Shown here: one piece after another, positions 1 through 64,000 of the stretch | Numbering within the stretch: position 1 is the stretch's first letter | Layout: every line of letters starts with the position of its first letter | Sequence record: NC_007023.1 | Origin: Escherichia phage RB43 | Length of the DNA stretch: 64,000 nt | Strand: one strand, 5' to 3' | Program-made: the position numbers and the translations under genes | The notes under the pieces: generated by a model | Databases searched by the model: none | What the model was told of the DNA's origin: nothing | The model's input: the letters and a program-made list of their open reading frames with translations, nothing else

Positions 1-594
1 TTCAGTAAAATTATGGGGGCGTTAAGCCCTCGCCTTGTTACTTCCCTGTTTGGTGATAGCGTTTACGGACAACTGTTGACAGAATTCCGTGATAAAATGA
101 TGTACAATATGGGGTTGAGTATCGTCGGTGTTCAGTTGCCCGGTAAAACACTGGGATATGAATATGTTTATAACGGCGGTGTACCCCAGATCCGATTTAC
201 CCGACCGGAGAATGGAGAGCTATCTCTTACATTCCGTGTTGATTCAGAAGCACGTAACCTGAAAGTGTTTAACGAATGGATATCCGCTATTCGTGATGAC
301 ATTACAGGGCAGTTTGCTTTCATTGATGAAGTATCCAGCGCGATCCAGGTTAACTTACATAACCGTGATGGTGTTCCGCATAGCACATACATATTCCAGA
401 AGTGTTTACCTGTTAAGGTCAGCAGCCCTGAATTAAGCTATGAAACAAACAACGAAATCTGGACATTTACGGTTGACTTCGCATATAAAACTGCGTGGAT
501 CGTAGAAGCAGACAAAGAAGGTTGGGACGGATTCAAACAATCAATGATTGAAGGTGCAGCGGTTGCCCTTCGTGGTGTGGTATCAGGACAATAA
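1..594 (+). CDS. late structural protein, probably 5'-truncated at window edge (baseplate/tail-tube-associated; gp54/gp48-like is a guess)
   Basis: Frame open from nt 1; no RBS before ATG at 13; same strand and directly upstream of baseplate hub genes; hairpin terminator ~596-616. Confidence 0.35.
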   Translation, partial: FSKIMGALSPRLVTSLFGDSVYGQLLTEFRDKMMYNMGLSIVGVQLPGKTLGYEYVYNGGVPQIRFTRPENGELSLTFRVDSEARNLKVFNEWISAIRDDITGQFAFIDEVSSAIQVNLHNRDGVPHSTYIFQKCLPVKVSSPELSYETNNEIWTFTVDFAYKTAWIVEADKEGWDGFKQSMIEGAAVALRGVVSGQ

Positions 595-621
595 GGGGCG
601 TAAGCCCCTTTTGAGGTTAAT

Positions 622-1365
622 ATGATTGATGTAATTCGCGTCAAACTCCCTTGTGGGGTAAAACGTTTTCCGATGTTCACTGTACGCGATCAGTTGAGTT
701 TCTTGCTCACCAGCGCGGATATGGAAGGGAAAACATTAACAGAACAGCAGCAGATCCTTGATGAAATTTTAGATATTCTTTATCCGGGTTATTCAAAAAC
801 CGAACAGGAAAATATATTCACTAAGGTTTATTGTGTATCGTTTGGTAAGAACGTCATTAAGATCCGAATCAAAAACAAAGACAGTTACGCAGAAACATTC
901 ATGCAGGTCAAAGACTATGAATTGCAGAATGAATATGCTCTTGATGATTCTCTGACCCTGGGGTTCCGGTTCCCAAAACACAGAAAGAGCAGTGAAGAAT
1001 TGTTCCTTGAATGTATCCAGTATGTCAAGCAAAATGATACCCGTTATGAATGGGAATCACTCGACGAAGACACGAAGAATGCTATACTTGATTTGGTATC
1101 TATCACCGATATGGAAAACATTGTGAAGATGTTACGTAAATCCTGTCATGTTGTCGTTCGCGACCTTGAATTCAGTGATTTGCTTACCCTTTACAAGATC
1201 CTGTTTAACAAATCAGAATTGAATGAGTTCTTCAAGACAAACTATTTGTTAAATAAGAATGAAGTACATATTGAACCTATCATGAATGCAAGCCCGATGG
1301 AACGGTCAATTTACGTTGCAATACTGGCAGAAGATTTAAAACAGAGACAAAATACAAATGCGTAA
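622..1365 (+). CDS. 51: baseplate hub assembly protein, gp51-like (by size and synteny)
   Basis: 247 aa vs ~249 aa in T4; order 51-26-25 on one strand as I recall for T4; RBS GAGG before ATG. Confidence 0.45.
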   Translation: MIDVIRVKLPCGVKRFPMFTVRDQLSFLLTSADMEGKTLTEQQQILDEILDILYPGYSKTEQENIFTKVYCVSFGKNVIKIRIKNKDSYAETFMQVKDYELQNEYALDDSLTLGFRFPKHRKSSEELFLECIQYVKQNDTRYEWESLDEDTKNAILDLVSITDMENIVKMLRKSCHVVVRDLEFSDLLTLYKILFNKSELNEFFKTNYLLNKNEVHIEPIMNASPMERSIYVAILAEDLKQRQNTNA

Positions 1366-1915
1366 ACATACTCCAAAGCATATCCAAAAATATAATGTGA
1401 CTTATCGCCCGTTGACTATTGGTGATGTGAATGACACGGATAACTTCATTTTAGAAGGGAAGGTGTTTAAGCATCAACGCGATTATGTGTATCTTATGGC
1501 CTTGTTTGATTCAATCAATAAAGATACTGTCGACCTACAAATCAAGTGTCCTGATTGCGGTGAACTGATTAAGTTCACGTTAAACCGTCATCATATCATG
1601 ATTGACGAGTTCGAAGAAAAACTCTTCGGTAATGAAATTAAAATTGCGGTCAGCCCGTATGTTACCGGAAAAGAAGAATTACCGGATCTGATTAAGTTTG
1701 TTGTCATCGACGGCGAACAAATCTTATGGGAAGACTGCAAAGAGTCAGAAAAGGAAGCGGTGTTAGATAGCATCGACTATCCGGTCTTTAAATCGATAAA
1801 TACCGCGCTGGAATCCCCAGCAATGGTCGCAAACATTCCGGTCGGGTGTTCGTGTGGCTATAAACACATAGTCTCTCTGCGTGGCTTAGAGGCGTTTTTA
1901 AAGGTGGTTGGATAA
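1358..1915 (+). CDS. 26: baseplate hub subunit, gp26-like (by size and synteny); Cys-rich (CPDCG...GCSCG)
   Basis: 185 aa; overlaps upstream gene by 8 nt; sits directly before gp25. Confidence 0.45.
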   Translation: MRKHTPKHIQKYNVTYRPLTIGDVNDTDNFILEGKVFKHQRDYVYLMALFDSINKDTVDLQIKCPDCGELIKFTLNRHHIMIDEFEEKLFGNEIKIAVSPYVTGKEELPDLIKFVVIDGEQILWEDCKESEKEAVLDSIDYPVFKSINTALESPAMVANIPVGCSCGYKHIVSLRGLEAFLKVVG

Positions 1916-2308
1916 ATGGCTGTTAACCTTCGCTTACTATACAGCGATATCGATCCGAACCTTACGAAAGATTGGAATAAAGATGTTGCCGCCTCGAAAG
2001 GGGCGGCAGCAGTAAAGAACAGTCTGATCGGTATCGTTACTACCCAGAAAGGCACACGTCCTTTCGATAGCAATTTTGGATGTGAGATCGGGGAACAGAT
2101 ATTCGAAAACATGAACCCGCTAACAGCGGAATCAGTACGAACTTCGATTACCTCCGCAATACGAACCTACGAACCCCGCGTTTATAACCTTAATGTTGAA
2201 GTGATCCCGCAGTATGACGAAAACGCGATTACTGTTACGATTTACTACAGCATCATTGATGAACCGGAAGAAGTAGAAAAAATCAAACTCCAGCTTTCAT
2301 CCTCATAA
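1916..2308 (+). CDS. 25: baseplate wedge subunit gp25 (lysozyme-fold)
   Basis: 130 aa; LYSDIDPNLTKDWNKDV...GTRPFDSNFGCEIGEQIFENMNPLTAESV...IKLQLSSS matches the T4 gp25 sequence as I recall it. Confidence 0.85.
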   Translation: MAVNLRLLYSDIDPNLTKDWNKDVAASKGAAAVKNSLIGIVTTQKGTRPFDSNFGCEIGEQIFENMNPLTAESVRTSITSAIRTYEPRVYNLNVEVIPQYDENAITVTIYYSIIDEPEEVEKIKLQLSSS

Positions 2309-2310
2309 CA

Positions 2311-2337
2311 AAAAGCCCCTTTCGGGGCTTTTCTTAT
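2311..2337. terminator. bidirectional rho-independent terminator between convergent gp25 and early block
   Basis: aaaaagccccTTTCggggcttttc hairpin with flanking A/T runs. Confidence 0.6.
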
Positions 2338-2831
2338 TCCATCACGATCCAGCCCATTAGCTGTTGATATCGCAATTCGAACGGGGTGATGAAAGAGCGG
2401 TTATTGATAACCTTCGTCCCGTTGTAGGACTTAATCACTTCCTCACCACGAAGCACATATTCGTATACTTCGTCCATAGTGTCGTAACGCACTTCTTCGA
2501 CTTCGAAGCAGAAGTTGGAATACTCAATCATCCCAATCTTGTTCGCGTAACGGCGTTCGATACAACCCTGTTTTTCAACCAGAGTGATCGCAGTATCAAT
2601 GAACTGCGCAAGTGCTTGCATGAAATTACCACATTCGACTTCACGCCCCCCGCTTGAGATAGCCAGATAAACGCGGCTCAATCCATCATTGCCGATGTAA
2701 CCGATGCAATCACCACCAATGTTAACAGACCACACTTTGCCAATCGGCCCCATACCCATTCTGTTTTCACTGCGAGAAACACCTTTCAGTAACAGTGCCA
2801 TGATGCCGCCGCGAACGTAATTCATTTTCAT
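2334..2831 (-). CDS. hypothetical protein (165 aa)
   Basis: ORF with RBS; first gene of leftward block. Confidence 0.5.
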   Translation of the reverse strand: MKMNYVRGGIMALLLKGVSRSENRMGMGPIGKVWSVNIGGDCIGYIGNDGLSRVYLAISSGGREVECGNFMQALAQFIDTAITLVEKQGCIERRYANKIGMIEYSNFCFEVEEVRYDTMDEVYEYVLRGEEVIKSYNGTKVINNRSFITPFELRYQQLMGWIVME

Positions 2832-2841
2832 GATAAGCCCC

Positions 2842-3072
2842 TTATTTTTTCAGGTTGATTAACCAAGACGGTTGGGTTTCTAAACTAACCTCTTTCCAAG
2901 CATATGCAACACTATAACCGGAATACGTCTGACATACAACAGCATTTTCATTTAAATATTTCACTTTGTGATCTGCCTCTTGTTCATTCAGGGCAGCACA
3001 TACGATATTCTTTTCATACACTCCGCCGTTTGGCTGGATAATTGTTTCTTCAATCAGATAAACGCTGTTCAT
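2842..3072 (-). CDS. hypothetical protein (76 aa)
   Basis: ORF; overlapping stop/start (ATGA) with upstream gene. Confidence 0.45.
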   Translation of the reverse strand: MNSVYLIEETIIQPNGGVYEKNIVCAALNEQEADHKVKYLNENAVVCQTYSGYSVAYAWKEVSLETQPSWLINLKK

Positions 3073-3281
3073 GCTAATTCCTTCTCGATTGCTTCGATGA
3101 TGTGGAGAACATAACCATTCAATCTTTCGGCTTGTTCAGCGGCTTCGATCATACCGTAACGAGGAACTTCTAAAACGTCGAAACCTTCGATCGGGTTGCT
3201 TTCGATATCAACGATGATATAGCTTTCACCGATCACAGCACCTTTTCTCCAGTCTTTTACGAATTTCATTTTAGCGTTCAT
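3069..3281 (-). CDS. hypothetical protein (70 aa)
   Basis: ORF immediately downstream of promoter-hairpin element A. Confidence 0.45.
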   Translation of the reverse strand: MNAKMKFVKDWRKGAVIGESYIIVDIESNPIEGFDVLEVPRYGMIEAAEQAERLNGYVLHIIEAIEKELA

Positions 3282-3284
3282 TTT

Positions 3285-3360
3285 CTCGTTCCTTTTGTCT
3301 GTTCCGTTTCAACACCCCTAATATACAAAAACCCCTCGCGATATGCAAGGGGGTTTTCGA
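3285..3360 (-). promoter_or_regulatory. PeSL-like element A: sigma70-type early promoter (TTGCAT-17-TATATT) with GC hairpin in spacer
   Basis: minus-strand -35 at 3343-3348, -10 at 3320-3325; hairpin CCCCT...AGGGG; member of 6-copy repeat family. Confidence 0.55.
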
Positions 3361-4004
3361 TTAATTAAACTTATTGTACAGCATGAAGTTTACACCGATT
3401 GAACTTAGGGAGGTACAAGCTCGTTCCAGGTCGTCCGCTTCAATTTCGATAACGAATTTCGTTCGTATTAAAGCTGGCGCGACTTCTTCGACAGAAGGTG
3501 TAGTGACTTCTACGACAGGTTTATATACGTTCTTATCATGATCAGGAACATCATCGAGATACTTCAACATTTGATTGATGTATCGTTTATCTGAGTATAC
3601 AAACCGCTTCGCATTCGTCAGAAGAGAACGCATTTTAGAGCGGGTTGTAACTTTTGTACTTTCTTTGTATCCGCTACTTTCGGTGTTAAGAAAGTTTGGA
3701 TTGCTATCCAGCATAATGATAGACGCTAGATTGTTTTTGTGGAAGTATCCCACGAGTTCATTACGAGACTGAGAGAAACAAGCACATAAGCCTCTTCACC
3801 TACCAGATACATTTGTATATGTACTGGCGCTGTAAACATTTTGTTTATGATTTTATGGAATCGAGTGTTTTCCGATAAACTGCGTTGTCTTGTATAACTT
3901 TTGAAAATGTTATCTTTGACAATGGTCGCCATCGTTTCGATGTGGTTTAGCGATTTCCCAAGTAACGGGTTCAGAAAAACTTCTTTTTTCGGTACATAAG
4001 CCAT
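3361..4004 (-). CDS. hypothetical protein, apparently split by a frameshift (ORFs 3361-3753 and 3726-4004 overlap near an A5 run)
   Basis: Two overlapping same-strand ORFs, both frames open across the junction ~3740-3800. Confidence 0.3.
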
Positions 4005-4020
4005 ATTTCAAATTCTCTTT

Positions 4021-4311
4021 TTAGTGCATGAAAGATTTAACGTACTTCAATATTTCTTCACGACATGTGTCAACGCTTGTGTTTTCGGCAATCATAGCAT
4101 GACAAAGTATCTCACCGTCAAGCCAAAACGTCAGCATGTATTGAATATCACGACCTTCTGTTGCTTCCTGATGATACTTGATTTTCGCGAAAGCAGTTTC
4201 GATACTTTCGGTTACTGTCAACATTTCGGAATCACCATCTACAGCAGCCATTTCCCCAGCTTCTTCGCTGAATTCGCTTTCCAGTTCTTCCCAGTATACT
4301 ATCGTTATCAT
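4021..4311 (-). CDS. hypothetical acidic protein (96 aa)
   Basis: minus ORF preferred over mirror plus ORF 4024-4314 (Phe/Cys-rich, atypical). Confidence 0.4.
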   Translation of the reverse strand: MITIVYWEELESEFSEEAGEMAAVDGDSEMLTVTESIETAFAKIKYHQEATEGRDIQYMLTFWLDGEILCHAMIAENTSVDTCREEILKYVKSFMH

Positions 4312-4444
4312 TGATTACCCCAAACATACTTTACATTTGCATAAAGGGCATTCAGCCTCTTTGATGCGTAGACGTTTCGTTGTTGTCTTCTTCTCCGTAT
4401 TGTGATCATATACATGAAGACAACGGAAGCAGATCACCCAACGT

Positions 4445-4912
4445 TTATCCGTCATAACCGCCACCGCACTTAACCTCACCTTCAATGAACAGTTCGCGGT
4501 TGTCTCTCAAAAGATTGTATTTCTTTTCGAGTTCCGGCCCGAATGCGTCAGCGTCTTCATAATAGCTATAATTATAACAACCGCATTCATCATCCCATTC
4601 AGGTTCATCACCGCGTTCGTTGAAGTGTACGACTTTGAGATCGTCAACTCCAGACTCTTTCATTTTATCCCAGATATACCGGATGTCAACGCTATGGTAA
4701 CTGAATGCTTCAAGGGTGATGTTATCACCATCGATTTGAGGGATACCCCATTTAGGACGTTGGTCATCGGTGATGATATCAAGCAAAGATTCTACGTTTT
4801 CGTGTCCGTAAATCTTCGCGACCTCTTCCTCTTTACCAGGACGAACAAGCCCGATCCCGATAATAAAGCTACTGCTTGAACTGTTACTTACAAAACCAGA
4901 ACGGATCTTCAT
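4445..4912 (-). CDS. hypothetical protein with conserved N-terminal leader MKIRSGFVSNSSSSSF (paralog A)
   Basis: 155 aa; N-terminal 16 aa identical to gene 8362-8844 with synonymous nucleotide differences; acidic W/Y/C-rich C-terminus. Confidence 0.6.
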   Translation of the reverse strand: MKIRSGFVSNSSSSSFIIGIGLVRPGKEEEVAKIYGHENVESLLDIITDDQRPKWGIPQIDGDNITLEAFSYHSVDIRYIWDKMKESGVDDLKVVHFNERGDEPEWDDECGCYNYSYYEDADAFGPELEKKYNLLRDNRELFIEGEVKCGGGYDG

Positions 4913-5100
4913 CGTCTTGCCTCATATTTCGCGTTCTCCGCGATTTTTTCTTGATAGATGTTATATGACATTACCAGAGGCGCAATCGCCACGATAAGCC
5001 CTATAAAGCACACAGAGAACTCACGTTTATTGAAAGCCAGGAACGCAATTGCGCTCCCGACTACAAACACACCTAATGCCAGTAAGAAGAATAGCGTCAT
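4909..5100 (-). CDS. small membrane protein (2 predicted TM helices)
   Basis: 63 aa hydrophobic; ATGA overlap with downstream gene. Confidence 0.5.
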   Translation of the reverse strand: MTLFFLLALGVFVVGSAIAFLAFNKREFSVCFIGLIVAIAPLVMSYNIYQEKIAENAKYEARR

Positions 5101-5714
5101 TTCGGCAACGTGTCCATTTTGCGTGATTTTTCCAACAGGGTGTTGATTACCGTATCCATCGCCTGTTCTGTATCACCATCATGATAGATGATCGCGGTTT
5201 GATGCAAACCTTTCACCAGACGATTAATAATGTACGCCATTTCGGTCGGTAACAGTTTACCCGTTTCGTTGAATTTTTCAAACAGTTTGAACAGTTCTTC
5301 ATTATTCCCTTTCTTACTGAAATTGAAATCGTGCATACCAGACAGAAGACCATCCAGATACAGAACTGTTTTGTTATCAGAGCGGAGGTGTCCACCGATT
5401 TTGTAGTAGTTGCTGAAAACGTATGGCGCTTCACGAACATCATTGATTTCGAAACCAGCATCATCGATATTGCCTACGTGGGAGAAGAAATCCGCATCGT
5501 TATCGAACAGGTTGATCGCGCCTTTCTTGTACGGGAAGCCAGCCAGGTTAATGACTCCCTTTTCATACGCATCATCGTTATCAACGACAACGTATTCAGG
5601 AAGCATAGGGGCATACGGTTTGTTTTTGTCGTGGTTTTCGCGATACGCTAAAGGTTCAGCCAGATAGAGGATATCGCCTTGTTTGACTTCATCCCAAAAG
5701 ATATTACGTGACAT
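5097..5714 (-). CDS. hypothetical protein (~205 aa)
   Basis: Start moved to internal ATG 5712-5714 (RBS GAGGAA) because ORF-track N-terminus overlaps the vWA gene stop. Confidence 0.5.
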   Translation of the reverse strand: MSRNIFWDEVKQGDILYLAEPLAYRENHDKNKPYAPMLPEYVVVDNDDAYEKGVINLAGFPYKKGAINLFDNDADFFSHVGNIDDAGFEINDVREAPYVFSNYYKIGGHLRSDNKTVLYLDGLLSGMHDFNFSKKGNNEELFKLFEKFNETGKLLPTEMAYIINRLVKGLHQTAIIYHDGDTEQAMDTVINTLLEKSRKMDTLPK

Positions 5715-5754
5715 ATTAAATTCCTCAATATGCCCCCTTTCGGGGGCTATTTCA

Positions 5755-7974
5755 TTACAGTTTAACTTCTTTTTCTTCCAGAACGATTTCGCAATCGAAT
5801 GTTGCACCTTCCCAGAATTTATGCGGGATAATGTCAGTCGCTTTAACCGATACTTTGGTTTCTTCAAAATCCAGATCCGCAAACCAGGCGTGGCCTACAA
5901 CGATACCATACATTACACGGCTCAGGCGCTTGTTCAGTGCGCGTACTTCGTTGATGGTTGCCTTTGTTTCTTTATCAAGGTACTCGATTACCTTATCCTT
6001 GTCAAGCGCTGCGAGTTCAGCTTTAACAGAATCGTAAGCCCACAGGATGATCAGGTCGCCGTTGTTCAGTTTCTTCTTACCTTCGGCACGTTTCGCAACG
6101 GTTGCCGCTACAGCAGGAAGGGAGGAAACACCCTTGATTTTCAGATTCAGTTCTTTCGACATATAAACATCAGTCGAATCGGTACTGGTTACTTTCGGGG
6201 AGAATCCATAATCACGAATACCCTGTTCAGATAACCATTCACCAGCGGCTTCACCGTATTTCTGTTTCAGACCTTCGGCATTACGTAAACCGATCGCGTC
6301 GTCACGGAAGAACTTCATCACCTTCTGGCGACCTTTCAGGATTTCCAGACGGATAGAGTCGTTTACATACTCTTTACCGGAGATCCCGCGAGTCATCGCA
6401 CGGTTAACCAGGGGCAGACTGGTAAAGTCAACCAGTACCGACATGCGGTCTTCACCGATTTTTGCCAGCGGCTTGATAGTCAAACCAGAAGCGCGAAGGT
6501 TTTTCAGTGTCGGAATATCAGTTTCCAGCGGCAGAACCTTAACGTTTACGATACCGTCTTTAACGATGGTAAAGTTACGTACCTGCTTAGTTTCGATCTG
6601 TTCAGGCAGTTTCAGTTCTTTCTGTTTGCTTTCTGGGATAGTTACGTAACCCATCAGATCCGTGTTAATGGAAATGTTAGGACGTGAACTGTTACCGACC
6701 AGGTGCTTAACCGATACTTTGGTTGTAGTCTGGGTAAATTTCGGTGTCCAGATTTCATGCGTTACCATTTGCGCCGCAAGTGCTTTGCGTTCTTCCGGTG
6801 TTTTCGCGTTTGCAATCTGTTCAGACAGTTGATCCAGAGTATCATCTTCTTTCTGTACCGTCTGACGGCCTGTGCGGTTGTACGCCCAGTGTTCAGAGGA
6901 CAGGTCGATCACAGTGTCGGTTTCTGCCAGCAGTTCGAGAGCGTCAACCAGAGTGAACGCGTTTTCGTCTGGAACCATGTTGTAATCAACACCATCGAGC
7001 AGACGTTTAGCCGGATCAACTACCGCTTCCGCGATCAGGTCTTTCGCGTTGGAATAGTCCTGTTTGGTAAAGCAGTTATCATACGCCTTAATCAGACGAA
7101 CATCACCCAGCTTTTTCAGCACTTTCCATGCAAGGTCAGGGTTCATTGTGTGTAGCGCATGATACAGCACGACATACAGAACCTGTTCACCTTCCAGAGT
7201 AGCCGGATCGAAACCGTCGATGTCGTTGATTGCGTTATCACCCAGCGCCCAGATGTTTTTGATGTGCTCAGGAACCAGAACAACACCGTTTGCAGCGTTC
7301 AGGACATACACACGCCCTTCGTCCAGGTAGATAGCATGGGTTGCGTCAGCAACTTTAACTTCGACGCGAGCGGAGGTTTGCGCGGTGATGATTTCAGCAA
7401 ATGCTGGCTCGTATGCGTCGAAACCTTCAACGAATTTATGCAATGCGTTGGTTGCTTCTGCCATTTTTTCCAGCAGAGGACGGTTAACATAATAGCCGTA
7501 TTCCAGGAATGCAATGCTGTTAAACGTCAGCGGGAGAACCGCACACGCTTTCAGGATGTCATCGGTACGCCAGCAGTTATCATAACCATCAGTCAGGAAG
7601 ATCAGGCTGTTCAGGTTGCCGTTTTCGGATTGCAGGTCGGTTGCGATTTCAGCAGCCAGATTCAGTGGTTCAACAAAACCAGTACAACCAGTAGGTTTCA
7701 GATAACGGTCGATCGCGGTACAGATATTGGTCAGATCCGATACGTTGCTAACCTTCTCACCACGGAACACAGTACCGTAATCGCCTTTGCTGGAGAAGTA
7801 CAGGATCGAAACGGTGTCATCCTGTTTAACCAGACTCGCCAGGTTTGCTTTCAGGTGCTTACGGATCTTCGGCAGTTCGTTATACATTGAACCGGAAACG
7901 TCGCAAACGAAAACGTGGTTGGTCGGAGTCGGCTTAGATACTGCGTTTTTGAATTCGATATTTGTAATTGACAT
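5755..7974 (-). CDS. von Willebrand factor A (vWA) domain protein, 739 aa
   Basis: N-terminal MIDAS motif VFVCDVSGSM (DxSxS) and downstream IFLTDGYDN; long C-terminal region of unknown function. Confidence 0.8.
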   Translation of the reverse strand: MSITNIEFKNAVSKPTPTNHVFVCDVSGSMYNELPKIRKHLKANLASLVKQDDTVSILYFSSKGDYGTVFRGEKVSNVSDLTNICTAIDRYLKPTGCTGFVEPLNLAAEIATDLQSENGNLNSLIFLTDGYDNCWRTDDILKACAVLPLTFNSIAFLEYGYYVNRPLLEKMAEATNALHKFVEGFDAYEPAFAEIITAQTSARVEVKVADATHAIYLDEGRVYVLNAANGVVLVPEHIKNIWALGDNAINDIDGFDPATLEGEQVLYVVLYHALHTMNPDLAWKVLKKLGDVRLIKAYDNCFTKQDYSNAKDLIAEAVVDPAKRLLDGVDYNMVPDENAFTLVDALELLAETDTVIDLSSEHWAYNRTGRQTVQKEDDTLDQLSEQIANAKTPEERKALAAQMVTHEIWTPKFTQTTTKVSVKHLVGNSSRPNISINTDLMGYVTIPESKQKELKLPEQIETKQVRNFTIVKDGIVNVKVLPLETDIPTLKNLRASGLTIKPLAKIGEDRMSVLVDFTSLPLVNRAMTRGISGKEYVNDSIRLEILKGRQKVMKFFRDDAIGLRNAEGLKQKYGEAAGEWLSEQGIRDYGFSPKVTSTDSTDVYMSKELNLKIKGVSSLPAVAATVAKRAEGKKKLNNGDLIILWAYDSVKAELAALDKDKVIEYLDKETKATINEVRALNKRLSRVMYGIVVGHAWFADLDFEETKVSVKATDIIPHKFWEGATFDCEIVLEEKEVKL

Positions 7975-7984
7975 TTAGTTTTTC

Positions 7985-8221
7985 TCAGTATTTGGATTTG
8001 GTTGTTTTGTGTACATTTAAAATGCTTTGGATTTTTTCGGAAATCGTTTGCTGGTCTGGTTCACATCCCAACTTACCGCCAATCGCCTTGTAAAAATCTT
8101 CAACAGAGCTTACGTTGAAATCCGGCATATGGAAACCTAACGAGTACATATGCGGATTGTGGAATTCGTAAACATCCACATTGTATTCGTTAAGATCGAA
8201 ACGTTCAAGATATTTCTTCAA
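7985..8221 (-). CDS. hypothetical protein (78 aa)
   Basis: ORF in operon context. Confidence 0.45.
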   Translation of the reverse strand: MKKYLERFDLNEYNVDVYEFHNPHMYSLGFHMPDFNVSSVEDFYKAIGGKLGCEPDQQTISEKIQSILNVHKTTKSKY

Positions 8222-8361
8222 AGAAAATAAATCGAACGGTAATGGGAGGTGCTGTTCAATCGTTACAGGTTCCCCCAGCTTGTGCGCTTTCAGGGGTTGC
8301 CCCTTTCGCGTATGTCAGTTCTGTTTTCATCAGTGGTGACTCTTTTGATGTATATTCAAGG

Positions 8362-8844
8362 TTACGGAAAGATGTTTCCATGTTCCAGTTGGGTTCCAAT
8401 CGGGCCGCACTCGTCAGAGTACGTAAACTCGTAGATAAACACGCCGTTTTGATTCCCGTACTTCGTGTTGTATTCTTCATACAGCCACATCTTGATCAGA
8501 GCGTCTTTCTCTTCGGTTTCTAAATCGTACCAATCCCGACCATCATATGCAAGCGCAATTTGCGGATTTGAACGATAACGGGTTTCGGCGCTGTCTTCGG
8601 TTTCCCAATCATAACGCTTATCATCATAATACGATTCAAAGCTATTACCCATGTGACCGCCTAAGTCACGGTGAACGTGTTGAACAACTTCTTCGGATGT
8701 CAGCGGAGGATTATAATAACCGCAATTGGGAGAACAATCACCCATCATTTCGCGAAGGTTGTCGATATCAATCGGATCTTTCGGGAACCGGACGATAAAA
8801 CTACTTGATGAACTATTGCTCACAAAACCAGAACGAATTTTCAT
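8362..8844 (-). CDS. hypothetical protein with conserved N-terminal leader MKIRSGFVSNSSSSSF (paralog B)
   Basis: 160 aa; shares 16-aa N-terminus with 4445-4912. Confidence 0.6.
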   Translation of the reverse strand: MKIRSGFVSNSSSSSFIVRFPKDPIDIDNLREMMGDCSPNCGYYNPPLTSEEVVQHVHRDLGGHMGNSFESYYDDKRYDWETEDSAETRYRSNPQIALAYDGRDWYDLETEEKDALIKMWLYEEYNTKYGNQNGVFIYEFTYSDECGPIGTQLEHGNIFP

Positions 8845-9086
8845 TTTAACGCCTCGAATTTGATTTCTTTCAGTGATTGTGTGTGATTATAACAAACCAC
8901 TCCGCGATGTGTTTTCTTTCCGGTAAATCCGTCGAATATGGTGACATAATAATGATAGCAACAATCATCAAGAGGATTGTTTCTGATATAGTCTAACACA
9001 ACGTCCAACGATACGGTAGAGCATACGCAATCAGATTCATTGTCACGACCATCATAGAAATCTTTTTCAATACTATAAATTTTCAC
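8841..9086 (-). CDS. hypothetical Cys-rich protein (81 aa, GTG start)
   Basis: ORF; ATGA-type overlap with downstream gene. Confidence 0.4.
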   Translation of the reverse strand: MKIYSIEKDFYDGRDNESDCVCSTVSLDVVLDYIRNNPLDDCCYHYYVTIFDGFTGKKTHRGVVCYNHTQSLKEIKFEALK

Positions 9087-9352
9087 GATACTTGCCTCAT
9101 GTTAGACATAATTTCTTCAAAAGTCACGGGGAATTCTTTGGGTTCGCAATCGTCATCCCATTCTTCTCGATATCCGTTAATTTTGCTAACCGCGATCATC
9201 TTATCGTTTTTCCCATACAGTCACTTCAATACGATCACCAAGATAGGGAAAGCTGGGGTGCTTGTTGATTACATCAACACACGTTTGAAGAGATTCAGAT
9301 ACTTGAATTACTTCACCAAAATCATAATCGCCGTGACGCGACAGAACATAAA

Positions 9353-9544
9353 TCATAAAACCCTCGCCCACCAAATAATGTCAGTAATTACGTCATAGAT
9401 CATGAGAGGGAACACTGTAAGAGCAATACACAAAATAAACACAGTTGCCCACAACCCCAAAACTTTACGACCCGATAAAACACATCCAATAACAGCAATC
9501 ATTCCTACTACTGCAATGATCAACATAATGATAGATGCAACCAT
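9353..9544 (-). CDS. small membrane protein (63 aa)
   Basis: two hydrophobic helices. Confidence 0.45.
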   Translation of the reverse strand: MVASIIMLIIAVVGMIAVIGCVLSGRKVLGLWATVFILCIALTVFPLMIYDVITDIIWWARVL

Positions 9545-9585
9545 AATAAAACCCTCACGAAAAGCCCCTTTCGGGGCTTGATTAA

Positions 9586-9873
9586 TCAGTGTCCGAAGAT
9601 GTGTTTAACAGACTCAGCGAAAGCGTAAAACACCGGATTGTTTTCTTTTAGCATCGCTTCTGATTTCAGAAGATACTCGCTTTTGAACTTAGCACCGAAC
9701 AGGCAGTAAGAAAACGATTTGTCCCAGTAAAAGCAGTTGTAACCACCATCAACAAATCTCACTTCAACCAACAGATAACCCACATCTTCCGGTTTGGTAT
9801 TCGAATAATCTTTCAGAAGATTCGCGCTTACTACTTCGTATGCTTTGCCAGCAACCAAATCGTTATAAGTCAT
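9586..9873 (-). CDS. hypothetical protein (95 aa)
   Basis: ORF preceded by terminator hairpin 9554-9578. Confidence 0.5.
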   Translation of the reverse strand: MTYNDLVAGKAYEVVSANLLKDYSNTKPEDVGYLLVEVRFVDGGYNCFYWDKSFSYCLFGAKFKSEYLLKSEAMLKENNPVFYAFAESVKHIFGH

Positions 9874-9887
9874 GATGTGGTTCCTTT

Positions 9888-10358
9888 TCAGTTTCGTTTC
9901 GATAAAGTTAAGGTATCACTGTTCTTACGAAGATGCAAACACTTTTTTGAAGAATTTGTTTCCGGTCTTTCTTTGTATGGGCGCATGGTCAACCGCTTAC
10001 CGTCCAATACTGTTGGTTTTCCATCCAGTTCAATCAGGATAAAGTTGCCTTTGCGATACTTCAACACGCCCTGGCTTGCCGACCATTCATCGTTATCCCA
10101 GTGGTTGTAATGCCATTCAACAACGGTATCGATTGGTATTTCTGGTTGATTTCTCATATTTGCTTTCCTTCGTTCTGATGCTTCTTTCAATTGTCGTATT
10201 TGTGGTATCAACTGTTGTGGTGGAACAGTATCTTCCCGTTTCAATGCCTTTCGAACTTGATCAACAAACCATTCGTATTTCGGACGGCGGTTAAGTTCTT
10301 CCCTTAGTCGGGCATTCTCTTGTTCGGCAATGCTTGCGCGTTTTCTGTAATCGGTCAT
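9888..10358 (-). CDS. hypothetical protein (156 aa), translationally coupled to methyltransferase
   Basis: 4-nt overlap with dcm-like gene. Confidence 0.45.
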   Translation of the reverse strand: MTDYRKRASIAEQENARLREELNRRPKYEWFVDQVRKALKREDTVPPQQLIPQIRQLKEASERRKANMRNQPEIPIDTVVEWHYNHWDNDEWSASQGVLKYRKGNFILIELDGKPTVLDGKRLTMRPYKERPETNSSKKCLHLRKNSDTLTLSKRN

Positions 10359-11263
10359 AGAACTTTCCTTATCTGTTTGGCTATTGCCTCGATAACTGGC
10401 ACGGAAACGGAGTTACCCGCTTGCTTGTATGCTTGTTTTTTACTCGATGGAATAATAAACGAATCTGGGAAGCCCTGCAAGCGAAAACATTCACGCGGGG
10501 TTAATCGTCGTGGGTTCTTCCCATCCTGTAACACCAGACACTGAACGCCGTCCTTGTAGTATTGCGCTGTGATGGTTCCTGTGTGCGTAGAATCGGCTGT
10601 GACGGCCTGATAACCAAACCCCTTACCGTTTGCCTTATTTCGTTCCTTACGCTCTCTAAAGCCTTTCCACGCGTTATCTGATAGGGTGTACGAATCATCA
10701 ACATCTTCGAGGATATCACCTACGCGCGTAGGGGTGCGCGGGGGAACCGGAAACGAAAAGAATACATCATCCAGGAAGCAGACAATAAACACACGTTCAC
10801 GTCGCTGGGGTAATCCGAAATCTTTCGTATTCAGTCGTTGATAGAATACGTTGTATCCTTCGGCCTCCAGAAGCCCGTAAATCGTTTTAAACGTCTTTCC
10901 CTTGTCATGGGTTAGCAATTCAGGCACATTCTCAAAGAACAGCACACGGGGCTTTTTAGCGCGTATAATGCGGAGGATTTCAAAGAACACCGTACCGCGA
11001 ACATCATCGAAGCCCAGTTTTAATCCGGCTTTACTGAATGCCTGACACGGGAACCCAGCCAACAGGATATCGTGATCAGGTACTTTGTTTTCATCAATGG
11101 CGAACAAGTCACCTTCGAGATTATCACCGCCCCAGTTAGCGGCGTATGTTTGCTGTGCGAATTTGTCGATCTCAGCAGTAAGCACACATTCAACACCGTC
11201 AAATGCGCGATCAAAGCCCATACGAACGCCACCAACGCCAGCGCATAAATCAATCAGTTTCAT
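10355..11263 (-). CDS. DNA (cytosine-5)-methyltransferase, Dcm-like
   Basis: C5-MTase motifs: LCAGVGG (I), GFPCQAFS (IV), ENV (VI), QRRERVFIV (VIII), QGFPDSF. Confidence 0.9.
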   Translation of the reverse strand: MKLIDLCAGVGGVRMGFDRAFDGVECVLTAEIDKFAQQTYAANWGGDNLEGDLFAIDENKVPDHDILLAGFPCQAFSKAGLKLGFDDVRGTVFFEILRIIRAKKPRVLFFENVPELLTHDKGKTFKTIYGLLEAEGYNVFYQRLNTKDFGLPQRRERVFIVCFLDDVFFSFPVPPRTPTRVGDILEDVDDSYTLSDNAWKGFRERKERNKANGKGFGYQAVTADSTHTGTITAQYYKDGVQCLVLQDGKNPRRLTPRECFRLQGFPDSFIIPSSKKQAYKQAGNSVSVPVIEAIAKQIRKVL

Positions 11264-11290
11264 AAATATACCTAAAAAGAGGGTAATAAC

Positions 11291-11992
11291 ATGCTAATAT
11301 CAGCAAGCAGTGTAGACGAATTGAACAGCAAGGTCAACGAAATGCTGTCACAAGGGATGTACTTATGGGGAAGCCCGTTCGTTGTCCCATCCGATTATCT
11401 GAACCAAACACGATTCTTTCAACAGGTTTCAAACGTAAATCCTTCGAGCGGCGGAACCGATGGAAAGAGTGCGTATCAACTATGGGTTGAACAACCAGGC
11501 AATGAAGGGAAAACACTAGATGATTTCTTTGATTCCATTGCAGGGGTTCGCAAAAAATCAGAGGTGTTCTGGACGGGGCTTAGTCTGGTGATCCCAGAGG
11601 ATACGCCGACCAACTTCATCAACCTGATTAAAGGGACCATTCCGACTACCGGAACATTAGAACCGTTCTTCAAAATTACAGACAATAAGTTACACCCGTT
11701 TAACGAAAACTCAACATTAACGTTTAAGCTGAACCTGAAAGGTACTTTCACAGGGGCAACAACCGCACAGCGTAGCGTTACACTTGATTTTGTCGGTACA
11801 CAGGGCAACACCCTCACTCTGAACCGCAGCCAATCGGTAACTACTAGCACCCTTTCTTTCGTCACGTTCTTTAGTGTCGATAAAAACGGAAATATGGTTA
11901 CTAATGGTACTGCATTCAACATTTTCGCAAACGGTAGCCCGTTTACTGTATCCGAAGTTCTTTTAGTCGCCGAACAGCGTACTACTCAATAA
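11291..11992 (+). CDS. putative virion/tail-fiber-like protein (Thr/Asn-rich, GKSAYQLW motif), opposite strand to surrounding early genes
   Basis: 233 aa; GGTDGKSAYQLWVEQ resembles fibre-protein motif; RBS AGAGGG; near-consensus late promoter upstream; bidirectional terminator downstream. Confidence 0.5.
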   Translation: MLISASSVDELNSKVNEMLSQGMYLWGSPFVVPSDYLNQTRFFQQVSNVNPSSGGTDGKSAYQLWVEQPGNEGKTLDDFFDSIAGVRKKSEVFWTGLSLVIPEDTPTNFINLIKGTIPTTGTLEPFFKITDNKLHPFNENSTLTFKLNLKGTFTGATTAQRSVTLDFVGTQGNTLTLNRSQSVTTSTLSFVTFFSVDKNGNMVTNGTAFNIFANGSPFTVSEVLLVAEQRTTQ

Positions 11993-11993
11993 C

Positions 11994-12019
11994 AAAAAAG
12001 CCCCGAAAGGGGCTTTTCT
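11994..12019. terminator. bidirectional rho-independent terminator
   Basis: aaaaagccccGAAAggggcttttc. Confidence 0.6.
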
Positions 12020-12253
12020 TTATGCTTCAAAATCAATTTCGTCGATCTTGTAAGACTCTTCATCGATATCAGCCCACAGAGTGACTTTAACCGTTTTACG
12101 GTCTTCGTACATGTCACGACCATCATAGCCGCCCGTGTACTCGCTGTGCGTCTGTTCATCCACTTCTAAACGCAGACTATCGCGCATGATTGGACAACAG
12201 CCTGTCCAGCGTAACAGAATCTGGGTGCTGTTCTGTGCCACCAACTCGAACAT
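12020..12253 (-). CDS. hypothetical protein (77 aa)
   Basis: ORF. Confidence 0.4.
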   Translation of the reverse strand: MFELVAQNSTQILLRWTGCCPIMRDSLRLEVDEQTHSEYTGGYDGRDMYEDRKTVKVTLWADIDEESYKIDEIDFEA

Positions 12254-12280
12254 CTTTCAGGTGTAAAATAATATCGCTCA

Positions 12281-12559
12281 TTAGTAGAACTTTCCATATG
12301 TGTTGAAATTGATACTTTCGTGGTTACGTTCATTGATCGTGATTTCATAATCGTAATCTTCATTAGTAACCGCGCGGTCGTGTTTGATAACGTTCACGTC
12401 ATAAACGCGGGATAACGCATGATACAAAGAATCACGGATCTTTTCAGCAATCTTCGCGGGTTCGCTATACATATTGAGCATATCAGCAACAATACCTTCT
12501 ACTCGCTGAATATCTCGCTGTTCGATGTATCCTACGTACAGGCTTACGTCTTTAATCAT
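12281..12559 (-). CDS. hypothetical protein (92 aa)
   Basis: ORF coupled to upstream nucleotidyltransferase. Confidence 0.45.
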   Translation of the reverse strand: MIKDVSLYVGYIEQRDIQRVEGIVADMLNMYSEPAKIAEKIRDSLYHALSRVYDVNVIKHDRAVTNEDYDYEITINERNHESINFNTYGKFY

Positions 12560-13554
12560 TTGTAATACCCCAGAACATGATCTTTGTATACCTGTTCGAT
12601 AAAGTCATTCCAGAATTCCCGATCGACTTCTTTCGGATAGGTAGAGATTGCAGCAAGGCGTTCAACTTCGCCCATCACTTCCTCCAGTTTTTCCTGTACT
12701 TCGGCAAACGGGACATTACCAGCTTTAACCGATTTCAACAGGTCACTCTCAGGAAGAGGGTACACGATATCGCCGTGTTTGTAAATCTGTACTAACTGCA
12801 TACCACCGCGCAATGCGTGACTTAATGCTTTCCAATCGATCCCGTTGTTGGCTTCTGCTTGTCGTGCGCGTTCGCCATATTCATCCCAGAGCTTGTACAC
12901 GGATTTCTTCATTTCCGCTACGGTGATCGTGAACTGGAATTTACGACCCAATACTTCATAGAAATTCTGCATACCGCCTTTTTCGCTATAATGCAAAATA
13001 GAACGACAGAATTCATTGGTCGGTAGTTGGTCTTTGATGTCGCCAACTTTGATGTTTTCTATTGCATCACCCAGATTGGAAGGCATACGCACAACGCGAG
13101 TATTTGGGGTGTCTTGTAACACGTCATACACTTCACGCAGTGCAGCCAGGCGAGAACCTTTCACACCATATTTCGCGGCTTGCTTACGGACATAACCGAA
13201 CAGGCCAGTTAACTCCGTAGTGTAGAAACGCCAACGGTTAGCGCGGATATACTGCCAGATTTCAGAGTTAGCGATCAGCTTGCTATCATCAGCATGAAGC
13301 ATATCGAGCGCTACGGTATCACCATCACACGCAAGGCTGATGAACTTAGGCAGACTATACAACTGACGGTCTACGTCATCAACGGTGTTTTTAGAGTTCT
13401 TATCGCCCGTGCTCGTGTCGATAGTCTTCGGGGCTTTACCTAGCAAGATATCGCGTGGATGCGGGAGGAAGATCCCTTTATAATCTTTGTCGCTTGTCGG
13501 GGTGTTCAGCCCGTACAGGTGAGAACCGAACACAGTTTCCATTACAATTTTCAC
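12556..13554 (-). CDS. Pol-beta superfamily nucleotidyltransferase (function unknown)
   Basis: 332 aa; N-terminal VFGSHLYGLNTPTSDKDYKGIF (hG[GS]...DxD) plus later VALDM acidic residue. Confidence 0.6.
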   Translation of the reverse strand: MKIVMETVFGSHLYGLNTPTSDKDYKGIFLPHPRDILLGKAPKTIDTSTGDKNSKNTVDDVDRQLYSLPKFISLACDGDTVALDMLHADDSKLIANSEIWQYIRANRWRFYTTELTGLFGYVRKQAAKYGVKGSRLAALREVYDVLQDTPNTRVVRMPSNLGDAIENIKVGDIKDQLPTNEFCRSILHYSEKGGMQNFYEVLGRKFQFTITVAEMKKSVYKLWDEYGERARQAEANNGIDWKALSHALRGGMQLVQIYKHGDIVYPLPESDLLKSVKAGNVPFAEVQEKLEEVMGEVERLAAISTYPKEVDREFWNDFIEQVYKDHVLGYYK

Positions 13555-13943
13555 AATTCAACTCCCAGAGTTTTTGCAATTTCTTTCAATTGGTCAGTTG
13601 TGATATCAGGAACAGTCACACCGTAACTATGTCCAAACACGTATTTGATCTTAGCGGATAATTCCTCGCGATACAACTTTTCTTTGTACGCCTCTTCGCT
13701 GCGATAAACCTTAATACCGTTCCAATCGTTAGAACTTCCGGTTTTGCGGTCCAGCTTTTCGACGCAATATGATTTAAGATCTGTTTCTGTAGGGTTAGGC
13801 GATGCGTACAGATACTGACGCGCAACCTTATGAACATACAGAATACGCGGTTTTACACGGCAACGGTTATCATATCCACGTTCACCAGGATCATATAAGG
13901 TATCGCCTACTTTAACATCTGTTAAACTCATTTCATTTTCCAA
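13551..13943 (-). CDS. hypothetical protein (130 aa)
   Basis: ORF; 4-nt overlap with NTase start. Confidence 0.5.
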   Translation of the reverse strand: MENEMSLTDVKVGDTLYDPGERGYDNRCRVKPRILYVHKVARQYLYASPNPTETDLKSYCVEKLDRKTGSSNDWNGIKVYRSEEAYKEKLYREELSAKIKYVFGHSYGVTVPDITTDQLKEIAKTLGVEL

Positions 13944-14179
13944 CGTTTTGTTTTATCACAATAGAATACTGGCAATTTGGACAGGACAGGAGTCACCACA
14001 TCTTCACCAGTTTTCGTGTTATGCGTCATTTCGATTGTCAGCGAACGACCAGGCACGGGTTTCACAATATCCAGTTCCATGATCTCCCGATTACCTTTTG
14101 TGTTGATTTCTGCAACATAGTAATCGTTCCCGTTGATGTTAACAACATCACCCATAATTACGCTTCTGCTGTGTTTCAT
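13928..14179 (-). CDS. hypothetical protein (83 aa)
   Basis: ORF. Confidence 0.45.
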   Translation of the reverse strand: MKHSRSVIMGDVVNINGNDYYVAEINTKGNREIMELDIVKPVPGRSLTIEMTHNTKTGEDVVTPVLSKLPVFYCDKTKRWKMK

Positions 14180-14565
14180 TTGTTAATAAACCTTAACGTA
14201 ACGTGCAGGGATTCTAACACTCGTGCGTCAGTACCGTCAATAATCATCATTCCGATAAATTCTTTAGAGCTAACGGAATACATGCGACATAACAGGGAAC
14301 CATCTTTCGCGATATATTCAACGATATACTCACGGCGTGATGATTTGAACGAATCACCGACCATGACCGGACGTTCGACATTCTGGCGTTTTTTGGCTGT
14401 ATAACACAACTCGTTTTCGCCGTTTGGTGCGCAATCTTTACTTCCGATCGACATATCCGTTACAGTAACAGAATTCACAGAACCGCCGATCAGTAAGCTG
14501 GGTTCGCCAGCACCTACTTTCATGATTAGTGTCGAACGGTTTGCAACGGTTTCAGTCACAAACAC
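14176..14565 (-). CDS. hypothetical protein (129 aa, GTG start; possible upstream extension)
   Basis: ORF; 32-aa upstream ORF in another frame suggests possible frameshift. Confidence 0.4.
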   Translation of the reverse strand: MFVTETVANRSTLIMKVGAGEPSLLIGGSVNSVTVTDMSIGSKDCAPNGENELCYTAKKRQNVERPVMVGDSFKSSRREYIVEYIAKDGSLLCRMYSVSSKEFIGMMIIDGTDARVLESLHVTLRFINK

Positions 14566-14716
14566 GTAGCACTGTGGATTCGTTTTCTTTGGCGATTGAC
14601 TGCAAAATGAATTTGGTCTTCTCAGGCGTTCTCGAATGTCCGATTTAAAACACGATCACCGATCGTCAATGTTGTGGTTGAATCGACATCTTCGGTAGTA
14701 CGAATAATTGCTGTTT

Positions 14717-14986
14717 TCATGATAATTTCCTCTCAAATTCTTCATCAGATTTCCAGTACACGTTAAAGTTACGGCAATCGTGATCAGAAGTCAACGTATA
14801 TTTTTCATTTGTTTTTTCATCGGTGATAACCATCGTTTCATTCTCGATCGAGTCAACACCGTACACAAACACTTTGTCACCGCGTTTATTCAGGAACGCA
14901 TCACCTGTTTCAATCAACTGCCAGCAACTAACTGGCAACCCGCCCGAACAGATCGGACGGTTTACTAAACAGTAAGGATGTTTCAT
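14717..14986 (-). CDS. hypothetical protein (89 aa)
   Basis: ORF. Confidence 0.45.
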   Translation of the reverse strand: MKHPYCLVNRPICSGGLPVSCWQLIETGDAFLNKRGDKVFVYGVDSIENETMVITDEKTNEKYTLTSDHDCRNFNVYWKSDEEFERKLS

Positions 14987-15171
14987 TAATCAGCAAGCCT
15001 TATATTGTTCGGATCGGGAACGAAAGTATCCTTTTGAGTAACCATAAACACCAGGAAAGTAGCGATTTCAGGATCATCAATCACGTTGAATTTACGCTTA
15101 CCTTTCCAACGCACAGCGAGTTTGCCATTGTCCAGTTTCTTGATTGCTGCGACTTCTGATTTCGTAGTCAT
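14986..15171 (-). CDS. small hypothetical protein (61 aa)
   Basis: Start at ATG 15169-15171 after RBS AGGAGA; ORF-track N-terminal extension would read through the promoter element. Confidence 0.4.
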   Translation of the reverse strand: MTTKSEVAAIKKLDNGKLAVRWKGKRKFNVIDDPEIATFLVFMVTQKDTFVPDPNNIRLAD

Positions 15172-15240
15172 GATTATCTCCTTTCGTTTCAGTACCCCTA
15201 ATATAACAAAAGCCCTACACGAATGCAAGGGCTTTTTCAA
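15172..15240 (-). promoter_or_regulatory. PeSL-like element B (TTGCAT-17-TATATT with hairpin AGCCCT...AGGGCT)
   Basis: -35 at 15223-15228, -10 at 15200-15205 (minus strand). Confidence 0.55.
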
Positions 15241-15333
15241 CTTATCGACAGAAAGGACAACTAAAAGAGTCGCCGCTTCCACCATGTTTACGACACGCCG
15301 ATTTCTCGATCGGTGTCATTGTTAAAATTTTCA

Positions 15334-16392
15334 TTAGATACCTGTAAATGCTACGACAATCTGATAGTGGTCATCGAAGAATTCCCCTTGTCGTTGTACG
15401 ACCTCATGTAAGGGCATCCAGAACGCGTCTAACGCATCGTCAGAACCGCCCATAATACGTGGTAAACTTCCATCATTGTTAGGTTCTAACTTGATGTATT
15501 GCGCCACAGTCGGTTTTGAGAAGTGTACAGAACGCTTCGGATGATCGAACAGCATCGAATTGCGGATTGAACCACGAATAACCTTTTCAGGAACCTTGAT
15601 CCGAACCTCTTCGAGCAGTTCGCGGATCGCACAATCCAGGAACGTTTCATTTGCGTTTTTGTGTCCACCTGGCAGGGCTAGTGCGCCTTTTCCTGGTGCA
15701 AACTTACGACGAATTACCAGCAGGTGATTGTTGCACACAACCACGTTATCACCCGTGCAGCAGTTTAGCGCTTCTGGGTATGGGTAATTTTTGAATTTCT
15801 CCAATTCACTTTCCCATTTTTCGAATTCGTAGTACAGTCGCCAAAATGTATCCGTCATCATCCATGAATTGATATAACTCACAGTAGACGGAGGAACATA
15901 ACGAGATAGTTTCTTGTCCCATCCATTCTTATGCAAAAAGGATGGTTGGTCGTAAATCGGTCGCAGATAAATCTTCCCATCAACCTTAACCGGATCTACC
16001 GGAACATGAGTCCATCCAAACGCTTTCAGCCAGTATGAATCAGCATCTTTTTCGTAACCATAGATCGCGATGTTATCGCCTTTGGTTTCGTTGATTGCTG
16101 TACGAACAGAAGTTTTCCATTTTTCTTCGTTGTAAAGATAATCAGGAATATGAGCAAACTTAACACGACAAACATCTTCGTATTTGTATTCAGTCATCAG
16201 CCACGAAAAGATCATTCTTTCGCGTTCGTTCGCGGTCAGAGGATTTAAAACGTTGGGGTATGCGTAGGCAGAACCCAGGAGGATGTAAACGGTCTCCGAC
16301 TCTTCCAGTGCTTTACGCACCATCGCCGCATGACCATTATGGAAAGGTTGGAATCTGCCAATCACGACAGCTTTATCAAATTTGTGTTTCAT
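15334..16392 (-). CDS. bifunctional nicotinamide-mononucleotide adenylyltransferase / Nudix hydrolase (NadM/NatV-like)
   Basis: GRFQPFHNGH (HxGH nucleotidyltransferase motif) plus Nudix box GGHKNANETFLDCAIRELLEEV; start likely ATG 16390-16392 with GGAG RBS. Confidence 0.85.
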   Translation of the reverse strand: MKHKFDKAVVIGRFQPFHNGHAAMVRKALEESETVYILLGSAYAYPNVLNPLTANERERMIFSWLMTEYKYEDVCRVKFAHIPDYLYNEEKWKTSVRTAINETKGDNIAIYGYEKDADSYWLKAFGWTHVPVDPVKVDGKIYLRPIYDQPSFLHKNGWDKKLSRYVPPSTVSYINSWMMTDTFWRLYYEFEKWESELEKFKNYPYPEALNCCTGDNVVVCNNHLLVIRRKFAPGKGALALPGGHKNANETFLDCAIRELLEEVRIKVPEKVIRGSIRNSMLFDHPKRSVHFSKPTVAQYIKLEPNNDGSLPRIMGGSDDALDAFWMPLHEVVQRQGEFFDDHYQIVVAFTGI

Positions 16393-16417
16393 AACGTGCT
16401 CCACGTTTAAAGGGTAA

Positions 16418-16515
16418 TCATAAAACAGACGCAATAATCAATACACCAAGCAAACCGCCAATAAAGCCGAAGAATGACGAAATGAAGATAGACAATATAA
16501 TCTGTTTTATGTTCA
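16418..16515 (-). CDS. possible 32-aa hydrophobic peptide
   Basis: Short ORF MNIKQIILSIFISSFFGFIGGLLGVLIIASVL with weak RBS. Confidence 0.25.
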
Positions 16516-16588
16516 TTGTAGTATTCTCGTTTTAAGAGTCAAGCCCCCAGAACGGGGGCTTTAAAATCTTATTTACGAGAATCGAAAA

Positions 16589-17494
16589 TCACTTTGCCAG
16601 CGTAATCAGAACCCATGACAGTTTGAGGTACACCACCTTGTAGCGGGTAGAGTAGTTCATCTGTACATCCAGTTCTTTCCAGCGGATCATTTCTGGTGTA
16701 ATGGTGCGCTGCAACACGGCGTTCGCTTCTGCTTCTTTACGGGCCGCATACAGTTTAGCATCAGCATCACGTTCGTTTGCGAGTGCTTCATTTTCACGCG
16801 CCTGACGATTTGCTTCTGCCTGTTTTACCTGTTGTTGAGAAGTTTGCTCAACCTTCGCCAGTTCAGCACGAGCGGCGTTAACCTGTTCTTCACGGATCTT
16901 CGTGTTAGTTACCTGTTCCATGATAACATCTGGCAGGGTAATATCCTGCAAGAATACCTGTTTCACGGTGTAACCATACGGTCGCGCATACTCTTCAACT
17001 TCCTGCTGAATCGCAGTTTGCAACTGGTTCTGGATCTTTGCGTCGAACAGATCCTGTGCTTTCGGAACTGATTTACCGAATTCGCGAACAGTGGACAGCA
17101 ATTTTTCGGTTACGTATTTATCCAGAGCTTGTTCCTGGTCGCCAGCGTTGATACGGTTAATCGGTGCTTTGTTACCGTCGAATTGCAACATCACGGTCAT
17201 GTCAACAGTCGATTTAAATTTATCCTGGGACGGAACCTGCAACTTGTCGAATTTCTTCGCGATATCTTTCGTACTGAAAGTATCGAAGTCAGCCAGTGGG
17301 TTTACGATATGGAAACCAGGCATGACAGGTTTCGGAGAAACTTTACCCATAAAGGTCTGGGTTTTGACCGTACCGTCCTGTACGATGGTAAAGGAGTTCG
17401 GAACCAGCCACAGTGCAGCAACTACGCCCAGAGCGATCAGAGTGGTTTTCTTCGGGTTGTCACGGATAGTATTAATATTCATAGTATGTCTCAT
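16589..17494 (-). CDS. SPFH/band-7 (prohibitin/HflK/C-like) membrane protein
   Basis: N-terminal TM helix, SPFH-like core, C-terminal Ala/Gln/Glu-rich coiled coil. Confidence 0.65.
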   Translation of the reverse strand: MRHTMNINTIRDNPKKTTLIALGVVAALWLVPNSFTIVQDGTVKTQTFMGKVSPKPVMPGFHIVNPLADFDTFSTKDIAKKFDKLQVPSQDKFKSTVDMTVMLQFDGNKAPINRINAGDQEQALDKYVTEKLLSTVREFGKSVPKAQDLFDAKIQNQLQTAIQQEVEEYARPYGYTVKQVFLQDITLPDVIMEQVTNTKIREEQVNAARAELAKVEQTSQQQVKQAEANRQARENEALANERDADAKLYAARKEAEANAVLQRTITPEMIRWKELDVQMNYSTRYKVVYLKLSWVLITLAK

Positions 17495-17562
17495 TTGATT
17501 AAAGTTTATGTTTCAATTCGATAGTTATTCTATCATCACCATTTCGCTTGTCAAATACTTTT

Positions 17563-17947
17563 TTAAGAAAGTTTTGTCAGCTTGTAAATCGTTTGATAGC
17601 ACAAGCCTTTGATCTCGTCCAGTATGTTCTTCAATGAACTGTCTACTGATTCGTAGATATCGTTGGCTTCGGTGGCTATTTTACGGAGATACGCTACCGT
17701 GTCAAGCACATTTTCAACTTTTAATACGGGGTTTATAACGTCCTGTAATGCCTATATGGATTTCGGTGAATTTGTCTACCAAATCCTGCATATCTTCGTA
17801 AAAACCCTCGTATGCCTTATGTTGCGAATATGACCCCGTCATAAAATGTGCGCTGTGCATATACGTAACAGACATCAGGCATGTGCCAATAAAGGCATCT
17901 ATTTTACTTGTATTATCGCGCTCGACGATTTCGTTAAACGTTTGCAT
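17563..17947 (-). CDS. hypothetical protein with apparent frameshift near 17750 (weak ferritin-like 4-helix guess)
   Basis: ORF 17714-17947 continues in another frame as ALQDVINPVLKVENVLDTVAYLRKIATEANDIYESVDSSLKNILDEIKGLCYQTIYKLTKLS. Confidence 0.3.
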
Positions 17948-17957
17948 CTTTCATCCC

Positions 17958-18242
17958 TTATGAACGGTGAATAGAAGCAAATTCAGTTGCTACCCTAAGC
18001 CCTAAGCGTTTGCATTCAGGTTCAGATTTACACTGCTTCTGCTGCCATTTTCGTTCCATGTAATTATAGAATAGTTCACTGGTATTTACGCTGGGAGGGA
18101 TGGTGTCTAGATACACCTGTAGCGCTGCATTGATGTAATAGTCGAACTCTTTTGCGACCACAGAACGGTCGTCTGCTTGCGATGCTGGAGACAAAATTAA
18201 CAAACCAAACATCAGCGCTTTTGATATGCGTTTAATGTTCAT
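17958..18242 (-). CDS. small secreted protein (signal peptide ...ASQA|DD)
   Basis: 94 aa; N-terminal hydrophobic signal sequence. Confidence 0.5.
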   Translation of the reverse strand: MNIKRISKALMFGLLILSPASQADDRSVVAKEFDYYINAALQVYLDTIPPSVNTSELFYNYMERKWQQKQCKSEPECKRLGLRVATEFASIHRS

Positions 18243-18347
18243 AGCAATTCTCTAAGTGCTTACGGATCAACAATAGACCCGTTCCTGTATATATTTATAG
18301 CAAAAAAGGGGCTAAAAGCCCCTTATGTTAAATTAATCTAAAAATAC

Positions 18348-18741
18348 TTATGTTATATCGTACCAGCATAAACCACGTTCATAAGCACGGATCTTATTGG
18401 CATTGTGAATGTTTTCATCCCATCCAATCACACCCGCTTTCATGCGTTTCAGTTCCTGGCGCATTTTAACGCGTACTTTTGAATCAATCTTTTTCTTTGC
18501 GATCGAAAGCATCGCGGGAGATATCACCATGCGCCTTGTTGCCGTCACGATTCAAATTGTTATCGAACCGGATATATGCGCAACCTGATTTATGTTTCCA
18601 GTTGGTTGTGTACCAACGAAGACCATCAGGATCGCGCCCGTGTTGTGCATAATACTCAGAATATGCCTTTGTCTCTTCGATCTGTTCCAGAGAAGAAAGG
18701 TCACGGATAGGAACATATTTGTTACGGTAAGTACGGCTCAT
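18348..18741 (-). CDS. hypothetical protein, apparently split by frameshift in an A-run (~18488-18500)
   Basis: ORFs 18484-18741 and 18348-18548 overlap at AAAGAAAAAGA homopolymer. Confidence 0.4.
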
Positions 18742-18771
18742 AGATATCTCCTTTTGTTTTCTAATTGCAGA

Positions 18772-19353
18772 TTAGCAATCTACGCCAACTTTATCAAGCA
18801 CTTTTTCATGATAATGTTTCCGGCATAACGAAACATATTTGTCTTCGGCTCCGATTTCGACTTGCTCCCCTTCGGTTACGAAGTTGCCTTGTGCGTCGAT
18901 ACGCGCGACCGTGGTTGCTTTGCGCCCACAGTGACACATTCCCCGTAGTTCTCGGATCTCGTCAGCCCATGCGAGCAACCAGTAAGAACCCTCGAACAGA
19001 TTCAACTGAAAGTCGGTACGCAGCCCGTAACACATTACAGGAATTTCGAGTTCATCAACAACGCGACACAGATCGAAAACGTTTTTCTTCGAAAGGAACT
19101 GTGCTTCGTCAACAAAAATACAGGAAATATTATTCCGGCGTTGAATGTCCCAGAACAGATCCATGCTGGGTGAAATCAGTTCACATGATGCGCTTAACCC
19201 TACGCGAGAAGACACCGTATGTGAACGAGTATCAAGCATAGGCTTGTAAATCACTACGTTCATACCACGTTCTTTGTAGTTGTATGCGTCGGTCAGCAGT
19301 CGTGCGCTTTTACCAGCATTCATTGATGCGTAATGATAATACAGTTTAGCCAT
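18772..19353 (-). CDS. tk: thymidine kinase
   Basis: P-loop MNAGKS, FVDEAQF, C-terminal Zn motif CHCGRKA...C. Confidence 0.9.
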   Translation of the reverse strand: MAKLYYHYASMNAGKSARLLTDAYNYKERGMNVVIYKPMLDTRSHTVSSRVGLSASCELISPSMDLFWDIQRRNNISCIFVDEAQFLSKKNVFDLCRVVDELEIPVMCYGLRTDFQLNLFEGSYWLLAWADEIRELRGMCHCGRKATTVARIDAQGNFVTEGEQVEIGAEDKYVSLCRKHYHEKVLDKVGVDC

Positions 19354-19529
19354 TTGCAGCGTCCTTGATCTCTTTCTTCACGAACAGAATGATATCTTCG
19401 ATTTTGTTTTCGATGTAGCACATGTTTGACATTACGCGCTTCTGTATCATCATCGGTCGCGTAGTCCATGTATAATTCACCCAGTTCTTTCAGTTTGTGC
19501 GTCAACAGCTTTTCTTCTTGCGGTCTCAT
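19320..19529 (-). CDS. hypothetical protein (69 aa)
   Basis: ORF. Confidence 0.35.
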   Translation of the reverse strand: MRPQEEKLLTHKLKELGELYMDYATDDDTEARNVKHVLHRKQNRRYHSVREERDQGRCKWLNCIIITHQ

Positions 19530-19711
19530 TCGCGAGATTCCCTTCTTTCATCGTCGATTAGCTGGTCGATGAAATCAACGATGTCATCAAACCAATCTAC
19601 GGCTTCTTGAGCAGAAACCGAACCTTTCCCACTACCACTCATAAAGCGTTCGCGAGCGTCAGCAAACTTTTCGAGTTTTGAATACAGCTTTTCTTTATGT
19701 TCCTGGATCAT
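19526..19711 (-). CDS. hypothetical acidic protein (61 aa)
   Basis: ORF; ATGA coupling. Confidence 0.4.
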   Translation of the reverse strand: MIQEHKEKLYSKLEKFADARERFMSGSGKGSVSAQEAVDWFDDIVDFIDQLIDDERRESRE

Positions 19712-20200
19712 GATAAATCTACCGTTTTCATGTTAACGTAGGGATCGAAATGTACCACGATGATTGGATAGTCGCCAGTGGCCTTATCAATGATGTCATA
19801 GATGCGCATCCAATCGCCCCCAGCAAGCCCCGCACCAATAAGAGGGGTAACGATAGGCAATTGAACAGGACACGCCTTAGCGCGTTCTACAGCAGATTTG
19901 AAGCATGATTCAATCGCATCATAATCGACTTGTGGGCCTTCACCCCAAAATTTGTATTGGGTGTACGCGTTAAACAGAAGTTTGTTTCCGTCCTGATAAA
20001 CGGAGTTACGCCCCAACTTAGATTGATTGCCCTTCATCGTCATTGCGTCTTCTTTAAACGCACCAGGGATCTTTTTCTTCACTTCTTTGGCGATACCCGC
20101 GCCCATGTTACCAGAAACCAGTTACCACCCCATGAATTAGGTGTACATCGCGATTAAGGAACAGTTCAACCGCGTTACCTTTGATTTCTTTAATGATCAT
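19708..20200 (-). CDS. macro-domain (ADP-ribose-binding/processing) protein, apparent frameshift near 20107-20120
   Basis: Upstream frame MIIKEIKGNAVELFLNRDVHLIHGV... joins MGAGIAKEV..., reconstructing an HGxN(C)xxxMGAGIA macro-like N-terminus. Confidence 0.45.
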
Positions 20201-20292
20201 TGTTTATTACCCATTCGATAGCCGATCCCAATAACCAGCCCCATTATAATCACAACAGTGATCAGTATTGCAAATTGCATACCTATGCTCAT
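20197..20292 (-). CDS. possible 31-aa membrane peptide
   Basis: MSIGMQFAILITVVIIMGLVIGIGYRMGNKQ; ATGA overlaps on both sides. Confidence 0.25.
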   Translation of the reverse strand: MSIGMQFAILITVVIIMGLVIGIGYRMGNKQ

Positions 20293-20435
20293 TTGAATTG
20301 ATCATCCCATATTTGCCACGCTTCCAGTTCATCATTGTATTCAGGTAATGAACGTTCGCCAGGCTTCATTAAACAGTACCATATGATAATTGCAACAGCA
20401 ATAACCATTCCATAGAAAATAATTAGTCCTATCAT
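20289..20435 (-). CDS. possible 48-aa membrane peptide
   Basis: MIGLIIFYGMVIAVAIIIWYCLMKPGERSLPEYNDELEAWQIWDDQFK; ATGA coupling. Confidence 0.3.
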   Translation of the reverse strand: MIGLIIFYGMVIAVAIIIWYCLMKPGERSLPEYNDELEAWQIWDDQFK

Positions 20436-20758
20436 CAATATAATCCTATTCCGGCGTTGTACTCGTCAACCAAGTAGGTACGCAACTTTTCACAACGTTC
20501 CTTATTTGGTGCGCTAGTACATAGTTTCATCATCGGTTCAGACTGCAAAAACTCACGCTGTTTAGCCAGCTTTTGACGCTTAACCAGGTGCGCGTTTTCT
20601 TCGCCCCACACATAAGCAGCGTCCAGTTGTTCCGCGATCACCTGATAACATACAGCAGTATCTTTAATGTCGCGATGGTCGCAGAGTTCAGAAAGACGGT
20701 TGTCGTCTGCATACGCGAAACCAGAAACCAGAGTCAATAAAAGCGCAAGTTTTTTCAT
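20435..20758 (-). CDS. small secreted protein (signal peptide ...GFAYA|DD)
   Basis: 107 aa; N-terminal signal sequence. Confidence 0.5.
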   Translation of the reverse strand: MKKLALLLTLVSGFAYADDNRLSELCDHRDIKDTAVCYQVIAEQLDAAYVWGEENAHLVKRQKLAKQREFLQSEPMMKLCTSAPNKERCEKLRTYLVDEYNAGIGLY

Positions 20759-20759
20759 G

Positions 20760-21425
20760 TTAACCTCGATATGTCACGTCTTCGATAGGGTTATAGTAAT
20801 GATTCTTGCAAATATACGCAAGTGTTTTTCGTAGGCTTGCGCTGGCAAACAGAGGATCGCGGTTGTACGTCATAGAACGATAGGTGTGTACTTCCCAGAC
20901 TTCCCGATCAGTATCATACACGAAGCAATAGCTTTCATATTCAGACAGCATATGATCCATGATGTCGAAATACAGTTGTTTGTTTTCGTTCATCTTAACA
21001 AACGGCTTGATCAACTTGATTGCTTCATAAACCTGGTCAAGATTGCTATGGTCTTCATTCATCGCAACACGAATAACTGATTGATTCGTGTCTGGATTAT
21101 ATGTGTTGGTTGCAACACCAAGTTCATAAAAGAAGTTAGCAGCATCGCGATATGTTTCACCACCAGTGCGGGGAGAATTCAGGTAATACTCAATACGTTT
21201 TTCTACAGAGGAACTCCGCATAATGACGGCCTTTATGTCATCAATTCGTTCCTGCAAGTCAATACGCTTTTTGTTTAGTTCCGTAGCACGTTTTTGGAGT
21301 GGTTCAAGCTGGGTTCTTACTTCGTCAAACTCACTTGTAATGGCTGTCAACTGCTTTTCTAAGGTTTGGCTCAACATAGAAGTTGCGTTTTCGTTTACCT
21401 TATTCATAGCTTCTGCGTATGTCAT
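20760..21425 (-). CDS. hypothetical protein (221 aa; N-terminal coiled coil)
   Basis: ORF. Confidence 0.5.
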   Translation of the reverse strand: MTYAEAMNKVNENATSMLSQTLEKQLTAITSEFDEVRTQLEPLQKRATELNKKRIDLQERIDDIKAVIMRSSSVEKRIEYYLNSPRTGGETYRDAANFFYELGVATNTYNPDTNQSVIRVAMNEDHSNLDQVYEAIKLIKPFVKMNENKQLYFDIMDHMLSEYESYCFVYDTDREVWEVHTYRSMTYNRDPLFASASLRKTLAYICKNHYYNPIEDVTYRG

Positions 21426-21427
21426 GA

Positions 21428-21829
21428 TTATTCCCCTAATACATATTCAAAACGATGTTCCAGCGCATCATTAACGCTTTCGTAAACTCCCCCAATACGT
21501 GTAGCCTTACGAATGCCGGACTTGACAATATTCATGATCTCGACGTTACTACCCCAAACATTCAGGTTGAAATACAATTCGCAATCGATCGGATGGTCGT
21601 TTGTGTCGTAATACATGTCACAACCTTCGCAAACAAACAGTGTACGCTTTTCGTCGCCATACTGGAAGTGAATGTTAAACGCAGACATACTATCTTTATC
21701 AACAGTAATGTCAATGATGCGAACCTTTGGGTTGCTTTTCAGTTCGGTAAGAACACTTTGGATAACATGCAGAGTGTTCAGCTTGACAATCCCTACTCTG
21801 CCTACAATGACTCGATGTGATGTACTCAT
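21428..21829 (-). CDS. hypothetical protein (133 aa)
   Basis: ORF downstream of promoter element F. Confidence 0.5.
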   Translation of the reverse strand: MSTSHRVIVGRVGIVKLNTLHVIQSVLTELKSNPKVRIIDITVDKDSMSAFNIHFQYGDEKRTLFVCEGCDMYYDTNDHPIDCELYFNLNVWGSNVEIMNIVKSGIRKATRIGGVYESVNDALEHRFEYVLGE

Positions 21830-21896
21830 AATTTAATCCTCAATGGTTGATGCACACATAATAAAAAAGCCCCTGCAAAAATGCAAGGGCTTTTGA
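21830..21896 (-). promoter_or_regulatory. PeSL-like element F (TTGCAT-17-TATTAT with hairpin GCCCCTGCA...TGCAAGGGC)
   Basis: -35 at 21881-21886, -10 at 21858-21863 (minus strand). Confidence 0.5.
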
Positions 21897-22532
21897 TCAA
21901 ATAATTTGCTTTTCTTCTAACAGTTTCGCGGTATGGTTAACCATGCGAGCATATTCACGGGCTTCTTTCTTTCCATACTTAAAGCCAGCGTTATAACTCG
22001 CGAGCGCCTTTTTCAAGTCGCCTTTGTGGTAATCAAGCCAGTATTCCAGTTCATGAATAGCGTACTTAGAACCGCCCCGAAGGGTTTCAAGCGTTTTGAT
22101 TACTACGCGTTTGGAATATGATTTATCCATCCGTGCTAAAGCACTATTTGCGGTTACTTGCCAGCACCCGTAAGCGTGATGACCTTTCTTACCCTTTCCG
22201 GTGTTCTCACATGCGCGAGACTCGATCCAGGCAATAGCCGCTAAATGATATCCCAAACGTTTCGATTGTTCCGTTTCAACAGGTTTTGCAGTTTTGAGAT
22301 CATACTCGTTTCCGATCCTGAAAGCATACTCCAAAACCTTTTTCTGCTTTGGTGTAATTTCGTCCAGTTCCTTCACATATGATGGTGCTTTCTTGATCAC
22401 TGTTGCTTGTTGAAGCGGTAATGTTGACTGATAAGCCGGAAGTTTTTCGATGAATTCCCCAAGCGGATCTGTCTTTGCGTGACCAGAAAAAGAGCATAAG
22501 AAAATGCTGGTCGCTAAAATAATTTTCTTCAT
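21897..22532 (-). CDS. periplasmic lytic transglycosylase-like protein (SLT-type)
   Basis: Signal peptide; SLT-like AIAWIESRA...AYGCWQV...SYNAG. Confidence 0.6.
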   Translation of the reverse strand: MKKIILATSIFLCSFSGHAKTDPLGEFIEKLPAYQSTLPLQQATVIKKAPSYVKELDEITPKQKKVLEYAFRIGNEYDLKTAKPVETEQSKRLGYHLAAIAWIESRACENTGKGKKGHHAYGCWQVTANSALARMDKSYSKRVVIKTLETLRGGSKYAIHELEYWLDYHKGDLKKALASYNAGFKYGKKEAREYARMVNHTAKLLEEKQII

Positions 22533-22584
22533 TGATTAATACCTTTTGTAACAAGAGAGGGCAATGATACCCTCGCCTTATTAT

Positions 22585-23145
22585 TTATGCAAGTACAATC
22601 TTGCATTCCACCAGTTGATTTTGAATGAATTCAGCAACGTTATAGTTCATAATAGAACGGTTTGCATCATACAAAGCAACCAGGTCTTCAAAAGAAACCT
22701 GAACCACTTTTTCGAAGTGTGTACCCCAGTTAGTAGCAAGGATCTCTTTGTTGTCAAATCCACAGTCAGGACTGAATATGGCACGATATTTGTAACCAGA
22801 ATAATCCCGAAGACGGTTAACATTATGCGCGTTGCTGGTAATCAAAAACTGACCATGTTTAGTTTGAACAACGAAGAAATAACCAAAGAGTTCCTCACTA
22901 CCAAACATATTTTCGAACTTATTGATTTTGTCTTCTTTATCAACACGGGTTTCGATCATCTTCCAGACCTGTTCATATTCAGGCCAATCGTGTTCAACAA
23001 CAACCGCTTTCAGTGGTTCCTTTCCGCGTTTAACGCGAGATTTTTCTAATTTGCGCAACAGCGCACGAAGTTTCAGTTGATCATCATAATCCATATGATC
23101 CGTATCTGAAAGTTTGATTACAGCATAACGATTTTCACGATTCAT
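22585..23145 (-). CDS. hypothetical protein (186 aa)
   Basis: ORF. Confidence 0.5.
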   Translation of the reverse strand: MNRENRYAVIKLSDTDHMDYDDQLKLRALLRKLEKSRVKRGKEPLKAVVVEHDWPEYEQVWKMIETRVDKEDKINKFENMFGSEELFGYFFVVQTKHGQFLITSNAHNVNRLRDYSGYKYRAIFSPDCGFDNKEILATNWGTHFEKVVQVSFEDLVALYDANRSIMNYNVAEFIQNQLVECKIVLA

Positions 23146-23318
23146 TTCACAATCACCTTATTAGAACAAACCGGACAAGTGATCACGCGGTAGGTGTCTC
23201 GACCACCAGTGTAATCGGTATGAACTTCTTCACGCACATCAGATGCGACGTAAGACAAACGAGATTCACATTTGCGGCAAGTAACCTCTTTTGGCTTCAT
23301 TTCAATGACTTGTACCAT
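23142..23318 (-). CDS. small zinc-ribbon protein (58 aa; CxxC...CxxC)
   Basis: MVQVIEMKPKEVTCRKCES...ITCPVCSNKV; below ORF-track size cut-off. Confidence 0.4.
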   Translation of the reverse strand: MVQVIEMKPKEVTCRKCESRLSYVASDVREEVHTDYTGGRDTYRVITCPVCSNKVIVK

Positions 23319-23325
23319 AATAACC

Positions 23326-23523
23326 TCAGTTCAATTTTAATTTAACTTCACTACCGCATTTCGGGCAGGTAATGAACTTTATCACTTTGTAGTCAGCAGC
23401 ACGATAGAAACCATTGTAGATAGGTTTCGTCCTGCCTTGAATGTCTTCAAGTTCGTATTCTAACCCACTTTTGCAGGATTCGCAAACAGTAATTAGCTTT
23501 GGTGATACAATAACGTTAATCAT
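23326..23523 (-). CDS. small zinc-ribbon protein (65 aa), paralog of 23142-23318
   Basis: MINVIVSPKLITVCESCKS...ITCPKCGSEV; start at ATG 23521-23523. Confidence 0.45.
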   Translation of the reverse strand: MINVIVSPKLITVCESCKSGLEYELEDIQGRTKPIYNGFYRAADYKVIKFITCPKCGSEVKLKLN

Positions 23524-23560
23524 ATATTCCTCACGAAAAAAGGGGCCGAAGCCCCCTTTG

Positions 23561-24910
23561 TTAAAAGTTATCTTCGACGAATGCAGCGAGTCGCCCACGA
23601 TATACGGTATCCAGGATCACATGACTTGAATGACCGTACTCTTTAAGTTTTTCAACCGCATACACAAAACCGTTGTTTACGGCAGTGTTGCGCGGGTTGT
23701 CAATCTGTTTAATGTTCCCGCATAGTATCAGAAGTGTGTTCTCACCGCAACGGGAAATGATGGATTTAATTTCGTGATTGCTCAAGTTTTGACATTCATC
23801 AACAATCAGAACGGAACCTTTACCCGGATCAGGATGCCCGATTGAGCGCCCACGGAAGTAATACAGGCTGGGGAACTGTACAACGCCTTTCTCTAACAGC
23901 CCTTCGACGTACTTATCAACTTCCGGTTGATCTTTAAACAGAATGTTCAGGCTTGTAATACATGGTTCAATAGACGGTCGTAATTTTTCTCCCAGTGTAC
24001 CAGGTAAGAACCCGATTTCGCCCGACAGTGGGCTATCCGATTTTACATACATCACATTAGCAAAATGACCAGCATTTACCAGGTGCATAGCACCAGCAAC
24101 CGCCAGCATTGTTTTACCGGAACCAGCCGCGCCCATAATGGTCACTGCATCAATGTTTTTATCCAGAATGGAATCAACGAAAGACGCTTGCAACGCATCG
24201 CGAGGTTGAATTGTTTTCATCAGCTTGCGTTTCATCAGGTGTTCGTGTTTCAACGGCAACACTTCAAGCTGAAACTCTCCAGCATCCACCACACGCCCGA
24301 CAACCTCACCATAGGACAGGATGTATTGGTTAGGGTAGAAATCTACCTTGTAGTCGGCAAACGACGCATAGCTAATCAACGCAATATCGCCATTGTACCC
24401 AACAACATCAACGATGTTCCAGAAGTCGGTCAGTTCAATATAACCGGAATACAGAACATCACTATCTTTCAGTGTGTCATCGCCCGTGTACTGTTCAACA
24501 GGACAACCCTTAGACATTGCGATCAACAACATATTGATATCGCGGGTTACTAAGGTCGCTTTCTCCTGCAAACAGGTAGCGATAATGCGAGCATCTTGCT
24601 TATCAAGCGGGAACTCTTCACCACCGACATAATCGACGATACGCAGAGTAACGCTATCGGGTAAAGCTGGGTTTGTTTGGCCCAACGAAACCCCAGTTTG
24701 GGTAATTGCTTCATACTTCTGTCCCAGGACAATTTTAGACAGAAGTCGGATCACTAAACGTGCTTCGCGGGAAGTGTGTTCCTTTGATTTCAGGTGATCC
24801 AGTTCTTCCATTGTTGCAGCGGTAATGATGATCTCAGTACCAGGGGCAACATAAGAATAGATTGAATATGGGTTCGAGATTAAAACGTTGGTATCTAGAA
24901 CATATTTCAT
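23561..24910 (-). CDS. phoH: PhoH-family ATPase with N-terminal PIN domain (YlaK/PhoH2-like)
   Basis: PIN-like MKYVLDTNVLISNP; Walker A GAAGSGKT; Walker B LIVDECQNL. Confidence 0.85.
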   Translation of the reverse strand: MKYVLDTNVLISNPYSIYSYVAPGTEIIITAATMEELDHLKSKEHTSREARLVIRLLSKIVLGQKYEAITQTGVSLGQTNPALPDSVTLRIVDYVGGEEFPLDKQDARIIATCLQEKATLVTRDINMLLIAMSKGCPVEQYTGDDTLKDSDVLYSGYIELTDFWNIVDVVGYNGDIALISYASFADYKVDFYPNQYILSYGEVVGRVVDAGEFQLEVLPLKHEHLMKRKLMKTIQPRDALQASFVDSILDKNIDAVTIMGAAGSGKTMLAVAGAMHLVNAGHFANVMYVKSDSPLSGEIGFLPGTLGEKLRPSIEPCITSLNILFKDQPEVDKYVEGLLEKGVVQFPSLYYFRGRSIGHPDPGKGSVLIVDECQNLSNHEIKSIISRCGENTLLILCGNIKQIDNPRNTAVNNGFVYAVEKLKEYGHSSHVILDTVYRGRLAAFVEDNF

Positions 24911-25029
24911 AGAAGTTTTCCTGTTAATTGCGAGGTACGCGGATTCGCACCCCGCGTACTGCAATTACATACCCAAACGGATAATGTGAATGTATGGGAA
25001 AGGATGCAGGTTACTATTTCTCATGCAGA

Positions 25030-25422
25030 TCATGAGTGTTTGAACCAGTTCCCAACGGTCATCAAATTTTGTATTACATTCATCAAAATCAGATTGATCG
25101 CCTGATGCTTGATACTTCTACCACGAAAGATTGTGGTTAAATCCTGTCTAGCAGACAGCAGCATCAGATTTTCACAGTCGGCTTCATATCGTTGGGCTTC
25201 ACCTACTGCAAGTTGCTTTGTCGGGGCAACATAGATGTTCAGTGTACCTTTCGACTGTCTGATAATTTCAAACGCCGCTTTCGTTTTACCAGATCGACGG
25301 CCCATATCAAGCGCCGTTTCAAACGCCGCAACGCCCGTTGTATCTGCTTGTCCTTCCATTACGCGCATCAGGTGCATATTGCGCGATTGCTTAACAGCAT
25401 CAACGTAAAATTTTGAAAACAT
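25030..25422 (-). CDS. hypothetical protein (130 aa)
   Basis: ORF; GRRSGKT is only Walker-A-like, not canonical. Confidence 0.4.
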   Translation of the reverse strand: MFSKFYVDAVKQSRNMHLMRVMEGQADTTGVAAFETALDMGRRSGKTKAAFEIIRQSKGTLNIYVAPTKQLAVGEAQRYEADCENLMLLSARQDLTTIFRGRSIKHQAINLILMNVIQNLMTVGNWFKHS

Positions 25423-25431
25423 GGTGAGTCC

Positions 25432-25827
25432 TTATGCAAGTTCAATATGCGGTGCGTCGATGAATTTTGTTTCGATCGGAAGATTAGGATCATTCTTCCA
25501 GTTGATACCGAAACGCAGTTTCACACCGAGTTCATCACCAGCTTTTTTCATTGCATTCAGAACAGGCAACCACACTTTCGGGTTTTTCTGCCAACCTTCC
25601 GGCAGTTTGCTAGGATACAGATCCACAGCATCGCCTGTAATGTGTTTTGAATTCATGGTTTGTGACGCGCCAGTGCGAACGTATTCGCGTTGCTGTTCGA
25701 CGGTACGCAATCCTTCACGTACACCGAAATCTTCTGGGGATAGCTCCAGAGCGCGTTGTACAACCTTAACCAGTTCAGGTTTAACACCTTTCAGGTTATT
25801 GATACTTTTTTTGGCTAATTTAAACAT
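25432..25827 (-). CDS. peptidase M15 family peptidoglycan hydrolase (L-Ala-D-Glu / D-Ala-D-Ala peptidase); endolysin candidate
   Basis: 131 aa; Zn-ligand pattern SKHITGDAVDL and DAPHIEL. Confidence 0.7.
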   Translation of the reverse strand: MFKLAKKSINNLKGVKPELVKVVQRALELSPEDFGVREGLRTVEQQREYVRTGASQTMNSKHITGDAVDLYPSKLPEGWQKNPKVWLPVLNAMKKAGDELGVKLRFGINWKNDPNLPIETKFIDAPHIELA

Positions 25828-25893
25828 ACATACCTCTTTATGAAAATACCCTATGGGTTACACAGGGTATTTACGGTTTAAGAGGCGCAACGA

Positions 25894-26316
25894 TTACATG
25901 TCGTACAGAGCATCTTCCGCACGACGAACGATCCATTCACGGTGCATTTTACGGCTAGTCTCTCTCAGTTCGGGAGGGAGTTGGTCGTTGTTGATTTGGT
26001 CAACATATTCCTGTGCATCTTTTTTACTCAGGAAAAGTGCGTGGAAGTTATAATTATTGCGCCCTATTACATTGTGGTCCATTAAAGACATATGTTGACG
26101 ACCTTCCCAATCATCATAAACGGTGATCGCGTCAACGAACAACCCTATACTCAAGTGCTGGAAAGGTAATCCAGTGATAATTTTTTTGGGACCCATTTCA
26201 GCTTTAACACCATTGATGCTAAAAACTTCATACAGGATAGCGCCAGGTTTGATGTCTTTAAGTTGAGCACGTTTTTCAAAAGCATTCATAATATATTCCT
26301 CACAATTAGTTTTCAT
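25894..26316 (-). CDS. hypothetical protein (140 aa)
   Basis: ORF. Confidence 0.5.
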   Translation of the reverse strand: MKTNCEEYIMNAFEKRAQLKDIKPGAILYEVFSINGVKAEMGPKKIITGLPFQHLSIGLFVDAITVYDDWEGRQHMSLMDHNVIGRNNYNFHALFLSKKDAQEYVDQINNDQLPPELRETSRKMHREWIVRRAEDALYDM

Positions 26317-26344
26317 ATACAGATTATCATAATCTGTTTTGGTG

Positions 26345-26665
26345 TCAACAAGGTTTATCGTTTTTTGATGGAAAAGTTAACTGGAACAGGCGATCATGTA
26401 GTGCGTCGATGCGTTCACATGCCTGTTTCAGTATGACTTTATCACCCGCGCTTGTTGTCTCAATGCAGCCTAATTCGTCTGCGTCGATCGCTATAACGTC
26501 ATCCATCAGGGAAGCAAAAACGTTAGCGTCAGGGTGTGTCAGTTCCTGTATCTCCGCTTGCATCCCGTCATGTTGGGATAACAGTTCAATGATATCTCTT
26601 TGCAGATCTCCCTGGTACGGGAAGCCTGTTTGAAGATGGTTAATGATTCTCTCTGCTTTGGTCAT
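26345..26665 (-). CDS. hypothetical acidic protein (106 aa)
   Basis: ORF; terminator hairpin 26676-26698 upstream. Confidence 0.5.
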   Translation of the reverse strand: MTKAERIINHLQTGFPYQGDLQRDIIELLSQHDGMQAEIQELTHPDANVFASLMDDVIAIDADELGCIETTSAGDKVILKQACERIDALHDRLFQLTFPSKNDKPC

Positions 26666-26702
26666 ATTTCACCTACAAAAAAGCCCCTTTCGGGGCTGGG
26701 AA

Positions 26703-26966
26703 TTAAAGGTCTTTACACTGACAAACACCGTATTTGCTGAAAGGCTTTTCACCGCTCAGGTAAGACCAGAAGTCGCAAGCCTGTTCAGCGGTTTCGAAGA
26801 TTGCAGCATCATAGAAGCCGTGTTCTTCGTTACCTTGTTCATTGAGGAACACAGGAAGCCAGCTTTGAGGTTTGTAGCAGTCAGTAACAACTACCCAACC
26901 TTCTTTCGCTTTCATCGCTTCTTTGTTCGCTTCAACCATTTCCAGCATTTCGTTCAGTAAGTTCAT
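26703..26966 (-). CDS. hypothetical protein (87 aa)
   Basis: ORF. Confidence 0.45.
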   Translation of the reverse strand: MNLLNEMLEMVEANKEAMKAKEGWVVVTDCYKPQSWLPVFLNEQGNEEHGFYDAAIFETAEQACDFWSYLSGEKPFSKYGVCQCKDL

Positions 26967-27040
26967 TTTTAATCCCCTTTGTTAATCCGTTTCGTTGTCT
27001 ACGAGAGAGATATTATCACAACGGGGATCTATGTCAACAC

Positions 27041-27310
27041 CTATTCGAAACGAATCGTGCTATTTTTGAAAAATAATCCAGAGCATACCGCACCAGCGAT
27101 CGGCTTACCGTTTACACCTGTTGCGGTGAATCCGGTTGCGTATGTATCCTTTTCAGAACAGGAAAACCAGCTATATCCTGTGAACTGAATATTCGAATAC
27201 CCTTGCGCTTCCAGGATACGTTGTGCTTCTCGTTCATCGGTACAGCCTGATTGCAATAAAACGAGAACCACAACCAGTAATACACATCCAATAACTTTAA
27301 ACATAATCAC
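27041..27310 (-). CDS. putative lipoprotein (signal peptide with ...LLQSGC lipobox-like site)
   Basis: 89 aa; hydrophobic N-terminus ending at Cys. Confidence 0.45.
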   Translation of the reverse strand: MIMFKVIGCVLLVVVLVLLQSGCTDEREAQRILEAQGYSNIQFTGYSWFSCSEKDTYATGFTATGVNGKPIAGAVCSGLFFKNSTIRFE

Positions 27311-27753
27311 ACTCTTTTTAAGTTGGTTTTACTTGCTTGAACCCAGCTAACACCTAACGGACCACCACGGAAACCGCTGATAGCACCGAGACATACAGTT
27401 GTATGGCTAAACGTGTTAGGTAAATCGACCTGGTTATCGGGAGAGATACCCAAATCGTGTACGCTTACATCAGTTGCATACAGATAACCACCAGACACAT
27501 ACAGGGAATTGATTGAACCGTAAGCATCGTTAGGCCATTTAAAACGGTATTTGTCGCCCCATAGTTCAACTTCATACACCTGATATTCATCGAACAGAGG
27601 ATCATTACCCTTTGTTGCTGTATAAAGAGCACTACGCCATTCATACAACTTTGCTTCAATGTCACTGACATTGATTTCTTTGCCAGCGCTTAAATCATCA
27701 AGCACCTGTTCAAGTTTGCGGATTGCCCCGCTTAATTCATGAGAAAGATTCAT
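27307..27753 (-). CDS. hypothetical protein (~148 aa)
   Basis: ORF; start probably internal Met (MNLSHE). Confidence 0.45.
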   Translation of the reverse strand: MNLSHELSGAIRKLEQVLDDLSAGKEINVSDIEAKLYEWRSALYTATKGNDPLFDEYQVYEVELWGDKYRFKWPNDAYGSINSLYVSGGYLYATDVSVHDLGISPDNQVDLPNTFSHTTVCLGAISGFRGGPLGVSWVQASKTNLKRV

Positions 27754-28109
27754 ACAATACCCTCTTCTTCTAGCACTTCCCAAATAAGTTTATCCATGTG
27801 CATTAGGTTCCACATAACAGAGTCATACGAACCCAGTGAGCGGGAGTAAATTACACCCCAGGAACGATACGCTTTTTGAAACTCTTCCGCGCTGTTTGTA
27901 TCGCACGGCATATCATCACCAGAAGCGATCAGAAGTTTCAGAACCATCAGACTATTGAGCAGTTTTGAACTTGCGTCCTGTTCTCTCAGTTTAGACCAAT
28001 ATCTTTCGATAATCGCTTTTGCTTTCGGTTCAGTAATACGTCCGTTGTTACAACGTTCACGATACGCATACATCAGTTCATCGAGTATTTCGGTCATAAC
28101 ACACCCCAT
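27750..28109 (-). CDS. hypothetical protein (119 aa)
   Basis: ORF. Confidence 0.45.
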   Translation of the reverse strand: MGCVMTEILDELMYAYRERCNNGRITEPKAKAIIERYWSKLREQDASSKLLNSLMVLKLLIASGDDMPCDTNSAEEFQKAYRSWGVIYSRSLGSYDSVMWNLMHMDKLIWEVLEEEGIV

Positions 28110-28432
28110 TTACTTTTGATTCTGCTGCATTCTTCCTCACACTCTTTTTCCGCAAGGATTTTGCGAACAACAGTATTTCTGATTTTCCAGAGATAATCAA
28201 TCATCTGCATATCTTCGGGAGTGTGATAACCTTTCATATCACATTCAAATACGATAGCATCGCGTTCTGACATTGCCATTATCGCGGTAGCAGAACAAAT
28301 GGTCATCCCACTATATTTTTCAATCAACGATTCCAGTGTACGCTTTTCTGCCGGAAGGTCAATAGTTATCGGAACAGGACGGATTCTTGTAGTTGAATCG
28401 TCAAAGGATTGATAAATCATATCATCCACCAT
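28094..28432 (-). CDS. hypothetical protein (112 aa)
   Basis: ORF. Confidence 0.45.
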   Translation of the reverse strand: MVDDMIYQSFDDSTTRIRPVPITIDLPAEKRTLESLIEKYSGMTICSATAIMAMSERDAIVFECDMKGYHTPEDMQMIDYLWKIRNTVVRKILAEKECEEECSRIKSKWGVL

Positions 28433-28715
28433 ATTTGAGAGTATTCATATAACCGATGATGTATTCAACAACAGCATCGCGTTCTTCTTCACATTCATAT
28501 CCACCCCACGTTACCGACTGATTATGTGCTAAATGAAACGTAATCGCAGGTTTCCATGTTTTGTTAATACAAGGAATTTTAGCGTCGGTCTGAATCCATA
28601 AAACGTGCTCTACGTTAACAGGATAGTTAACACATTCCACCTCTGCGTTACTATTGTATACAAAATGGTCTGCGTATAAACGTTTATACGATTTAATTTC
28701 TGACACAATAATCAT
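28422..28715 (-). CDS. hypothetical protein (97 aa)
   Basis: ORF; ATGA overlap with upstream gene's reconstructed stop. Confidence 0.45.
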   Translation of the reverse strand: MIIVSEIKSYKRLYADHFVYNSNAEVECVNYPVNVEHVLWIQTDAKIPCINKTWKPAITFHLAHNQSVTWGGYECEEERDAVVEYIIGYMNTLKYGG

Positions 28716-29870
28716 TTTAACTCCACTGCATAAACATCGGTTTCAGGGGCTTTGTGTACGCGCATATCTTTACCACATACCGCATAAGCCGGACAGTTGC
28801 GACAACCGTTATGATCCGTGTTGCCTGTCAGTTCTTTACGGAACTGTTTTGTTCGCGGGTGTTCCCAGATATCTTTGATAAAAATCATCTGCTTCCAGAA
28901 CGTTCAAACCTTCGCCCCAGCCACCTTCAACCCAACGTTCGGTAAACGAGCAAGGGAAGAATTCGCCTTTTTCGTTGATGTAAGAGCTAAACATCGTCGC
29001 TTCGCAATCTTCCGCATACTGCTTGTATTGTTCGAAGTTCGGGTGTCCCTCCATCGCTTCAACGAAAGCGGGTGCTGAACAACTATCGAATCCAAATCCT
29101 ACACCAGAATCGAGGCAATATTCAACAAGTTTTTTGTATTGTTCGCGGGTGACGGTATCCCAGTTCTTACCGCGTCCCTTTTGTTTCAGACCCAGGAACA
29201 CGATCGCATTGACTTGTTTCAGGCGTGGATCGTTACGCACGGCATCAACAACGGTAAACGCATCATCATAGGTCTTTGAGCTAACCATGAAATGTAGGTT
29301 GATTTGCTGTTGTCCTGCTTCTGCCAGGTTCGCTACGGAATCGAAAGCAACATCGAAGCCAGCATGTTTATACACCGATACCGCAACAGCCCCAGCAACC
29401 GCCGCTAAACGCGCTGCAACGTCTTTTGATACATCAGCAATGGTAAGGTTCGGCACAATGCCTTTAGAACGCGCATAGGCCATCATATCAAACATATCAG
29501 GGTTTGTTTGTCCCTGTGCATCAGCACCGAGTGCGCATTGGGTTAACCAGGGCATTTTATCAATGATGGATTTGAAAGAAGCGAGATCCATATTGTAGCC
29601 GTTCGGGTTATTGGACTTGTAACAGAACCCACACAGCTTACCAGCAGGACCGTTGCATTTGGTAGTGACCTCAATATCGAGAATCTCAGGGAATGGGGCA
29701 TAAGTCGGATCGTTGTCAAAGGTTGTACCCCAACGAGCAAACTGACCAGTTTTAACGTTGAAATCGTAATTGTACCATTTGGATCTAGCGTGGCGCATAT
29801 CTCCAGCCTGGTAGATAAACAACGTAGGCGCTTTCATAACAGTATGTGCATTATTCATAATATTTCTCAA
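28712..29870 (-). CDS. putative Fe-S / radical-SAM-like enzyme (non-canonical CX7CX2C), apparent frameshift at A5 run ~28885-28895
   Basis: TTKCNGPAGKLCGFCY cluster; C-terminal continuation in another frame adds CRNCPAYAVCGKD Cys motif. Confidence 0.35.
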
Positions 29871-30055
29871 AATTGAATGTGTGAACGGAATACAGCACGA
29901 GCGGTTACTTCATTATCAAACGGCATTGAAGTACCGGATTTTTCGTTTTCCACGTTAACGCGCCAGAAAGAAGAAATGTCGTTACCTTCAACATACTGAA
30001 ACAGCGTTACAGTTTTGTTTGGTAATTCGCGTTTGTCGATTTCATACTTTTTCAT
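29867..30055 (-). CDS. hypothetical protein (~62 aa)
   Basis: Start moved to internal Met to avoid overlap with upstream gene. Confidence 0.4.
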   Translation of the reverse strand: MKKYEIDKRELPNKTVTLFQYVEGNDISSFWRVNVENEKSGTSMPFDNEVTARAVFRSHIQF

Positions 30056-30314
30056 TTTTGCCACCAAAGCGGGATTGACGTTCTGCCATGAGTTCACGGC
30101 GATAATGTTTAACGTAAACCCCGTTGAGTTTACGCAGTTGTCCGAATACTTTGTTAAACAGGGCTTTCTTCGCCTTGTATTCGTCGGTCATGCGGATAGA
30201 CTCGATGGTCATCCCCATTTCATTTTTCGGATATGCTCTAAGTTCACTTCCTATATCAGAGCACCAGGATTCAAGATAGTCACGCTGGGTTTTGTATTGT
30301 TCAAACGTTAACAT
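30042..30314 (-). CDS. hypothetical protein (90 aa)
   Basis: ORF. Confidence 0.45.
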   Translation of the reverse strand: MLTFEQYKTQRDYLESWCSDIGSELRAYPKNEMGMTIESIRMTDEYKAKKALFNKVFGQLRKLNGVYVKHYRRELMAERQSRFGGKNEKV

Positions 30315-30369
30315 AGTTCACCTCTCCGTTTCTGTATGGGTGTAAGATAACATCATCAAACACCCAGCG

Positions 30370-30549
30370 CAAGCATTATTTGTTGTATTCAAGGAAGAAT
30401 TTAATTGCTTCTTCCGGTGTCATATCATCGGAGAACAAACCAAAGAAAGTACGATGATGATCATTATAGGAAATGTTCAGAGGTTGCAATAAATCCCGAA
30501 CCTGTTCAGCCCATTGGCGATATTTTTTACTAAATGGTTGATTTCTCAT
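30370..30549 (-). CDS. hypothetical protein (59 aa)
   Basis: MRNQPFSKKYRQWAEQVRDLL...; ATGA overlap with upstream gene. Confidence 0.3.
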
Positions 30550-30746
30550 TCTTCCTCTCCTTCCTGTGCGAAGTATTCACACACCGCATCTTCGGGGGTA
30601 CAACCATCAGAGTAAAGGGCATACATGAAATCTTCATCATATGCAGAACTACCCAGCATGTTTTCAACAGAGCGTTTCCATTTGTTGTAATTCTTTTCGC
30701 CCTGGGTTACTTCGTTTTCTGCTTTACACATTTCATACATGTTCAT
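30546..30746 (-). CDS. hypothetical acidic protein (66 aa)
   Basis: ORF. Confidence 0.4.
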   Translation of the reverse strand: MNMYEMCKAENEVTQGEKNYNKWKRSVENMLGSSAYDEDFMYALYSDGCTPEDAVCEYFAQEGEEE

Positions 30747-30892
30747 AAAAATCTCCCAAAATCTTTTGCTACATCTTTCGGATCGGCTTCCAGTTCGTAC
30801 AGTTCACGGGCTAAGGAACTGGGTTTTATATCACGCCCTAAATGGGTGCTAACGTTACGTAACCACTGAATATAGGGATCGAACTTGCTCAT
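30743..30892 (-). CDS. possible 49-aa protein
   Basis: MSKFDPYIQWLRNVSTHLGRDIKPSS...; ATGA couplings. Confidence 0.25.
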   Translation of the reverse strand: MSKFDPYIQWLRNVSTHLGRDIKPSSLARELYELEADPKDVAKDFGRFL

Positions 30893-31050
30893 AACACCAC
30901 CGCATTACCAGACTTTATTGAACGCTCCAGGGATTCAGCAGTGACAGTAAATTCAGGGAACCACACACCGAGATTACTTGACCACCACCAGACATTACCA
31001 CCATCAGTTTTAAATTCAAGATTCAGGTAGTTACTGAAAATGCGTTTCAT
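30889..31050 (-). CDS. hypothetical Trp-rich small protein (~53 aa)
   Basis: Start at ATG 31048-31050 with RBS AAGGGG. Confidence 0.35.
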   Translation of the reverse strand: MKRIFSNYLNLEFKTDGGNVWWWSSNLGVWFPEFTVTAESLERSIKSGNAVVL

Positions 31051-31060
31051 ATTATTCCCC

Positions 31061-31339
31061 TTATGCCATTTTCTTAGCGAGTTTCCAGGCGGCTTTGAAC
31101 GCCGGAACATCGTCAATTTCAATCCAGAAACCAGAACCGAAACCATCATTGTAGCAAGGGCAACCGTCGCAGTAGTTTTCCCAGGTCATCACTTCGCCAC
31201 CAACAGAAGCACCAGTTTCCATCGCACGTAACGCATCTTCAACTTTTTCCAGTTTTTCCGCGTTGTCGTCATAAATGATGAAGTACCATTTGCCGTTGTA
31301 TTCGTTACCCAGTTTGATTGCTTCGCGAACAAGTTTCAT
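31061..31339 (-). CDS. hypothetical protein (~92 aa; CDGCPC motif)
   Basis: Start at MKLVREA just downstream of element C; ORF-track N-terminus is translation of the promoter element. Confidence 0.5.
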   Translation of the reverse strand: MKLVREAIKLGNEYNGKWYFIIYDDNAEKLEKVEDALRAMETGASVGGEVMTWENYCDGCPCYNDGFGSGFWIEIDDVPAFKAAWKLAKKMA

Positions 31340-31412
31340 GATGATTTCCTTTTGTCTGTTTCGTTTCGATGTGTGTAATATAACAAAACCCCTCACCATA
31401 GGCAAGGGGTTT
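31340..31412 (-). promoter_or_regulatory. PeSL-like element C (TTGCCT-17-TATATT with hairpin ACCCCT...AGGGGT)
   Basis: -35 at 31400-31405, -10 at 31377-31382 (minus strand). Confidence 0.55.
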
Positions 31413-31430
31413 CTTTAACAAAAAGTGCTA

Positions 31431-32033
31431 TTACCATCCGTTAGGGTTGCGGAAATGTGTCTGCCAGTAACGCAGTTGTTCGCGGCTCATTTGCTGGGTG
31501 TCAATTACCATGCTATGAATCATTTCTAACATAACACGGGTTTGTGCGACATCCTCCAGGCTCGCTATACGCTGTTTTAAGGCTTCGTTCTCTTTCTCCA
31601 ACTCAACCATACGGTCGTATGCTTTGATGCGCTCCAGTGGCATATCAGGGCGCTCTTTGAGGACACGGGCGCGGGACACTTCACATTCATGATTCGCTTT
31701 CCAGTGTTCAGCCTCTTTGACGGCTTTTTGTTCGTTATGACGTGACATAGAAAGGTCACTAACCAGATCCATAACAGTTTGCGGATCTACGGTTTCAAGG
31801 TAATTCCCCAGATCCGTTTCCCATCCTTTAACCTGTGTCGGACTATCACCATAAGGAACTACATACTGAAATACACGTTTATATTCTTTCCCACTGAATC
31901 CGTAATCTTGATTACCGCGAATAGAACCATTATCAGCAGCAGTCCATTTAGAACCCATCATGTAAGAGACTTTACGCGCCGCCTCAGCAATAGCGCCAAT
32001 TTTCGTATCTTCTAATTTCATTTCATATCCCAT
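31431..32033 (-). CDS. hypothetical protein (200 aa; C-terminal coiled coil)
   Basis: ORF. Confidence 0.5.
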   Translation of the reverse strand: MGYEMKLEDTKIGAIAEAARKVSYMMGSKWTAADNGSIRGNQDYGFSGKEYKRVFQYVVPYGDSPTQVKGWETDLGNYLETVDPQTVMDLVSDLSMSRHNEQKAVKEAEHWKANHECEVSRARVLKERPDMPLERIKAYDRMVELEKENEALKQRIASLEDVAQTRVMLEMIHSMVIDTQQMSREQLRYWQTHFRNPNGW

Positions 32034-32422
32034 AATTCATATTGTGCGCGAAGGATAGCGTACAGGCTACCTATGTGGATCGTGTCTACCGGACACTGGA
32101 ACATATCACTACGCATCATGTTAAACTCAATATCGTTCTGTTCAACGAAGTTGCCGATCATTGATGTCCAGCCCATCACCAGGTTATAGCCGTCCTCCGA
32201 TAACCCGTAAGCCAGCTTAACCATGATACAGCGTTTATCAGCCAGTTCTACGCGCATATGGGTACTGCTATGCGTGACCTTGCTGGGGAATCTGCGGAAC
32301 ATCTTGGTAAGGAGTTTAGCCGTTTCAATATTGAACGCCAGTTCTTGATCCTTACTAACCTGATTATCATGACGACGATCCAGGTATTTTTTCATCTTAG
32401 GGTTAGTGTTCACATGTTGCAT
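32018..32422 (-). CDS. hypothetical protein (134 aa)
   Basis: ORF. Confidence 0.45.
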   Translation of the reverse strand: MQHVNTNPKMKKYLDRRHDNQVSKDQELAFNIETAKLLTKMFRRFPSKVTHSSTHMRVELADKRCIMVKLAYGLSEDGYNLVMGWTSMIGNFVEQNDIEFNMMRSDMFQCPVDTIHIGSLYAILRAQYELWDMK

Positions 32423-32622
32423 AATGTATCCTTAAAACGTTCTTTTCCAGTGCCATTGCATGAACTGCATTTTGGCGATCCGTGGTTATCATACCGACCC
32501 GAACCGTTACATGCAAGACATTTCCGTAATTTCCAACCATACACGAACCGCATATAGTAATCGGTTCGTGCGGCTTTGCGTTCGTGGAAGTTCATACTTT
32601 GCTGTAAACCTGAACCAACCAC
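32410..32622 (-). CDS. small Cys-rich protein with two DnaJ-type CxxCxGxG zinc-finger repeats
   Basis: CLACNGSG ... CSSCNGTG. Confidence 0.45.
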   Translation of the reverse strand: MVGSGLQQSMNFHERKAARTDYYMRFVYGWKLRKCLACNGSGRYDNHGSPKCSSCNGTGKERFKDTLCNM

Positions 32623-32795
32623 ATTTCGATGTTCGGCGCGTAAGTAACGTTTACCATCGGCATAGTGCGGTATTTGTAAGCGGCTTTGTATGCTTCCAGT
32701 TCGGTCGCAACACAGAAAGAGAAACCGTTGTCATAACGTTCTGCGTTAGCAACTTCACAACCAACAACAGCAGCAATGTTTTTGTTCATGTTCAT
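32592..32795 (-). CDS. hypothetical protein (67 aa)
   Basis: Start at MNMNKN downstream of element D. Confidence 0.4.
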   Translation of the reverse strand: MNMNKNIAAVVGCEVANAERYDNGFSFCVATELEAYKAAYKYRTMPMVNVTYAPNIEMWLVQVYSKV

Positions 32796-32870
32796 GATGA
32801 TTTTCCTTTCTCTGTTTCGTTTCGATGTGTGTAATATAACAAAGACCCTGCACGGATGCAAGGGCTTTAA
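32796..32870 (-). promoter_or_regulatory. PeSL-like element D (TTGCAT-17-TATATT with hairpin)
   Basis: -35 at 32856-32861, -10 at 32833-32838 (minus strand). Confidence 0.55.
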
Positions 32871-32875
32871 TGAAA

Positions 32876-33172
32876 TTATTTCGATTCTTTTGGCAATTGT
32901 TCGATAATCGATTGAGTTTGTTTAAGTTCTTCACTCAAATTATTTCGATATGTAGCAAGTTCGCGGATTCTCGCGTTCGCATATGTGATGACCCTTTCCT
33001 CAGTCACCGCATAATGATAACCACCATTAGAAGTAAGTTCCAAACGGTAATTATCCCCCGTTAGGTACTTTGATATGCTGGTACTGTAAAAATACCTTTA
33101 CTGCTTCCAGAAGATTATAGTCTTCTTTACCGATAATAAACTGGTTCGGTTCCATTTCTTCAATATCAGGAT
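32876..33172 (-). CDS. hypothetical protein, apparent frameshift at C5/G5 run (~33051-33055)
   Basis: 41-aa ORF MNPDIEEM...VPNGG continues in another frame as DNYRLELTSNGGYHYAVTEERVITYANARIRELATYRNNLSEELKQTQSIIEQLPKESK. Confidence 0.3.
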
Positions 33173-33709
33173 TCATTTTGTAGCCTTATACATTTCAATT
33201 ACGCGTTTCATGTGCTCTTGTGATTGAGGCACACCAGCGAAGTTCAGTTTAATAAAGAATTCAAGACGATCTTTTTTATTGCATTCATCCAGCCCCAGGG
33301 CAGGTAATGACAGGTTTTCAAAGGCGCGTTGTTCGTGTCGCTGCATATCGTCCCAGAACAGACGGGAACCATCCGGCATAGGAATCCCTATCTCACCTTC
33401 ATAAACCTTGATGATCGTCGTCAATCGTTGTTTGCCGTCGATTACTTCGACCCAGTGAGATTCGTTAAACTCGCTATCAACAGCGATCGCGATAATACCG
33501 CAAGGGAACCCAGTGATCAAAGTTGTCAAGAATTCATCTTGTTCTTTCTGCGTCCACACATAAGGGCGCTGATAGGATGGATTCAGATCCAGATCCTTAT
33601 TTTTCCACCAGTGAATATAACTTCCAACAATGATCGCATGTTCACGGCTTCTGAAAGTTATCTGTTCGCGAATCCGGTTTCTTGCCGGAATATCATCTTT
33701 ATTAGACAT
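33173..33709 (-). CDS. DUF262 / ParB-like nuclease-fold domain protein
   Basis: 178 aa; YQRPYVW and IDGKQRLTT motifs typical of DUF262 (GmrSD N-terminal domain family). Confidence 0.6.
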   Translation of the reverse strand: MSNKDDIPARNRIREQITFRSREHAIIVGSYIHWWKNKDLDLNPSYQRPYVWTQKEQDEFLTTLITGFPCGIIAIAVDSEFNESHWVEVIDGKQRLTTIIKVYEGEIGIPMPDGSRLFWDDMQRHEQRAFENLSLPALGLDECNKKDRLEFFIKLNFAGVPQSQEHMKRVIEMYKATK

Positions 33710-34040
33710 GTTTGACTACCCACATCAATAAACCAGCATTGATAATAGCAAAAGTAGTACAAATCGCAGCATAAACACGCGCATTATGAACGTAGGTTTT
33801 CAGTTCTGCGATCTCTTGATCCTTTTCACTTTCGAACTCTTCACGGGTTCCGTAGTAACCAGGATCAGCAGGAGTAGCAACGCGCACAGCATCTTTTTCG
33901 AATAATGTCGATTTACCATGATCAGGCCCAACAACACCCAAAATGTCACCACGGTCGGTGTTAACGATTCCGTGTGTTCCGGCTTTGGCAAATTTACAAT
34001 CTTTGATTGTGACTACACGATCGCCAGCTTTGTAATTCAT
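33702..34040 (-). CDS. hypothetical protein with C-terminal TM anchor (112 aa)
   Basis: ORF; terminator hairpin 34047-34068 upstream. Confidence 0.5.
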   Translation of the reverse strand: MNYKAGDRVVTIKDCKFAKAGTHGIVNTDRGDILGVVGPDHGKSTLFEKDAVRVATPADPGYYGTREEFESEKDQEIAELKTYVHNARVYAAICTTFAIINAGLLMWVVKHV

Positions 34041-34067
34041 AATATATCCTCAAAGGGGCCGAAGCCC

Positions 34068-34325
34068 CTATTTCGCTTTCTGTTGGAGGTACTCTAACAG
34101 TTTACCTTCTTCCTGCAAAGCAGAAACTTTATTCAGCTTTGCAATGTTCTGGAAATCAGATTGATCGGAATACTCCCAAACACCATCATCAGCAATAATT
34201 GCACCTGCTGATTCTCCGGTATGTGGATTGCGAGTCAATGCCAGCCCCAGGGGATGCAGGATCTCTTTATTGATTTTCCAGAGCAACCCCATTTCAGACA
34301 GAGTATTGAAATCGACGGTTTTCAT
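34068..34325 (-). CDS. hypothetical protein (85 aa)
   Basis: ORF. Confidence 0.45.
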   Translation of the reverse strand: MKTVDFNTLSEMGLLWKINKEILHPLGLALTRNPHTGESAGAIIADDGVWEYSDQSDFQNIAKLNKVSALQEEGKLLEYLQQKAK

Positions 34326-34708
34326 TTTGCAATAATGCCGAAAGCAAGCAAACCACCGCGATGATCGTTATCCGCACTCTCCTGGAAGAAAAAGTATTCA
34401 TCACCGGAAATACTGGTAACACGAACACCTTCTTTCAGATACGGTAACAGATACAGAGGGATCAGCATGATTTCTAAATCATCGCTCCATTTACGGAACC
34501 CCAGATTTTTCATTTCTTCCATCGTCAGGTCATTAGGATCGACGGGTTCAAAATCAGGTGATGCCTGGAGTCGTCCAGGAAGTGAACGTATATGGTTGAG
34601 AGCAAATTCTTCTCCCCATGACTGATACGCGATAGGTTCAGCGGCACGGGTTGCAGTAGCCAACAGAATCATTTGGCAGATTTGGAAAGTCGTTGCTTTT
34701 GTTTTCAT
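34322..34708 (-). CDS. hypothetical protein (128 aa; possible signal peptide)
   Basis: ORF. Confidence 0.45.
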   Translation of the reverse strand: MKTKATTFQICQMILLATATRAAEPIAYQSWGEEFALNHIRSLPGRLQASPDFEPVDPNDLTMEEMKNLGFRKWSDDLEIMLIPLYLLPYLKEGVRVTSISGDEYFFFQESADNDHRGGLLAFGIIAK

Positions 34709-35118
34709 GATGTATATCCCACAAGTTTAGTAAGGAGGTGTCCCATAGTCTTACGCGCATGATCGCGGATTTCGCTATAAGGAACATATTTGAAACCGTC
34801 CATTTCTGTAATGGTTCGACCGTTCTTCACGAACGTTGACGCACAGAAACATTTATCGGCTTCGGGGTAATTATCGCCTTTGTAGATGAACAATGCAAGT
34901 TTTTTCTTACTTGTATAATCCAAAACACCCAGGCTGATCAGTTGGTCAGGACGCACTTCGAAACCAGTTTCTTCGAAGCATTCGCGAATAGCAGCATCAT
35001 ATGGGCTTTCACCCTTTTCTACATGCCCCTTTGGAATATCCCAGTGGGGCGTTTCGGTAGCGTGACCCATTAGAATACTGCCGTTATTCAGAAAGAGAAT
35101 ACCAGCAGATAATTCCAT
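34705..35118 (-). CDS. Nudix hydrolase (MutT/NudE-like)
   Basis: Nudix box GHVEKGESPYDAAIRECFEETGFEV; position comparable to T4 nudE region as I recall it. Confidence 0.85.
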   Translation of the reverse strand: MELSAGILFLNNGSILMGHATETPHWDIPKGHVEKGESPYDAAIRECFEETGFEVRPDQLISLGVLDYTSKKKLALFIYKGDNYPEADKCFCASTFVKNGRTITEMDGFKYVPYSEIRDHARKTMGHLLTKLVGYTS

Positions 35119-35354
35119 TATGCGTTTCCTGAACTAAATTTCTCGTCGTATGCGGAAAGCGCATTATCTGCACGTTTTTTCGCTTCTGTATGTCCACGGC
35201 TATCATTGATACCGCGACGATACATTTCGATCCAGAAAGAACGTCGAGTATCTTCGTTCATTTCGGTCAGTTTAATATCGCGAAATACGTTTTGTTCTTT
35301 GATCAGTCGTGCCAGTTCAGCATCTTGTTCAGTTCTTGATAGTACAGTGTTCAT
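35118..35354 (-). CDS. hypothetical protein (78 aa)
   Basis: ORF. Confidence 0.45.
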   Translation of the reverse strand: MNTVLSRTEQDAELARLIKEQNVFRDIKLTEMNEDTRRSFWIEMYRRGINDSRGHTEAKKRADNALSAYDEKFSSGNA

Positions 35355-35375
35355 AGTTCACCTATTTCTTTCAGT

Positions 35376-35603
35376 TCAGTTTTCAGTTTTTCGAGGAGTG
35401 GATTGGTATTGGATTTGTGAATCACTCAACCGCGCATAGAACAGAGTACGGGTTTCGTTGATTTCAGACAATACCTCTTGATCGAGTTTTTCGATACCCG
35501 CACCGAATGCCATTTGAAACAGAGTTTCAGCAGTTTGCGCGAATCCGTGTTGAAACATTCGATCGAATTTTGGTTCGTATTGTATTAAACGGACACTAGC
35601 CAT
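35376..35603 (-). CDS. hypothetical protein (~75 aa)
   Basis: Start moved to internal Met (MASVRL) to limit overlap. Confidence 0.35.
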   Translation of the reverse strand: MASVRLIQYEPKFDRMFQHGFAQTAETLFQMAFGAGIEKLDQEVLSEINETRTLFYARLSDSQIQYQSTPRKTEN

Positions 35604-35889
35604 AATATTCTTCGTAATCCTCACAATCTGGGAGGTATGTTTCGCAGAACATACAGAGTGTGAAAAATGCGGTTTGGCGAATGCCTGGGTTATCCGGTAG
35701 ATACATCCAGAATGTGTTTGCAAACACAATGAACGTTTTCAGATTTTCAACGGTTACTTCGCTGATACCATCATAACCAGATTGCGCGATCGCTCGCTCC
35801 AGAGGAACAGGATATTGCTGGCAGTAGTCAGCGTAATGTTCACTCGTTACAAGGTCATTAGCGACCTTCACTAAATTGGTGATTTTCAT
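35596..35889 (-). CDS. hypothetical protein (97 aa)
   Basis: ORF. Confidence 0.45.
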   Translation of the reverse strand: MKITNLVKVANDLVTSEHYADYCQQYPVPLERAIAQSGYDGISEVTVENLKTFIVFANTFWMYLPDNPGIRQTAFFTLCMFCETYLPDCEDYEEYYG

Positions 35890-36152
35890 TCAATATACCC
35901 CCAGCGAATCATAATATTATTGTCATCGGCAGGACCGTATACCGAAGGGTACGGATAAACTTCTGCTTTATAAAGATACACGATAGAATGCTTACGCATT
36001 TCATTGATAATATCGCTAAACGTACCTACTGATGTTTTTAGAGGCAGTGCCATTGGATTATCGCTGGTTTCTACTGTTGCTATCGGTCCATCAACCAGGA
36101 TAACACGAACTATCGTATGTTCGGTCAAATAAGCATATATTTTGTTTTTCAT
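35886..36152 (-). CDS. hypothetical protein (88 aa)
   Basis: ORF. Confidence 0.45.
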   Translation of the reverse strand: MKNKIYAYLTEHTIVRVILVDGPIATVETSDNPMALPLKTSVGTFSDIINEMRKHSIVYLYKAEVYPYPSVYGPADDNNIMIRWGYIE

Positions 36153-36469
36153 GCTTTTACGTATTCCACTTTAACAGGTTTTGCGACAAGGCGGTCTTTG
36201 GTGTAACCTTGCCCGTTACAGATATCACACACGTACTTGATATCTTCCATTTGGTCAACCCATCCAGAATCAGGCAAGCCAGAAGGATATGTGTTAACAC
36301 GGCGCACAACATATCCCTTACTTTCGCATTTCGGGCATTTGTGGGGATATTTTGATTTCAGTTCATTGGAGATCTGACGCAGCGTTTTCTCACCGCCGAG
36401 AACGGCGCACATGTGTTCGAGATCTGGAATTCTTAAATCAGCAGCCGTAACCAGGTTGAACTTTGACAT
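36149..36469 (-). CDS. zinc-ribbon protein (~106 aa; CPKCES...CDICNGQG)
   Basis: Start at MSKFN (ATG 36467-36469); ORF-track N-terminus is out-of-frame read of upstream small gene. Confidence 0.45.
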   Translation of the reverse strand: MSKFNLVTAADLRIPDLEHMCAVLGGEKTLRQISNELKSKYPHKCPKCESKGYVVRRVNTYPSGLPDSGWVDQMEDIKYVCDICNGQGYTKDRLVAKPVKVEYVKA

Positions 36470-36479
36470 AATATATTTC

Positions 36480-36620
36480 TCACTTAAAGAATTTTTTGAT
36501 GAAAGATAGGAACAAGCCACCACCGAACATGATCCAGTAACCAGCACCATCGCCATGAAACAAGACATAGACGGCAACACCGTAACAAAATAGTTCTGCA
36601 ATGTTCAGTAAGTTTCTCAT
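36480..36620 (-). CDS. small membrane peptide (46 aa)
   Basis: MRNLLNIAELFCYGVAVYVLFHGDGAGYWIMFGGGLFLSFIKKFFK preceded by strong RBS AGGAGG. Confidence 0.4.
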   Translation of the reverse strand: MRNLLNIAELFCYGVAVYVLFHGDGAGYWIMFGGGLFLSFIKKFFK

Positions 36621-36709
36621 ACCTTCCTCCTTTGTCTACACCAGGTATTTTACCAGAATATAGACCATAGTCAACAACAAAGTTTTATCAACAATACGAT
36701 CGCCTGTCA

Positions 36710-36850
36710 TTAGTAGTCTCCCATAGGTTGAGAAGATGCGACACTCAGAACTTTGAAAGTGCATTTGTTCCACTCACAATAAGTTTTTGCACAGTGAACG
36801 CTACCTTTCATAACAAACCCATTTGAGAAAATAAGCCAGTACAGTTTCAT
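36710..36850 (-). CDS. small Cys-rich protein (~46 aa)
   Basis: Start at MKLYWLIF downstream of element E. Confidence 0.35.
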   Translation of the reverse strand: MKLYWLIFSNGFVMKGSVHCAKTYCEWNKCTFKVLSVASSQPMGDY

Positions 36851-36915
36851 GATTGTCTCCTTTGTTTCAACACCCCCAATATAGCAAAAGCCCCTGCACG
36901 AATGCAAGGGCTTTT
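36851..36915 (-). promoter_or_regulatory. PeSL-like element E (TTGCAT-18-TATATT with hairpin GCCCCTGCA...TGCAAGGGC)
   Basis: -35 at 36902-36907, -10 at 36878-36883 (minus strand). Confidence 0.55.
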
Positions 36916-36916
36916 T

Positions 36917-37453
36917 TCAAATACTTTTCAACATGCGTAGTTGAGGTGGACAATCTGGGGAAGCAATCAGGCGATCCAAGCGCGACATAACGCGACGGTA
37001 GCCGTCATACTCGAACTTGATTTTAGGCGGTACATAGTTAACGTTGATTGCGTTTCTCGCGTTAATGTTCGCCTCATACTCAGGGATCACGGTGCGCAAG
37101 CGTAACGCAATCACTGGCTTTTCTTCTTCGAACAATTGGACAGTACAAACACAGGCAAACACTTTACCGTTAACGCGACGGTATGCGATAAGCTCCCGTG
37201 CTCCACCACCTTTAGTTTGTACTGCGTGATACAGAACGTTACACGAATAATGTTTTGCAAGGCTATGCAAAATGTCACGGTACAACTCAAAATCTTTTTT
37301 GATTGATGCAGAGCGATCGATAAAACGGTCTGCAATATGATCTCGCGTTGCCGATACCTTGACGGTATAGAAATCGCCCAACACCATATTAAACAAGTCG
37401 TTTACTTCTTTGCGTACATCGTTGATACGTGACATTAATCGTGTTCTGTTCAT
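36917..37453 (-). CDS. hypothetical protein (178 aa)
   Basis: ORF. Confidence 0.5.
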   Translation of the reverse strand: MNRTRLMSRINDVRKEVNDLFNMVLGDFYTVKVSATRDHIADRFIDRSASIKKDFELYRDILHSLAKHYSCNVLYHAVQTKGGGARELIAYRRVNGKVFACVCTVQLFEEEKPVIALRLRTVIPEYEANINARNAINVNYVPPKIKFEYDGYRRVMSRLDRLIASPDCPPQLRMLKSI

Positions 37454-37456
37454 AAA

Positions 37457-38080
37457 TCACCCATTATGTTTAAAGTATTCGATCTGACGCAGACGTTTTT
37501 CTGCTGCATCTTTCGAATCATATTCACCAAGTTCTTTCGTGCGGTCCTGATTGAGTATAACCCATTTATCGCCGCGCTGTTCGATGTGCTCCGTGATATC
37601 TTCAACAGTCTTATCGAGATCCAACGATTCAGCATCTTCCTCGATAATAGTCAAATCAACAGGCAGTGTCAACAGCCTTTTCACTCCGCTGATATCTTCT
37701 ATGCGGGAATCATACGCAAGCGTAACATGCGGTTTGTAATCGTCGAAATCATACGTTGCTCCGGCATCCATCGCATCTTTGAAACGGCTATGCAGATAAT
37801 CAGACTCCAGAACACCAACGATTGTATTACCATATTTCGTGTCCCACTTTTCGACATCAACCAAACGGGCAGGTTCAGAGATACCGGACGCAGGGAACAA
37901 ATCAACCGTTTTGCGGCTATACACAATCGTTGTATGCAGTTTTGCAGCAGAAACAGGATTCTCTACACCCAGAAGTTTTTGCACCTGTGCAAGCGCTTCA
38001 CAGGAAGCCTGATCGAACTTCGCACACATATACACACCTGGATCTTTCACAGGTTTTGCAACTTCAAGAAAACTTTTCAT
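37457..38080 (-). CDS. 2H phosphoesterase-family protein; positional counterpart of T4 gene 57B (Acb1-like anti-CBASS phosphodiesterase candidate)
   Basis: Two H-x-T motifs (HTTIVYS, HVTLAY); lies directly downstream of gp57A-gp1-gp3 as 57B does in T4 (from memory). Confidence 0.55.
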   Translation of the reverse strand: MKSFLEVAKPVKDPGVYMCAKFDQASCEALAQVQKLLGVENPVSAAKLHTTIVYSRKTVDLFPASGISEPARLVDVEKWDTKYGNTIVGVLESDYLHSRFKDAMDAGATYDFDDYKPHVTLAYDSRIEDISGVKRLLTLPVDLTIIEEDAESLDLDKTVEDITEHIEQRGDKWVILNQDRTKELGEYDSKDAAEKRLRQIEYFKHNG

Positions 38081-38089
38081 GTGTACTCC

Positions 38090-38117
38090 AAATAAAAAAG
38101 GGGCTTTCGCCCCTGAT
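38090..38117. terminator. rho-independent terminator hairpin
   Basis: aaaaaaggggctTTCGcccctgat. Confidence 0.5.
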
Positions 38118-38138
38118 GGTTAAACGCCTAAGCGTTAA

Positions 38139-38420
38139 TTATGCCTTTGAGCGGTCGATCGCTTCGTCGTCTGCTTTCGCTTCATCAGCTTCTGGAAGCA
38201 GTGCTTTGATAGCACCGATCAGAGCATCAGCGGATACGCCCTGGGAACCGTCGATTTCCAACAGTTGACAAATCTGGCCTACCAGTTGGCGATGATTGGT
38301 CAGCTCTTGTTCTTTACCCTGAATGATTTCATTCAGATCGAAAACACGCGCTTTCAGGATCAGTACATCGTTTTGCAGTTGCTGGGTTTGATTTTGGGTT
38401 TGTTCAGTCATTTTATACAC
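38139..38420 (-). CDS. 57A: tail fibre assembly chaperone gp57A-like
   Basis: 93 aa coiled-coil acidic protein directly downstream of gene 1 as in T4. Confidence 0.5.
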   Translation of the reverse strand: MYKMTEQTQNQTQQLQNDVLILKARVFDLNEIIQGKEQELTNHRQLVGQICQLLEIDGSQGVSADALIGAIKALLPEADEAKADDEAIDRSKA

Positions 38421-38422
38421 TC

Positions 38423-39085
38423 TTAAAAGTTAATTACACTAAGCACGTTAGCTTTCAATTCACTAAGCGTACCATTATTTAGGATGATAATATCAGTTGG
38501 TTGAGGGTTCAAACCTTTCTCAGTTGAATGGCTGTCATCCTCTCCGGTTTTCTCGTTCGATGAATACGAACTTAGGCCCCGAACTTGCTCAGGTATTTTA
38601 TATTCATGTTTTTGTCGAACATCCGTAATGATAAAGTTATCTTTATCGGAACGCAACATTTTCTTCAATACAATATCGACCCATACAATATCGTTATGAT
38701 TACACACGATATCAGTACCGAAAACCTGCATCAGTCGGCGTATTGTCCAGGGCTGTGTATTGGTTCTACAGATTTCATATACTGCTGTATCAACAGCACC
38801 AAGCCAATAGCCCCGCTTCTCTAACCGCTTAACCCCGAAGTCGAAGACTTTTAGTGCATCTTCGTTAGACATCAACAGGGGCGCTTCTCGATCGCCTGTA
38901 TAGAATGGGTTGGTTTTAGTCAGTTCACGCAAGTAACGGTTTCCCGATTCCTTCATCCCGTCCGACAGAATACTTTTGATCTCGTCAGCGAGCGCGAACG
39001 CTTCGACGTTTTGATAGTCATCTAAAACGAACTGGGTAGCGGTGTCTTTACCCGTTCGTTTTTTACCACAAATGCAATAAATCAT
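38423..39085 (-). CDS. 1: deoxynucleoside monophosphate kinase (gp1)
   Basis: P-loop CICGKKRTGKDT; size and synteny with gp3. Confidence 0.85.
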   Translation of the reverse strand: MIYCICGKKRTGKDTATQFVLDDYQNVEAFALADEIKSILSDGMKESGNRYLRELTKTNPFYTGDREAPLLMSNEDALKVFDFGVKRLEKRGYWLGAVDTAVYEICRTNTQPWTIRRLMQVFGTDIVCNHNDIVWVDIVLKKMLRSDKDNFIITDVRQKHEYKIPEQVRGLSSYSSNEKTGEDDSHSTEKGLNPQPTDIIILNNGTLSELKANVLSVINF

Positions 39086-39087
39086 TG

Positions 39088-39621
39088 TTATTTTTTCCGT
39101 GGAGTCGGCACGATTACCTTTCCGTCAATTTCAATCTCCATATATGCGAAGTTGAACATAGCCATACAGGAAACGGCTTCATCCGAATCATTAGTGTACA
39201 TAAGCTCAAGCTCTCCCAGGTTGGAGGGCCAAGCACCATAAAAGCGAAATGTCGCCACAGTTTTTGATTGCGAGTTATCCAGGATATGCAAAGCCATTGC
39301 CTGTTGTGATTCACTCCATCGAATAGATTCGAAGGTGTTAAAATCGACGGTTCCAAGCATCCATAGGTAAACACCAAGATAGGATCGCAATTCTTCATCA
39401 ACAGCAAACCGAATAGTTAACGGATCGAACTCCATTGCTGAACCAGGGATCTTACTACGGATCATTGGGTTCAAGGGTGCATCCGTAATCGGTATTTTGA
39501 TAGATGGTAGTGTAACACCCTGAACCTGTAGTTTCAACCCTTTCATGTAATCATTATCAGGAATGTCTAAAAGAAAGTTGGTTGGTGAAATTTGGTTCAG
39601 GATCATAGCAGTTGTATTCAT
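39088..39621 (-). CDS. 3: tail completion and sheath stabiliser protein gp3
   Basis: 177 aa (T4 ~176); exact late promoter TATAAATA upstream; synteny 3-1-57A. Confidence 0.7.
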   Translation of the reverse strand: MNTTAMILNQISPTNFLLDIPDNDYMKGLKLQVQGVTLPSIKIPITDAPLNPMIRSKIPGSAMEFDPLTIRFAVDEELRSYLGVYLWMLGTVDFNTFESIRWSESQQAMALHILDNSQSKTVATFRFYGAWPSNLGELELMYTNDSDEAVSCMAMFNFAYMEIEIDGKVIVPTPRKK

Positions 39622-39643
39622 AACATGATCTCCGTTTATAGAT

Positions 39644-39651
39644 ATTTATAA
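39644..39651 (-). promoter_or_regulatory. T4-type late promoter (TATAAATA) for gp3
   Basis: Exact TATAAATA on minus strand ~25 nt upstream of gp3 ATG. Confidence 0.55.
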
Positions 39652-39660
39652 CCAAGACCG

Positions 39661-39830
39661 TGAGCGAAGCGAACACACGAACGAAGTGAGTGTTTGGTAA
39701 CTCAACTACAGAACTACATAATTATATTTTAATATTTTATATATAGAGAAAAATGTAGTTTTTGGTATACTTTTTGTACAGATGTTAACTATCCGTCTTC
39801 GCTTCGCTTGACGGAACTCGCTTCGCTCGT
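39661..39830. repeat. long inverted repeat (GAGCGAAGCGA / TCGCTTCGCTC arms) enclosing an AT-rich core with internal palindromes
   Basis: gagcgaagcgaac at 39662-39674 pairs with cgcttcgctc copies at ~39798-39828; core holds ctacat/atgtag repeats. Confidence 0.5.
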
Positions 39831-39903
39831 AACCTTGAAAAAGTTATTGATCAATTCAATAAATAGGTATATCATACCCATACTTTCAAAAGAGATTGAA
39901 AAC

Positions 39904-40512
39904 ATGAAATCATTCAAAGAACTTATTTCTGAATCTGTTCAGAACAAAAAATTTGCAAAGACAGTTGATCTGGTTGACCGTGGTAATGCTTCAAAAGGTC
40001 AGATCGGTTTCTTACACTTCGCACATGGTGCTGACTACGATGTGTATGCTCCTGATTCTCACGATCTGGCTTACTTCGGTAAAGGCGTTGTTCGTTTGAA
40101 AGGTAAAACCACTGGCAAAACTCAGGCTGCTTATGTTGACTGGGCGAAAGGCACGGTTTCATTCTACAGCGGTGATCCTGCTGATGACCTGAAATTTGAC
40201 AAGCCAGCAAAATTCAAAGGTGCTTCCCTGTACAAAGAAGCGGAAGAGAACATTGATCTGTATAACCAGTTAGCGGAAGATTTCGAAATCGATCTTCCTC
40301 TGGATGAAGCGCTGGTGAAAGGCGGGATCTATAAACTGCCGAGTAACGATATGCACTTGCTGTATACCGGACGCACCAAAACCAAACCAACTGGGGAATA
40401 TGCGGTATTCACTGTTGTTGATGCTTCTGGTAAACCTCGTCTGGTATCCGGCGCACGATTCACCCAGGAATACAAAGGCGACGTAGTAGCCAAACTGGAA
40501 AAAGTCAAATAA
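39904..40512 (+). CDS. hypothetical Lys-rich protein (~202 aa) inserted between gp3 and gp2
   Basis: Start at MKSFKEL (ATG 39904) with near-consensus late promoter AATAAATAGG upstream; strong terminator downstream. Confidence 0.55.
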   Translation: MKSFKELISESVQNKKFAKTVDLVDRGNASKGQIGFLHFAHGADYDVYAPDSHDLAYFGKGVVRLKGKTTGKTQAAYVDWAKGTVSFYSGDPADDLKFDKPAKFKGASLYKEAEENIDLYNQLAEDFEIDLPLDEALVKGGIYKLPSNDMHLLYTGRTKTKPTGEYAVFTVVDASGKPRLVSGARFTQEYKGDVVAKLEKVK

Positions 40513-40513
40513 A

Positions 40514-40548
40514 AATAAAGCCCCTTCCTTTCGGTTGGGGCTTTTTGT
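40514..40548 (+). terminator. rho-independent terminator
   Basis: aaagccccttcctttcggttggggctttttgtt. Confidence 0.6.
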
Positions 40549-41402
40549 TAATATCTGTTCCAGACTTTTTTTGCCGAGAACGGTTTTCCTTTCGACACAA
40601 ACGCCTGTGTAGGCAACCAGACAGCTTTAGCCCAATCTTTCGGGGCTATTTCTGCAAGTGGTGAACGCAAATGGGCTGGTAGGTAGACTTTGATCATTTG
40701 ATCAGCCCCGCGCATTCCTTTTACGTTGTTCCAGTTGATTTTCAATCTGGTTTTGTTTGAAAGGCGATCCGTAGATCCGTAACCGCGTTTCAAGAGTTCT
40801 TCTAAGAATTCCTGTCGTGCTTTCGGTGGCGCATAGTGCAAGTTCAATCCATATAGAACCACGTTACCCGCTTTAGAACGTCCTGAACCCAGGAAGATGA
40901 TTAGCGGGAACCGATCCCAGTACGGTAGGGTGTCTTTATACTTCGCGTCATACACGAACGTATACAGGCGACCTGTTGCTGGTTTCGCTACCCTGTGCGT
41001 CTTGATACTGGTTTTGATGAAGTCACCAAACCATTCAGTCGATTCTTTCTGACGTTTCGCAGCGGGAACACCAACTGTAATTTTCCTTAAACTGTTTCGG
41101 AAATCGTTGATGATGTCAACCGTATGTTTTTTGCGATAGTCGTTACGTTTTCGTCGGGCTTCGGTTTCTGCCGTGCGTCGTGCGATTTCGTCATCAATTT
41201 GCTGTTTGTAACGGTGCATCGACTTCGTGAACGTCGCATATGCAATTCCGTTATCGTCTGCGAATTTTTTGGCTGTCATGCCTTTTAATTTTGCGCGTCG
41301 GAATTTAATACCAATCTCAACCCATTCCCCCAGCTTTCGCTTCGGTGGCGGTTTTGGCTTATCTTCTTCTGCGATGATCTCGAATTCAAATATAAAGCTC
41401 AT
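40548..41402 (-). CDS. 2: DNA end protector protein gp2
   Basis: 284 aa (T4 ~274); basic; synteny 3/2/4/53. Confidence 0.7.
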   Translation of the reverse strand: MSFIFEFEIIAEEDKPKPPPKRKLGEWVEIGIKFRRAKLKGMTAKKFADDNGIAYATFTKSMHRYKQQIDDEIARRTAETEARRKRNDYRKKHTVDIINDFRNSLRKITVGVPAAKRQKESTEWFGDFIKTSIKTHRVAKPATGRLYTFVYDAKYKDTLPYWDRFPLIIFLGSGRSKAGNVVLYGLNLHYAPPKARQEFLEELLKRGYGSTDRLSNKTRLKINWNNVKGMRGADQMIKVYLPAHLRSPLAEIAPKDWAKAVWLPTQAFVSKGKPFSAKKVWNRY

Positions 41403-41423
41403 AATTCCCTCCGTTTAGGGTAT

Positions 41424-41891
41424 TTATTGCCCTTTCCATCCGAACACACGTTTTAACGTATCTTCTGTGATGATTTTAAATTCCCAGCCCTTTTGCTTCG
41501 CTGCTGTGTTCGCTGCTTTCCATTTGTCAATGTTCACTGCATAAGTATACAGGGCATCGACAAATTTCTTTTTGTTGTGAACATTATTGTTCGCTGGTTT
41601 AGGCGGGGGCAATGTTTCTTTCATTGGCTTGACTTCCCATAGGTAAGTAACGCCATTATCCATTTCAACATAAAAATCCATGAAGTAACGCCGTCTTTTA
41701 CCGTCTGCGTTGCTGAAATATGGGATCACTACCTCTTCACTGTTCCAGCGTTTTACATGCGGGTTTCTATCAAGCCAGTTCATGATGTATTTTTCCCAGC
41801 TTGAACGATACGTTATCTTTCGCGGATCGCCTTTATATTTTGATATGTTCTGGGGCATAAAAGACCCCTTGTACGTCTGTCTTCCAGCCAT
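41424..41891 (-). CDS. 4: head completion protein gp4
   Basis: 155 aa (T4 ~150); divergent from gp53. Confidence 0.65.
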   Translation of the reverse strand: MAGRQTYKGSFMPQNISKYKGDPRKITYRSSWEKYIMNWLDRNPHVKRWNSEEVVIPYFSNADGKRRRYFMDFYVEMDNGVTYLWEVKPMKETLPPPKPANNNVHNKKKFVDALYTYAVNIDKWKAANTAAKQKGWEFKIITEDTLKRVFGWKGQ

Positions 41892-41935
41892 TATAGATCC
41901 TAAATATAGTAAACATTAGATAGGGGAAATTACAA

Positions 41936-42490
41936 ATGTTATTTTCGTTCTTTCCACCAGTTGATTACAACGGTACACCAACTACTGATATCTTTCGTGA
42001 TTATCGTTTTTACTTTAATCGTGTGATCAGGAATTATAAGCCGCGTACATATCAACTGACAGGTTCATTAAGACCTGAACAATTAGCTGAAACGCTATAC
42101 GGAAACCAACAATATTATTGGGTTATCCTGATGCTCAATGACAACTATGACCCGTTTTATGGTTGGATCACAGATCAGGAAACAGCTTATCAATGCGCTG
42201 TTCAACGTTATTCAAAAGTAGGTGGTGAGCAGGTTCTTTATCACATGGATGGGAAAAACAACCGATATTACAATCTGGTTGAAGATCCTAACAACCCTGG
42301 TCATTGGTATGACAAAGGTGATAAAGACATGCGTTATTTGCAGTATCAGGGAACATTAGTCCCTATTGATATTTATGAAGACGCAGTGTTGAAAAATGAA
42401 TCAATGCGAACCATTAAGATTATTAACCCTTCGGATATTCAATCGTTTGTAAGCGATTATATCAAGGAAATGGAAAAGGCAAACACATGA
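41936..42490 (+). CDS. 53: baseplate wedge subunit gp53
   Basis: 184 aa; directly precedes and overlaps gp5. Confidence 0.65.
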   Translation: MLFSFFPPVDYNGTPTTDIFRDYRFYFNRVIRNYKPRTYQLTGSLRPEQLAETLYGNQQYYWVILMLNDNYDPFYGWITDQETAYQCAVQRYSKVGGEQVLYHMDGKNNRYYNLVEDPNNPGHWYDKGDKDMRYLQYQGTLVPIDIYEDAVLKNESMRTIKIINPSDIQSFVSDYIKEMEKANT

Positions 42491-44256
42491 AATACGGTGG
42501 AAACCCATATTCCCCTTTCTTCGAAGGGGTGGTCGAAAATGTCGATGATCCTCGTTATCTGGGGCGCGTACAAGTTCGTGTGTTCGGTGAACATCCGGCA
42601 CAGAAACAAAAATCTGAAACTATCGGTATTCCGGTAGAAGAATTGCCGTGGATGATCCCTATCCAGGACATCACAAGCGCTGCTGTATCGGGTGTGGGTT
42701 TCTCTCCTACTGGTATCGTAAGGGGTAGCTTCGTTGTAGGTTACTGGCGTGATAAATGGCATCAGGACGGGGTTATATTAGGAACCTATGCAGGACAGTA
42801 CACAGAAAAGCCGGATACGCAGAAAGGCTTCTGTGACCCTCTGGGTGAATATCCACGTTATGTGGGTAACGATGTCAACGTTCTGGCTCGTGGTGGTTTA
42901 GACGGTAAAACATCGTCAAGTGTTGTTATCCGTGATGCAAACAGCACACTCGCTGTTAATCCAGACGATAGGCCGTTAGATGAAATTCCAGAAGATAACC
43001 GACCGGATACTGGGGGCTTTACAATTGAAAAAATGATCCGTGGTGATGAAGGTATTCGATTGACATGGTATTATGATGTCAAAGGGTATACCATCGGGAT
43101 TGGACACTTTTTCTTAACCGCTCCACAAGGTACAGATCCAGCAGTTGTTAACGCAGCGTTATCTAAACAAATTGGTAGAACTGTTACGGGTGTTCCTGGA
43201 TCAATCACAGCAGAAGAAGCGGGTGTTTTATTCCAGCAAGATTTGGCTAAAGTTCGTAACGATATTCAGAATAACAGCAAAGTTCGTGAAGTTTATGTTG
43301 GGTTAAATCGCCCACGTCAAATGGCGATCGAAAACATGTGCTTCCAGATGGGTGTTGGTGGTGTCGCCAAATTTACGAATGCTCTTGCAGCAATGAAAGC
43401 ACAGGATTGGAAGACAGCCTATAATGAGTTGCGAAATTCAACATGGGCTAATCAAACTCCTGGGCGTTCTTCGCGCGTATCTAAAATCGTGTTGACAGGA
43501 AACCTTGAATCATATGGTGTTATGGTTCCAGATCCAGAAGGACGCAGTTTAAGTGCTGCTTTTTCTGGTGTTGTTTTGCAAACTGATTCAAACCCAGAAG
43601 ATCCGTTTGTTCCTGGCGATACTCGCGTAATGTTCGAAGAACCGAAATCATCGTATAACGCATCATATCCATATAACATGGTATTTGAATCACGTTCAGG
43701 GCATATTCAGGAATTCGATGATACACCAGGTTATGAACGATATAACCGAGTACACCCAGCAGGAACATATGAAGAAATTCGACCTGATGGAACCCGCGTT
43801 GTTAAAATAGTTGGTGATGATTATCTTATTGTTCAACAGGGCAGAAAGGTAAACATCAAAGGCAATTTACAAGTGGTAATTGAAGGTGACGCGTTCATTT
43901 ACAATATGGGTAACGTTCAACAGACTGTTGACGGAAACGTGACTGAGTTTGTACGCGGAAATGTTAACCAGACTGTCGAAGGTGAATACGTTGGACGCAT
44001 TAAGGGCAACGCTGAATTGACTGTTGAAAAAGATGCTACCGTAAACGTTGACCAGAATTTAATGGCTAACGTTAAACAAAACGCAACTGTTCACGTCACA
44101 GAGGATGCACTTGTTACCGCGAAAAACGCAATGATGGATATTGAGCAAGATTTCGATCTTAACGCAGAAAATATCACAATGGTTGCGCGAACAAATACAT
44201 TCATCGATTCCGGTTCTCTGACTAAGATAACTGGTGGAACGGTTCAGGTGGGTTAA
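42487..44256 (+). CDS. 5: baseplate hub subunit and tail lysozyme gp5 (cell-puncturing device)
   Basis: 589 aa; T4-lysozyme-like core YDVKGYTIGIGHF; C-terminal beta-helix VxGxxxxx repeats. Confidence 0.9.
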   Translation: MKYGGNPYSPFFEGVVENVDDPRYLGRVQVRVFGEHPAQKQKSETIGIPVEELPWMIPIQDITSAAVSGVGFSPTGIVRGSFVVGYWRDKWHQDGVILGTYAGQYTEKPDTQKGFCDPLGEYPRYVGNDVNVLARGGLDGKTSSSVVIRDANSTLAVNPDDRPLDEIPEDNRPDTGGFTIEKMIRGDEGIRLTWYYDVKGYTIGIGHFFLTAPQGTDPAVVNAALSKQIGRTVTGVPGSITAEEAGVLFQQDLAKVRNDIQNNSKVREVYVGLNRPRQMAIENMCFQMGVGGVAKFTNALAAMKAQDWKTAYNELRNSTWANQTPGRSSRVSKIVLTGNLESYGVMVPDPEGRSLSAAFSGVVLQTDSNPEDPFVPGDTRVMFEEPKSSYNASYPYNMVFESRSGHIQEFDDTPGYERYNRVHPAGTYEEIRPDGTRVVKIVGDDYLIVQQGRKVNIKGNLQVVIEGDAFIYNMGNVQQTVDGNVTEFVRGNVNQTVEGEYVGRIKGNAELTVEKDATVNVDQNLMANVKQNATVHVTEDALVTAKNAMMDIEQDFDLNAENITMVARTNTFIDSGSLTKITGGTVQVG

Positions 44257-44258
44257 TC

Positions 44259-46331
44259 ATGATCATGGATTATGAATCAATAATTGATGGTATTATGCAA
44301 GATTTTCAGCATCCGTGTGATGCTGAAATACCTGCTGGATCGTACAGGCGTATTATCTGGCAGGGACACACAGAAGATTACCCCGCTGTTGGGGTAGAAT
44401 GGGATACAGAAATCATTCCGATCGGGACGCATCTTTACACGCAATCCCCGTTTGGACAGAAAAGCGATCCGCTTCCGGTTGTCAACTCCCCAGGTACAGA
44501 TCCGGGTACTGGGGAAGCAACAGGGATTCTCGTTGCTAAAATTGGTTATTATTTCGCTACTCAACAAGAAATTGATGACTATATCACCTCTATCGGGGCT
44601 ACTAAGCTCGCAGGTAATGATTGGTATGGTGCGGATCTGACAAAAGCGAACCTGTTCAAAAACCCAGGCGAACTTGCAATGTACAAGGTCGAGAACTCAG
44701 GCGGTTATCTACTGACTTCTGGCCCACAATGCGATCAGCGTATCAGACAGGCGTATAATAGCGACACAGGCGCGTTTACAAGCGTTGATTACTATTGGAA
44801 TGGTAATCGTATTGCCTACATGAAACATGACGACACAGGGGCGCACAATTGCAAATACGTGGGTATGGTGGTTAACACCAACGCAGACACAAGCATTCCC
44901 CCTGTACCTCCGGCTATGCCGTCAATTTACGGGGCATTGCCTAGCGAAATTTCAATGATGCGCTCCGGTTTGGGTTGTCTTCCTGCAACGGTAGGTTTTG
45001 CGTACACGAATATCAGTGATGCAATGCTATCCGCATGGAACGAAACGCGCAAGTCGTTTAAGCTCGTGTTTGATATGCTTACGGGTATCACTAAAACGGG
45101 TTCCGGTGGTATCTCCACGATGTACGATGGTTTGTCTATCGCAATGGAGGAAATCACAGCGGGTGCTCTTGCGTTGTCACAGCAAGCATGGCAAGCCGCA
45201 ATTAAGGTGTTCAAAGATATTATGTCTTCTGCGTTAAACATCGTAGGTGGTGCGTGGAACATGATAATGAGTTTTTTACCAACTGTTACGATTCTGGGTG
45301 TTTCAATAAACATCTATGATCTGATTTTCGGTGATAACTCAGTGCAGACACTGAAAGATTCATTCCAGGCGATCATTGATGCTGGTACAGAAACCTATGA
45401 GAACGTCATAAACGCAATATACAGCGCTATAGGCAGTGCATACAATTATACCGTTGAATATGTCAAGGCTGGCGCTCGCGACCTCGTGGATGCTTGCAGT
45501 ACGCTTTTTGACTGGTGTATTACCATGTTTCAAAATGGTTGTGTTGCTCTGGTGGATCTGTATGGGCGAATAATGCAAATCTGGGCTATGCCTCCAACGG
45601 TTCCAAACCCTTTATGGGCTGCTGTTCTGGCTATCCGTAACATTATGATGCAGATCAAGCCGCTTGATGTGATCCTGGGTGGAAACTTCCCTGGGTTTAC
45701 GGCAATGGATTTGTACCAAATGGCACAGGAGAAGGTGAAAGAGTTTATCGATCAGTCGTATGCGCAAATACGCGTGTATTATGAACAGGTGAAGGATCTG
45801 ACTAGCACGTTGACTACACAGACACAAGAAAGGGATGCGATTAAACGCAAGTTCGATCAATACCTTAACTGGATGTGGGGCGCTGTTACAGATGCTGCTA
45901 CCGCTGCATATCAGGCTGCATTAGATGCTGCAAACGAGGCAATCGAGCAAACCAAAGCGCTTATCGCTGGCGTTAAAGCACAGATAGCCGCTCTACAGGA
46001 CGCGATGAAAGATACGTACAGCCTTGCGATGGAAGAACTTAAAAAACTTCCTTTGATGCAGCAGATTAATGAATTCTTAGGCTTCTGTGGGATTGCTTTT
46101 GATGATCTGCTGAAAACCTATGATAACGCGGTTACTGGGGCGAAATCATTATATAAAAACTTTGTTGACAGTTCCCGATCGTTTAAGGATACATGCAAAG
46201 TCATATATAACCAGATATGCACACTTGCTCTAAGTAAGGTGACTCAATACGTGAATAAACTGTTGTCTTTAATCGGACTCGCGATCACTTTTGCGTCAAT
46301 TAATATCTGCGTCCCTATGATTCAACTATAA
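44259..46331 (+). CDS. large hypothetical protein (690 aa) between gp5 and gp6; hydrophobic helices and coiled coil
   Basis: Starts 3 nt after gp5 stop; beta-rich N-terminus, central and C-terminal hydrophobic helices; occupies the slot I recall holding T4 5.1-5.4. Confidence 0.7.
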   Translation: MIMDYESIIDGIMQDFQHPCDAEIPAGSYRRIIWQGHTEDYPAVGVEWDTEIIPIGTHLYTQSPFGQKSDPLPVVNSPGTDPGTGEATGILVAKIGYYFATQQEIDDYITSIGATKLAGNDWYGADLTKANLFKNPGELAMYKVENSGGYLLTSGPQCDQRIRQAYNSDTGAFTSVDYYWNGNRIAYMKHDDTGAHNCKYVGMVVNTNADTSIPPVPPAMPSIYGALPSEISMMRSGLGCLPATVGFAYTNISDAMLSAWNETRKSFKLVFDMLTGITKTGSGGISTMYDGLSIAMEEITAGALALSQQAWQAAIKVFKDIMSSALNIVGGAWNMIMSFLPTVTILGVSINIYDLIFGDNSVQTLKDSFQAIIDAGTETYENVINAIYSAIGSAYNYTVEYVKAGARDLVDACSTLFDWCITMFQNGCVALVDLYGRIMQIWAMPPTVPNPLWAAVLAIRNIMMQIKPLDVILGGNFPGFTAMDLYQMAQEKVKEFIDQSYAQIRVYYEQVKDLTSTLTTQTQERDAIKRKFDQYLNWMWGAVTDAATAAYQAALDAANEAIEQTKALIAGVKAQIAALQDAMKDTYSLAMEELKKLPLMQQINEFLGFCGIAFDDLLKTYDNAVTGAKSLYKNFVDSSRSFKDTCKVIYNQICTLALSKVTQYVNKLLSLIGLAITFASINICVPMIQL

Positions 46332-46333
46332 AT
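46326..46333 (+). promoter_or_regulatory. T4-type late promoter (TATAAATA) for gp6
   Basis: Exact TATAAATA followed by RBS AAGAGGGG and ATG 46355. Confidence 0.6.
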
Positions 46334-46354
46334 ACCCGATAAAGAGGGGTAATA

Positions 46355-48269
46355 ATGGCTACCGTAAAGAAACAAATTAATCAGATCCCCGATATTTTTG
46401 TCGGGGCTACTTTTGATGAAATCAAATCGGAGTTTGATTAACTGGCTCCGAGGTCAGGACGAATTCAAAGATTATGATTTCTCTGGCTCGCGTATGAACG
46501 TGCTTGTTGACCTGCTGTCTTACGCGACATTGTATATTCAACAGATGGGTAACAGTGCTCTATTCGAATCATTTATTCGAACTGCGGCGCTTCGTAGTTC
46601 TGTTGTGCAACATGCTCAGGATTTTGGTTATATGCCGGATTCCCGTACTGCTGCAAACACTTCGATTCTGATTACAGCAAATAACCCACTGAACCCAACT
46701 TCAATTCGTATTCCTCGTGGTACGAAATTCATTGGTACAGTAAAAGATACGAACAGCTTCCCGTTTGTTGTGTCTGATGACGTTGTAATCGTTCGTGATA
46801 AAGATAACAACTATGTGTCGATGCTGAATATCGTACAGGGGCGTTTGGTTCGTACCGAAGTAATCTATGATGGTTCTACTATCCTGATCCGAGATCCGAA
46901 CATTGACCGTAGTCAGGTTCGAGTGACGATCAACGGCGCACAGTGGGACGATTGGACAAACGAAAGTATCGTTAACGCAACGGGCGCAAGTACCGTTTTC
47001 TATATGCGTGAAACGGTAGACGGACATACAGAGGTTTATTTCGGTGAAGGTGAGACAAGTCAACAGGTCGCGGGTGGTGCTCTTACCGCTGACTATATCG
47101 GGGGCTTGAAACCTGCAAACGGTTCTGTCGTTGTTATTGAATACATTTCAACCAACGGCGAAGAAGCAAACGGTGCTGAAAACTTTGTTTACGTGGATAC
47201 GTTGACAAACATCAGCATTACAAGTATTGTTGAGAACCCGACCAACTCTGCTGATTATGTCGGTGCTGATGGTGGTGGTGAACCGGAAGACATTGAACGA
47301 ATTCGAGAATTAGCCCCGATCATGCGTGAAACGCAGCGTCGTTGTGTTACTGCATCGGATTACGAATCATTCCTGTCGCATCGTTTCGGCTCTGTGATTC
47401 AGGCGGTTCAGTGCTTTACCGATAGTGAAAAACCTGGATATGCGTTCATCGCGGTTAAACCGAAATCAGGGTTGCGCCTAACCTCAGTACAGAAAGAGGA
47501 TATGCAAAACTATCTGGCTAAGTATAACCTTGCGACAATTACGCCGTCGATTCTCGACCCTAACTATCTGTATATCGTACAAAGCATTAAAGTCACGTAT
47601 GATATCAGTAAGTTAATCGAGTCAGAAGAATGGCTACGTGGTCAGGTTATCAATGAAATTGACAAGTATTACACTGATAACGTTGAAATTTTCAACAGAT
47701 CATTCAGTAAATCGAAGATGTTGACTTATGTCGATAACGCTGATGTGTCAATCATTGGTTCCTCTGCGACGATTAGCCTGTTGCGTGAACTGGATAACTA
47801 TTACAGTGCGCCGATGTCTGGTATTCACTTCTTAAACCAGGTTGCGTCAAGATCTGTTATTTCTAACGGGTTCAAATATACCAACGCAGATGATGATTCA
47901 TATGATGTGCGCTATGCGTCAACTGATATGGATACATCGACCGGACGTGCTAAGATTGTAATTGGCCCGTTTAAAGATGGTGATATTGCGATAACTCCGT
48001 ATGCTGGTAACGATTTTGATAAATACCCAGGGGTGACAGACAGAACGAAATACTATGAGGTTGGCTATATCGAACATTATAGCGATTTCATCAGCTTCGA
48101 TCTGGGTGTGCTTAACGTCCCAGCAGAACGCTTTAGCGCTGCATATATCGAACTGACTGCAAAACCATTGGAAGAAACCATTTTTACTCGTGATGGTTCT
48201 CTGATTGTATTTGAAAATGACCTTCGTCCTCAGTATACCACGCTGACGATGAATCCAATCAGTCAATAA
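46355..48269 (+). CDS. 6: baseplate wedge subunit gp6 (one-base frameshift near 46430)
   Basis: N-terminus ...IPDIFVGATFDEIKS in one frame, continues ...LINWLRGQDEFKDYDFSGSR... in next; matches recalled T4 gp6; C-terminus FTRDGSLIVFENDLRPQY. Confidence 0.85.
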
Positions 48270-48277
48270 TTTTAACC

Positions 48278-48302
48278 CCTGTCTTATGGCAGGGGTTTTT
48301 TG
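48278..48302 (+). terminator. rho-independent terminator after gp6
   Basis: cccctgtcttatggcaggggttttttg. Confidence 0.55.
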
Positions 48303-48347
48303 TTTGCTAAATATGGGATATAAGTAACGCAAATTTGGAGAAACATA

Positions 48348-51300
48348 ATGATTAAAGCGCCATCAATTACCAGTTTGCGCGTTGATAAACTGGCTGCTAA
48401 CTTCGTTTATTTGAAGTGGGATAGCGTCGGCATGGATTTTTACTATGTCGTAGAAATGGCTGAAACTCGCGGCGCGGGTGGTGCAGTGATTCCAGATGCG
48501 GATTTAACATGGTTTCAGTTAGGCTATGCTTATGCGAACGAATGGTTCTCTACTGCTGTGCAGCCTAATAGCTTCTATAAATTCCGTATTAAGGTTACGC
48601 ATCAGGGCTTTGAACCGTCTGATTGGGTTTACAGTGATGAACTCTGGACATTCACTCTCAACGCCTACGCATATTCAACCATGCGAGAATTTACACCGAG
48701 TGACGCATTTATAAACGAAAAATTCGCTAAAAACAATCAGAACTATGTGAACTTTAACAATGATGTGATCATGGCAGCGCTGATGAAAGAAGACTTTGTT
48801 TTCTCTCCGCTGTATACGGACGTATCCCAGATCAGTGATAAAATTCTTACTCAGGAAAACTATCACGAGATACAGGATCATATTGAACACGTTTGTAATG
48901 ACATTAACAGAACGTTTCTGGTTGCGTCAAATGGTTTGTTATACCTGTTCGAACGTTTTCAGAACATGGCTAAGGTATCCAATGACAAGGGCCAAACATG
49001 GCATTACTACAAAGCGTTTAACGACCGCGTAGGAAACCCTGTAGCGCGTTCTATCGCGTACCAAAGCACAAACACAACTTACGTATTGGGTTACGATCGT
49101 ATCTTCTACGGGCGCACCTCAACGGATATTCGCTGGTCTGCTGACGATGTGCGATTCTCTGCTGACGATATCACCTTTACAAAACTGGGGAACCAGACAG
49201 GGTTAGATTTTGATGTTGACTCATACAATACCTTTGCAAAACTTCCTGGTGATGTATCGAAATATGCAGAAGCAATGGCATGTTCCGACGATTGGCTTTA
49301 TGTTGCAGCGAAAAACATAGTTCGTCGTATTGCTCTGAAACAAACACCGATCGACACCGATCCGAGTTCTCCAACTTTTGGGGAAAAGATTTTCGACGAA
49401 ACAAGCTATACCATTGTTCCAGGCAATGATAAAATTGTTGTTAAGAAAATGGATGTGATGGACAGCAAACTTTACGTGCTCGTTACAGGCGAAGTTAAAG
49501 TTGCTCTGCAAGATCCAACAAAACCGGAAAACGTAGTTCCTTCTGTTGATTCTGGTGTGTATCAGTGGCAAGAAGACACTAAAACCTTTGTGCGCCTGTA
49601 TGGGAACACTGAGGAAGAACGTTTCTTCATTGAACATGAATACACCAATATGTCAACAAACGGAAAAGAAATTTATATTTCTGTTGCCAACTACAAATAC
49701 CCAGGAACTTTGCCAGATCCTGAACTGCTGATAACTAATCCTGAATTGGTTGCTGCTGTTAAGTATGATTTGCGTCCTGGCTATACTGCTAGTCTGTCTA
49801 TCAACTTTGCTACTATTCGAGCAAATATTGATGATCCGACCGTGTGGAAATTCGGCGCACAGGAATACTACAACGAGGCAAATTATAGCTGGTTCTTCCG
49901 TGATTCTGTTCGTACATGGATCACGAATGATAACCGTCCGTTGGTTGTGTATCCGAAAATTGTATATGAAATGGTAACTGATACCGCTGGACCTTCTTCT
50001 ACGTTGCGCGTCAACAAAGAGGTGTGGGATCGTGGACATGTTACAATTTACATTAACAACATTAAATTTACCGGATTTACCAAATACACTAACGGTGTGT
50101 TGTTGTATAAAAGTTCTGGTGAAATTATCGGGTTCTTTGAACTGAGTTACCGCGCTCGTGATAGCCTTACGATTTTCTGGAAACCAGATAACACATTACT
50201 GATTGCGGATCTTATTCAGCAGGAAAGGGAACAACCTTATGTACCGGATTTGTCGCCCGGTTTGATTGATCCTGATTTAAGCCATATGATTACTCGCTTT
50301 GCACCACAAAGCTATCTGGATCAGGAATATTTCGAGAAGTTTGGTGAATATTATTTGCAGTTCGTTTCGTTGGGTGAAAACACCTACTATAACAAATTGC
50401 TGAACCTTATCAGGAACAAATATCCACGCGAGAAGAACTGTGTTGAATATTTGTGGTCGGAAGTAAACCGACGCAATATCTATCTGGATAAAACGAAGCG
50501 TGATCAAGTTGTGCGATTCTTTGAATCCCGTGCGAGTGATTTTTACTCCACGAAAGGTATCGAGGCAAGTTATAAATTCCTGTTCAAACTGCTGTACAAC
50601 GAAGACGTATCCGTAGAAATCGAGAGTTCAAACACTCTGGAATATGATATACTGGTTTCTTCGACTAACATCAGTCAGGACATTGTAGGGCGCACGATTT
50701 ATACACCAACAGCAAGAGCAAACGTGACATATATCGAACGTGATTATGAAGACGGGCAATTGCGATGGTCTATGACTCTGCATAACGTGATCGGTAACTT
50801 CCTTGAAGGACAGGTTGTTAAGTCAGAAAAGACTAATTTCACGGGTAGTATTCTGCGTGGTGTTCGTGGTAAGCAAATGGCGAACAACTCGATCGACTAT
50901 TTCAACCGTGGGCGTTCATACTACGTGATGAAAATCCGTTCAAACCTTCCGGCTTCTCGTTATAAAGATGACGTGTTGCGGTTTGTGCATCCGGTAGGTT
51001 TTGGCTTTATCGGGATCACTATGCTGACGGTGTTCATTAACTCCGGTTTGTCGATGACCCATAGTGAAACAATCATTGATATCCTCCGAAACTATCGCTT
51101 TGATAGCGGATATCCTAAGTATTGGCCCGATCGTGTTGCACGTCTTGACGGTAACGGAAACCAGACATTTGACCTTGTAACAGGTGAAGCATTATATGAA
51201 CCACACCCTAAAGCGGGGCAACCGTTCGATGTTCCACCACAATATGACATTGATGAACAACCGTTAAACGGTGTTTTGCCGTCTGCGCGTCGATTCGATC

Positions 51301-51431
51301 AAAGTCCTCTGTTCGATAGTTCAGCGGTTAAATACTCTCAGTTCCGTAACTTAGTGGAAAAACGATTGAAAGACGATGCGGGTAATCCTCGTGATCCGAA
51401 TCCACCGACTCAGAGAAAGGTAGGAAAATAA
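48348..51431 (+). CDS. 7: baseplate wedge initiator gp7
   Basis: 1027 aa; segments SNDKGQTW, ANTTYVLGYD, DVRWSADDVRFS match recalled T4 gp7. Confidence 0.9.
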   Translation: MIKAPSITSLRVDKLAANFVYLKWDSVGMDFYYVVEMAETRGAGGAVIPDADLTWFQLGYAYANEWFSTAVQPNSFYKFRIKVTHQGFEPSDWVYSDELWTFTLNAYAYSTMREFTPSDAFINEKFAKNNQNYVNFNNDVIMAALMKEDFVFSPLYTDVSQISDKILTQENYHEIQDHIEHVCNDINRTFLVASNGLLYLFERFQNMAKVSNDKGQTWHYYKAFNDRVGNPVARSIAYQSTNTTYVLGYDRIFYGRTSTDIRWSADDVRFSADDITFTKLGNQTGLDFDVDSYNTFAKLPGDVSKYAEAMACSDDWLYVAAKNIVRRIALKQTPIDTDPSSPTFGEKIFDETSYTIVPGNDKIVVKKMDVMDSKLYVLVTGEVKVALQDPTKPENVVPSVDSGVYQWQEDTKTFVRLYGNTEEERFFIEHEYTNMSTNGKEIYISVANYKYPGTLPDPELLITNPELVAAVKYDLRPGYTASLSINFATIRANIDDPTVWKFGAQEYYNEANYSWFFRDSVRTWITNDNRPLVVYPKIVYEMVTDTAGPSSTLRVNKEVWDRGHVTIYINNIKFTGFTKYTNGVLLYKSSGEIIGFFELSYRARDSLTIFWKPDNTLLIADLIQQEREQPYVPDLSPGLIDPDLSHMITRFAPQSYLDQEYFEKFGEYYLQFVSLGENTYYNKLLNLIRNKYPREKNCVEYLWSEVNRRNIYLDKTKRDQVVRFFESRASDFYSTKGIEASYKFLFKLLYNEDVSVEIESSNTLEYDILVSSTNISQDIVGRTIYTPTARANVTYIERDYEDGQLRWSMTLHNVIGNFLEGQVVKSEKTNFTGSILRGVRGKQMANNSIDYFNRGRSYYVMKIRSNLPASRYKDDVLRFVHPVGFGFIGITMLTVFINSGLSMTHSETIIDILRNYRFDSGYPKYWPDRVARLDGNGNQTFDLVTGEALYEPHPKAGQPFDVPPQYDIDEQPLNGVLPSARRFDQSPLFDSSAVKYSQFRNLVEKRLKDDAGNPRDPNPPTQRKVGK

Positions 51432-52423
51432 TGGCTCAACAAAACATCTACCGTGCGGTAGTAACAGGAAAATTCCGCACGGAAAACATGATGAACTTTC
51501 GTGATATGATCGGGGATGACCCCGATCACAACTCGATTTATATGTCAATCGGGAGAACTGAACAATGGGCTGATAACGAATCAGATCCTGAATTCGCTCC
51601 CCCGTATCCAAACGATGATACAGATGGTATTGTTGATATGTGGACGCATATGATCGGGGCGACAAAAGTTCCTGGCGAAATGATTGATGCAATCGTTCCG
51701 CGTAAAGATTGGGGCGATACTCGCTATCCAAACCCTAAAATATTCTATGTGAATGATATCGTGGTTGTCAACTCCGCACCTTACAACCGTACTGACTACG
51801 GGAAAGGATGGATGATTTACCGCGTTGTAGACGTTCCTGATATTGGTTCTTGTTCTATTTCCAGTATCACAGGTAAAGTCGAATGTGTGCGCATTGGTGG
51901 TATCTGGACACCGACCCATGAATCTGTTGAACCTCCACGCGGAGAAGCAAACGGAATTGATATGGGCGACGGGTACAAGTGGGAATATCTTTATACGATC
52001 CCGCCTGATGTCGTTATCAACCGATGCACAAACGAACATATCGTTGTTCCGTTCCCTGATGAACTGGAAGAAGATCCGGTACGCTGGGGTTATGACAACG
52101 TGATCAAATGGTATCCAGATATGTATGATCTGGTGTTCCGTATGAAAGTTCATTCAATGCGATTCCGTGCGTATATGGATTCTCTATTTTTCCCGCAAGC
52201 CTCGCTACCTGGCAACCGTGGATTCCGTCAAATCAGCGTGATTGTTAACCCGCTGTTGAAAAAGGCGCAACCAACAGACCCAGAAGTGAAAGCAACCGGA
52301 CAATTCTATACAAAGGATCAATTCGAACTGGATTCTGGACAGATGATCTATATGGAAAACAGACAACCGATTATTCGATCCCCAGATCAGACCGAAGAAG
52401 TCAGTATTATTTTCGAATTCTAA
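51431..52423 (+). CDS. 8: baseplate wedge subunit gp8
   Basis: 330 aa (T4 334); synteny. Confidence 0.8.
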   Translation: MAQQNIYRAVVTGKFRTENMMNFRDMIGDDPDHNSIYMSIGRTEQWADNESDPEFAPPYPNDDTDGIVDMWTHMIGATKVPGEMIDAIVPRKDWGDTRYPNPKIFYVNDIVVVNSAPYNRTDYGKGWMIYRVVDVPDIGSCSISSITGKVECVRIGGIWTPTHESVEPPRGEANGIDMGDGYKWEYLYTIPPDVVINRCTNEHIVVPFPDELEEDPVRWGYDNVIKWYPDMYDLVFRMKVHSMRFRAYMDSLFFPQASLPGNRGFRQISVIVNPLLKKAQPTDPEVKATGQFYTKDQFELDSGQMIYMENRQPIIRSPDQTEEVSIIFEF

Positions 52424-52433
52424 GGAAACCATA

Positions 52434-53297
52434 ATGGCATATCAAACAGGTAAAAAATTAATTGACGTGGGGCAGATCGGCAACCCGTCAACTGGTGACC
52501 CGCTGTATGACGGCGGTGTTAAACTTAACGAAATCATCACCAACGTGTATAATGCGTTCGGTGATGTGCGTTTGCTGACTGCAAATGATGGTGTTGGTAC
52601 AATGCTGCTTCATGCAACTGGATATTTCCAGAAGTTGCCAAGAACGTATTATTCAGCAAACCCGATCGAACTGGGTTCATTGCATGATATGGATACAGCA
52701 ACAGGGCCAATTACGGTTGTTCTTCCGTCTGGTAAGGCTGGCGAAGGGTGCTATTTCATAAATAGTAACGGTAGTATTTCTGTTGATCGTCCTGTTGTAT
52801 TTCGTCCTCAAGTAGGCGATAACATCAAAGGGGTTAAGGATCAGCTTTATATCACTTCTCCTTACACCCAGATTAAATTATGGTGTGTGAAGAAAGAAGG
52901 TTCAGTAACCACATGGGATTATTCAGTCGAATCTATGTTCGGCTCTAAAACAATGCCCGTGGATACTACCAAACTAATTTTGAAAGCATCACCGACCGCA
53001 ATTCCTTTATTCGGTTACAGTGAATTCAGCGGGGCTAAGTTGCTAGTATATGCTGAAAATATGACAGGTACAGTCAACAAAATGGCTGAACTTCTCCTGT
53101 CTGTGGATCGTATCGCAAGGGGCGTATATTCTACGGAATATGCTGTACTGAAAAATAGCGATGATGACATGTATTCACTTACTTTCACTGTCGGTGCTGG
53201 TGACATTGTATATGCAAACGTCCAATCGGTACTCGAAGATCGAATTAAGTTCTCGATTAAAGCGGTTGACACCATTAAATCAGGGATCGCAGCATGA
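52434..53297 (+). CDS. 9: baseplate wedge / long tail fibre connector gp9
   Basis: 287 aa (T4 288); synteny. Confidence 0.8.
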   Translation: MAYQTGKKLIDVGQIGNPSTGDPLYDGGVKLNEIITNVYNAFGDVRLLTANDGVGTMLLHATGYFQKLPRTYYSANPIELGSLHDMDTATGPITVVLPSGKAGEGCYFINSNGSISVDRPVVFRPQVGDNIKGVKDQLYITSPYTQIKLWCVKKEGSVTTWDYSVESMFGSKTMPVDTTKLILKASPTAIPLFGYSEFSGAKLLVYAENMTGTVNKMAELLLSVDRIARGVYSTEYAVLKNSDDDMYSLTFTVGAGDIVYANVQSVLEDRIKFSIKAVDTIKSGIAA

Positions 53298-55111
53298 AAC
53301 AAGAAATTATTATTGGTAACGTGGTTGATGATGGCGCTGGCGATTACTTACGCCGTGGTGGTCAGAAAACAAACGCGAACTTTACCGAACTATACGAAAA
53401 GCTGGGTGATGGGGAGATCCCACACCCAGCGGGTGCATGGAAAACACATTCAGCACCGACTCTGAACCCGATTTTCGGTGATTCATGGGCGCTGAATACC
53501 AGCAACAACCGTATTACTGTAAACCTCCCTAAAGGCGGCGTAGGCGATTATAACAAGGTTATTCGTCTGCGTGACGTATGGAGTAAATGGGCTGTAAACA
53601 ACGTCCGTATTGTTCCTGCAACTGGTGATACCATCAAAGGATCACCAACTTACAAAGAACTGTACAAAGATTTCATGGATGTTGAGTTAGTTTATTGTGC
53701 GCCTGGTCGTTGGGAATATGTCGAAAACAAACAGGTTGACAAAATCACAACTTCCGATCTGGCTACTGTAGCAAAAGAAACATATATTGCTACACAAGGA
53801 CAGACAGATTTCCCGAATGTGTTTGGCCCTGGTAACTCGTACAACGTCCGTGCTCTGGAAGTTTACTATCGTGGTAACTTGCTGTACATCGACGACAAAA
53901 ACGGATTTGTTGAAGCAAACAGCGATTATGGTTCACCTGGTACAAACCCTGGAGAATTGATTGACCTTGATGGTACTAACATACGCCTTAAACGTCCGTG
54001 TAACGCTGGAGACACGCTTCAATTCGTAACCTATATGGATGGTATAGCGACATGGCGATCGACGTATGAGGCGCATACTATGCGCGTATACAACACGGGT
54101 GATACTGAACTGGTAAGCGTACCTGGTGAAATCTGGGTTGGCAACCTTGCAACCAAAAAAGAATTTACCACTGCTGAATTCGGGATCAGTTCTCGTGTAT
54201 TGATTAATCCGAACTCTTTCGAACTGCTGTTGAACGGTCGCCAACTTGTTAAAGCAGGTGACGCGGATCTTCCTACATTCGTGTGTGAAGGGGCAGAAGG
54301 TTATGATGAAGATAGCTGTTTAGCTAACTCCGGTGCGTGGGTTCCTTCTGGACAGGACTACAGTTTGATCTTTGTTGATTCCATTGTAACAGGTATCAAA
54401 TTCAGTCAACCTCTTGAAAGTCGCGATGTTGTTACGATCCGTTGGTTCAATAACGATATCGGAACTGTAATGGAATGGGAAGGTGTTGGCGGTATTAAAG
54501 AGCATACCGATAAAATCTATCTGAACAACGAAGAAGAGTTAACCCTAGTTGGACGGATTGAATATACCGACTATAACAACCCGTCGCAGAAAACGATGCG
54601 TAAAATTACGGAACCTTTCAGCGGTCGATTGCTGGATCTGCAAGCGTTTTTTGATGTGATTCATCCGATCGGGACGATCTACGAAAACGCGCATAACGAC
54701 GCAAACCCAGGCGAATACATGGGCTTCGGTATCTGGAAACGGTACGCAGAAGGTCAATTTATCGCTGGTTGGACAACTGATGCAGCAGATAGCGATTTTG
54801 GTTTAAACAACAACGATTTGGATGGTTCTGGACAGCCTACACACACAGCAGGTGGTTCTGGTGGTGAACGTGGTTATGAAATTCATCCGATCAACGTTCC
54901 ACAAATTGAATCAACCGATAAAGTTCTGATTAAGGACGACAACGGGATCATTATCATTGGTGGCTGTCAGGTTGACCCAGATGCAACAGGGCCAGGATAC
55001 ACTAAATACCGTGAGGATGTATTGAAAGTAAATCAGGGTAACACTACCCCAGATAAACTTAAAACGCTCCCTCCGTATATTACTGCACATCGCTGGATAA
55101 GGGTAGCATAA
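53294..55111 (+). CDS. 10: baseplate wedge subunit and tail pin gp10
   Basis: 605 aa (T4 602); synteny. Confidence 0.8.
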   Translation: MKQEIIIGNVVDDGAGDYLRRGGQKTNANFTELYEKLGDGEIPHPAGAWKTHSAPTLNPIFGDSWALNTSNNRITVNLPKGGVGDYNKVIRLRDVWSKWAVNNVRIVPATGDTIKGSPTYKELYKDFMDVELVYCAPGRWEYVENKQVDKITTSDLATVAKETYIATQGQTDFPNVFGPGNSYNVRALEVYYRGNLLYIDDKNGFVEANSDYGSPGTNPGELIDLDGTNIRLKRPCNAGDTLQFVTYMDGIATWRSTYEAHTMRVYNTGDTELVSVPGEIWVGNLATKKEFTTAEFGISSRVLINPNSFELLLNGRQLVKAGDADLPTFVCEGAEGYDEDSCLANSGAWVPSGQDYSLIFVDSIVTGIKFSQPLESRDVVTIRWFNNDIGTVMEWEGVGGIKEHTDKIYLNNEEELTLVGRIEYTDYNNPSQKTMRKITEPFSGRLLDLQAFFDVIHPIGTIYENAHNDANPGEYMGFGIWKRYAEGQFIAGWTTDAADSDFGLNNNDLDGSGQPTHTAGGSGGERGYEIHPINVPQIESTDKVLIKDDNGIIIIGGCQVDPDATGPGYTKYREDVLKVNQGNTTPDKLKTLPPYITAHRWIRVA

Positions 55112-55773
55112 TGACACAATTTATTTCAAAGACAAGGGAGGGGGCGAAAGTCCCTTCCCGTGAAGCAGACTTTTTGCAATATGAAATGGGTACTAAAGAC
55201 CCTCTTATCGGTGGTAAACGTACTATCGGTGGTGCAAACGTCGATCAGCTTCGTAAAGGGGTAGATTATCCCAACGTGCAATCAGCAATCGATGACCTGT
55301 ATACTCTGTCTCAACAGATCCCGATCAACGGGGTTATCATGATGACAGAAGACAGTCCTCCGACCGCTGTTCAGCAGGTAGAGACTATAACTTTTGATGG
55401 TACTGTACAAAACACAGATCCAGACCAGACAAAAGCAACAATTCATGTTTATGGATTCCCGTTCGTGTTCGATAACACAACGAACGCATCAACCGTATGC
55501 GAAACAGTCTACAACAAGTTTACTGAATTTGTCAATGACGAAAAATATTTCGATCTGGTAACTCGCAAGGGCTTGAACGGTGAAATTCTGGAAGTTCGGT
55601 TTATTGATTGTGTTCCGCATCCGGTAACAAATACTACTGAAAACGGAATATCTATGGTAGGAACAATCGATGTACAGGCACGATCTGGTTACGGTACGTG
55701 GTCGAAACTGGGTGAGGTGGATCTTGCTGTAACTCCGGCAGTTCCAATTTTCTACTTTAAACGTATTGCGTAA
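55111..55773 (+). CDS. 11: baseplate wedge subunit and tail pin gp11
   Basis: 220 aa (T4 219); synteny. Confidence 0.8.
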   Translation: MTQFISKTREGAKVPSREADFLQYEMGTKDPLIGGKRTIGGANVDQLRKGVDYPNVQSAIDDLYTLSQQIPINGVIMMTEDSPPTAVQQVETITFDGTVQNTDPDQTKATIHVYGFPFVFDNTTNASTVCETVYNKFTEFVNDEKYFDLVTRKGLNGEILEVRFIDCVPHPVTNTTENGISMVGTIDVQARSGYGTWSKLGEVDLAVTPAVPIFYFKRIA

Positions 55774-55782
55774 GGATAACCA

Positions 55783-57174
55783 ATGAGTAACAACACAATT
55801 AACCACGTAAGCGATGCGTCCGTTTACGTGACTTTTGATCCGGCAGGTACGCAATGGCCCTCGACTTTCGTCAACGTACAGCAAGCATTAGCCTCTATAG
55901 GCCCGTGGGCGCGTACTGATGTTGGTTTGCCTAACGCGGCTCCTGGTATGCGTGGTATTGCTGCTATTGCTACCGAGGCGATGATTGACGCAGGGACAGA
56001 CAACGAAACGATCGTTACTCCTGCATTGCTGGCATATCGTTTACAAAATCCTCATGCGTCACAAACCGTTTGGGGATATACCAAATACGCAACTGATGCG
56101 GAAGCGGTTGATGTCGCAAACGATCTGGTTTCATTAACTCCGCGTTCGATCAATGTGGTTTTCAATACCAGACACGCATCAGAAACCGTGTGGGGTTCTT
56201 CTAAACTGTCAACGACAGCACAGGCAACAGCGGGTACTGATGATACAACCTCAATGACACCATTGAAGGTAAAACAAGCAATCTCTGCTCTGGTTCCGGT
56301 ACAATCCAACGCAACAGAAAGCGCGTTCGGTTTGGTTCAGTTGGCTACGGTTTCAGAAGTCCGCGCGGGTACTATTCGCGACGGTTTCGCAATTTCACCG
56401 TATACGTTTATTCGTCTGAATGCAACAGAAAGCGATCTGGGTATTGTTCGCCTAGCAAGTCAGGCAGAAGTAAACGCAGGAACTGATGATACCAAAGCCG
56501 TTACCCCGTTAAAACTGGCTAACCTTAAAGGCTCCGGTGGTTCTTTCGGTTTGGTTAAATTATCAACAGAAGTAAACGCAGGGCTGGCTAACACTGCTCT
56601 TTCTGCGGGTGCTAACGTAGTACCGAGCAACCGTGACAGCGCTATCACTGGTGGTGCATTGTATCAGGGTTCAGTTGCTGCTGCTAATAAATACCAGACA
56701 CATAGCGATATCGAAGCATCGTTACCGATTGGCTGTATGATGATGGCTGCATTTAACTCCGATTACGGAAACCTGTGTATTGCCAACGGTCGCGGGATGT
56801 ATACATACGAATACCCTGAACTGTTTGCACTTATAGGTTATACGTATGGCGGTAGTGGTAACATTTTCAACCTTCCCGATATGCGAGGCGTGGTTGCTCG
56901 TGGATTTGATGCGGGACGTGGTTTAGACCCAGGTCGCGGTTTTGGTACATACCAGCATCACGAAGTACAGTCACATGAACACCCTCTGCAAATGATCTAT
57001 CAGTCTGGTGGTAACTTACCATCATGGCAGTGTGTTTATGAACTGCGTACTGCGGAGAAAAACGACCAGCAATTATACTGGCCTGATCCTTCACTCAGTA
57101 AAGCAATGGCTGTTGGCGGCAACGAAACGCGAATGAAGAACCTTGCGATCAACTATGTAATTCGAGTACGATAA
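55783..57174 (+). CDS. 12: short tail fibre gp12
   Basis: 463 aa; repetitive fibre region; His-rich C-terminal receptor-binding region. Confidence 0.8.
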   Translation: MSNNTINHVSDASVYVTFDPAGTQWPSTFVNVQQALASIGPWARTDVGLPNAAPGMRGIAAIATEAMIDAGTDNETIVTPALLAYRLQNPHASQTVWGYTKYATDAEAVDVANDLVSLTPRSINVVFNTRHASETVWGSSKLSTTAQATAGTDDTTSMTPLKVKQAISALVPVQSNATESAFGLVQLATVSEVRAGTIRDGFAISPYTFIRLNATESDLGIVRLASQAEVNAGTDDTKAVTPLKLANLKGSGGSFGLVKLSTEVNAGLANTALSAGANVVPSNRDSAITGGALYQGSVAAANKYQTHSDIEASLPIGCMMMAAFNSDYGNLCIANGRGMYTYEYPELFALIGYTYGGSGNIFNLPDMRGVVARGFDAGRGLDPGRGFGTYQHHEVQSHEHPLQMIYQSGGNLPSWQCVYELRTAEKNDQQLYWPDPSLSKAMAVGGNETRMKNLAINYVIRVR

Positions 57175-57186
57175 AGGGGTTAATCC

Positions 57187-59475
57187 ATGATTTCAAAACT
57201 TAACCCGTTACCAAAGATCCCGTTTGTTGATGGTGTCCCTTCGGACACCACACAAACCCCGATCAACTGGATAATTAACGGCGAAACTCTCGATGGTGCT
57301 AAAACCAAAGTCACTAACGAGGGTTCTTTAAACAGGTGCGGTGTTCTGGTACAAAAGAACGCGGTGCAATTAGAAACCAACACCATTACACAGACTGCAA
57401 AAATCAACGAAGTTATCGATCAGGTTAACCTCATTAGTGAAAACCTCGCGGCTATTTCTGATGAAAGCGTGATTGACAAACTGGATCAGGTTGTTGCTGA
57501 TGTAGAAGTGTTGAAAGTTGATATGACTGCGGTTCAAGGTTCTACTGCAAGCAATACCCTGAAAATCCAGGATCTCGATAAAGAGATCGGGACGTGGGAC
57601 GCTTCAACAGATCCTAAACACCGTACCATTCGAAAAGATATTATTTTCCTGAAAGGGGAAATGGGTGCGTACCCTGGGTTTAACGAAAACGGCGACGTAG
57701 ATCCGACATCAACGGGTTCCGGCATGAAATACAAAATCATGACGAACGCGCAAGCGATTTCGATTCATGAAGGACGTATTACGCGCCTTGAAGATGATTG
57801 GGCTAACTCAGACGTAGGTCATTTAACTGATGAAGTAACCGATCTGCGTAACGAAATGGGGCCAAAACATTTAGCGACATTTGAATCTGTATATGTTCGC
57901 CTGAACACTATCGGTACTGAGATCACTGGTATCAATTCCGAACTAACCAGCATCAACCAATATATCGGTCGTACTGGCACGGGTGGAACTGGTAGTATTT
58001 CTGCGCGTATGACTACGGCAGAATCGAATATCGCAACCCTGCAAACGCAGATGAATGATTCTGCTACTGGTGTATTACCTCGCGTAATTTCTTTGGAAAA
58101 TGCTGTCGGTAACTCTCAGATCCCTGGTAGTATTCGTTACGACATCAGCGCAATCAAACGTGACATCGGTGATATCAACATGATCGTCGGTGAATCAAGC
58201 GATGATGGTCTTCGTGGGGAAATGGCTCAGGTTATGACCGATATCGGTACTGATTCACAGCCTACGAGCATCAAAGGCCGTTTGCTGAACGTTGAGAACA
58301 CCCAACGTGACGATCATCAGAAACTGATTGACGTTGAATCTGTTGTTGGTAATACTTCAAGTGGACTCGTTGCGGCTAATATCGCGATGGGTAAAGCTGT
58401 TTACGGTGATGCAACGAGTTCTGATCCATTCCTGAAAGACGGTATTCAGAAAACAGCGCGTGACAGTAAAGCGGCTATCGGTGTAAACACAACCGGATCT
58501 GAAACAGGGATCTATAAACTGATTTCGGATTTGACTGCTCGTGTTGCTGCACTTGAAAGCGGTACTGGTGGCGAACTTGAACAACGTGTTTCTGATTTGG
58601 AAACCAATAAAGCATCGCATCAGGACGTTGCAAACGCATTGGTTCCGTATATTACCGAAGCGGAAGCAGATGTTAAGTACGAACCGAAGAAAATTCCGTT
58701 ATCGTTTACGCAAAACCTTGTTGGGCGTGGCGATTATATCGAAGGTGATGACATTTCTTTCATGGTTACGGTAACAGGTGGTAAACTGCCTTATGTCTAC
58801 CAGTGGAAGAAAGGAACCGCTGATGTAGGTACTAACGCATCGAGCATTCTGATCCAAAGCATTACCTCTGCCGACGCTGGCGTGTATAAAGTTGTTGTTA
58901 CCGATGCAGACAACACCGTAATTACTTCTGACGAAGTGACGGTTGCTGTTTATCCGGTTCCTCAGTTTGATACTAACCTGGCTGACAAATCGGTGGTTGA
59001 CGGTGATCCTCTGACTCTGGAAGTTGTATACAGCGGTGGTAAACCTCCGTACACTTACGAATGGTTCAAAGATAACTCTGTTATCTCTGGGGAAACATCA
59101 GCAACATTTACCAAATCTGCTGTTACAAGCGCTGATGCTGGTGAATACTATGTTTCTGTAACTGACGCAATGAACAACCAAAACGATTCAGTGAAAGCAA
59201 CCGTGACTGTAACACCTCGTCCGGCTCTTGCATTCACTACGGATCTGAGTGCTACTAAATCATACAGCACAGGTGCTAACATGGATCTTGCTGTTGTCGT
59301 GACTGGTGGTAAAACACCATATACGTATAAATGGTTTAAAGACACTGCGGAAATTTCCGGTCAGACAGGTGCAAGCCTTACCACTGTAGCAGAAGATGGG
59401 GTGTATAAAGTCGAAGTGACGGATGCACTAACGACTAAAATCACATCAACTGAATGCACGGTAACTGTGGCATAA
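57187..59475 (+). CDS. wac: fibritin (wac) with C-terminal tandem Ig-like domains
   Basis: N-terminus LNPLPKIPFVDGVPSD...INWIINGETLDGA matches recalled T4 fibritin; C-terminal ~90-aa repeats (GGKLPYVYQWKKG, PYTYEWFKD, PYTYKWFKD). Confidence 0.8.
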   Translation: MISKLNPLPKIPFVDGVPSDTTQTPINWIINGETLDGAKTKVTNEGSLNRCGVLVQKNAVQLETNTITQTAKINEVIDQVNLISENLAAISDESVIDKLDQVVADVEVLKVDMTAVQGSTASNTLKIQDLDKEIGTWDASTDPKHRTIRKDIIFLKGEMGAYPGFNENGDVDPTSTGSGMKYKIMTNAQAISIHEGRITRLEDDWANSDVGHLTDEVTDLRNEMGPKHLATFESVYVRLNTIGTEITGINSELTSINQYIGRTGTGGTGSISARMTTAESNIATLQTQMNDSATGVLPRVISLENAVGNSQIPGSIRYDISAIKRDIGDINMIVGESSDDGLRGEMAQVMTDIGTDSQPTSIKGRLLNVENTQRDDHQKLIDVESVVGNTSSGLVAANIAMGKAVYGDATSSDPFLKDGIQKTARDSKAAIGVNTTGSETGIYKLISDLTARVAALESGTGGELEQRVSDLETNKASHQDVANALVPYITEAEADVKYEPKKIPLSFTQNLVGRGDYIEGDDISFMVTVTGGKLPYVYQWKKGTADVGTNASSILIQSITSADAGVYKVVVTDADNTVITSDEVTVAVYPVPQFDTNLADKSVVDGDPLTLEVVYSGGKPPYTYEWFKDNSVISGETSATFTKSAVTSADAGEYYVSVTDAMNNQNDSVKATVTVTPRPALAFTTDLSATKSYSTGANMDLAVVVTGGKTPYTYKWFKDTAEISGQTGASLTTVAEDGVYKVEVTDALTTKITSTECTVTVA

Positions 59476-59476
59476 T

Positions 59477-59502
59477 TTAACAAGGGGCGCAAGCCCCTTT
59501 TG
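59477..59502 (+). terminator. rho-independent terminator after wac
   Basis: aaggggcgcaagccccttttg. Confidence 0.55.
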
Positions 59503-59510
59503 AGGATCAT

Positions 59511-60434
59511 ATGATTACGAACAATCCTGAACAATTGAAGGATGAAATTCTTCGTCGTCTGGGCGCACCAATCATCAAAATCGAAATCACACAAGACCAG
59601 ATTTACGATTGCATTCAACGCGCACTGGATCTGTATGCGGAATATCACTACAACGGAACAAACAAAAGTTACATTATCCTTACGTTAGGCGAAGACAACC
59701 CGCGAAACGTATTTGATTTGAGTAAAGAACATATTTTCGCGGTTACAAAAGTATTGCGTACAAATATCGGTTCATTGGTTTCTATGGACGGTACAGCGGT
59801 TTATCCGTGGTTTACTGATTTCCTGATGGGGCTTACTGGTGGTTCTCTGGGCGGTCGCTGTGCATCAAGCGTGTACGGTATGAATGCATATGGCGCGGAT
59901 CTGGGGTATTTTACACAGATGATGTCATATCAACGTTCAATGCAAGAGTTGCTGGCTCCATTACCTGATTACTGGTACAACGATGACACTGGTCAGTTTT
60001 GTGTATGGGGTAAAGTCAACAACGGTGATATTATTGTCATTGAAGTGATGGTAAGATCCTTTGTCGATGTTCCTAGTGCCGTAGGAAGCGTTGCAGGATA
60101 CGCTACAGCGGGTTCTAACGCAGTAGAAGACCAATCCATAGCCGACATCTACGATAACCCGTATAACGCGGTTGTGGGCGGTGTACGAGCGGGACAGGGT
60201 ACAACTGTTACTGGTGGAACCTCTGCATATAACAACCGTTGGGTAAAAGACTACTCAACCGCGCTGGTAAAAGAAATCAACGGGCAAATTCTGGCTAAGT
60301 TTCAGGGTATGCAATTGCCTGGTGGTGTTGCTCCAGATGGAACACGACTGATTCAGGAAGCGGAAACCAAATTACAAGGATTGCGCGACGAACTGATTTC
60401 TATGTCTGACGCAGTTCCTATTATTATGGTGTAG
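59511..60434 (+). CDS. 13: neck protein gp13
   Basis: 307 aa (T4 309); synteny. Confidence 0.8.
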   Translation: MITNNPEQLKDEILRRLGAPIIKIEITQDQIYDCIQRALDLYAEYHYNGTNKSYIILTLGEDNPRNVFDLSKEHIFAVTKVLRTNIGSLVSMDGTAVYPWFTDFLMGLTGGSLGGRCASSVYGMNAYGADLGYFTQMMSYQRSMQELLAPLPDYWYNDDTGQFCVWGKVNNGDIIVIEVMVRSFVDVPSAVGSVAGYATAGSNAVEDQSIADIYDNPYNAVVGGVRAGQGTTVTGGTSAYNNRWVKDYSTALVKEINGQILAKFQGMQLPGGVAPDGTRLIQEAETKLQGLRDELISMSDAVPIIMV

Positions 60435-60442
60435 GGGGAATA

Positions 60443-61189
60443 ATGCAAAACTGGGATGAAAGTTTATTCGCTCAGTTGTCAACGGGGGAGGGAGTCGATC
60501 GCAACTTAAAGGATCAAGTCACTAACCCGTATGTAAACTGGTACAAATATAACCCAACACAACAGCTACATGATTCACTTACAGCAGAATCAATCCAGAT
60601 GAAATCACCTGATATGTATTATGTCAGACGTGAATTTGTGAATATAGATAAAATTCTGGGTGAAGACCGAGAGTCTAAATTCACGAAATCGTGGAAGATC
60701 GCTGCATATATTGAATCATATGCTAACTATGAAGGACAGCGGGACTTCTTTAGCAAATTCGGGTTGAGTTCTAACGACGAAATGACGCTGGTACTAAATC
60801 CGCGTTTATTTGCACATCAAACTGATGGTGGTATTCCGGTGCTGGGGGATTTGGTTTATTTCCCAATGGATAACAGCTTGTTTGAAATTACATGGGTGGA
60901 AGCAGATCCGTTCTATCAGTTCGGTGATCGTCCTCAACGTAAAATCAACCTGGCTAAATTCATCTACACGGGCGAAGAATTGGCTCCTGAATTGCAGCGA
61001 AACGAAGGAATCCATATCGAACCTGATGCAGAACTGGATCTTGAACCTATTCGAAATCTTGACGGGCTGGCAGATATTAACATTGAACAGTACGAAGAAG
61101 ACAAAGAATTTGAAAGAGAAGGTGACGAGTTTATCGAATCTTTTGATGTTGTCAACGGTCGCGGTTCTCCGTTTGCTACACTGCCCTAA
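60443..61189 (+). CDS. 14: neck protein gp14
   Basis: 248 aa (T4 256); synteny. Confidence 0.8.
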   Translation: MQNWDESLFAQLSTGEGVDRNLKDQVTNPYVNWYKYNPTQQLHDSLTAESIQMKSPDMYYVRREFVNIDKILGEDRESKFTKSWKIAAYIESYANYEGQRDFFSKFGLSSNDEMTLVLNPRLFAHQTDGGIPVLGDLVYFPMDNSLFEITWVEADPFYQFGDRPQRKINLAKFIYTGEELAPELQRNEGIHIEPDAELDLEPIRNLDGLADINIEQYEEDKEFEREGDEFIESFDVVNGRGSPFATLP

Positions 61190-61261
61190 ATACAAATAGG
61201 GGAAACCCTATATATGTTGGGGTGTATGGTGAAAACCTGCACCCGATTCAAAGAGGATCTT

Positions 61262-61876
61262 ATGATATACACAAAACTTAAAGAATGGTTGCCTCATGAT
61301 CTATACGTTGAGTATGTTGATATCATAACGGCTTCACCAAAAACAGAATACACAGAAAAACATCATATATTACCACGATCGCTATTTCCTGAATTTGAAA
61401 ACGACCCAGACAACTTAGTAGAACTTGATGTGATGAAGCATTTGATGGCTCATAGGACATTAGCAAAAACCAATGACCATAAAATGATTCTCGCGTTTTT
61501 CATGATGTTCACCTACGAACATAAACGTTATTCTACATTGTCAGAACAGGAACAACAATTTATTCTTGAAGAAAAGACAAAAGCCCGTGAAGCAATGCGT
61601 GTTGTTAAAAAAGAACAGATGAAAGGTAAATATGATGGTGAAAACAACCCATTTTACGGAAAACGACATACTGATGAATTTAAGAAAATGATGGGTTCTG
61701 TGCATAAAGGTAAGAAGTTATCACCAGAACATTTAGCAAATCTCGTTGCCGCACACAAAGGCAAAAAACGAGAAAAAGTAAAATGCCCCCATTGTGGGAT
61801 AATGTGCGCCGCTAATACAGCAAAGCGCTGGCACTTCGATAACTGTAAGTCTGGACTTGTCCAGCAGGGGGATTAG
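61262..61876 (+). CDS. free-standing HNH homing endonuclease with C-terminal NUMOD-like repeats, inserted between gp14 and gp15
   Basis: HNH core TEKHHILPRSLFPEF...DNLVELDVMKHLMAH; repeated NPFYGKRHTDEFKKMMGSVHKGKKLSPEHLANL; Zn CPHCG...C. Confidence 0.8.
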   Translation: MIYTKLKEWLPHDLYVEYVDIITASPKTEYTEKHHILPRSLFPEFENDPDNLVELDVMKHLMAHRTLAKTNDHKMILAFFMMFTYEHKRYSTLSEQEQQFILEEKTKAREAMRVVKKEQMKGKYDGENNPFYGKRHTDEFKKMMGSVHKGKKLSPEHLANLVAAHKGKKREKVKCPHCGIMCAANTAKRWHFDNCKSGLVQQGD

Positions 61877-61927
61877 AAAATTTTCGGATATTGGTATAAT
61901 AGTTCGCTGCGTAACTATATCGTTCTT

Positions 61928-62703
61928 ATGGGACAATTGTTTAACCATGTTCAAGTTAAACGAGTGCGTGGCGAACAAGAAAAATTCATTAAGGTTCCGA
62001 TTACCTATGCTTCAAAAGAGAAGTTTCTCGCTTCCATGAACAAACTCAACTACACGTTGAGTCAGGAAAACGTAGCGAAAACGGAAACCATTTTACCGCG
62101 AATGAATCTATCACTGGTGGACCTGCAATATAACGCAATTCGTAAAACCAGTATCGCGGTTAACCAGAAAATGTCGCAGTTACAAGCACCGCGTAAAACG
62201 ATCACACAGTTTAACCCTGTGCCATATCGTCTAATCTTTGAACTGGGTGTGTACACTCGTTACGAAGACGATATGTTTCAGATCGCAGAACAGATTTTGC
62301 CTTATTTTCAACCGCATTTCAACTGCAAGATTACCGAACTGCATAAGAACGAAATCAAAGTTGACCGAGACATCAAAATTAGTCTCCAATCGGTTGCACC
62401 AGATACAACGTTTGAAGGTGATGTTACCCAGCGCCGACACGTTGAATGGTCTTTCATGTTTGAATTACAGGGTTATCTGTACCCGCCTGTGACTGATGTC
62501 AAAGGTGAAATCAGAACAGTATACACGGATTTCTTTGCAAATATGAACCCACTGGACAAGGATAACTTTGAATCAGTGGACAGTCAAGCAGATCCGGTTG
62601 ATTTACCGCTTCAAGATTATACAGGCGAAGAATACATTCAGACTTATTCGCGCAACACGCCGATCCCGTCTGGTGATGAACCTCCGAAGCCGAGGGGAAC
62701 ATA

Positions 62704-62704
<1 letters not shown>
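61928..62704 (+). CDS. 15: tail sheath stabiliser and completion protein gp15
   Basis: ETILPRMNLSLVDLQYNA...YTRYEDDMFQIAEQILPYFQPHFN matches recalled T4 gp15. Confidence 0.9.

Positions 62705-64000
<1,296 letters not shown>

Follow-up and report, generated by a model that had tools for sequence, protein, structure and literature searches.

Six repeated stem-loop and promoter elements between early genes of Escherichia phage RB43: predicted transcription punctuation cassettes of the PeSL class

Between the small early genes of Escherichia phage RB43 there is a repeated element in which a stem-loop and a putative promoter lie over the same nucleotides. The question raised by this arrangement is whether such an element serves to end transcription, to start it, to move the genes beside it, or to combine these roles. 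The stretch analysed here (the window) comprises 64,000 nucleotides, positions 64001-128000 of AY967407; the coordinates of Nolan 2006 correspond to window positions plus 64000. Exactly six intergenic sites on the minus strand of the window (E1 to E6) share one cassette, in the order A-tract, GC hairpin of 8-13 bp, U-tract, -10, leader, ribosome-binding site and ATG, and these are the six sites that the first-pass annotation had located. They lie between annotated genes, in the block from gp25 to gp3/dNMP kinase, together with tk, vs.1, rI, nudE, 57B and many small ORFs. Each copy has the same orientation as the Shine-Dalgarno sequence and ATG downstream of it, and the downstream ORFs encode 46-133 aa and are unannotated except for Frd.1.

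That the six form a family is seen in three ways. The pattern CCTTGCNT..GG..TATNNT matches exactly E1 to E6 (0.12 matches are expected from shuffled sequence); a profile HMM built from the six finds only those six at E<1e-17 in the 64-kb window, the next match having E=0.009; and an independent repeat finder returned them as its top direct-repeat families, D1 to D3, with E4 and E5 being 85% identical over 78 nt. All six are among the top-scoring early promoters (Pe) predicted for RB43, and E1, E3, E4 and E6 also coincide with TransTerm terminators, in Additional files 3 and 6 of Nolan 2006 (PMC1524935). In the accessible parts of that work the promoters and terminators are listed separately, and neither their overlap nor the family, the covariation or the leader is mentioned. 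The elements, a hairpin-less relative, and the corresponding entries of Nolan 2006 (PMC1524935, the same files) are as follows.

3282..3360, minus strand: E1 cassette; A-tract 3357-3354, hairpin 3352-3332 (CCCCTTGC/GCGAGGGG; -17.8 kcal/mol, z -5.3), -35 TTGCAT 3348-3343, T-run 3331-3327, -10 TATATT 3325-3320, then leader; ATG 3281-3279 of a 70-aa ORF, stop of the upstream gene 3363-3361; Pe:67362 and TransTerm terminator 67332-67352.
15172..15240, minus strand: E2 cassette; hairpin 15232-15212 (-13.8 kcal/mol), -35 TTGCAT 15228-15223, extended -10 TGT+TATATT 15205-15200; ATG 15171-15169 of a 61-aa ORF; Pe:79242 (score 29), no TransTerm terminator call.
21830..21896, minus strand: E3 cassette; hairpin 21890-21869 (9 bp, UUUU loop, -20.8 kcal/mol), -35 TTGCAT 21886-21881, -10 TATTAT 21863-21858; ATG 21829-21827 of a 133-aa ORF, upstream gene vs.1; Pe:85900 and terminator 85869-85890.
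31340..31430, minus strand: E4 cassette; UP-like ATAGCACTTTTTGTTAAAGAAA 31430-31410, hairpin 31409-31389 (-18.7 kcal/mol), -35 TTGCCT 31405-31400, TGT+TATATT 31382-31377, leader ACACACATCGAAACGAAACAGACAAAAGGAAATCATC; ATG 31339-31337 of Frd.1 (DUF5417, 92 aa); Pe:95419 (score 31.2, the highest in RB43) and terminator 95389-95409.
32796..32875, minus strand: E5 cassette; hairpin 32865-32844 (one C/T mismatch, -12.6 kcal/mol), -35 TTGCAT 32861-32856, TGT+TATATT 32838-32833, leader almost as in E4; ATG 32795-32793 of a 67-aa ORF; Pe:96875.
36851..36916, minus strand: E6 cassette; hairpin 36911-36890 (9 bp, UUCG loop, -20.2 kcal/mol), -35 TTGCAT 36907-36902, 18-nt spacer, TGC+TATATT 36883-36878; ATG 36850-36848 of a 46-aa ORF; Pe:100921 and terminator 100890-100911.
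9874..9955, minus strand: hairpin-less relative of the family (HMM E=0.009); TTGCAT, 17-nt spacer, TACCTT, leader ATCGAAACGAAACTGAAAAGGAAC, preceding the ATG of ORF 9586..9873; Pe:73952.

The -35 and -10 hexamers are those originally read from the sequence (TTGCAT with one TTGCCT, TATATT with one TATTAT), at a spacing of 17 nt, or 18 in E6. The hairpin, which had been placed within that spacer, is positioned differently: its 5′ arm, (G/C)CCCTTGC(A), lies upstream of and over the -35, which it carries, and the 3′ arm alone lies in the spacer. The leader is conserved in part, as GGGGTGTTGAAACG fits E1, E2 and E6, E4 and E5 have ACACACATCGAAACGAAAC, and E3 differs.

An A-tract and a T-tract border the stem-loop, the A-tract (3-6 A) being immediately 5′ of the stem in six of six. 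The predicted folding energies of E1 to E6 range from -12.6 to -20.8 kcal/mol, with z-scores from -3.7 to -5.8. A set of 29 distinct copies contains compensatory changes at three stem positions: at the base of the stem, 19 copies have G-C and 10 have C-G; for the pair that includes position 5 of the -35, 10 have A-T, five C-G and three G-C; and for the pair that includes position 4, 26 have C-G, two A-T and one T-G. The gene-sense RNA is more stable than the antisense RNA in 27 of the 29 (-18.4 vs -14.5 kcal/mol, p=2e-6) because of G.U wobbles. Judged by these features, the RB43 hairpin would be a canonical intrinsic terminator that overlaps the -35, and terminators are annotated at the corresponding sites in the Miller and KP15 records. 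The U-tracts are short (3-6 uninterrupted U), those of E2 and E5 included, and the weak hairpins of these two have no TransTerm call, so termination may be partial.

The promoter geometry was scored over 40 copies. TTG is invariant, the spacer is 17-18 nt (16 in one copy), the -10 is TATATT or TATTAT, and an extended TGn precedes it in about two thirds. Compared with the consensus TTGACA, the -35 has 3-5 matches out of six (three in most copies), the -10 matches at five of six positions, and a generic sigma70 scan detected E4 only, the element in which the upstream TTTTTGTTAAAGAAA resembles an UP element. As TTG, spacing and -10 are fixed while the stem covaries, each element appears to hold two overlapping signals. 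The searchable literature yielded no transcript ends, 5′ or 3′, for RB43 or its close relatives, and the promoter and terminator activities are therefore predictions.

Could these sites simply be intrinsic terminators, the promoter-like hexamers being a by-product of a hairpin followed by a T-rich tail? The Miller record annotates terminators alone at the E1 to E6 sites, and the window has other intergenic hairpins of the form AAAGCCCC-loop-GGGGCTTTT (e.g. 11995-12017 and 40515-40546) that are free of promoter features. These plain terminators, however, lack the invariant TTG, the -10, the spacing and the leader. In the 29 copies, the T-T-G of the 5′ arm is constant although its pairing partners drift (A or G; C or T), which implies a constraint beyond base pairing; the -10, the 17-18 nt spacing and TGn are conserved in the 40 copies; a conserved leader and a Shine-Dalgarno sequence follow every copy; and copies that have no hairpin (9874-9955, and one near 9629 in RB43-GVA) retain the -35, the -10 and the leader. 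Terminators and nothing more is thus a very improbable description of the elements. The promoter component, in turn, could be read as a middle-mode promoter activated by a phage factor rather than as an early sigma70 promoter, and at the orthologous sites the KP15 GenBank record does state 'putative middle promoter; discovered using MEME', a label for which the KP15 paper gives no experimental basis. The weak -35 TTGCAT also has a superficial likeness to the TGCTT of the Mot box, which is given as (a/t)(a/t)(a/t)TGCTTtA, N11-13 and then -10 in the portion of Nolan 2006 (PMC1524935) that deals with it. The RB43 motif, however, is CTTGCAT, with 20 nt separating the G of TTG and the -10 (sigma70 geometry), as against about 17 nt for the Mot box. 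Moreover, a tblastn search of the RB43 genome with T4 MotA detected no homologue (best E-value 2.6; gp52 as control, 3e-108), and MotA is reported only from T4, RB69 and 44RR in the same portion of Nolan 2006 (PMC1524935). Activation as middle promoters can hardly be credited.

The elements are most probably composite cassettes that punctuate the transcription of the early genes of RB43. Polymerase arriving from the upstream gene would transcribe the A-tract, stem-loop and U-tract and would terminate or be attenuated there. The same DNA would recruit host sigma70 RNA polymerase early in infection: the A-rich stretch may serve as UP element, the -35 would be the invariant TTG that the hairpin carries in its 5′ arm, and the -10 would be the TATATT that follows at 17-18 nt, mostly with extended TGn. 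Transcription would restart about 7 nt downstream of the -10, entering a conserved, unstructured, A-rich leader that carries the ribosome-binding site of the small early ORF. If termination and restart take place at each cassette, then the hyperplastic block would be divided into short, individually promoted and mutually insulated units. A stretch of 50 nt would thereby be selected simultaneously as a terminator (in the RNA) and as a promoter (in the DNA), an example of compact overlapping codes. The cassettes may also have a part in recombination, as the PeSL model has it: with nearly the same 80-100 nt or so present at many borders between genes, they would offer patches for homologous exchange, and neighbouring ORFs may be gained, lost or swapped more easily as a result. 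For annotation, the cassettes would show where at least six small early genes truly begin in the RB43-group phages, which include many candidates for therapy against Klebsiella, Enterobacter, Cronobacter and Citrobacter. They also account for spurious TTG-extended ORFs: the mechanically called ORF 31061..31405 has the -35 TTG as its first codon, giving MPMVRGFVILHTSKRN, an artefactual N-terminus of the kind that the first-pass annotation had warned of.

Composite elements of this sort are known. The definition of the PeSL (promoter-early stem-loop) class comes from Arbiol et al. 2010 (PMC2839356), and Comeau et al. 2014 (PMC4122927) extended the class to PST/T4 and nt-1/KVP40. Its members are intergenic, beginning at the stop codon of one gene and ending at the Shine-Dalgarno sequence and start of the next, typically a small ORF of unknown function; they combine AT-rich sequence upstream with a sigma70-type promoter (spacer of about 17 nt) and a stable stem-loop within or over that promoter, and they lie preferentially in hyperplastic regions. 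There are five subclasses, one of which has the stem-loop overlapping the -35 (PMC2839356). These defining features are present in the RB43 early hyperplastic block, so the proposal of a PeSL-type family there holds at the level of sequence: the six elements are real and belong to this known class of phage regulatory cassette, in the subclass with the stem-loop over the -35. Experiments on RB49 and phi1 have demonstrated both promotion and termination of transcription by cassettes of the class (PMC2839356). The RB43 elements resemble those of RB49/phi1 in combining a putative sigma70-type early promoter with a stem-loop, in the AT-rich sequence upstream, in ending at the Shine-Dalgarno/ATG of a small ORF, and in recurring many times, for the most part in hyperplastic regions, over a conserved length of about 80-100 nt; RB43 and RB49 copies also share the initial transcribed motif ACAC(A/C)CAT(A)CCGAAACGAA. 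They differ in construction. The RB49 hairpin is GGGG-loop-CCCC, has no U-tract and lies wholly inside the -35/-10 spacer, whereas that of RB43 has the C-run first, overlaps the -35 and has the complete form of an intrinsic terminator, A- and U-tracts included. The hairpin-in-spacer placement in the first-pass annotation is the RB49 arrangement. The RB49 promoter is near-consensus (TTGACA/TATAAT), that of RB43 weaker (TTGCAT, TATATT, often TGn); the RB43 profile HMM gives a weak match in RB49, to the leader only (E=0.004); and there are about 13 copies in RB43 vs about 51 in RB49. Assays of promoter, terminator and mini-circle activity come from RB49 and phi1 only.

The RB43 genome has 13 such copies in total; the seven other than E1 to E6 are bordered by early or accessory genes, and one of the seven adjoins the g43 DNA polymerase block. 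All six elements of the window occur at the same positions in Miller, GuL6, Lw1, GAP161, EBPL and KP15; the E6 stem-loop is identical across the seven genomes compared; and the closest match is the ortholog for 33 of 42 hairpin modules and 39 of 42 leader modules. The elements are thus mostly inherited as stable positional orthologs. Some orthologous sites have swapped hairpin alleles: E1 of GAP161 and EBPL carries an E2-type allele, and E5 of Miller and Lw1 carries the allele of the RB43 copy near 11070. GuL6 has kept E4 at 96% identity with a different ORF behind it, and GuL6 and EBPL have an insertion of about 245 nt at 9893-9901, inside the hairpin-less relative.

The strong form of the PeSL model would make the cassettes primarily recombination modules, with transcription control secondary: homologous or site-specific exchange between copies would move PeSL+ORF units, possibly via mini-circles, which have been demonstrated in RB49 and phi1 (Arbiol et al. 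2010, PMC2839356). Association with breakpoints of insertion, deletion or replacement between close relatives is also part of the PeSL description (PMC2839356). The swapped alleles at E1 and E5, the different ORF behind E4 in GuL6 and the sharing of the E4 unit with KP15 and a Webervirus (below) are in keeping with the strong form, as are indel-type breakpoints (within 30 nt of the junction, in at least one of the six relatives) at five of six element junctions vs 32 of 77 others. The excess, however, is not significant (one-sided Fisher p=0.059, n=6), comes from non-independent lineages, and falls to four of six if the weak E3 call is removed; breakpoints are also found at 26 of 61 tight junctions that have no cassette. 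The indel of about 240 nt at the E4 edge has 4 nt of microhomology and a single cassette, and is therefore not a PeSL-by-PeSL exchange. Despite the 78 nt shared by E4 and E5, deletion between them is seen in none of the six relatives, all of which keep the six elements in place with their modules mostly nearest their own orthologs. Recombination as the primary role is unlikely, and the earlier suggestion that the elements drive modular shuffling is only weakly supported, by a breakpoint excess short of significance in elements whose positions are mostly stable. The breakpoints, the allele swaps and the sharing with Klebsiella siphophages are suggestive only, and go no further than what the earlier PeSL papers proposed.

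E4 is a candidate for movement. Between KP15 and RB43, the DNA that runs from the hairpin of E4 as far as the stop of Frd.1 is 94% identical amid flanks of about 75%, and this unit appears to have been exchanged between the two lineages. It consists of a stop-codon-anchored ATAGCACTTTTTGTTAAA stretch, the hairpin, the -10, the leader CATCGAAACGAAACAGACAAAAGG and the Frd.1 gene. Klebsiella Webervirus siphophages (Drexlerviridae) have it too, with almost the same regulatory DNA; in one of them the same upstream motif, -10 and leader accompany a Frd.1 that is 71% identical. Perhaps the cassette travels horizontally from one phage family to another as a mobile expression unit, a reading that is doubtful on present evidence. 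The 'morons' of lambdoid phages are ORFs flanked by their own promoter and terminator, and the RB43 units are similar in having a small accessory ORF, its own predicted promoter and a terminator at the border; that E4+Frd.1 occurs in unrelated phage families is likewise moron-like. They differ in that the RB43 terminator is fused with the promoter of the next unit in one element. A further difference is that the novel ORFs of T4-like phages have the GC content of the rest of the genome and are described as not host-derived in the accessible parts of Nolan 2006 (PMC1524935). If the recombination role is true, the elements would help to account for the movement of accessory genes, both inside phage families and from one family to another. 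The initial-transcribed motif 'CATCGAAACGA' is common to RB43-, RB49- and T1-like phages, and could be a functional signal of its own (in promoter escape, mRNA stability or translation) rather than a sign of shared ancestry.

The window corresponds to positions 64001-128000 of the RB43 record AY967407, and by megablast its stretch 30000-38000 is 99.9% identical to Pseudotevenvirus RB43. Synteny with the annotated relatives Miller, GuL6, Lw1 and GAP161 places the hyperplastic early block, flanked by gp25 and gp3/dNMP kinase, on the minus strand at about 2334-39621; among its genes are tk, rI, vs.1, phoH, nudE, 57B and one for an endolysin, along with dozens of small ORFs. The first-pass annotation had claimed six promoter-plus-hairpin sites in this block, and all of them are present as intergenic cassettes:

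E1: 3282..3360, minus strand, family cassette
E2: 15172..15240, minus strand, family cassette
E3: 21830..21896, minus strand, family cassette
E4: 31340..31430, minus strand, family cassette, in front of the Frd.1 (DUF5417) gene
E5: 32796..32875, minus strand, family cassette
E6: 36851..36916, minus strand, family cassette

A degenerate pattern matches these six sites alone (0.12 matches expected by chance), their spacing coincides exactly, at an offset of 64000, with that of six early promoters tabulated for RB43 in Nolan 2006 (PMC1524935), and they are the top families of an independent repeat finder. A profile HMM built from the six found no further strong copy within the 64-kb window; its weak matches at 40515-40546 (between convergent genes) and 48253-48300 are ordinary terminators, lacking the family -35, -10 and leader. 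Rfam, run over the whole window at gathering thresholds, gave no match. A generic sigma70/terminator scan was of no use for defining the family, and E4 was the sole family promoter that it picked up, because TTGCAT scores 3/6.

All six cassettes begin directly after the stop codon of the upstream gene, with an A-tract followed by a hairpin that has a 5′ arm (G/C)CCCTTGC(A), a loop of 3-5 nt (UUCG in E6) and a 3′ arm ending in GGG(G/C), then 3-6 T. The 5′ arm and loop contain the -35 hexamer (TTGCAT; TTGCCT in E4), and a spacer of 17 nt (18 in E6) separates this hexamer from the -10 (TATATT; TATTAT in E3), after which come a leader of 27-38 nt with the motif CATCGAAACGA, an AAGGA/GGAG ribosome-binding site and the ATG. 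The hairpin and the 17-18 nt spacer described in the first-pass annotation stand, but the spacer does not itself form the hairpin, an arrangement which belongs to RB49 and not to RB43. Its warning that ORFs read through these elements acquire artefactual N-termini is borne out by a mechanical ORF, 31061..31405, which starts at the TTG of the E4 -35.

The resemblance to promoter-early stem-loops (PeSLs) that had been proposed also holds, as E1-E6 agree with the PeSL definition in every sequence-level respect (Arbiol et al. 2010, PMC2839356; Comeau 2014, PMC4122927) and correspond to the subclass listed by Arbiol et al. in which the stem-loop lies over the -35. The RB49 type reads TTGACA-GGGGATC..GATCCCC-TATAAT, without a U-tract; the RB43 hairpin has another polarity and position and is followed by a U-tract, and the RB43 -35 is weaker. 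The two halves of the cassettes had already been tabulated, separately, in the tables of Nolan 2006 (PMC1524935). On this comparison, the RB43 cassettes rate as more terminator-like PeSLs. Common to the RB43 cassettes and the RB49 copies is the initial-transcribed motif ACAC(A/C)CAT(A)CCGAAACGAA. In the form (A/T)CA(C/T)(A/C)CAT(A)CCGAAAC(G/C)A, it follows the -10 in early cassettes of RB43-, RB49- and T1-like phages (the E1-E6 leaders; locus L012, RB49 114000-124000; locus L013, Klebsiella phage P1, MZ598515, at 736-807), even though these phages arrange the -35 and hairpin in unrelated ways; either the motif is a functional signal that they share, or their leaders have a common ancestry.

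The family extends beyond the window. In the RB43 genome (counted on isolate GVA) there are 13 copies at E<1e-7, plus a few weaker ones, all intergenic and in the same orientation as the downstream gene; one adjoins the g43 DNA polymerase block, beside which “PeSL-like sequences” had already been noted in RB43 (Arbiol et al. 2010, PMC2839356). In the syntenic block of each of six relatives (Miller, GuL6, Lw1, GAP161, EBPL and KP15), the strong copies number exactly six and occupy the same junctions as in RB43. BLAST of E4 against isolate phages gave matches at 1012 places, spread over 239 phage records (1-9 per record among the matches listed), and most of these records are Pseudotevenvirus or KP15-like phages of Klebsiella, Enterobacter, Cronobacter and Citrobacter. 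The E2 hairpin differs by a 1-nt indel between two sequenced RB43 isolates, being GTGTAGGGC in the window (15213-15232) and GTGTAAGGGC in RB43-GVA (15220-15240); GuL6 has the same GTGTAAGGGC hairpin as GVA, which folds at -18.5 kcal/mol, compared with -13.8 for the window version.

All six hairpins (6/6) fold far better than shuffled controls. Stem pairs were compared among 29 distinct copies, from the seven genomes and other RB43 loci, and were read from individual MFE folds anchored on CTTG; a gap-free MAFFT alignment of the hairpin segments, in which the 3′ arms were out of register, was not used for pair counts. The stem-base pair is G-C in 19/29 copies and C-G in 10/29; at -35 position 5, A-T occurs in 10, C-G in 5 and G-C in 3 of the 29; and at -35 position 4 the pair is C-G in 26/29, A-T in 2/29 and T-G in 1/29. 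Opposite the TTG, A and G alternate as partners of the two T, and C and T as partners of the G. These partner changes are U.G or G.U wobbles in the sense RNA and A.C mismatches in the antisense RNA, and therefore the sense RNA is the more stable in 27/29 copies (means -18.4 versus -14.5 kcal/mol; Wilcoxon p=2e-6, the copies not being independent). This pattern argues that the hairpin functions in the gene-sense RNA. Since it lies upstream of the predicted start site, it could be transcribed solely by polymerase arriving from the upstream gene, and is thus a predicted terminator or attenuator for the upstream unit.

The predicted promoter is a separate constraint on the same bases. Across the 29 copies the TTG of the 5′ arm is invariant while its pairing partners vary; among 40 copies scored, the -10 and the 17-18 nt spacing (16 in one copy) are conserved and about two thirds have a TGn extension; and hairpin-less copies (window 9874-9955 and RB43-GVA near 9629) retain the -35, -10 and leader. 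In the tables of Nolan 2006 (PMC1524935), all six are predicted early promoters with scores of 17.4-31.2, E4 being the top-scoring in RB43; the paper also describes, for RB43, A-rich UP-like sequence at positions -40 to -44 and a G at -33. In the KP15 record the orthologous motif is labelled “putative middle promoter (MEME)”, a label for which the KP15 paper gives no experimental basis. A MotA or middle-promoter reading was rejected: tblastn detected no homologue of T4 MotA in RB43 (best E-value 2.6, versus 3e-108 for the gp52 control), in agreement with Nolan 2006 (PMC1524935), and the spacing between the G of TTG and the -10 fits sigma70 and not a Mot box. No transcript mapping for the RB43 phage group was found in the literature. 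Given that no MotA homologue was detected, the sigma70 geometry and the lack of experimental basis for the KP15 label, early transcription by the host polymerase is the best reading for the predicted cassette promoters.

The first-pass annotation had further likened the cassettes to elements described as drivers of modular gene shuffling, and had proposed testing whether their positions coincide with gene presence/absence breakpoints. Blastn alignments of window 1-41000 were chained against the six relatives, and indel-type breakpoints were assigned to the 83 junctions that separate minus-strand genes.

Junctions with a breakpoint in at least one relative
Family cassette junctions: 5/6
Other long intergenic junctions: 6/16
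Tight junctions (under 40 nt): 26/61

Coincidence was thus found at all but one of the cassette junctions, but their excess over the rest (one-sided Fisher p=0.059, the E3 call being weak) is suggestive only. Individual cases fit a shuffling model qualitatively: EBPL and KP15 lack the gene upstream of E1, the breakpoint lying at the hairpin base; Miller, GAP161 and EBPL lack an 85-nt segment just upstream of E2; Miller, Lw1 and KP15 have a replacement for the gene upstream of E5; GuL6 retains E4 in front of an unrelated ORF; KP15 is 94% identical from the E4 hairpin to the Frd.1 stop, with flanks at about 75%; and hairpin alleles are swapped at some orthologous sites. Other findings speak against a strong role. 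A PeSL-by-PeSL origin was sought for a 240-nt indel at the E4 edge, where only 4-nt microhomology and a single cassette were found, and none of the six relatives has lost the E4-E5 interval, although E4 and E5, 1456 bp apart, share 78 nt at 85% identity. Concerted evolution of all copies within a genome was rejected, as for most modules (33/42 of the hairpins and 39/42 of the leaders) the nearest copy is the module's own ortholog. For these three reasons, the cassettes are seen mainly as stable regulatory fixtures, with a possible facilitating role in recombination.

E4 together with Frd.1 (window 31061-31430, minus strand) recurs in Klebsiella siphophages of the genus Webervirus (Drexlerviridae), the counterpart being at 362-735 of locus L013 (Klebsiella phage P1, MZ598515). 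The counterpart has an identical upstream ATAGCACTTTTTGTTAAA and a near-identical -10 (region TGCTATTAT) and leader, its hairpin is without the TTG -35, and the ORF behind the cassette is 71% identical to the E4 Frd.1, against about 47% for T4-type Frd.1. This similarity points to exchange of a whole expression unit across phage families.

Other elements were seen in the window. At 16515-16565 (minus strand), upstream of a short unannotated stretch before an SPFH-domain gene, the hairpin GCCCCCGTTCTGGGGGC directly adjoins TTGACT, which a 16-nt spacer separates from TACAAT; this composite element looks like a PeSL with its stem-loop upstream of the -35, outside the six-member family. At 18290-18332 (minus strand), in the interval separating rI from the next ORF, a terminator hairpin, AAGGGGCUUUUAGCCCCUU, is continued by its U-tract and then immediately by TGCTATAAA, an extended -10 that has no recognisable -35; this too may be a fusion of terminator and promoter. 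A second family, of plain terminators (read on the minus strand as GGGGC-loop-GCCCC, then TTTTTT; 589-619, 18302-18332, 23536-23566 and 38094-38124), is distinct from the promoter-bearing cassettes. The intergenic promoter-like region 30314-30386 (minus strand; TTGCGC..TGTTATCTT), listed as Pe:94386 in the table of Nolan 2006 (PMC1524935), has a hairpin, TGGGTGT..ACACCCA, spanning its -10; in Miller, GuL6 and GAP161 the junction adjoins the variable segment 30376-31061. The lone plus-strand gene in 11264-12019, at 11291-11992, annotated as “tail needle knob” in Miller and absent from KP15, Lw1, GAP161 and EBPL, is bounded by a divergent promoter region and a bidirectional terminator (11996-12017).

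What the first reader, a model, noticed from the sequence alone, without database searches (positions are those of the whole stretch)
3361..46440. Multiple single-base frameshifts, including in essential gp6
gp6 is split near 46430 by an extra base in a T-run, yet both halves match T4 gp6. Similar frame jumps occur in the macro gene (~20107-20120), the Fe-S gene (A5 at ~28888), 18348-18741 (A-run), 32876-33172 (C5 run), 17563-17947 and possibly 3361-4004. A frameshift in an essential baseplate gene argues for homopolymer sequencing/assembly errors, but some early-gene cases could be real pseudogenes or slippage sites.
Basis: seen in the sequence. Interest (0 to 1): 0.45.

Follow-up and report, generated by a model that had tools for sequence, protein, structure and literature searches.

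The report
Sequencing errors in published RB43 genome
The broken genes are real in this sequence, but they are single-base reading errors in the 2005 reference record of phage RB43, not phage biology: a later re-sequencing of the same phage and three related phages have every one of these genes intact.

Summary
The window is the published RB43 genome (NC_007023, 180,500 bp). Against the Illumina re-sequenced RB43-GVA (HE858210.2) it differs by 35 single-base indels and only 7 substitutions in 64 kb. Seventeen genes are net frameshifted, including gp6. Four more (NMN adenylyltransferase/Nudix, endolysin-like, NudE, gp1 dNMP kinase) carry compensating indels that scramble 2-15 residues. Three indels are intergenic. 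At every indel the independent relatives that still align there (GuL6, RB16, Miller) carry the RB43-GVA reading. The intact proteins align end to end across the indel codons. Real divergence in this group gives about 87 substitutions per one-base gap; here the ratio is 0.2. The indels mostly miscount short runs of one base (33 of 35), cluster tightly, and 34 of 35 lie in the early-gene block, which the sequencing authors say was under-represented in shotgun libraries and closed by PCR. Verdict: a record artefact, not recoding or pseudogenes. The truncated products, including a 617-aa gp6, sit in NCBI and UniProt. Two substitutions (gp8 R316Q, MobE stop) are genuine RB43-GVA changes.

The parts
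3361..4004 (-). Gene split into RB43ORF113c and ORF114c; intact form is 214 aa. One A is missing at 3775 (A3 instead of A4).
   Evidence: RB16 and Miller encode the RB43-GVA protein at 100% identity in one frame.
7985..8330 (-). 114-aa hypothetical gene, frameshifted by an extra G at 8293 (G4 instead of G3).
8330..8844 (-). RB43ORF121c, deposited as 160 aa; intact form is 170 aa. Extra T at 8343 and extra A at 8368.
9083..9356 (-). 90-aa hypothetical gene, frameshifted by an extra T at 9207.
   Evidence: At DNA level only Miller is informative. At protein level GuL6, RB16 and Miller all span the site.
9879..9879 (.). Intergenic extra G, 6 nt upstream of the start codon of the gene at 9586-9873.
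9925..10358 (-). 144-aa hypothetical gene, frameshifted near its 3' end by a missing T at 9954.
12020..12281 (-). 87-aa hypothetical gene. T missing at 12189 and at 12204 (net -2).
14176..14720 (-). 180-aa hypothetical gene. Extra G at 14569 (not in a run) and extra T at 14644 (net +2).
15215..15215 (.). Intergenic missing T inside the hairpin of a repeated promoter/terminator cassette. The RB43-GVA reading gives a perfect GCCCTT/AAGGGC stem.
15334..16392 (-). NMN adenylyltransferase/Nudix gene (352 aa). Extra G at 15940 and missing T at 15973 cancel out, leaving about 10 residues scrambled.
16569..17482 (-). SPFH/Band 7 gene (RB43ORF139c), deposited as 297 aa; intact form is 304 aa. T missing at 16637.
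17563..17947 (-). rI.-1 (DUF5856), deposited as 77 aa; intact form is 127 aa. Extra G at 17728 (G4 instead of G3).
18348..18741 (-). RB43ORF143c, deposited as 85 aa; intact form is 130 aa. Extra G at 18516.
19346..19529 (-). 60-aa hypothetical gene, frameshifted by an extra T at 19425.
19708..20200 (-). Macro-domain gene (Tk.4), deposited as 132 aa; intact form is 162 aa. Each of four C runs within 17 bp has gained one C (20112, 20118, 20125, 20128). There is also an A/G substitution at 20016.
24965..25422 (-). RB43ORF158c, deposited as 130 aa; intact form is 152 aa. A missing at 25084.
25432..25837 (-). Endolysin-like gene (131 aa). Extra T at 25812 and missing A at 25816 cancel out, changing 2 residues. 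A further extra T at 25837 lies 10 nt upstream of the start codon.
28712..29858 (-). Radical SAM/SPASM gene (RB43ORF169c), deposited as 340 aa; intact form is 381 aa. Extra A at 28880 (A5 instead of A4), inside the SPASM domain. C/A substitution at 29628.
32876..33176 (-). RB43ORF181c, deposited as 41 aa; intact form is 99 aa. The window reads CCCCC at 33055-33059 where RB43-GVA and GuL6 read CACC.
34705..35118 (-). NudE Nudix hydrolase (137 aa). Missing A at 34999 and extra T at 35007 cancel out, changing 2 residues.
35351..35603 (-). 83-aa hypothetical gene, frameshifted by an extra G at 35395.
38423..39085 (-). gp1 dNMP kinase. Three extra bases (38548 T, 38575 G, 38596 T) restore the frame, giving 220 aa instead of 219 with about 15 residues scrambled.
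46355..48269 (+). gp6 baseplate wedge gene. Extra G at 46432 (codon 26). The intact protein is 637 aa. The record annotates a 617-aa product from a false ATG at 46416.

Best explanation
The window is the 2005-era Sanger shotgun record of coliphage RB43 (NC_007023, from the Tulane T4-like genome project). The frame breaks are base-calling or assembly errors in that record, not features of the phage.

What is shown: 35 single bases were added (25) or dropped (10). Nearly all are miscounts of short runs of one base. They come in tight clusters, and 34 of 35 lie in the early-gene block on the minus strand. The true sequence at all 35 sites is the one in RB43-GVA (HE858210.2). With it, all 21 affected genes, including gp6 (637 aa), are intact. 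Annotating the erroneous sequence produced truncated or split proteins that are now in NCBI and UniProt.

What is inferred: the block was read from few, poor reads, because its genes clone badly in E. coli and had to be closed by PCR.
For: 1. Identity of the record. Window-specific truncated products match AAX78xxx/YP_239xxx proteins of 'Escherichia phage RB43' exactly, on a 180,500-bp contig. Nolan 2006 gives NC_007023 as that record.

2. Same phage, re-sequenced. RB43-GVA, sequenced by Illumina, differs from the window by 35 one-base indels and 7 substitutions over 64 kb. Perrody 2012 reports at least 107 nucleotide differences genome-wide.

3. Which version is right. At every indel site, each relative that still aligns there (GuL6, RB16, Miller) scores higher with the RB43-GVA reading, and none supports the window. 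All 21 RB43-GVA proteins align across the indel codons in a single frame in the relatives. Intact gp6 aligns continuously to T4 gp6 in the solved baseplate, residues 6-637, E = 1e-245. Metagenome contigs from three samples encode the exact intact macro protein and intact neighbours.

4. Mutation spectrum. Window versus RB43-GVA gives 0.2 substitutions per one-base indel. RB43-GVA versus GuL6 gives 87.

5. Error signature. 33 of 35 indels change the length of an existing run, against 43% expected by chance. Four C runs within 17 bp each gained one C. Plus/minus pairs lie 4-33 bp apart. There are 14 neighbour gaps of 100 bp or less against 1.8 expected. 34 of 35 indels lie in the minus-strand early block (P = 1e-6).

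6. Sequencing history. The authors state that regions of novel ORFs were under-represented in shotgun plasmid libraries and were found only during PCR gap closure.

7. Internal control. At 52377 and 61807 the window carries the ancestral base and RB43-GVA the derived one. The comparison can therefore go either way, yet it never favours the window at an indel.

8. Viability. From established T4 genetics (my own knowledge), gene 6 is an essential baseplate wedge gene, so a plaque-forming stock should not carry this frameshift.
Against: No raw reads, traces or quality values of NC_007023 could be examined, so the errors are inferred from comparison, not seen directly.

RB43-GVA is a separately propagated lineage, kept apart for about 20 years. 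It does carry a few genuine differences: the gp38 Q100 change, gp8 R316Q and the MobE stop. Some of the five window-derived substitutions (20016, 29628, 30998, 33057, 40687) could therefore be real stock differences rather than errors.

Perrody et al. report the differences but do not call them errors.

Some sites rest on one informative relative at DNA level: 9207, 14644, 19425, the four macro-gene sites and 33055.

Whether the cause was base-calling, mutated clones or mutated PCR products cannot be separated here.
Confidence: 0.95

Rival explanations
1. The frameshifts are genuine mutations of the RB43 stock that was sequenced at Tulane. That stock would be a lab lineage that lost many accessory early genes (real pseudogenes), while RB43-GVA kept them.
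For: The two lineages were propagated apart for about 20 years and differ in host range. Two substitutions are real lineage differences. Most affected genes are accessory early genes of unknown function.
Against: The ratio of 35 indels to 5 window-derived substitutions is the reverse of any natural spectrum seen here, which is 87:1 the other way. The set includes gp6, and it scrambles gp1 and NudE through paired indels a few bases apart, which mutation does not produce. Four adjacent C runs each gained one base. The indels cluster within tens of bases. A phage with gp6 cut at codon 28 should not form plaques (T4 genetics, my own knowledge).
Confidence: 0.03
2. The frameshifts are mutations selected or introduced during cloning or PCR. 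Early genes toxic to E. coli survived in plasmid libraries only as frameshifted clones, or Taq errors arose during gap closure, and the assembly faithfully reports those molecules.
For: Nolan 2006 says these regions were under-represented in plasmid libraries, were likely deleterious to the host, and were closed by PCR. 34 of 35 indels lie in that block.
Against: Compensating pairs that restore the frame (25812/25816, 34999/35007, 15940/15973, and the three in gp1) inactivate nothing, so selection does not explain them. Three indels are intergenic. Polymerase errors are mostly substitutions. The four-fold C doubling looks like a trace artefact. This is also an artefact explanation, so it differs from the best one only in the step at which the error arose.
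Confidence: 0.1
3. Some sites are programmed recoding: ribosomal frameshifting, or transcriptional slippage at runs of one base, that yields the full-length protein from a split gene.
For: Most sites lie in short runs of one base.
Against: The same phage re-sequenced, and all relatives, have a plain uninterrupted ORF at every site, so the split is not conserved anywhere. The window's runs are 5 bases or fewer except one T7, too short for transcriptional slippage. The gp6 site (GGAGTTTGATTAA) is neither a run nor a known slippery motif. Both halves keep homology simply because the error is one base in an otherwise correct sequence.
Confidence: 0.01

Closest known systems
Published difference between RB43-GVA (HE858210/HE981739) and the reference RB43 genome (Perrody et al. 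2012, PLoS Genet, PMC3486835)
   Same: The same two sequences are compared. The paper states at least 107 nucleotide differences genome-wide, 106 of them shared by both RB43-GVA isolates. The 42 differences in this window are part of that set.
   Different: In the text read, the paper does not break the differences down, does not say which record is right, and discusses only the gp38 change. This analysis shows that 35 of the 42 are one-base indels private to the reference record, and lists the genes they break.
Low-coverage Sanger shotgun errors in hard-to-clone regions of T4-like genomes (Nolan et al. 2006, Virol J, PMC1524935)
   Same: Same project and same record. The authors report that novel-ORF regions were under-represented in plasmid libraries and closed by PCR. 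That is the block holding 34 of the 35 indels.
   Different: The paper treats the RB43 sequence as finished, unlike five genomes it calls draft, and does not mention residual errors.
Programmed ribosomal frameshifting in phage genes (for example the tail assembly chaperone G/GT type)
   Same: Two adjacent ORFs in different frames that together match one protein.
   Different: In real cases the split and the slippery site are conserved across relatives. Here every relative, and the same phage re-sequenced, has a single ORF.

Membership tests
Sequence-record artefact (base-calling or assembly error) | The variant is private to one record and absent from an independent re-sequencing of the same organism. 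| tested here: met
   All 35 indels are absent from both RB43-GVA records, HE858210.2 and HE981739.1.
Sequence-record artefact (base-calling or assembly error) | Independent relatives carry the alternative reading, which restores full-length conserved ORFs. | tested here: met
   GuL6, RB16 and Miller favour the RB43-GVA reading at every informative site. All 21 proteins align across the indel codons in one frame.
Sequence-record artefact (base-calling or assembly error) | A non-biological spectrum: indels far outnumber substitutions, miscount runs, and cluster locally. | tested here: met
   35 indels against 7 substitutions, where real divergence gives 34 against 2950. 33 of 35 indels are in runs. 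14 neighbour gaps are 100 bp or less against 1.8 expected.
Sequence-record artefact (base-calling or assembly error) | Low quality or low coverage at the sites in the original reads. | not testable with these tools
   No traces or assembly files are available. The only support is the authors' remark on under-represented regions.
Genuine pseudogenes (gene decay) | The disruption is reproducible in independent sequencing of the lineage and accompanied by other signs of relaxed selection. | tested here: not met
   The disruptions are absent in RB43-GVA. Flanking sequence is otherwise identical, with only 5 window-derived substitutions in 64 kb. An essential gene, gp6, is included.
Programmed ribosomal frameshift | The split-ORF arrangement and the slippery site are conserved in related genomes. 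| tested here: not met
   Relatives have single ORFs at all sites. The gp6 site has no run and no known slippery motif.
Transcriptional slippage | A long A or T run (about 8 or more) at the frame junction. | tested here: not met
   Run lengths in the window are 1-5, except one T7 at 25806-25812 that is paired with a compensating indel 4 bp away.

The most novel reading that the evidence does not exclude
A few of the window-private changes might be real features of the Tulane RB43 lineage. The candidates are some of the five substitutions, or one or two indels in dispensable early genes. Two laboratory lineages of one phage would then differ in which accessory early genes are functional.
Probability: 0.04. 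Interest if true: 0.2.

Novelty: not a real feature. Interest (0 to 1): 0.08.

Why it matters
There is no new biology here. The practical value is curation. The RefSeq/GenBank reference for RB43, the type record of its species, carries at least 35 one-base errors in these 64 kb.

From that record, 17 truncated or split proteins and 4 locally scrambled ones have entered NCBI nr and UniProt. Among those checked by exact match are gp6 as 617 aa with a false N-terminus (Q56BJ2), gp1 dNMP kinase, the radical SAM protein and Tk.4/macro. NudE is scrambled in the record's sequence, but its deposited product was not looked up.

Anyone using RB43 for comparative genomics, for counting pseudogenes or recoding, or as a training or benchmark sequence should use HE858210.2 instead.

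The case also shows a cheap test. Compare the indel-to-substitution ratio and the direction of change against a few relatives. That separates record errors from real frameshifts without needing reads.

Tried and rejected
1. A reference-free screen for split genes. All stop-to-stop segments of GuL6, RB16 and Miller were run by tblastn against the window and RB43-GVA, looking for adjacent matches in different frames. It recovered the window-only breaks. It was also noisy at gene junctions and in non-coding frames. The cases shared by the window and RB43-GVA were junction or antisense effects, and none was a clear frameshift in RB43-GVA. It was not used as primary evidence.

2. A literature search for an explicit statement that the RB43 reference has frameshift errors. 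None was found. The only hit, a spanin survey, merely lists RB43.

3. The 'phages' collection does not hold the window's own record. Only the two RB43-GVA records match at 99% or better. The source was therefore identified through exact protein look-ups.

4. Programmed frameshifting at the gp6 site was considered. It was dropped after reading the site (no run, no slippery motif) and seeing the plain ORF in RB43-GVA and GuL6.

5. Long-homopolymer (pyrosequencing-type) error was considered. It was set aside because the true runs are mostly 1-4 bases and the record comes from plasmid shotgun sequencing.


Full report
**What the window is.** The window matches two records of 'Enterobacteria phage RB43, isolate RB43-GVA' (HE858210.2, HE981739.1) at about 99.9-100% identity. 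It matches other Pseudotevenvirus phages (GuL6 97%, Miller 91%, RB16 89%) over its whole length. The window is not RB43-GVA itself. Exact protein look-ups show that ORFs peculiar to the window are deposited as proteins of 'Escherichia phage RB43' (AAX78xxx/YP_239xxx) on a 180,500-bp contig. That contig is the reference RB43 genome, NC_007023, published by the Tulane T4-like genome project (Nolan et al. 2006, PMC1524935).

**Checking the observation.** gp6 begins at ATG 46355 and runs into a TAA after 28 codons. The rest of gp6 continues in another frame to 48269. Aligned with RB43-GVA and GuL6, the window has one extra base, a G at 46432 (GGA[G]TTTG).

A base-by-base comparison of all 64,000 bases with RB43-GVA gives 35 single-base indels and 7 substitutions. 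In the window 25 bases are extra and 10 are missing.

|---|---|
| 3361-4004 | one A missing at 3775 |
| 17563-17947 | extra G at 17728 |
| 18348-18741 | extra G at 18516, in a G-run, not an A-run |
| macro gene | four extra C at 20112, 20118, 20125, 20128 |
| Fe-S gene | extra A at 28880 (A5 where RB43-GVA has A4) |
| 32876-33172 | CCCCC at 33055-33059 where RB43-GVA reads CACC |
| gp6 | extra G at 46432 |

**Consequences for genes.**
- Seventeen genes are net frameshifted. These are 3361-4004, 7985-8330, 8330-8844, 9083-9356, 9925-10358, 12020-12281, 14176-14720, SPFH/Band 7 at 16569-17482, rI.-1 at 17563-17947, 18348-18741, 19346-19529, macro at 19708-20200, 24965-25422, radical SAM/SPASM at 28712-29858, 32876-33176, 35351-35603 and gp6 at 46355-48269.
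- Four genes carry indels that cancel out and scramble only a short stretch. These are NMN adenylyltransferase/Nudix (15940, 15973), the endolysin-like gene (25812, 25816), NudE (34999, 35007) and gp1 dNMP kinase (38548, 38575, 38596).
- Three indels are intergenic (9879, 15215, 25837).

Pfam confirms the identities of the intact versions: five gp6 domains, Macro, SPASM, DUF5856, Band_7 and DNMK.

**Which version is right.** For each of the 42 differences, 91-bp fragments of both versions were aligned to GuL6, RB16 and Miller. These are independent isolates from other hosts, laboratories and years. At every indel, each relative that still aligns there scores higher with the RB43-GVA reading, and none supports the window.

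The protein-level check agrees. All 21 RB43-GVA gene products align in one frame across the indel codons in GuL6, and in RB16 and/or Miller for 20 of the 21. The macro gene has no match in either of those two. Intact gp6 aligns continuously with T4 gp6 of the solved baseplate structures, residues 6-637, E = 1e-245, straight across codon 26.

Metagenome contigs from three unrelated samples encode the exact 162-aa macro protein, with intact neighbours. In the protein-cluster look-ups, each truncated form occurs on one contig only, the 180,500-bp record. The full-length forms occur on many.

**Why this is error and not biology.** Four lines of evidence point the same way.

1. The spectrum is wrong for evolution. 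Window versus RB43-GVA gives 7 substitutions to 35 one-base indels. RB43-GVA versus GuL6 gives 2950 to 34, and the RB16 and Miller comparisons are similar.
2. The indels look like peak miscounts. 33 of 35 change the length of an existing run of one base, against 43% expected for random insertions. The true runs are short, 1-4 bases in 31 cases. In the macro gene, each of four C runs within 17 bp gained exactly one C. Several plus/minus pairs lie 4-33 bp apart.
3. The indels are clustered. Fourteen neighbour distances are 100 bp or less against 1.8 expected, and none of 20,000 permutations reached 14. Thirty-four of 35 lie in the minus-strand early-gene block, which is 62% of the window (P = 1e-6). 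The sequencing authors wrote that regions of novel ORFs were under-represented in the shotgun plasmid libraries and were found only during PCR gap closure. I infer that the block was covered thinly and by poorer reads.
4. gp6 is an essential baseplate wedge protein in T4 (established genetics, my own knowledge). A plaque-forming stock should not carry this frameshift.

**An internal control.** Two substitutions go the other way. At 52377 (gp8 codon 316, CGA Arg) GuL6 agrees with the window, and RB43-GVA has CAA Gln. At 61807 the window, Miller and PF-CE2 have TGC (Cys). RB43-GVA has TGA, which truncates the MobE/NUMOD3 homing endonuclease between gp14 and gp15 from 220 to 197 aa. These are genuine RB43-GVA-lineage changes, alongside the gp38 Q100 change reported in the literature. 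The comparison is therefore able to side with the window, yet it never does so at an indel.

**Rivals.**
- *Real mutations of the Tulane stock.* Not formally excluded without reads. This would need 35 frameshifting events against 5 substitutions, paired compensating indels, and a lethal gp6 lesion. I give it about 3%.
- *Clone-selected or PCR-introduced mutations.* This is still an artefact. It fits the location of the indels but not the compensating pairs, the intergenic sites or the four-fold C doubling.
- *Programmed recoding.* Excluded in practice. No relative, and not the same phage re-sequenced, has a split gene at any site. The gp6 site is neither a run nor a slippery motif.

**What was already known.** Perrody et al. 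2012 re-sequenced RB43-GVA and noted at least 107 nucleotide differences from the published genome. In the text I read they do not characterise them or say which record is right. I found no paper stating that the reference RB43 genes are frameshifted by error.

**Verdict.** The finding is a correct observation with a correct main interpretation. The thing observed is a defect of a public record, not a feature of the phage. Its value is for curation. The 617-aa 'gp6' (AAX78728.1/Q56BJ2, false start at 46416) and the other truncated or scrambled products should be replaced by the HE858210.2 versions. Those confirmed as deposited are the 132-aa Tk.4, the 340-aa radical SAM protein, the 77-aa RI.-1, ORF113c/114c, ORF121c, ORF139c, ORF143c, ORF158c, ORF181c and the scrambled gp1.

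Noticed in passing
window 3302-3365, 15182-15245, 21861-21916, 31335-31422, 32791-32891, 36860-36937 (minus strand): A repeated regulatory cassette sits upstream of several early genes. It consists of a GC-rich hairpin, a TATATT-like -10 element, and a conserved leader that runs into the ATG. Two copies are 85% identical over 78 nt. It resembles the promoter-early stem-loop (PeSL) cassettes described for T4-type phages (recalled from memory, not checked in the literature here). The intergenic indel at 15215 lies in the hairpin of one copy.
   Followed up: partly
window 61214-61876 (+), site 61807: A MobE/NUMOD3 homing endonuclease lies between gp14 and gp15. It is intact in the window (220 aa, as in Miller and PF-CE2). 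In RB43-GVA a TGC-to-TGA change truncates it to 197 aa. This is a genuine RB43-GVA-lineage mutation, the reverse of the pattern at the indels. GuL6 lacks this gene altogether.
   Followed up: yes
window 52377 (gp8, 51431-52423): gp8 codon 316 is CGA (Arg) in the window and GuL6 but CAA (Gln) in RB43-GVA. This is a real amino-acid change in the RB43-GVA lineage.
   Followed up: partly
window 44259-46331 (+): A conserved 690-aa ORF of unknown function lies between gp5 and gp6, where T4 has the small genes 5.1-5.4. In relatives it is annotated variously as hypothetical or as 'baseplate hub structural protein'. RB16 has a Mob-like HNH endonuclease inserted between it and gp6.
   Followed up: no
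window 57187-59475 (+): The gene in the wac (whisker/fibritin) position encodes 762 aa, much longer than the 487 aa of T4 fibritin (the T4 length is from memory).
   Followed up: no
window 4853-4929 and 8785-8861: A 77-nt direct repeat, 74% identical, spans two gene junctions in the early block. It may reflect paralogous gene ends.
   Followed up: no

Follow-up and report, generated by a model that had tools for sequence, protein, structure and literature searches.

Why do two unrelated proteins of one phage begin with the same peptide? The question is raised by genes A and B of Escherichia phage RB43, which lie on the minus strand of the stretch of 64,000 nucleotides analyzed here (record NC_007023.1; the window). 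By its open reading frame and translation, gene A (4445..4912) encodes a protein of 155 aa that is identical to GenBank AAX78638.1 and is "hypothetical" in all naming sources. Gene B (8362..8844; RB43ORF121c), defined in the same way, is read in the window as a protein of 160 aa and matches phrog_7397 at 1e-110. Compared with isolate RB43-GVA, where the protein has 170 aa, gene B is shortened in the window by 1-nt insertions; in the RB43-GVA reading the intact gene would extend to about position 8330. The first-pass annotation reported an identical leader of 16 residues on the two genes. The leader is indeed present on both, but its length is really 17 residues: codons 1-17 of A (4862..4912, minus strand) and of B (8794..8844, minus strand) specify the same peptide, MKIRSGFVSNSSSSSFI, hereafter the tag, and BLASTP aligns the two N-termini with 17/18 identities. 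A profile of the tag, run against the six-frame translation of the window, scores 43.2 bits on A and 43.0 bits on B, and at most 6.3 bits elsewhere. In both genes GAGG is found 7 nt upstream of the ATG.

Past the N-terminus, BLASTP finds nothing else significant between A and B. With the tag removed, the A and B families are aligned by hhalign with a probability of 0.1%, and the AlphaFold topologies of the two proteins are unlike, which bears out the earlier view that the remainders are unrelated. At the DNA level, 10 of the 51 bases of the tag differ between A and B. The differences, spread over 8 codons, are synonymous throughout and include one exchange between AGC and TCA, which belong to different Ser codon families. 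Because of these 10 synonymous differences, a recent duplication and a misassembled repeat, which the first-pass annotation had named as an alternative, are both excluded, and its proposal that selection acts on the peptide is upheld.

In the A family, pairwise identity is 99% over residues 1-17 and 39% over the remainder, and the C-terminal end reads G-x-G-(Y/R)-(D/N)-G. The B family conserves the tag and a C-terminal YSDE.G...LEHGNIFRN..H..SHH. Homologue searches found no tag-less relative of either protein. The AlphaFold model of A has a pLDDT of 89.5, with beta-strand 1 at residues 13-23; in A as well as in B, residues 1-10 have a pLDDT below 50, and the tag passes directly, without a linker, into beta-strand 1. 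Sequence searches of Pfam, NCBIfam, PADLOC and PDB with A or B gave no curated family or solved structure, and those of PHROGs gave only phrog_7397, of unknown function, and a weak match of A (residues 64-147, 3e-10) to phrog_132, which is labelled head-tail adaptor.

The first-pass annotation had allowed that the leader might be found in these two genes only. The tag in fact stands at the start of about 16,000 protein clusters, almost all of them viral, whose C-terminal parts are of more than 100 unrelated kinds, and it is covered by no Pfam or NCBIfam model. Its consensus is MKIRxGFVSNSSSSSF. Among 258 tag proteins from loci fetched with the enzyme described below, every one has S11 and S12, 257 have N10 and 256 have R4, and 10 have S, C or N in place of G6. 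The 617 distinct DNA copies of the tag use all six Ser, all six Arg and all four Gly codons, and the constraint therefore acts on the peptide. The tag is nearly invariant among elements from very different hosts. Some bacterial copies adjoin defence genes, including a protease-STAND NTPase and Avs-like STAND NTPases.

The cargo is as varied as the tag is constant, and the earlier description of a common tag on divergent cargo applies well outside RB43. The tagged proteins are typically 80-210 aa long (up to about 300; median 129 aa), and their folded domains are of diverse types, some of them Zn-ribbon-like. Stripped of the tag, they fall into 127 BLAST clusters, and when the 11 largest families are compared by hhalign, most pairings stay below a probability of 5%. 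One pair, families 5 and 6, merges at 98%; the other matches are short and local (23-32%), namely those of B to two families around an S-D-E-x-G motif and of A to one family at its G-x-G-R-x-G end. The idea of a single divergent superfamily with the tag as its active-site strand gains no support from these comparisons of tag-stripped families. Several motifs were also weighed by eye and dropped for wrong spacing or missing key residues: HAD, PP-loop and flavodoxin P-loop, the RHG of histidine phosphatases, the SNS of Ntn-hydrolases, the GDSL block and the glycyl-radical loop.

What accompanies the tag is an enzyme. The 207 tag loci contain some 2,000 ORFs other than tag genes, among which the sole recurrent family is a Radical_SAM+SPASM protein of about 346 aa, present in 93 of the loci. 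The distance from the enzyme to the nearest tag gene has a median of 1.1 kb, and the two are on the same strand in 95/96 cases. The association holds in reverse. When loci were fetched by enzyme homology alone (n=78; 35-94% identity), 66 had tag genes within 8 kb, between 1 and 11 of them and always on the strand of the enzyme, and most of these genes begin immediately after the enzyme stop codon. The other 12 loci include seven from RB43-like phages, in which the tag genes are about 20 kb away. In RB43 itself the enzyme gene is 20 kb from A and B, and adjacency thus fails in this window. Among cultured phages, 172 records contain the enzyme and 175 contain the A-B region, and the two sets are composed alike by genus. 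The single outlier, Vibrio phage D479, has three tag genes upstream of the enzyme, on the same strand. The co-occurrence thus runs both ways, in phages very distant from each other as well as in some bacteria. No third conserved gene was found beside the enzyme in its loci; a vWA protein encoded between A and B was considered for this role and rejected, being limited to RB43-like loci and one distant copy.

The tag also varies with the enzyme. The Ser9-to-Thr variant is uniform within genomes (0.986 against a null of 0.865), a value reached in 0/1000 shuffles; positions 13-16 show no within-genome uniformity in the same comparison. The Thr9 variant follows one enzyme clade, in that for 18/21 Thr9 loci all six nearest enzymes come from Thr9 loci.

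The gene proposed as the partner of the tag in RB43 lies at 28712..29858 on the minus strand and was identified as a radical SAM/SPASM-type enzyme by tblastn, BLASTP, the Pfam SPASM model and conserved cysteines. It encodes 381 aa in RB43-GVA; in the window the frame is shifted by one additional base at 28880, and the open ORF is 28836-29870 (344 aa). The gene is matched by tblastn at 3e-22 with a query enzyme that adjoins tags elsewhere. On its own the protein falls below the Pfam Radical_SAM model, and SPASM is the only model matched (1.2e-5, above cut-off). It is related by BLASTP at 1e-29 to a protein in which Pfam confirms both domains, and the family as a whole matches Radical_SAM at 1e-12 and SPASM at 9e-7. 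The three-Cys radical SAM motif and the auxiliary-cluster cysteines are present as the invariant Cys68/76/79 and Cys260/285/303/355. The cluster motif of the RB43 enzyme is unusual, being Cx7Cx2C rather than Cx3Cx2C, and in its C-terminal CX2CX5CX3C motif the fourth Cys is missing. The enzyme also has a conserved N-terminal extension of about 50 residues. The nearest solved structures are SPASM/twitch enzymes acting on peptides or small molecules: SuiB (9e-8), SkfB (2e-7), BtrN and PqqE. No NCBIfam maturase model reaches its cut-off, as judged from the best 25 of 38 matches.

We consider it probable, with a likelihood of roughly 0.6 on the sequence evidence, that the tag is the recognition site and, most likely, the modification site of this phage SPASM/twitch enzyme. 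The tag is read as the site of an enzyme and not as a capsid-sorting signal because the unrelated proteins that carry it are mostly encoded alongside one radical SAM enzyme. From the conservation of the tag, the family of the enzyme and the two-way linkage, we infer that the tagged proteins are its substrates. One enzyme gene would then serve a single small protein in some carriers and eleven or more in others, and these proteins are alike only in their N-terminal peptide; in RB43 the substrates would be A and B, and the enzyme the product of the 28712-29858 gene. The flexible first ten or so residues would enter the active site, where cleavage of SAM would give a 5'-deoxyadenosyl radical that would abstract hydrogen from a residue of the tag. 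Candidate targets are the invariant N10-S11-S12 and the F7-V8-S9 triplet, and the reaction could yield either an oxidised serine or a cross-link such as a Phe-to-Ser cyclophane. That residues 1-10 are left unplaced in the models of A and B is what would be expected of a peptide free to enter the enzyme. Residues 13-17 are predicted to lie inside beta-strand 1, so that a modification there would have to precede folding. The linkage and co-variation could alternatively reflect shared descent or a partnership in which the tagged proteins are not substrates.

A wider reading is more tentative, and we would put it at slightly less than even odds: that phages and some bacterial defence loci possess a previously undescribed system in which one enzyme installs a new cross-link or oxidised serine on the tag of unrelated effectors (about 16,000 clusters), for use in phage-host conflict. 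In the same, equally tentative reading, the products of ribosomal synthesis and post-translational modification would be proteins and not peptides.

The lead example of the first-pass annotation was different: a signal directing the proteins to the prohead as internal proteins, or else into some other compartment or export route, possibly with cleavage. One leader on many cargoes in tandem arrays does recall the internal-protein loci of T4, and the phrog_132 match of A, as well as a minimal prohead-protease site in B (L30-R31-E32), can be cited in its favor. We nevertheless regard it as very improbable. The capsid-targeting sequence of T4 consists of about 10 N-terminal residues of the MKTYQEFIAE type, and MKIRSGFVSNSSSSSFI resembles it in Met-Lys only, a dissimilarity that had been rightly pointed out. 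As for the usual prohead-protease site, for which the leader had been noted to contain no Glu, (L/I)-x-E is absent from residues 1-40 of A, and B has the site just mentioned with a Glu that its family does not conserve. Nor does a linker separate the tag from the fold. The late-promoter sequence TATAAATA occurs at three sites in the window, which is the level of chance, and the nearest one (18292) is more than 9 kb from A and B, both of which are among tightly packed, leftward-oriented small genes; the distance argues weakly against late expression, as read-through transcription is possible. Fold searches gave no match to a virion protein. Inspection of the tag by eye for a Sec, Tat or lipoprotein signal reveals neither a hydrophobic core (10 or more residues) nor a motif such as AxA, a lipobox Cys or a twin Arg, only GFV followed by a polar Ser run, with no Cys and no RR. 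The tag also occurs in bacterial loci adjoining defence genes, and its near-invariance in very diverse elements is unexpected for a lineage-specific packaging signal. The capsid-targeting example is thus not sustained, and the vaguer phrase that went with it, "another export/processing tag", comes close to the evidence, given the co-occurrence with a radical SAM/SPASM enzyme.

Two further explanations accept the enzyme as a partner or neighbor and deny the chemistry on the tag. The tag could be a docking peptide that tethers the small proteins to the enzyme, their variable domains being adaptors or regulators that bring host proteins, nucleic acids or metabolites to it or switch it on and off. 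The two-way linkage and co-variation fit this equally well, the cargoes are diverse folded domains, and the conserved N-terminal extension of the enzyme speaks for it too. However, the SPASM/twitch enzymes of known function act, to our knowledge, on a peptide or small molecule that they bind, and we know of no precedent for up to 11 alternative adaptors of one enzyme. The invariant Ser and Asn, moreover, suggest chemistry above simple binding, and we think docking quite unlikely. Alternatively, the tag may be a self-contained module, such as an oligomerization beta-strand or an element that binds a universal host component, to which the enzyme is linked only as a co-regulated member of a cassette. 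Its merging with beta-strand 1 without a linker and its near-invariance across elements of very different hosts would be natural for such a module, and the conserved extreme C-termini of the A and B families might pack near the N-terminus. It would leave unexplained, however, why an enzyme of the peptide-maturase type is the sole conserved neighbor in both directions, in phages and bacteria, and why the tag variant follows the enzyme clade; we therefore hold it to be unlikely. Recognition and modification by the enzyme is the reading that we prefer.

A full-text search of the literature, with the tag sequence itself included, found no description of the tag or of the tag-enzyme system, nor a virion proteome of an RB43-like phage that maps onto A or B. 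If the enzyme modifies the tag, a large class of radical SAM substrates has gone unnoticed, consisting of folded proteins and not short peptides, and a single phage genome may hold 11 or more of them. For radical SAM enzymology there would be a new reaction to define, and for phage biology a handle on about 16,000 clusters of "hypothetical" proteins without a Pfam family. A part in the conflict between phage and host is suggested by those bacterial copies that adjoin Avs-like STAND NTPases. RB43 is a tractable case: E. coli and Klebsiella are hosts for the phage and its relatives, and there are one enzyme gene and, under this reading, two substrates. Protein engineering could also make use of an enzyme that writes a short tag on arbitrary cargo.

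Several known systems resemble the proposed one in part. In RiPP biosynthesis too (SuiB, SkfB), one gene of the SPASM/twitch type lies beside genes that have one conserved peptide and are otherwise hypervariable, and multi-precursor RiPP families with a common recognition sequence, such as the prochlorosins, are well known. The tagged products, unlike RiPP precursors, are predicted to be folded proteins and not short peptides; their conserved 16-17 residues are at the very N-terminus and continue into the fold; the carriers are mostly phages; and the RRE domain, leader peptidase and exporter of a canonical cluster are not conserved beside the tag enzyme. T4 internal proteins are likewise small, diverse phage proteins with an identical N-terminal peptide, but they share with the tagged proteins no sequence similarity, conserved protease site or nearby late promoter, and it is the tag that is linked to a radical SAM enzyme. 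The glycyl-radical fingerprint R-V-x-G-(Y/F/W), which also has a radical SAM partner, is superficially like R4-x-G6-F7. The spacing in the tag is off by one residue, however, G6 is replaceable, and the tag is N-terminal whereas the fingerprint lies near the C-terminus; the glycyl-radical activases are, as far as we know, not SPASM/twitch enzymes. In triceptide (three-residue cyclophane) systems such as FxsB/FxSxx, the substrate has an aromatic-x-x motif, a pattern that F7-V8-S9 fits, and position 9 co-varies with the enzyme clade; the enzyme has no specific match to the maturase models of those systems among the best 25 of 38.

A further parallel is offered by the anaerobic sulfatase-maturating enzymes (anSME/AtsB), radical SAM/SPASM enzymes that act on a short Ser/Cys motif of a full-size sulfatase before or during folding. 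The tag does not contain the sulfatase motif (C/S)-x-(P/A)-x-R, it is carried by many unrelated small proteins and not by one enzyme family, and anSME is outside the best matches; what the two have in common is a short Ser-containing motif on a full-size protein together with a radical SAM/SPASM enzyme. The FxSxx-COOH peptides offer a likeness in genomic setting and in having a conserved F-x-S at one terminus. As set out in the part of Kaur et al. (2020; PMC7159879) that deals with them, a fast-diverging small protein is encoded with a radical SAM-SPASM gene in vWA-MoxR conflict systems with STAND-type NTPases, and the FxSxx motif is C-terminal and released by a zincin-like peptidase. The motif of the tag is N-terminal instead, with no peptidase linked, and the FxsB model is absent among the best 25 of 38 NCBIfam matches. 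The tag nevertheless contains F7-V8-S9, and some of its bacterial copies, like the FxSxx genes, are found beside a STAND NTPase, here of the protease-STAND type.

Genes A (4445-4912, minus strand; an ORF of 155 aa) and B (8362-8844, minus strand; an ORF of 160 aa, RB43ORF121c of the original RB43 record) encode small proteins that begin with the same peptide, MKIRSGFVSNSSSSSFI. The first-pass annotation had described an identical leader of 16 residues; BLASTP confirms it in both genes, gives its length as 17, and finds no further similarity between A and B beyond this tag. The remainders of the two proteins (the cargoes) are indeed unalike: profile comparison of the tag-stripped families A and B shows no relationship (hhalign probability 0.1%), and their predicted topologies differ. 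The 51 bases encoding the tag differ between A and B at 10 positions in 8 codons, and every difference is synonymous, one of them a switch of serine codon family (AGC/TCA), which excludes a recent duplication as well as a misassembled repeat. Selection acts on the peptide, as had been proposed, since all six serine codons occur at every serine position of the tag among 617 distinct DNA copies. GAGG sits 7 nt 5' of the ATG in both genes. With a profile built from the tag, the A and B ORFs score 43 bits, and nothing else in the window exceeds 6.3 bits.

The leader is not confined to these two genes; tag-led proteins are widespread and mostly viral. In IMG/VR, at least 119 stretches match a degenerate DNA pattern of the tag, many with 2-6 tag genes in tandem, and in prokaryotes (one genome per species, 185,579 species) only 93 stretches do so, the majority in metagenome bins. 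Pattern-found loci and database homologues together yield 428 distinct tagged proteins. Without the tag these give 127 BLAST clusters, 94 singletons, and the 11 largest families show almost no mutual relationship in profile comparison. In the first viral set, the median length is 130 aa and 201/211 members carry the tag at a constant distance from Met1. Scores of the tag profile are sharply bimodal, with about 470 matches above 24 bits and none at 10-24 bits. When 1.84 billion cluster representatives were searched exhaustively with an HMM, 15,910 proteins reached E ≤0.001, and the best 150 of these are all B-like. Neither the tag nor its cargoes belong to any family in Pfam, NCBIfam, or PADLOC, and full-text searches of open-access papers returned nothing relevant on the tag sequence, although subscription journals may differ.

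RB43-type phages probably carry just two tagged genes, A and B, as a 178-kb RB43-like genome inside a bacterial assembly has exactly two tag-pattern matches in the full listing. This record (NZ_JBHSCL010000010.1, 178,077 bp, from the marine Bacteroidota Flagellimonas marina) encodes a B orthologue and, at 90% identity, the von Willebrand A (vWA) protein of RB43; it is RB43-type in size and appears to be the genome of an enterobacterial phage that contaminated the assembly and was filed as bacterial. Source names for tagged proteins are "hypothetical" throughout, except that UniRef labels this B orthologue "YubB ferredoxin-like domain-containing protein"; B has no Pfam match here. The same UniRef 90% cluster holds a 333-aa Cronobacter phage protein labeled "putative thioredoxin," probably a fusion or a mis-call.

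In family A, pairwise identity is 99% in residues 1-17 and averages 39% from residue 25 onward; in family B it is 92% in the tag and 29% in the remainder. Beyond the tag, conservation extends in family A to a C-terminal G-x-G-(Y/R)-(D/N)-G and in family B to YSDE.G...LEHGNIFRN..H..SHH, which follows a helical insert of variable length. Homologue searches found no relative of A or B that lacks the tag. AlphaFold predicts a beta-rich alpha/beta domain for A (pLDDT 89.5) and a mainly helical protein with three strands for the B family (pLDDT 83, modeled on a member 92% identical to the RB43 gene B protein). Searches of Pfam, NCBIfam, PADLOC, PDB sequences, and Foldseek gave no explanatory match for either.

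When all non-tag ORFs of the tag loci were clustered to seek a recurrent neighbor, one family stood out. It is a protein of about 346 aa with Pfam Radical_SAM (1e-12) and SPASM (9e-7) domains, present in 92 tag loci, or in 93/207 by a more sensitive search, and in 50/97 of the tag loci 6-9 kb long. The median distance from this enzyme to the nearest tag gene is 1.1 kb, and the two share a strand in 95/96 cases. The linkage is reciprocal. Among 78 viral loci fetched by enzyme homology alone, independently of the tag (35-94% identity), 66 hold 1-11 tag genes within 8 kb, all on the enzyme strand and most starting directly after the enzyme stop codon; RB43-like phages make up 7 of the 12 loci that have none within 8 kb. 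No third conserved gene was found around the enzyme in these loci. Of 50,697 cultured-phage records, 172 contain the enzyme and 175 the A-B region, and the two sets have the same make-up by genus. The sole distant enzyme match among them is Vibrio phage D479 (258 kb), in which three tag genes lie upstream of the enzyme on the same strand. Between A and B lies a gene (5755-7974, minus strand) for a 739-aa protein (phrog_2426), the vWA protein, whose N-terminal domain has the MIDAS motif DVSGS. It was rejected as a general partner, being confined to RB43-like loci and one 26%-identical copy, which sits near other tag genes.

The RB43 enzyme gene (28712-29858, minus strand) was located by tblastn (28839-29786, 3e-22). 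It encodes 381 aa in the RB43-GVA reading; an extra base at 28880 cuts the window ORF to 344 aa. The protein passes the Pfam SPASM cut-off (1.2e-5), aligns along its entire length with a bona fide Radical_SAM and SPASM protein from Acetatifactor muris (BLASTP 1e-29), and has all family-conserved cysteines, three of the radical SAM cluster and four more. Its cluster spacing is Cx7Cx2C (enzyme residues 68-79; window 29625-29660 region) instead of the canonical Cx3Cx2C; the first two cluster cysteines are 3-8 residues apart in the family alignment, depending on the member. Sub-types have either the full SPASM motif, CX2CX5CX3C, or a reduced one with a single terminal cysteine. The best solved relatives of the enzyme profile are SuiB (9e-8), SkfB (2e-7), BtrN, and PqqE. 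NCBIfam gives sub-threshold matches only, to many peptide maturases, and public names are generic ("radical SAM protein," "SPASM domain-containing protein"). In D479, a homing endonuclease gene (10133-10861 of the fetched locus) directly follows the enzyme gene on the opposite strand. In one viral locus, an unrelated start segment (…HNCYKSNGH) replaces the cluster loop of the enzyme, which suggests insertion of a mobile element into this gene family.

The window is 99.9% identical to RB43-GVA (HE981739) across 4000-9200. Single-base indels distinguish the two at 3776, 8293, 8343, 8368, 9207, 9879, 9955, 12190, 12205, 14569, 14644, and 28880, which shorten gene B (160 vs 170 aa) as well as the radical SAM gene and break a 114-aa gene downstream of B. 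As family alignments favor the GVA reading, the indels seem to be either errors made in sequencing the older RB43 record or genuine pseudogenizing mutations.

Invariance of the tag in the first scan was partly imposed by the DNA pattern used; unbiased conservation comes from the A and B pairwise identities, a within-genome uniformity test, and 258 tag proteins from the enzyme-fetched loci. In the latter, S11 and S12 are invariant (258/258), followed by N10 (257), R4 (256), S9 (253), K2 (252), F16 (251), F7 (249), and G6 (248); V8 occurs in 244, the remainder having Ile, and position 5 is free. Positions 8 and 13-16 vary freely among paralogues of one genome, and Ser9-to-Thr alone among the substitutions is uniform within genomes (0.986 vs a null of 0.865). 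Thr9 loci have one enzyme clade in common, a pattern consistent with a requirement, specific to the enzyme, at position 9 or close to it, though shared descent could also produce it.

We put at about 60% the probability that the tagged proteins are substrates of the radical SAM enzyme. The flexible N-terminus of the tag would enter the active site, where the 5'-deoxyadenosyl radical would abstract a hydrogen within F7-V8-S9-N10-S11-S12, yielding a cross-link or an oxidized serine. Such a modification might provide stabilization, activation, a reactive group, or even a localization handle. A tag that serves for docking only would also fit the same-strand linkage and the Thr9 pattern, but seems improbable. 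In the AlphaFold models of both A and the B family, confidence is low at residues 1-10 (pLDDT below 50), and from S13 onward the tag makes up the beginning of beta-strand 1, so its opening portion is probably flexible and, in the models, no linker separates tag and fold. The tag could then be an intrinsic structural or binding element, the linkage to the enzyme being indirect; with that linkage recovered from either side, we regard this as unlikely.

The first-pass annotation read the leader as a sorting signal, for example for capsid targeting, which now appears very unlikely. The capsid example lacks support: to our knowledge the tag bears no resemblance to the T4 targeting sequence, no (L/I)-x-E site occurs in A, and L30-R31-E32 of B is not conserved across its family. 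The late-promoter consensus TATAAATA occurs at only three sites in the window, as expected by chance, the nearest more than 9 kb off, and A and B lie among small overlapping genes packed densely into a leftward block, an arrangement typical of pre-replicative regions in T4-like phages. Inspection of the tag reveals no Sec-, Tat-, or lipoprotein-type signal. The C-terminal half of A (residues 64-147) does match phrog_132 ("head-tail adaptor," 3e-10), but no other tagged family does so and fold searches lend no support to a virion-protein fold for A. Packaging of A or B into virions is unsupported rather than disproved.

In 12 bacterial loci (L121, L128, L137, L139, L149, L154, L162, L168, L176, L177, L184, and L210), from Acetatifactor, Veillonella, Lachnobacterium, Sulfuricurvum, Verrucomicrobia, and others, the pair of enzyme and tagged protein adjoins a trypsin-like-protease-STAND NTPase (PADLOC Avs2, 9e-16); in Acetatifactor muris the stretch concerned is 1061-7997 of L121. 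Four of the 12 also have an MBL-fold protein (Avs1a 5e-52, LmuA 3e-62), and bacterial loci sometimes add two further proteins, a conserved one of 142 aa and one of 332 aa bearing an "integron cassette protein" domain. The cluster of enzyme, tag, and STAND genes may be an undescribed defense cassette.

The nearest published analogue of the tag and enzyme pair is the FxSxx systems of Kaur et al. (PMC7159879). In those conflict systems, a radical SAM-SPASM enzyme is paired with small, rapidly evolving proteins whose C-terminus is a conserved FxSxx peptide. The present system differs from these in the terminus used, the peptidase, and the enzyme clade. That one radical SAM maturase serves several tagged substrates is a known logic; new here are full-size folded proteins that carry an invariant peptide at their very N-terminus, in a very large family found mainly in phages.

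Follow-up and report, generated by a model that had tools for sequence, protein, structure and literature searches.

A stand-alone vWA protein of Escherichia phage RB43 with a predicted ArnB/Sec23-24-type core and a conserved C-terminal module of its own

RB43ORF119c of Escherichia phage RB43 encodes a protein whose first 320 residues can be placed, on the basis of predicted models, in the ArnB/Sec23-24 class of vWA proteins, and behind this core we delimit a large, conserved C-terminal module that has no known match. The gene lies in a 64,000 nucleotide stretch of the phage genome (NC_007023.1; "the window" below, position 1 being its first nucleotide) and has no AAA+ partner and no conserved neighbour across its family. 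The size of that family is also new, as is its restriction to phages; its members come almost entirely from phages, typically large lytic myoviruses and jumbo phages. Considering the ATPase-free class of the vWA core together with the module fused to it, we tentatively propose, at a confidence a little below even, that RB43ORF119c is a cytoplasmic, MIDAS-dependent, ATPase-independent binding adaptor in which the module would be an effector or a second binding surface. Coordinates of the features discussed are collected in Table 1.

Homologues carry the label 'VWA domain-containing protein', and annotation of both the gene and its vWA domain goes back to 2006, when Nolan et al. listed RB43ORF119c (E 0.02) and Aeh1ORF154c among their Pfam vWA matches (PMC1524935); the vWA call as such is thus an old one. 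A literature search on the family returned that listing, generic 'VWA domain' annotation and an unrelated phage Ro60 paper, and no characterization. RB43ORF119c is a real, well-conserved phage gene: the ORF list and translation give an ATG start and 739 amino acids, phrog_2426 (for which PHROGs gives no function) matches the protein over its full length with 1135 bits, and 263 homologues are found at E≤1e-3. Positions 5000-9000 of the window are 99.9% identical to HE981739.1 (Pseudotevenvirus RB43, isolate RB43-GVA), in which base ~63,608 corresponds to base 1 of the window, and the product is identical to CCL97584.1 of that record, annotated there as 'protein of unknown function'. Horizontal acquisition, as judged by GC content, was considered and rejected because the 47.6% of this gene is unremarkable beside the 44.0 ± 2.6% of the large ORFs. 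Two + strand ORFs inside the gene (6703-7890; 150 and 243 amino acids) are antisense shadows, and equivalent ORFs cluster over 31-34 lineage groups for the sole reason that the sense gene is conserved. Immediately upstream of the gene, the window differs from RB43-GVA by single-base insertions of G, T and A at 8293, 8343 and 8368, which disrupt two small ORFs (114 and 170 amino acids in GVA); either one of the records contains sequencing errors or the isolates truly differ.

Table 1. Features of RB43ORF119c and its 3' flank, in window coordinates.
Feature	Position	Strand	Basis
RB43ORF119c, whole gene, 739 codons + stop (5755-5757)	5755..7974	-	ORF list, translation, identical RB43-GVA CDS
N-terminal strand E2-6, residues 1-16, proposed first part of vWA-split beta-sandwich	7927..7974	-	
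vWA domain, residues 17-200	7375..7926	-	
MIDAS motif D24-V-S26-G-S28	7891..7905	-	translation; at least 90% conserved in alignment
MIDAS Thr97	7684..7686	-	invariant in 40-sequence alignment
MIDAS Asp128 (LTDGYDN)	7591..7593	-	invariant in 40-sequence alignment
Five beta-strands after vWA, residues 201-245, putative second part of beta-sandwich	7240..7374	-	
Predicted four-helix bundle, residues 246-320, equivalent to ArnB C-terminal bundle and Sec23/24 helical domain	7015..7239	-	
Family-specific C-terminal module, residues 351-739, mixed beta and long helices	5758..6924	-	
GC-rich hairpin GCCCCC-GAAA-GGGGGC, between vWA stop and RBS/ATG (5714) of next gene	5732..5747	-	terminator scan and sequence

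An N-terminal vWA domain with an intact MIDAS (DVSGS...T...D) had been recognized in the initial annotation, and both hold up. Three Pfam profiles agree on residues 21-176, each by a small margin (bits/gathering score: VWA_3, 28/27; VWA_2, 27.7/27; VWA, 25.8/23.8), and this profile match, the Rossmann-like alpha/beta vWA fold and the complete MIDAS together mark the protein as a member of the vWA superfamily. The MIDAS residues are in place and the site is nearly universal in the family; metal binding by it is predicted. In an alignment of 40 full-length homologues, with identities as low as 32%, T97 and D128 never vary, and conservation of D24, S26 and S28 is 90% or higher. Of the 118 full-length matches of a first search, 117 carry DxSxS, as do 121 of the 126 cluster representatives that a library search returned at full length. 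The motif is missing from gene calls truncated at the N-terminus and from one DTTGS variant.

The sequence beyond the vWA domain had been described as some 540 amino acids of unassigned sequence, a description that stands for most of its length and fails for about 150 residues, which the predicted structure resolves into the beta-sandwich and the four-helix bundle of Table 1. The best structure match to the phage model is the vWA protein of Catenulispora (4FX5; score 23.9, alignment length 286), followed by ITIH1 (6FPY; 22.8, 271) and ArnB (8S05; 22.6, 266); the ArnB paralogue vWA2 (5A8J; 17.4, 252) and Sec24 and Sec23 (16.1-16.5, 268-297) also match over these lengths, and the AAA+-coupled proteins NorD (17.8, 179) and BchD (16.9, 171) match within the vWA domain. 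A vWA domain that splits a beta-sandwich and is then followed by a helical bundle is common to ArnB, 4FX5, E. coli YfbK and the Sec23/24 core (PMC12852372). Because of these matches and of that published arrangement, residues 1-320 look like an ArnB/ITIH/Sec23-24-type core consisting of vWA domain, beta-sandwich and four-helix bundle. The order of the secondary-structure elements and the alignment lengths suggest the split-sandwich topology, and the bundle follows directly after the sandwich in the predicted model.

Among the nearest known systems are two regulators of the archaellum network in Sulfolobus acidocaldarius, ArnB (8S05) and its paralogue vWA2/ArnE (5A8J). Sequence identity to ArnB is about 15%, and ArnB stops after the bundle (at about 380 amino acids), whereas the phage protein adds a module of about 390. 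ArnB is moreover controlled by a kinase and binds the ZnF/FHA protein ArnA, whereas no such partner is encoded near the phage gene: the CxxC (zinc-finger) motif is absent from RB43ORF119c and from 15 neighbouring RB43 ORFs, and only Ackermannviridae, 4 of the 45 lineage groups defined below, have a zinc-finger gene (DUF3268) some 1.4 kb upstream of the homologue. The uncharacterized Catenulispora acidiphila protein 4FX5 (426 amino acids) also lacks the C-terminal module and is uninformative on mechanism. ITIH heavy chains and other VIT-vWA proteins are secreted proteins with an N-terminal VIT domain and, in many cases, sorting signals; in the phage protein, by contrast, the vWA domain begins at residue 17, no VIT domain, signal peptide or sorting signal was found in RB43ORF119c (which ends in ...LEEKEVKL), and the VIT-vWA model TIGR03788 of NCBIfam ('marine proteobacterial sortase target') scores it at 25 bits against a cut-off of 552. 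It differs from the Sec23/Sec24 core of the COPII coat in having no zinc finger or gelsolin domain match, at 9-13% identity, and nothing suggests a membrane-coat role. A Ku70/80-type beta-barrel after the vWA domain was likewise not found. PADLOC defence and anti-defence profiles gave no match to RB43ORF119c at E≤0.1, and a known family of either kind was dropped as its identity.

The C-terminal module, from about residue 350 to 739, is beta-rich at 407-520, has long helices at 532-560 and 637-691 and ends in a terminal beta unit. Its conserved motifs are YNRIGR, RPNISI, RNYTIVKDG, PLINR, GIRDYGFSPK, KIKGLSSLP and WF, and the polar residues R430, N432, S434, D472, K550 and Y603 are invariant in the 40-sequence alignment; conservation is 0.63 in segment 591-635 and 0.55 in segment 521-590, compared with 0.60 in the vWA domain. 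The module is mildly basic (pI 8.3) and the core is acidic. A domain search of the sequence past about residue 200 was uninformative: Pfam gives no match to residues 245-739 even at E≤5, PDB sequences give none at E≤10, and the fold of the module has no counterpart among the solved structures (PDB folds). BFVD returned four significant matches, all of them uncharacterized phage proteins, one of which is a 361 amino acid protein of Bacillus phage SP-15. When a profile of the module was searched against 1.84 billion cluster representatives, 1318 proteins matched at E≤1e-3 (791 at E≤1e-30), and nearly all of the best 150 of these 1318 are 700-820 amino acids long with the module at the C-terminus. 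One gene, P0256 (397 amino acids), encodes only the module, and is preceded by the end of an unrelated gene and a 157-nucleotide gap. Since P0256 is module-only and the structural match in SP-15 has just 361 amino acids, the module is apparently able to work without the vWA core; it folds alone and presumably works alone, and is almost always fused to the vWA core. With ~390 conserved residues and no structural or family match, the module would be worth a structure determination.

Pairing with a MoxR/CobS ATPase is common among bacterial vWA proteins, and RB43ORF119c has the same vWA fold and MIDAS as the CobT/CobS, BchD/BchI, NorD/NorQ, ViaA/RavA and CbbO/CbbQ systems. The earlier observation that no AAA+ gene adjoins it was borne out by Pfam scans of the neighbours, which found none within ±10 kb, and extends to the rest of the genome. 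A Walker A scan, strict and relaxed, of all ORFs of at least 150-180 amino acids in the whole RB43-GVA genome returned only T4-core P-loop proteins (gp46, PseT, gp41, Dda, gp44, Tk, UvsW and PhoH-PIN) and no MoxR/CobS-type ATPase, the scan being blind to non-canonical P-loops and to ORFs below 150 amino acids. No conserved AAA+ neighbour was found across 85 loci in 45 lineages, which include jumbo phages with ample coding capacity. Homology to CobT together with a CobS partner, the one finding that the initial annotation had named as contrary to its view, did not emerge either, as neither Pfam nor NCBIfam matches RB43ORF119c with a CobT, CobT_C or related profile at E≤1. CobT/CobS or MoxR pairing was rejected since there is no partner in the genome or the neighbourhoods and no CobT homology.

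The stand-alone status of the gene was examined across the family in 85 loci, including 80 from IMG/VR and four others, on contigs of up to 512 kb; grouping the loci by their vWA proteins, at 65% identity, gave 45 lineages, and flanking ORFs were clustered by all-against-all BLASTP. No general gene neighbour exists. The most frequent clusters are an HNH endonuclease (7 of the 45 groups), a GT51 transglycosylase (6), a ThiF/JAB block (5), NAPRTase (4) and Band_7 (4), and a conserved neighbour was abandoned as a clue to function because even the top cluster reaches only 7 groups. The gene is a true stand-alone gene, as had been claimed from the single RB43 locus. SPFH/Band 7 and vWA genes do occur together in Vi01-like phage ISTP3 and Vibrio phage VmeM-32 (loci L002 and L007), and both are present in RB43 and Aeh1 (PMC1524935). 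The SPFH/Band 7 protein of RB43 (16589-17494, - strand; annotated as a lipoprotein in records of related phages) shares ~80% identity with proteins from T5-like phages of Salmonella and Escherichia, an unusually high value for unrelated groups; as such proteins are common in T5-like phages, which are absent among the vWA matches listed, an SPFH linkage was discarded. An NMNAT-Nudix gene lies 7 kb from the vWA gene in RB43, and a NAPRTase (NadV-like) gene lies directly upstream of the homologue in some Ackermannviridae; because this involves only 4 of the 45 groups, we treat the proximity to NAD salvage as synteny and reject a functional linkage. In 4-5 lineage groups of one jumbo-phage clade (positions 17057-22187 of locus L058 and equivalents), genes for a ThiF (E1-like) protein, a Prok-JAB protein, an 84 amino acid ORF and a second vWA protein, CoxE-like, sit 2-10 kb from the family gene, a set that could represent a cassette for ubiquitin-like conjugation.

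Of 50,697 phage records, 502 (~1%) contain the module, and they come from phages of Klebsiella, Salmonella, Escherichia, Rhizobium, Enterobacter, Dickeya, Bacillus and others. Among 185,579 species-representative genomes only 8 have it, and several of these matches are on phage-like contigs. These 8 matches have uninformative contexts, and bacterial operon context was given up as a clue. A 32%-identical homologue lies on a 294 kb, ankyrin-repeat-rich and apparently bacterial metagenomic scaffold from ENA (locus L003), which also carries RNase II, a type II secretion ATPase, an HslU-like protein and CinA; it is apparently a rare cellular copy of the phage family. Carriers of the family include clinically used Klebsiella Slopekvirus, Salmonella and E. 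coli Kuttervirus, Dickeya Limestonevirus and many 300-500 kb jumbo phages.

In RB43 the gene lies within a 39-kb - strand block together with tk, dNMP kinase, Acb1, PhoH and methylase genes. This orientation is that of the pre-replicative genes in T4-type phages and is opposite to that of the structural genes, which suggests pre-replicative expression of RB43ORF119c. The T4 late promoter TATAAATA does not occur near the gene, an absence that is uninformative because the motif is at chance level in the window. The product would probably be cytoplasmic: the protein has no signal peptide or transmembrane segment, its N-terminus is not hydrophobic, and the maximum KD19 is 1.47, at residue 138. The hairpin behind the gene has a perfect 6-bp G+C stem and a GAAA (GNRA) loop with no U-run after it, and may be a 3' stabilizer or a weak terminator; Citrobacter phage Miller has a terminator annotated somewhere within the stretch matched by the window.

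vWA domains of the ArnB/ITIH/Sec23-24 class serve as stable platforms for binding and need no ATPase; the bound partner supplies an acidic side chain that completes the divalent cation held by the MIDAS. We therefore favour a MIDAS-dependent adaptor, in which a soluble protein would be made in the infected cell, its vWA core with the MIDAS-held divalent cation would capture an acidic residue of one specific host or phage protein, and the captured partner would be presented to the C-terminal module (~350-739), acting as an effector or a second binding surface. By analogy with this class the ligand of the MIDAS would be a protein, and an effector role of the module is likewise conjectural. The suggestion in the initial annotation, that the protein could bind a host complex by MIDAS-mediated contacts, finds partial support. 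Several points count against the adaptor model: a partner of the type used by ArnB, a zinc-finger/FHA protein, is not adjacent to the gene, the invariant polar residues of the module suit an enzyme as well as a binding surface, the module is apparently able to act without the core (P0256 and SP-15), and the structural class rests on predicted models.

The main rival to the adaptor model is that the C-terminal module is a new-fold enzyme (for example a transferase, ligase or hydrolase, with a protein or nucleic acid substrate) for which the ArnB-like core only recruits or positions the substrate. The strictly conserved polar motifs, RPNIS and RNYTIVKDG among them, are dense and accompany the six invariant residues named above, segments 591-635 and 521-590 are as conserved as the vWA domain, the module is basic beside an acidic core, and module-only proteins exist, all of which would fit an enzyme. 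Strong conservation could equally be accounted for by a binding interface, however, no catalytic family was matched in Pfam, NCBIfam, PADLOC, PDB sequences or PDB folds, and the module has no recognizable nucleotide-binding or metal-binding signature; we regard an enzyme as rather unlikely. The protein might instead be the vWA half of a MoxR-type chaperone pair that relies on an AAA+ ATPase of the host (RavA or a similar enzyme in E. coli). Such pairs are frequent among bacterial vWA proteins, and because the phage encodes no such ATPase a host enzyme is the sole candidate. The core is structurally nearer to the ATPase-independent ArnB, ITIH and Sec23-24 proteins than to NorD or BchD, however, and the 85 loci in 45 lineages have no conserved AAA+ neighbour; since the hosts are very diverse (Enterobacteria, Vibrio, Rhizobium and Bacillus), a single conserved host ATPase partner is unlikely, and we consider the whole idea improbable.

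Very improbable, in our judgement, is a virion- or tail-associated adhesin comparable to the vWA-bearing pilus tip adhesins. A few GenBank records do carry the label 'minor tail protein', but the gene and the structural genes are on opposite strands, its surroundings are metabolic and early-type genes, PHROGs assigns phrog_2426 no structural category, and proteomics of a Vi01-like phage recovered a single peptide from the homologue where structural proteins gave hundreds, the authors filing the homologue under DNA/RNA processes (PMC10892097). CobS/CobT pairs do occur in some marine phages. A CobT-like chelatase subunit with a metabolic role shares the vWA fold with RB43ORF119c and nothing else; the protein has no CobT/CobT_C Pfam match at E≤1, the Walker A scan of RB43-GVA found no CobS/AAA_5-type gene, and the architecture differs in its beta-sandwich, bundle and C-terminal module, so that this reading is effectively refuted.

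A bolder version of the adaptor model, which we offer as doubtful speculation, is that the family constitutes a hitherto unrecognized class of phage effectors in which the ArnB/Sec23-24-like MIDAS platform seizes a conserved bacterial protein, perhaps by way of an acidic tail or loop, and a new-fold C-terminal enzyme or scaffold modifies or sequesters this target. If true, large lytic phages would have in this family a widespread device for host takeover or counter-defence, and the family would provide the first prokaryotic-virus example of a Sec23/24-type core. The finding bears on no long-standing open question, and the class assignment and conserved MIDAS turn an unassigned ORF into a concrete experimental question.

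The surroundings of the gene in RB43 yielded some further observations. Within ±10 kb, its - strand neighbours are small ORFs (PHROGs without function) and genes for a C5 DNA methylase, an RlaP-like nucleotidyltransferase, the NMNAT-Nudix protein and the SPFH protein, and its + strand neighbours are baseplate genes. Two paralogous small proteins flank the vWA gene (4445-4912 and ~8329-8841, both - strand; 155 and 170 amino acids in GVA); they have the common N-terminus MKIRSGFVSNSSSSSFI and match phrog_7397, for which PHROGs gives no function, and the C-terminal part of the 155 amino acid protein has a weak match to a 'head-tail adaptor' PHROG. The NMNAT-Nudix gene (15334-16434, - strand) encodes an NAD-salvage protein that is NatV-like, and the nucleotidyltransferase (12556-13554, - strand) is possibly like T4 nrdC.11, which has been matched to the COG3541 nucleotidyltransferase domain (PMC1524935). 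A clear Acb1 anti-CBASS phosphodiesterase (Pfam E 2.8e-48) is encoded at 37457-38080 (- strand), adjoining the dNMP kinase gene at 38423-39085. Finally, the lone + strand gene in the long - strand block, at 11291-11992, encodes a 233 amino acid protein with an Sf6-type tail-needle-knob domain (E 8.9e-35).
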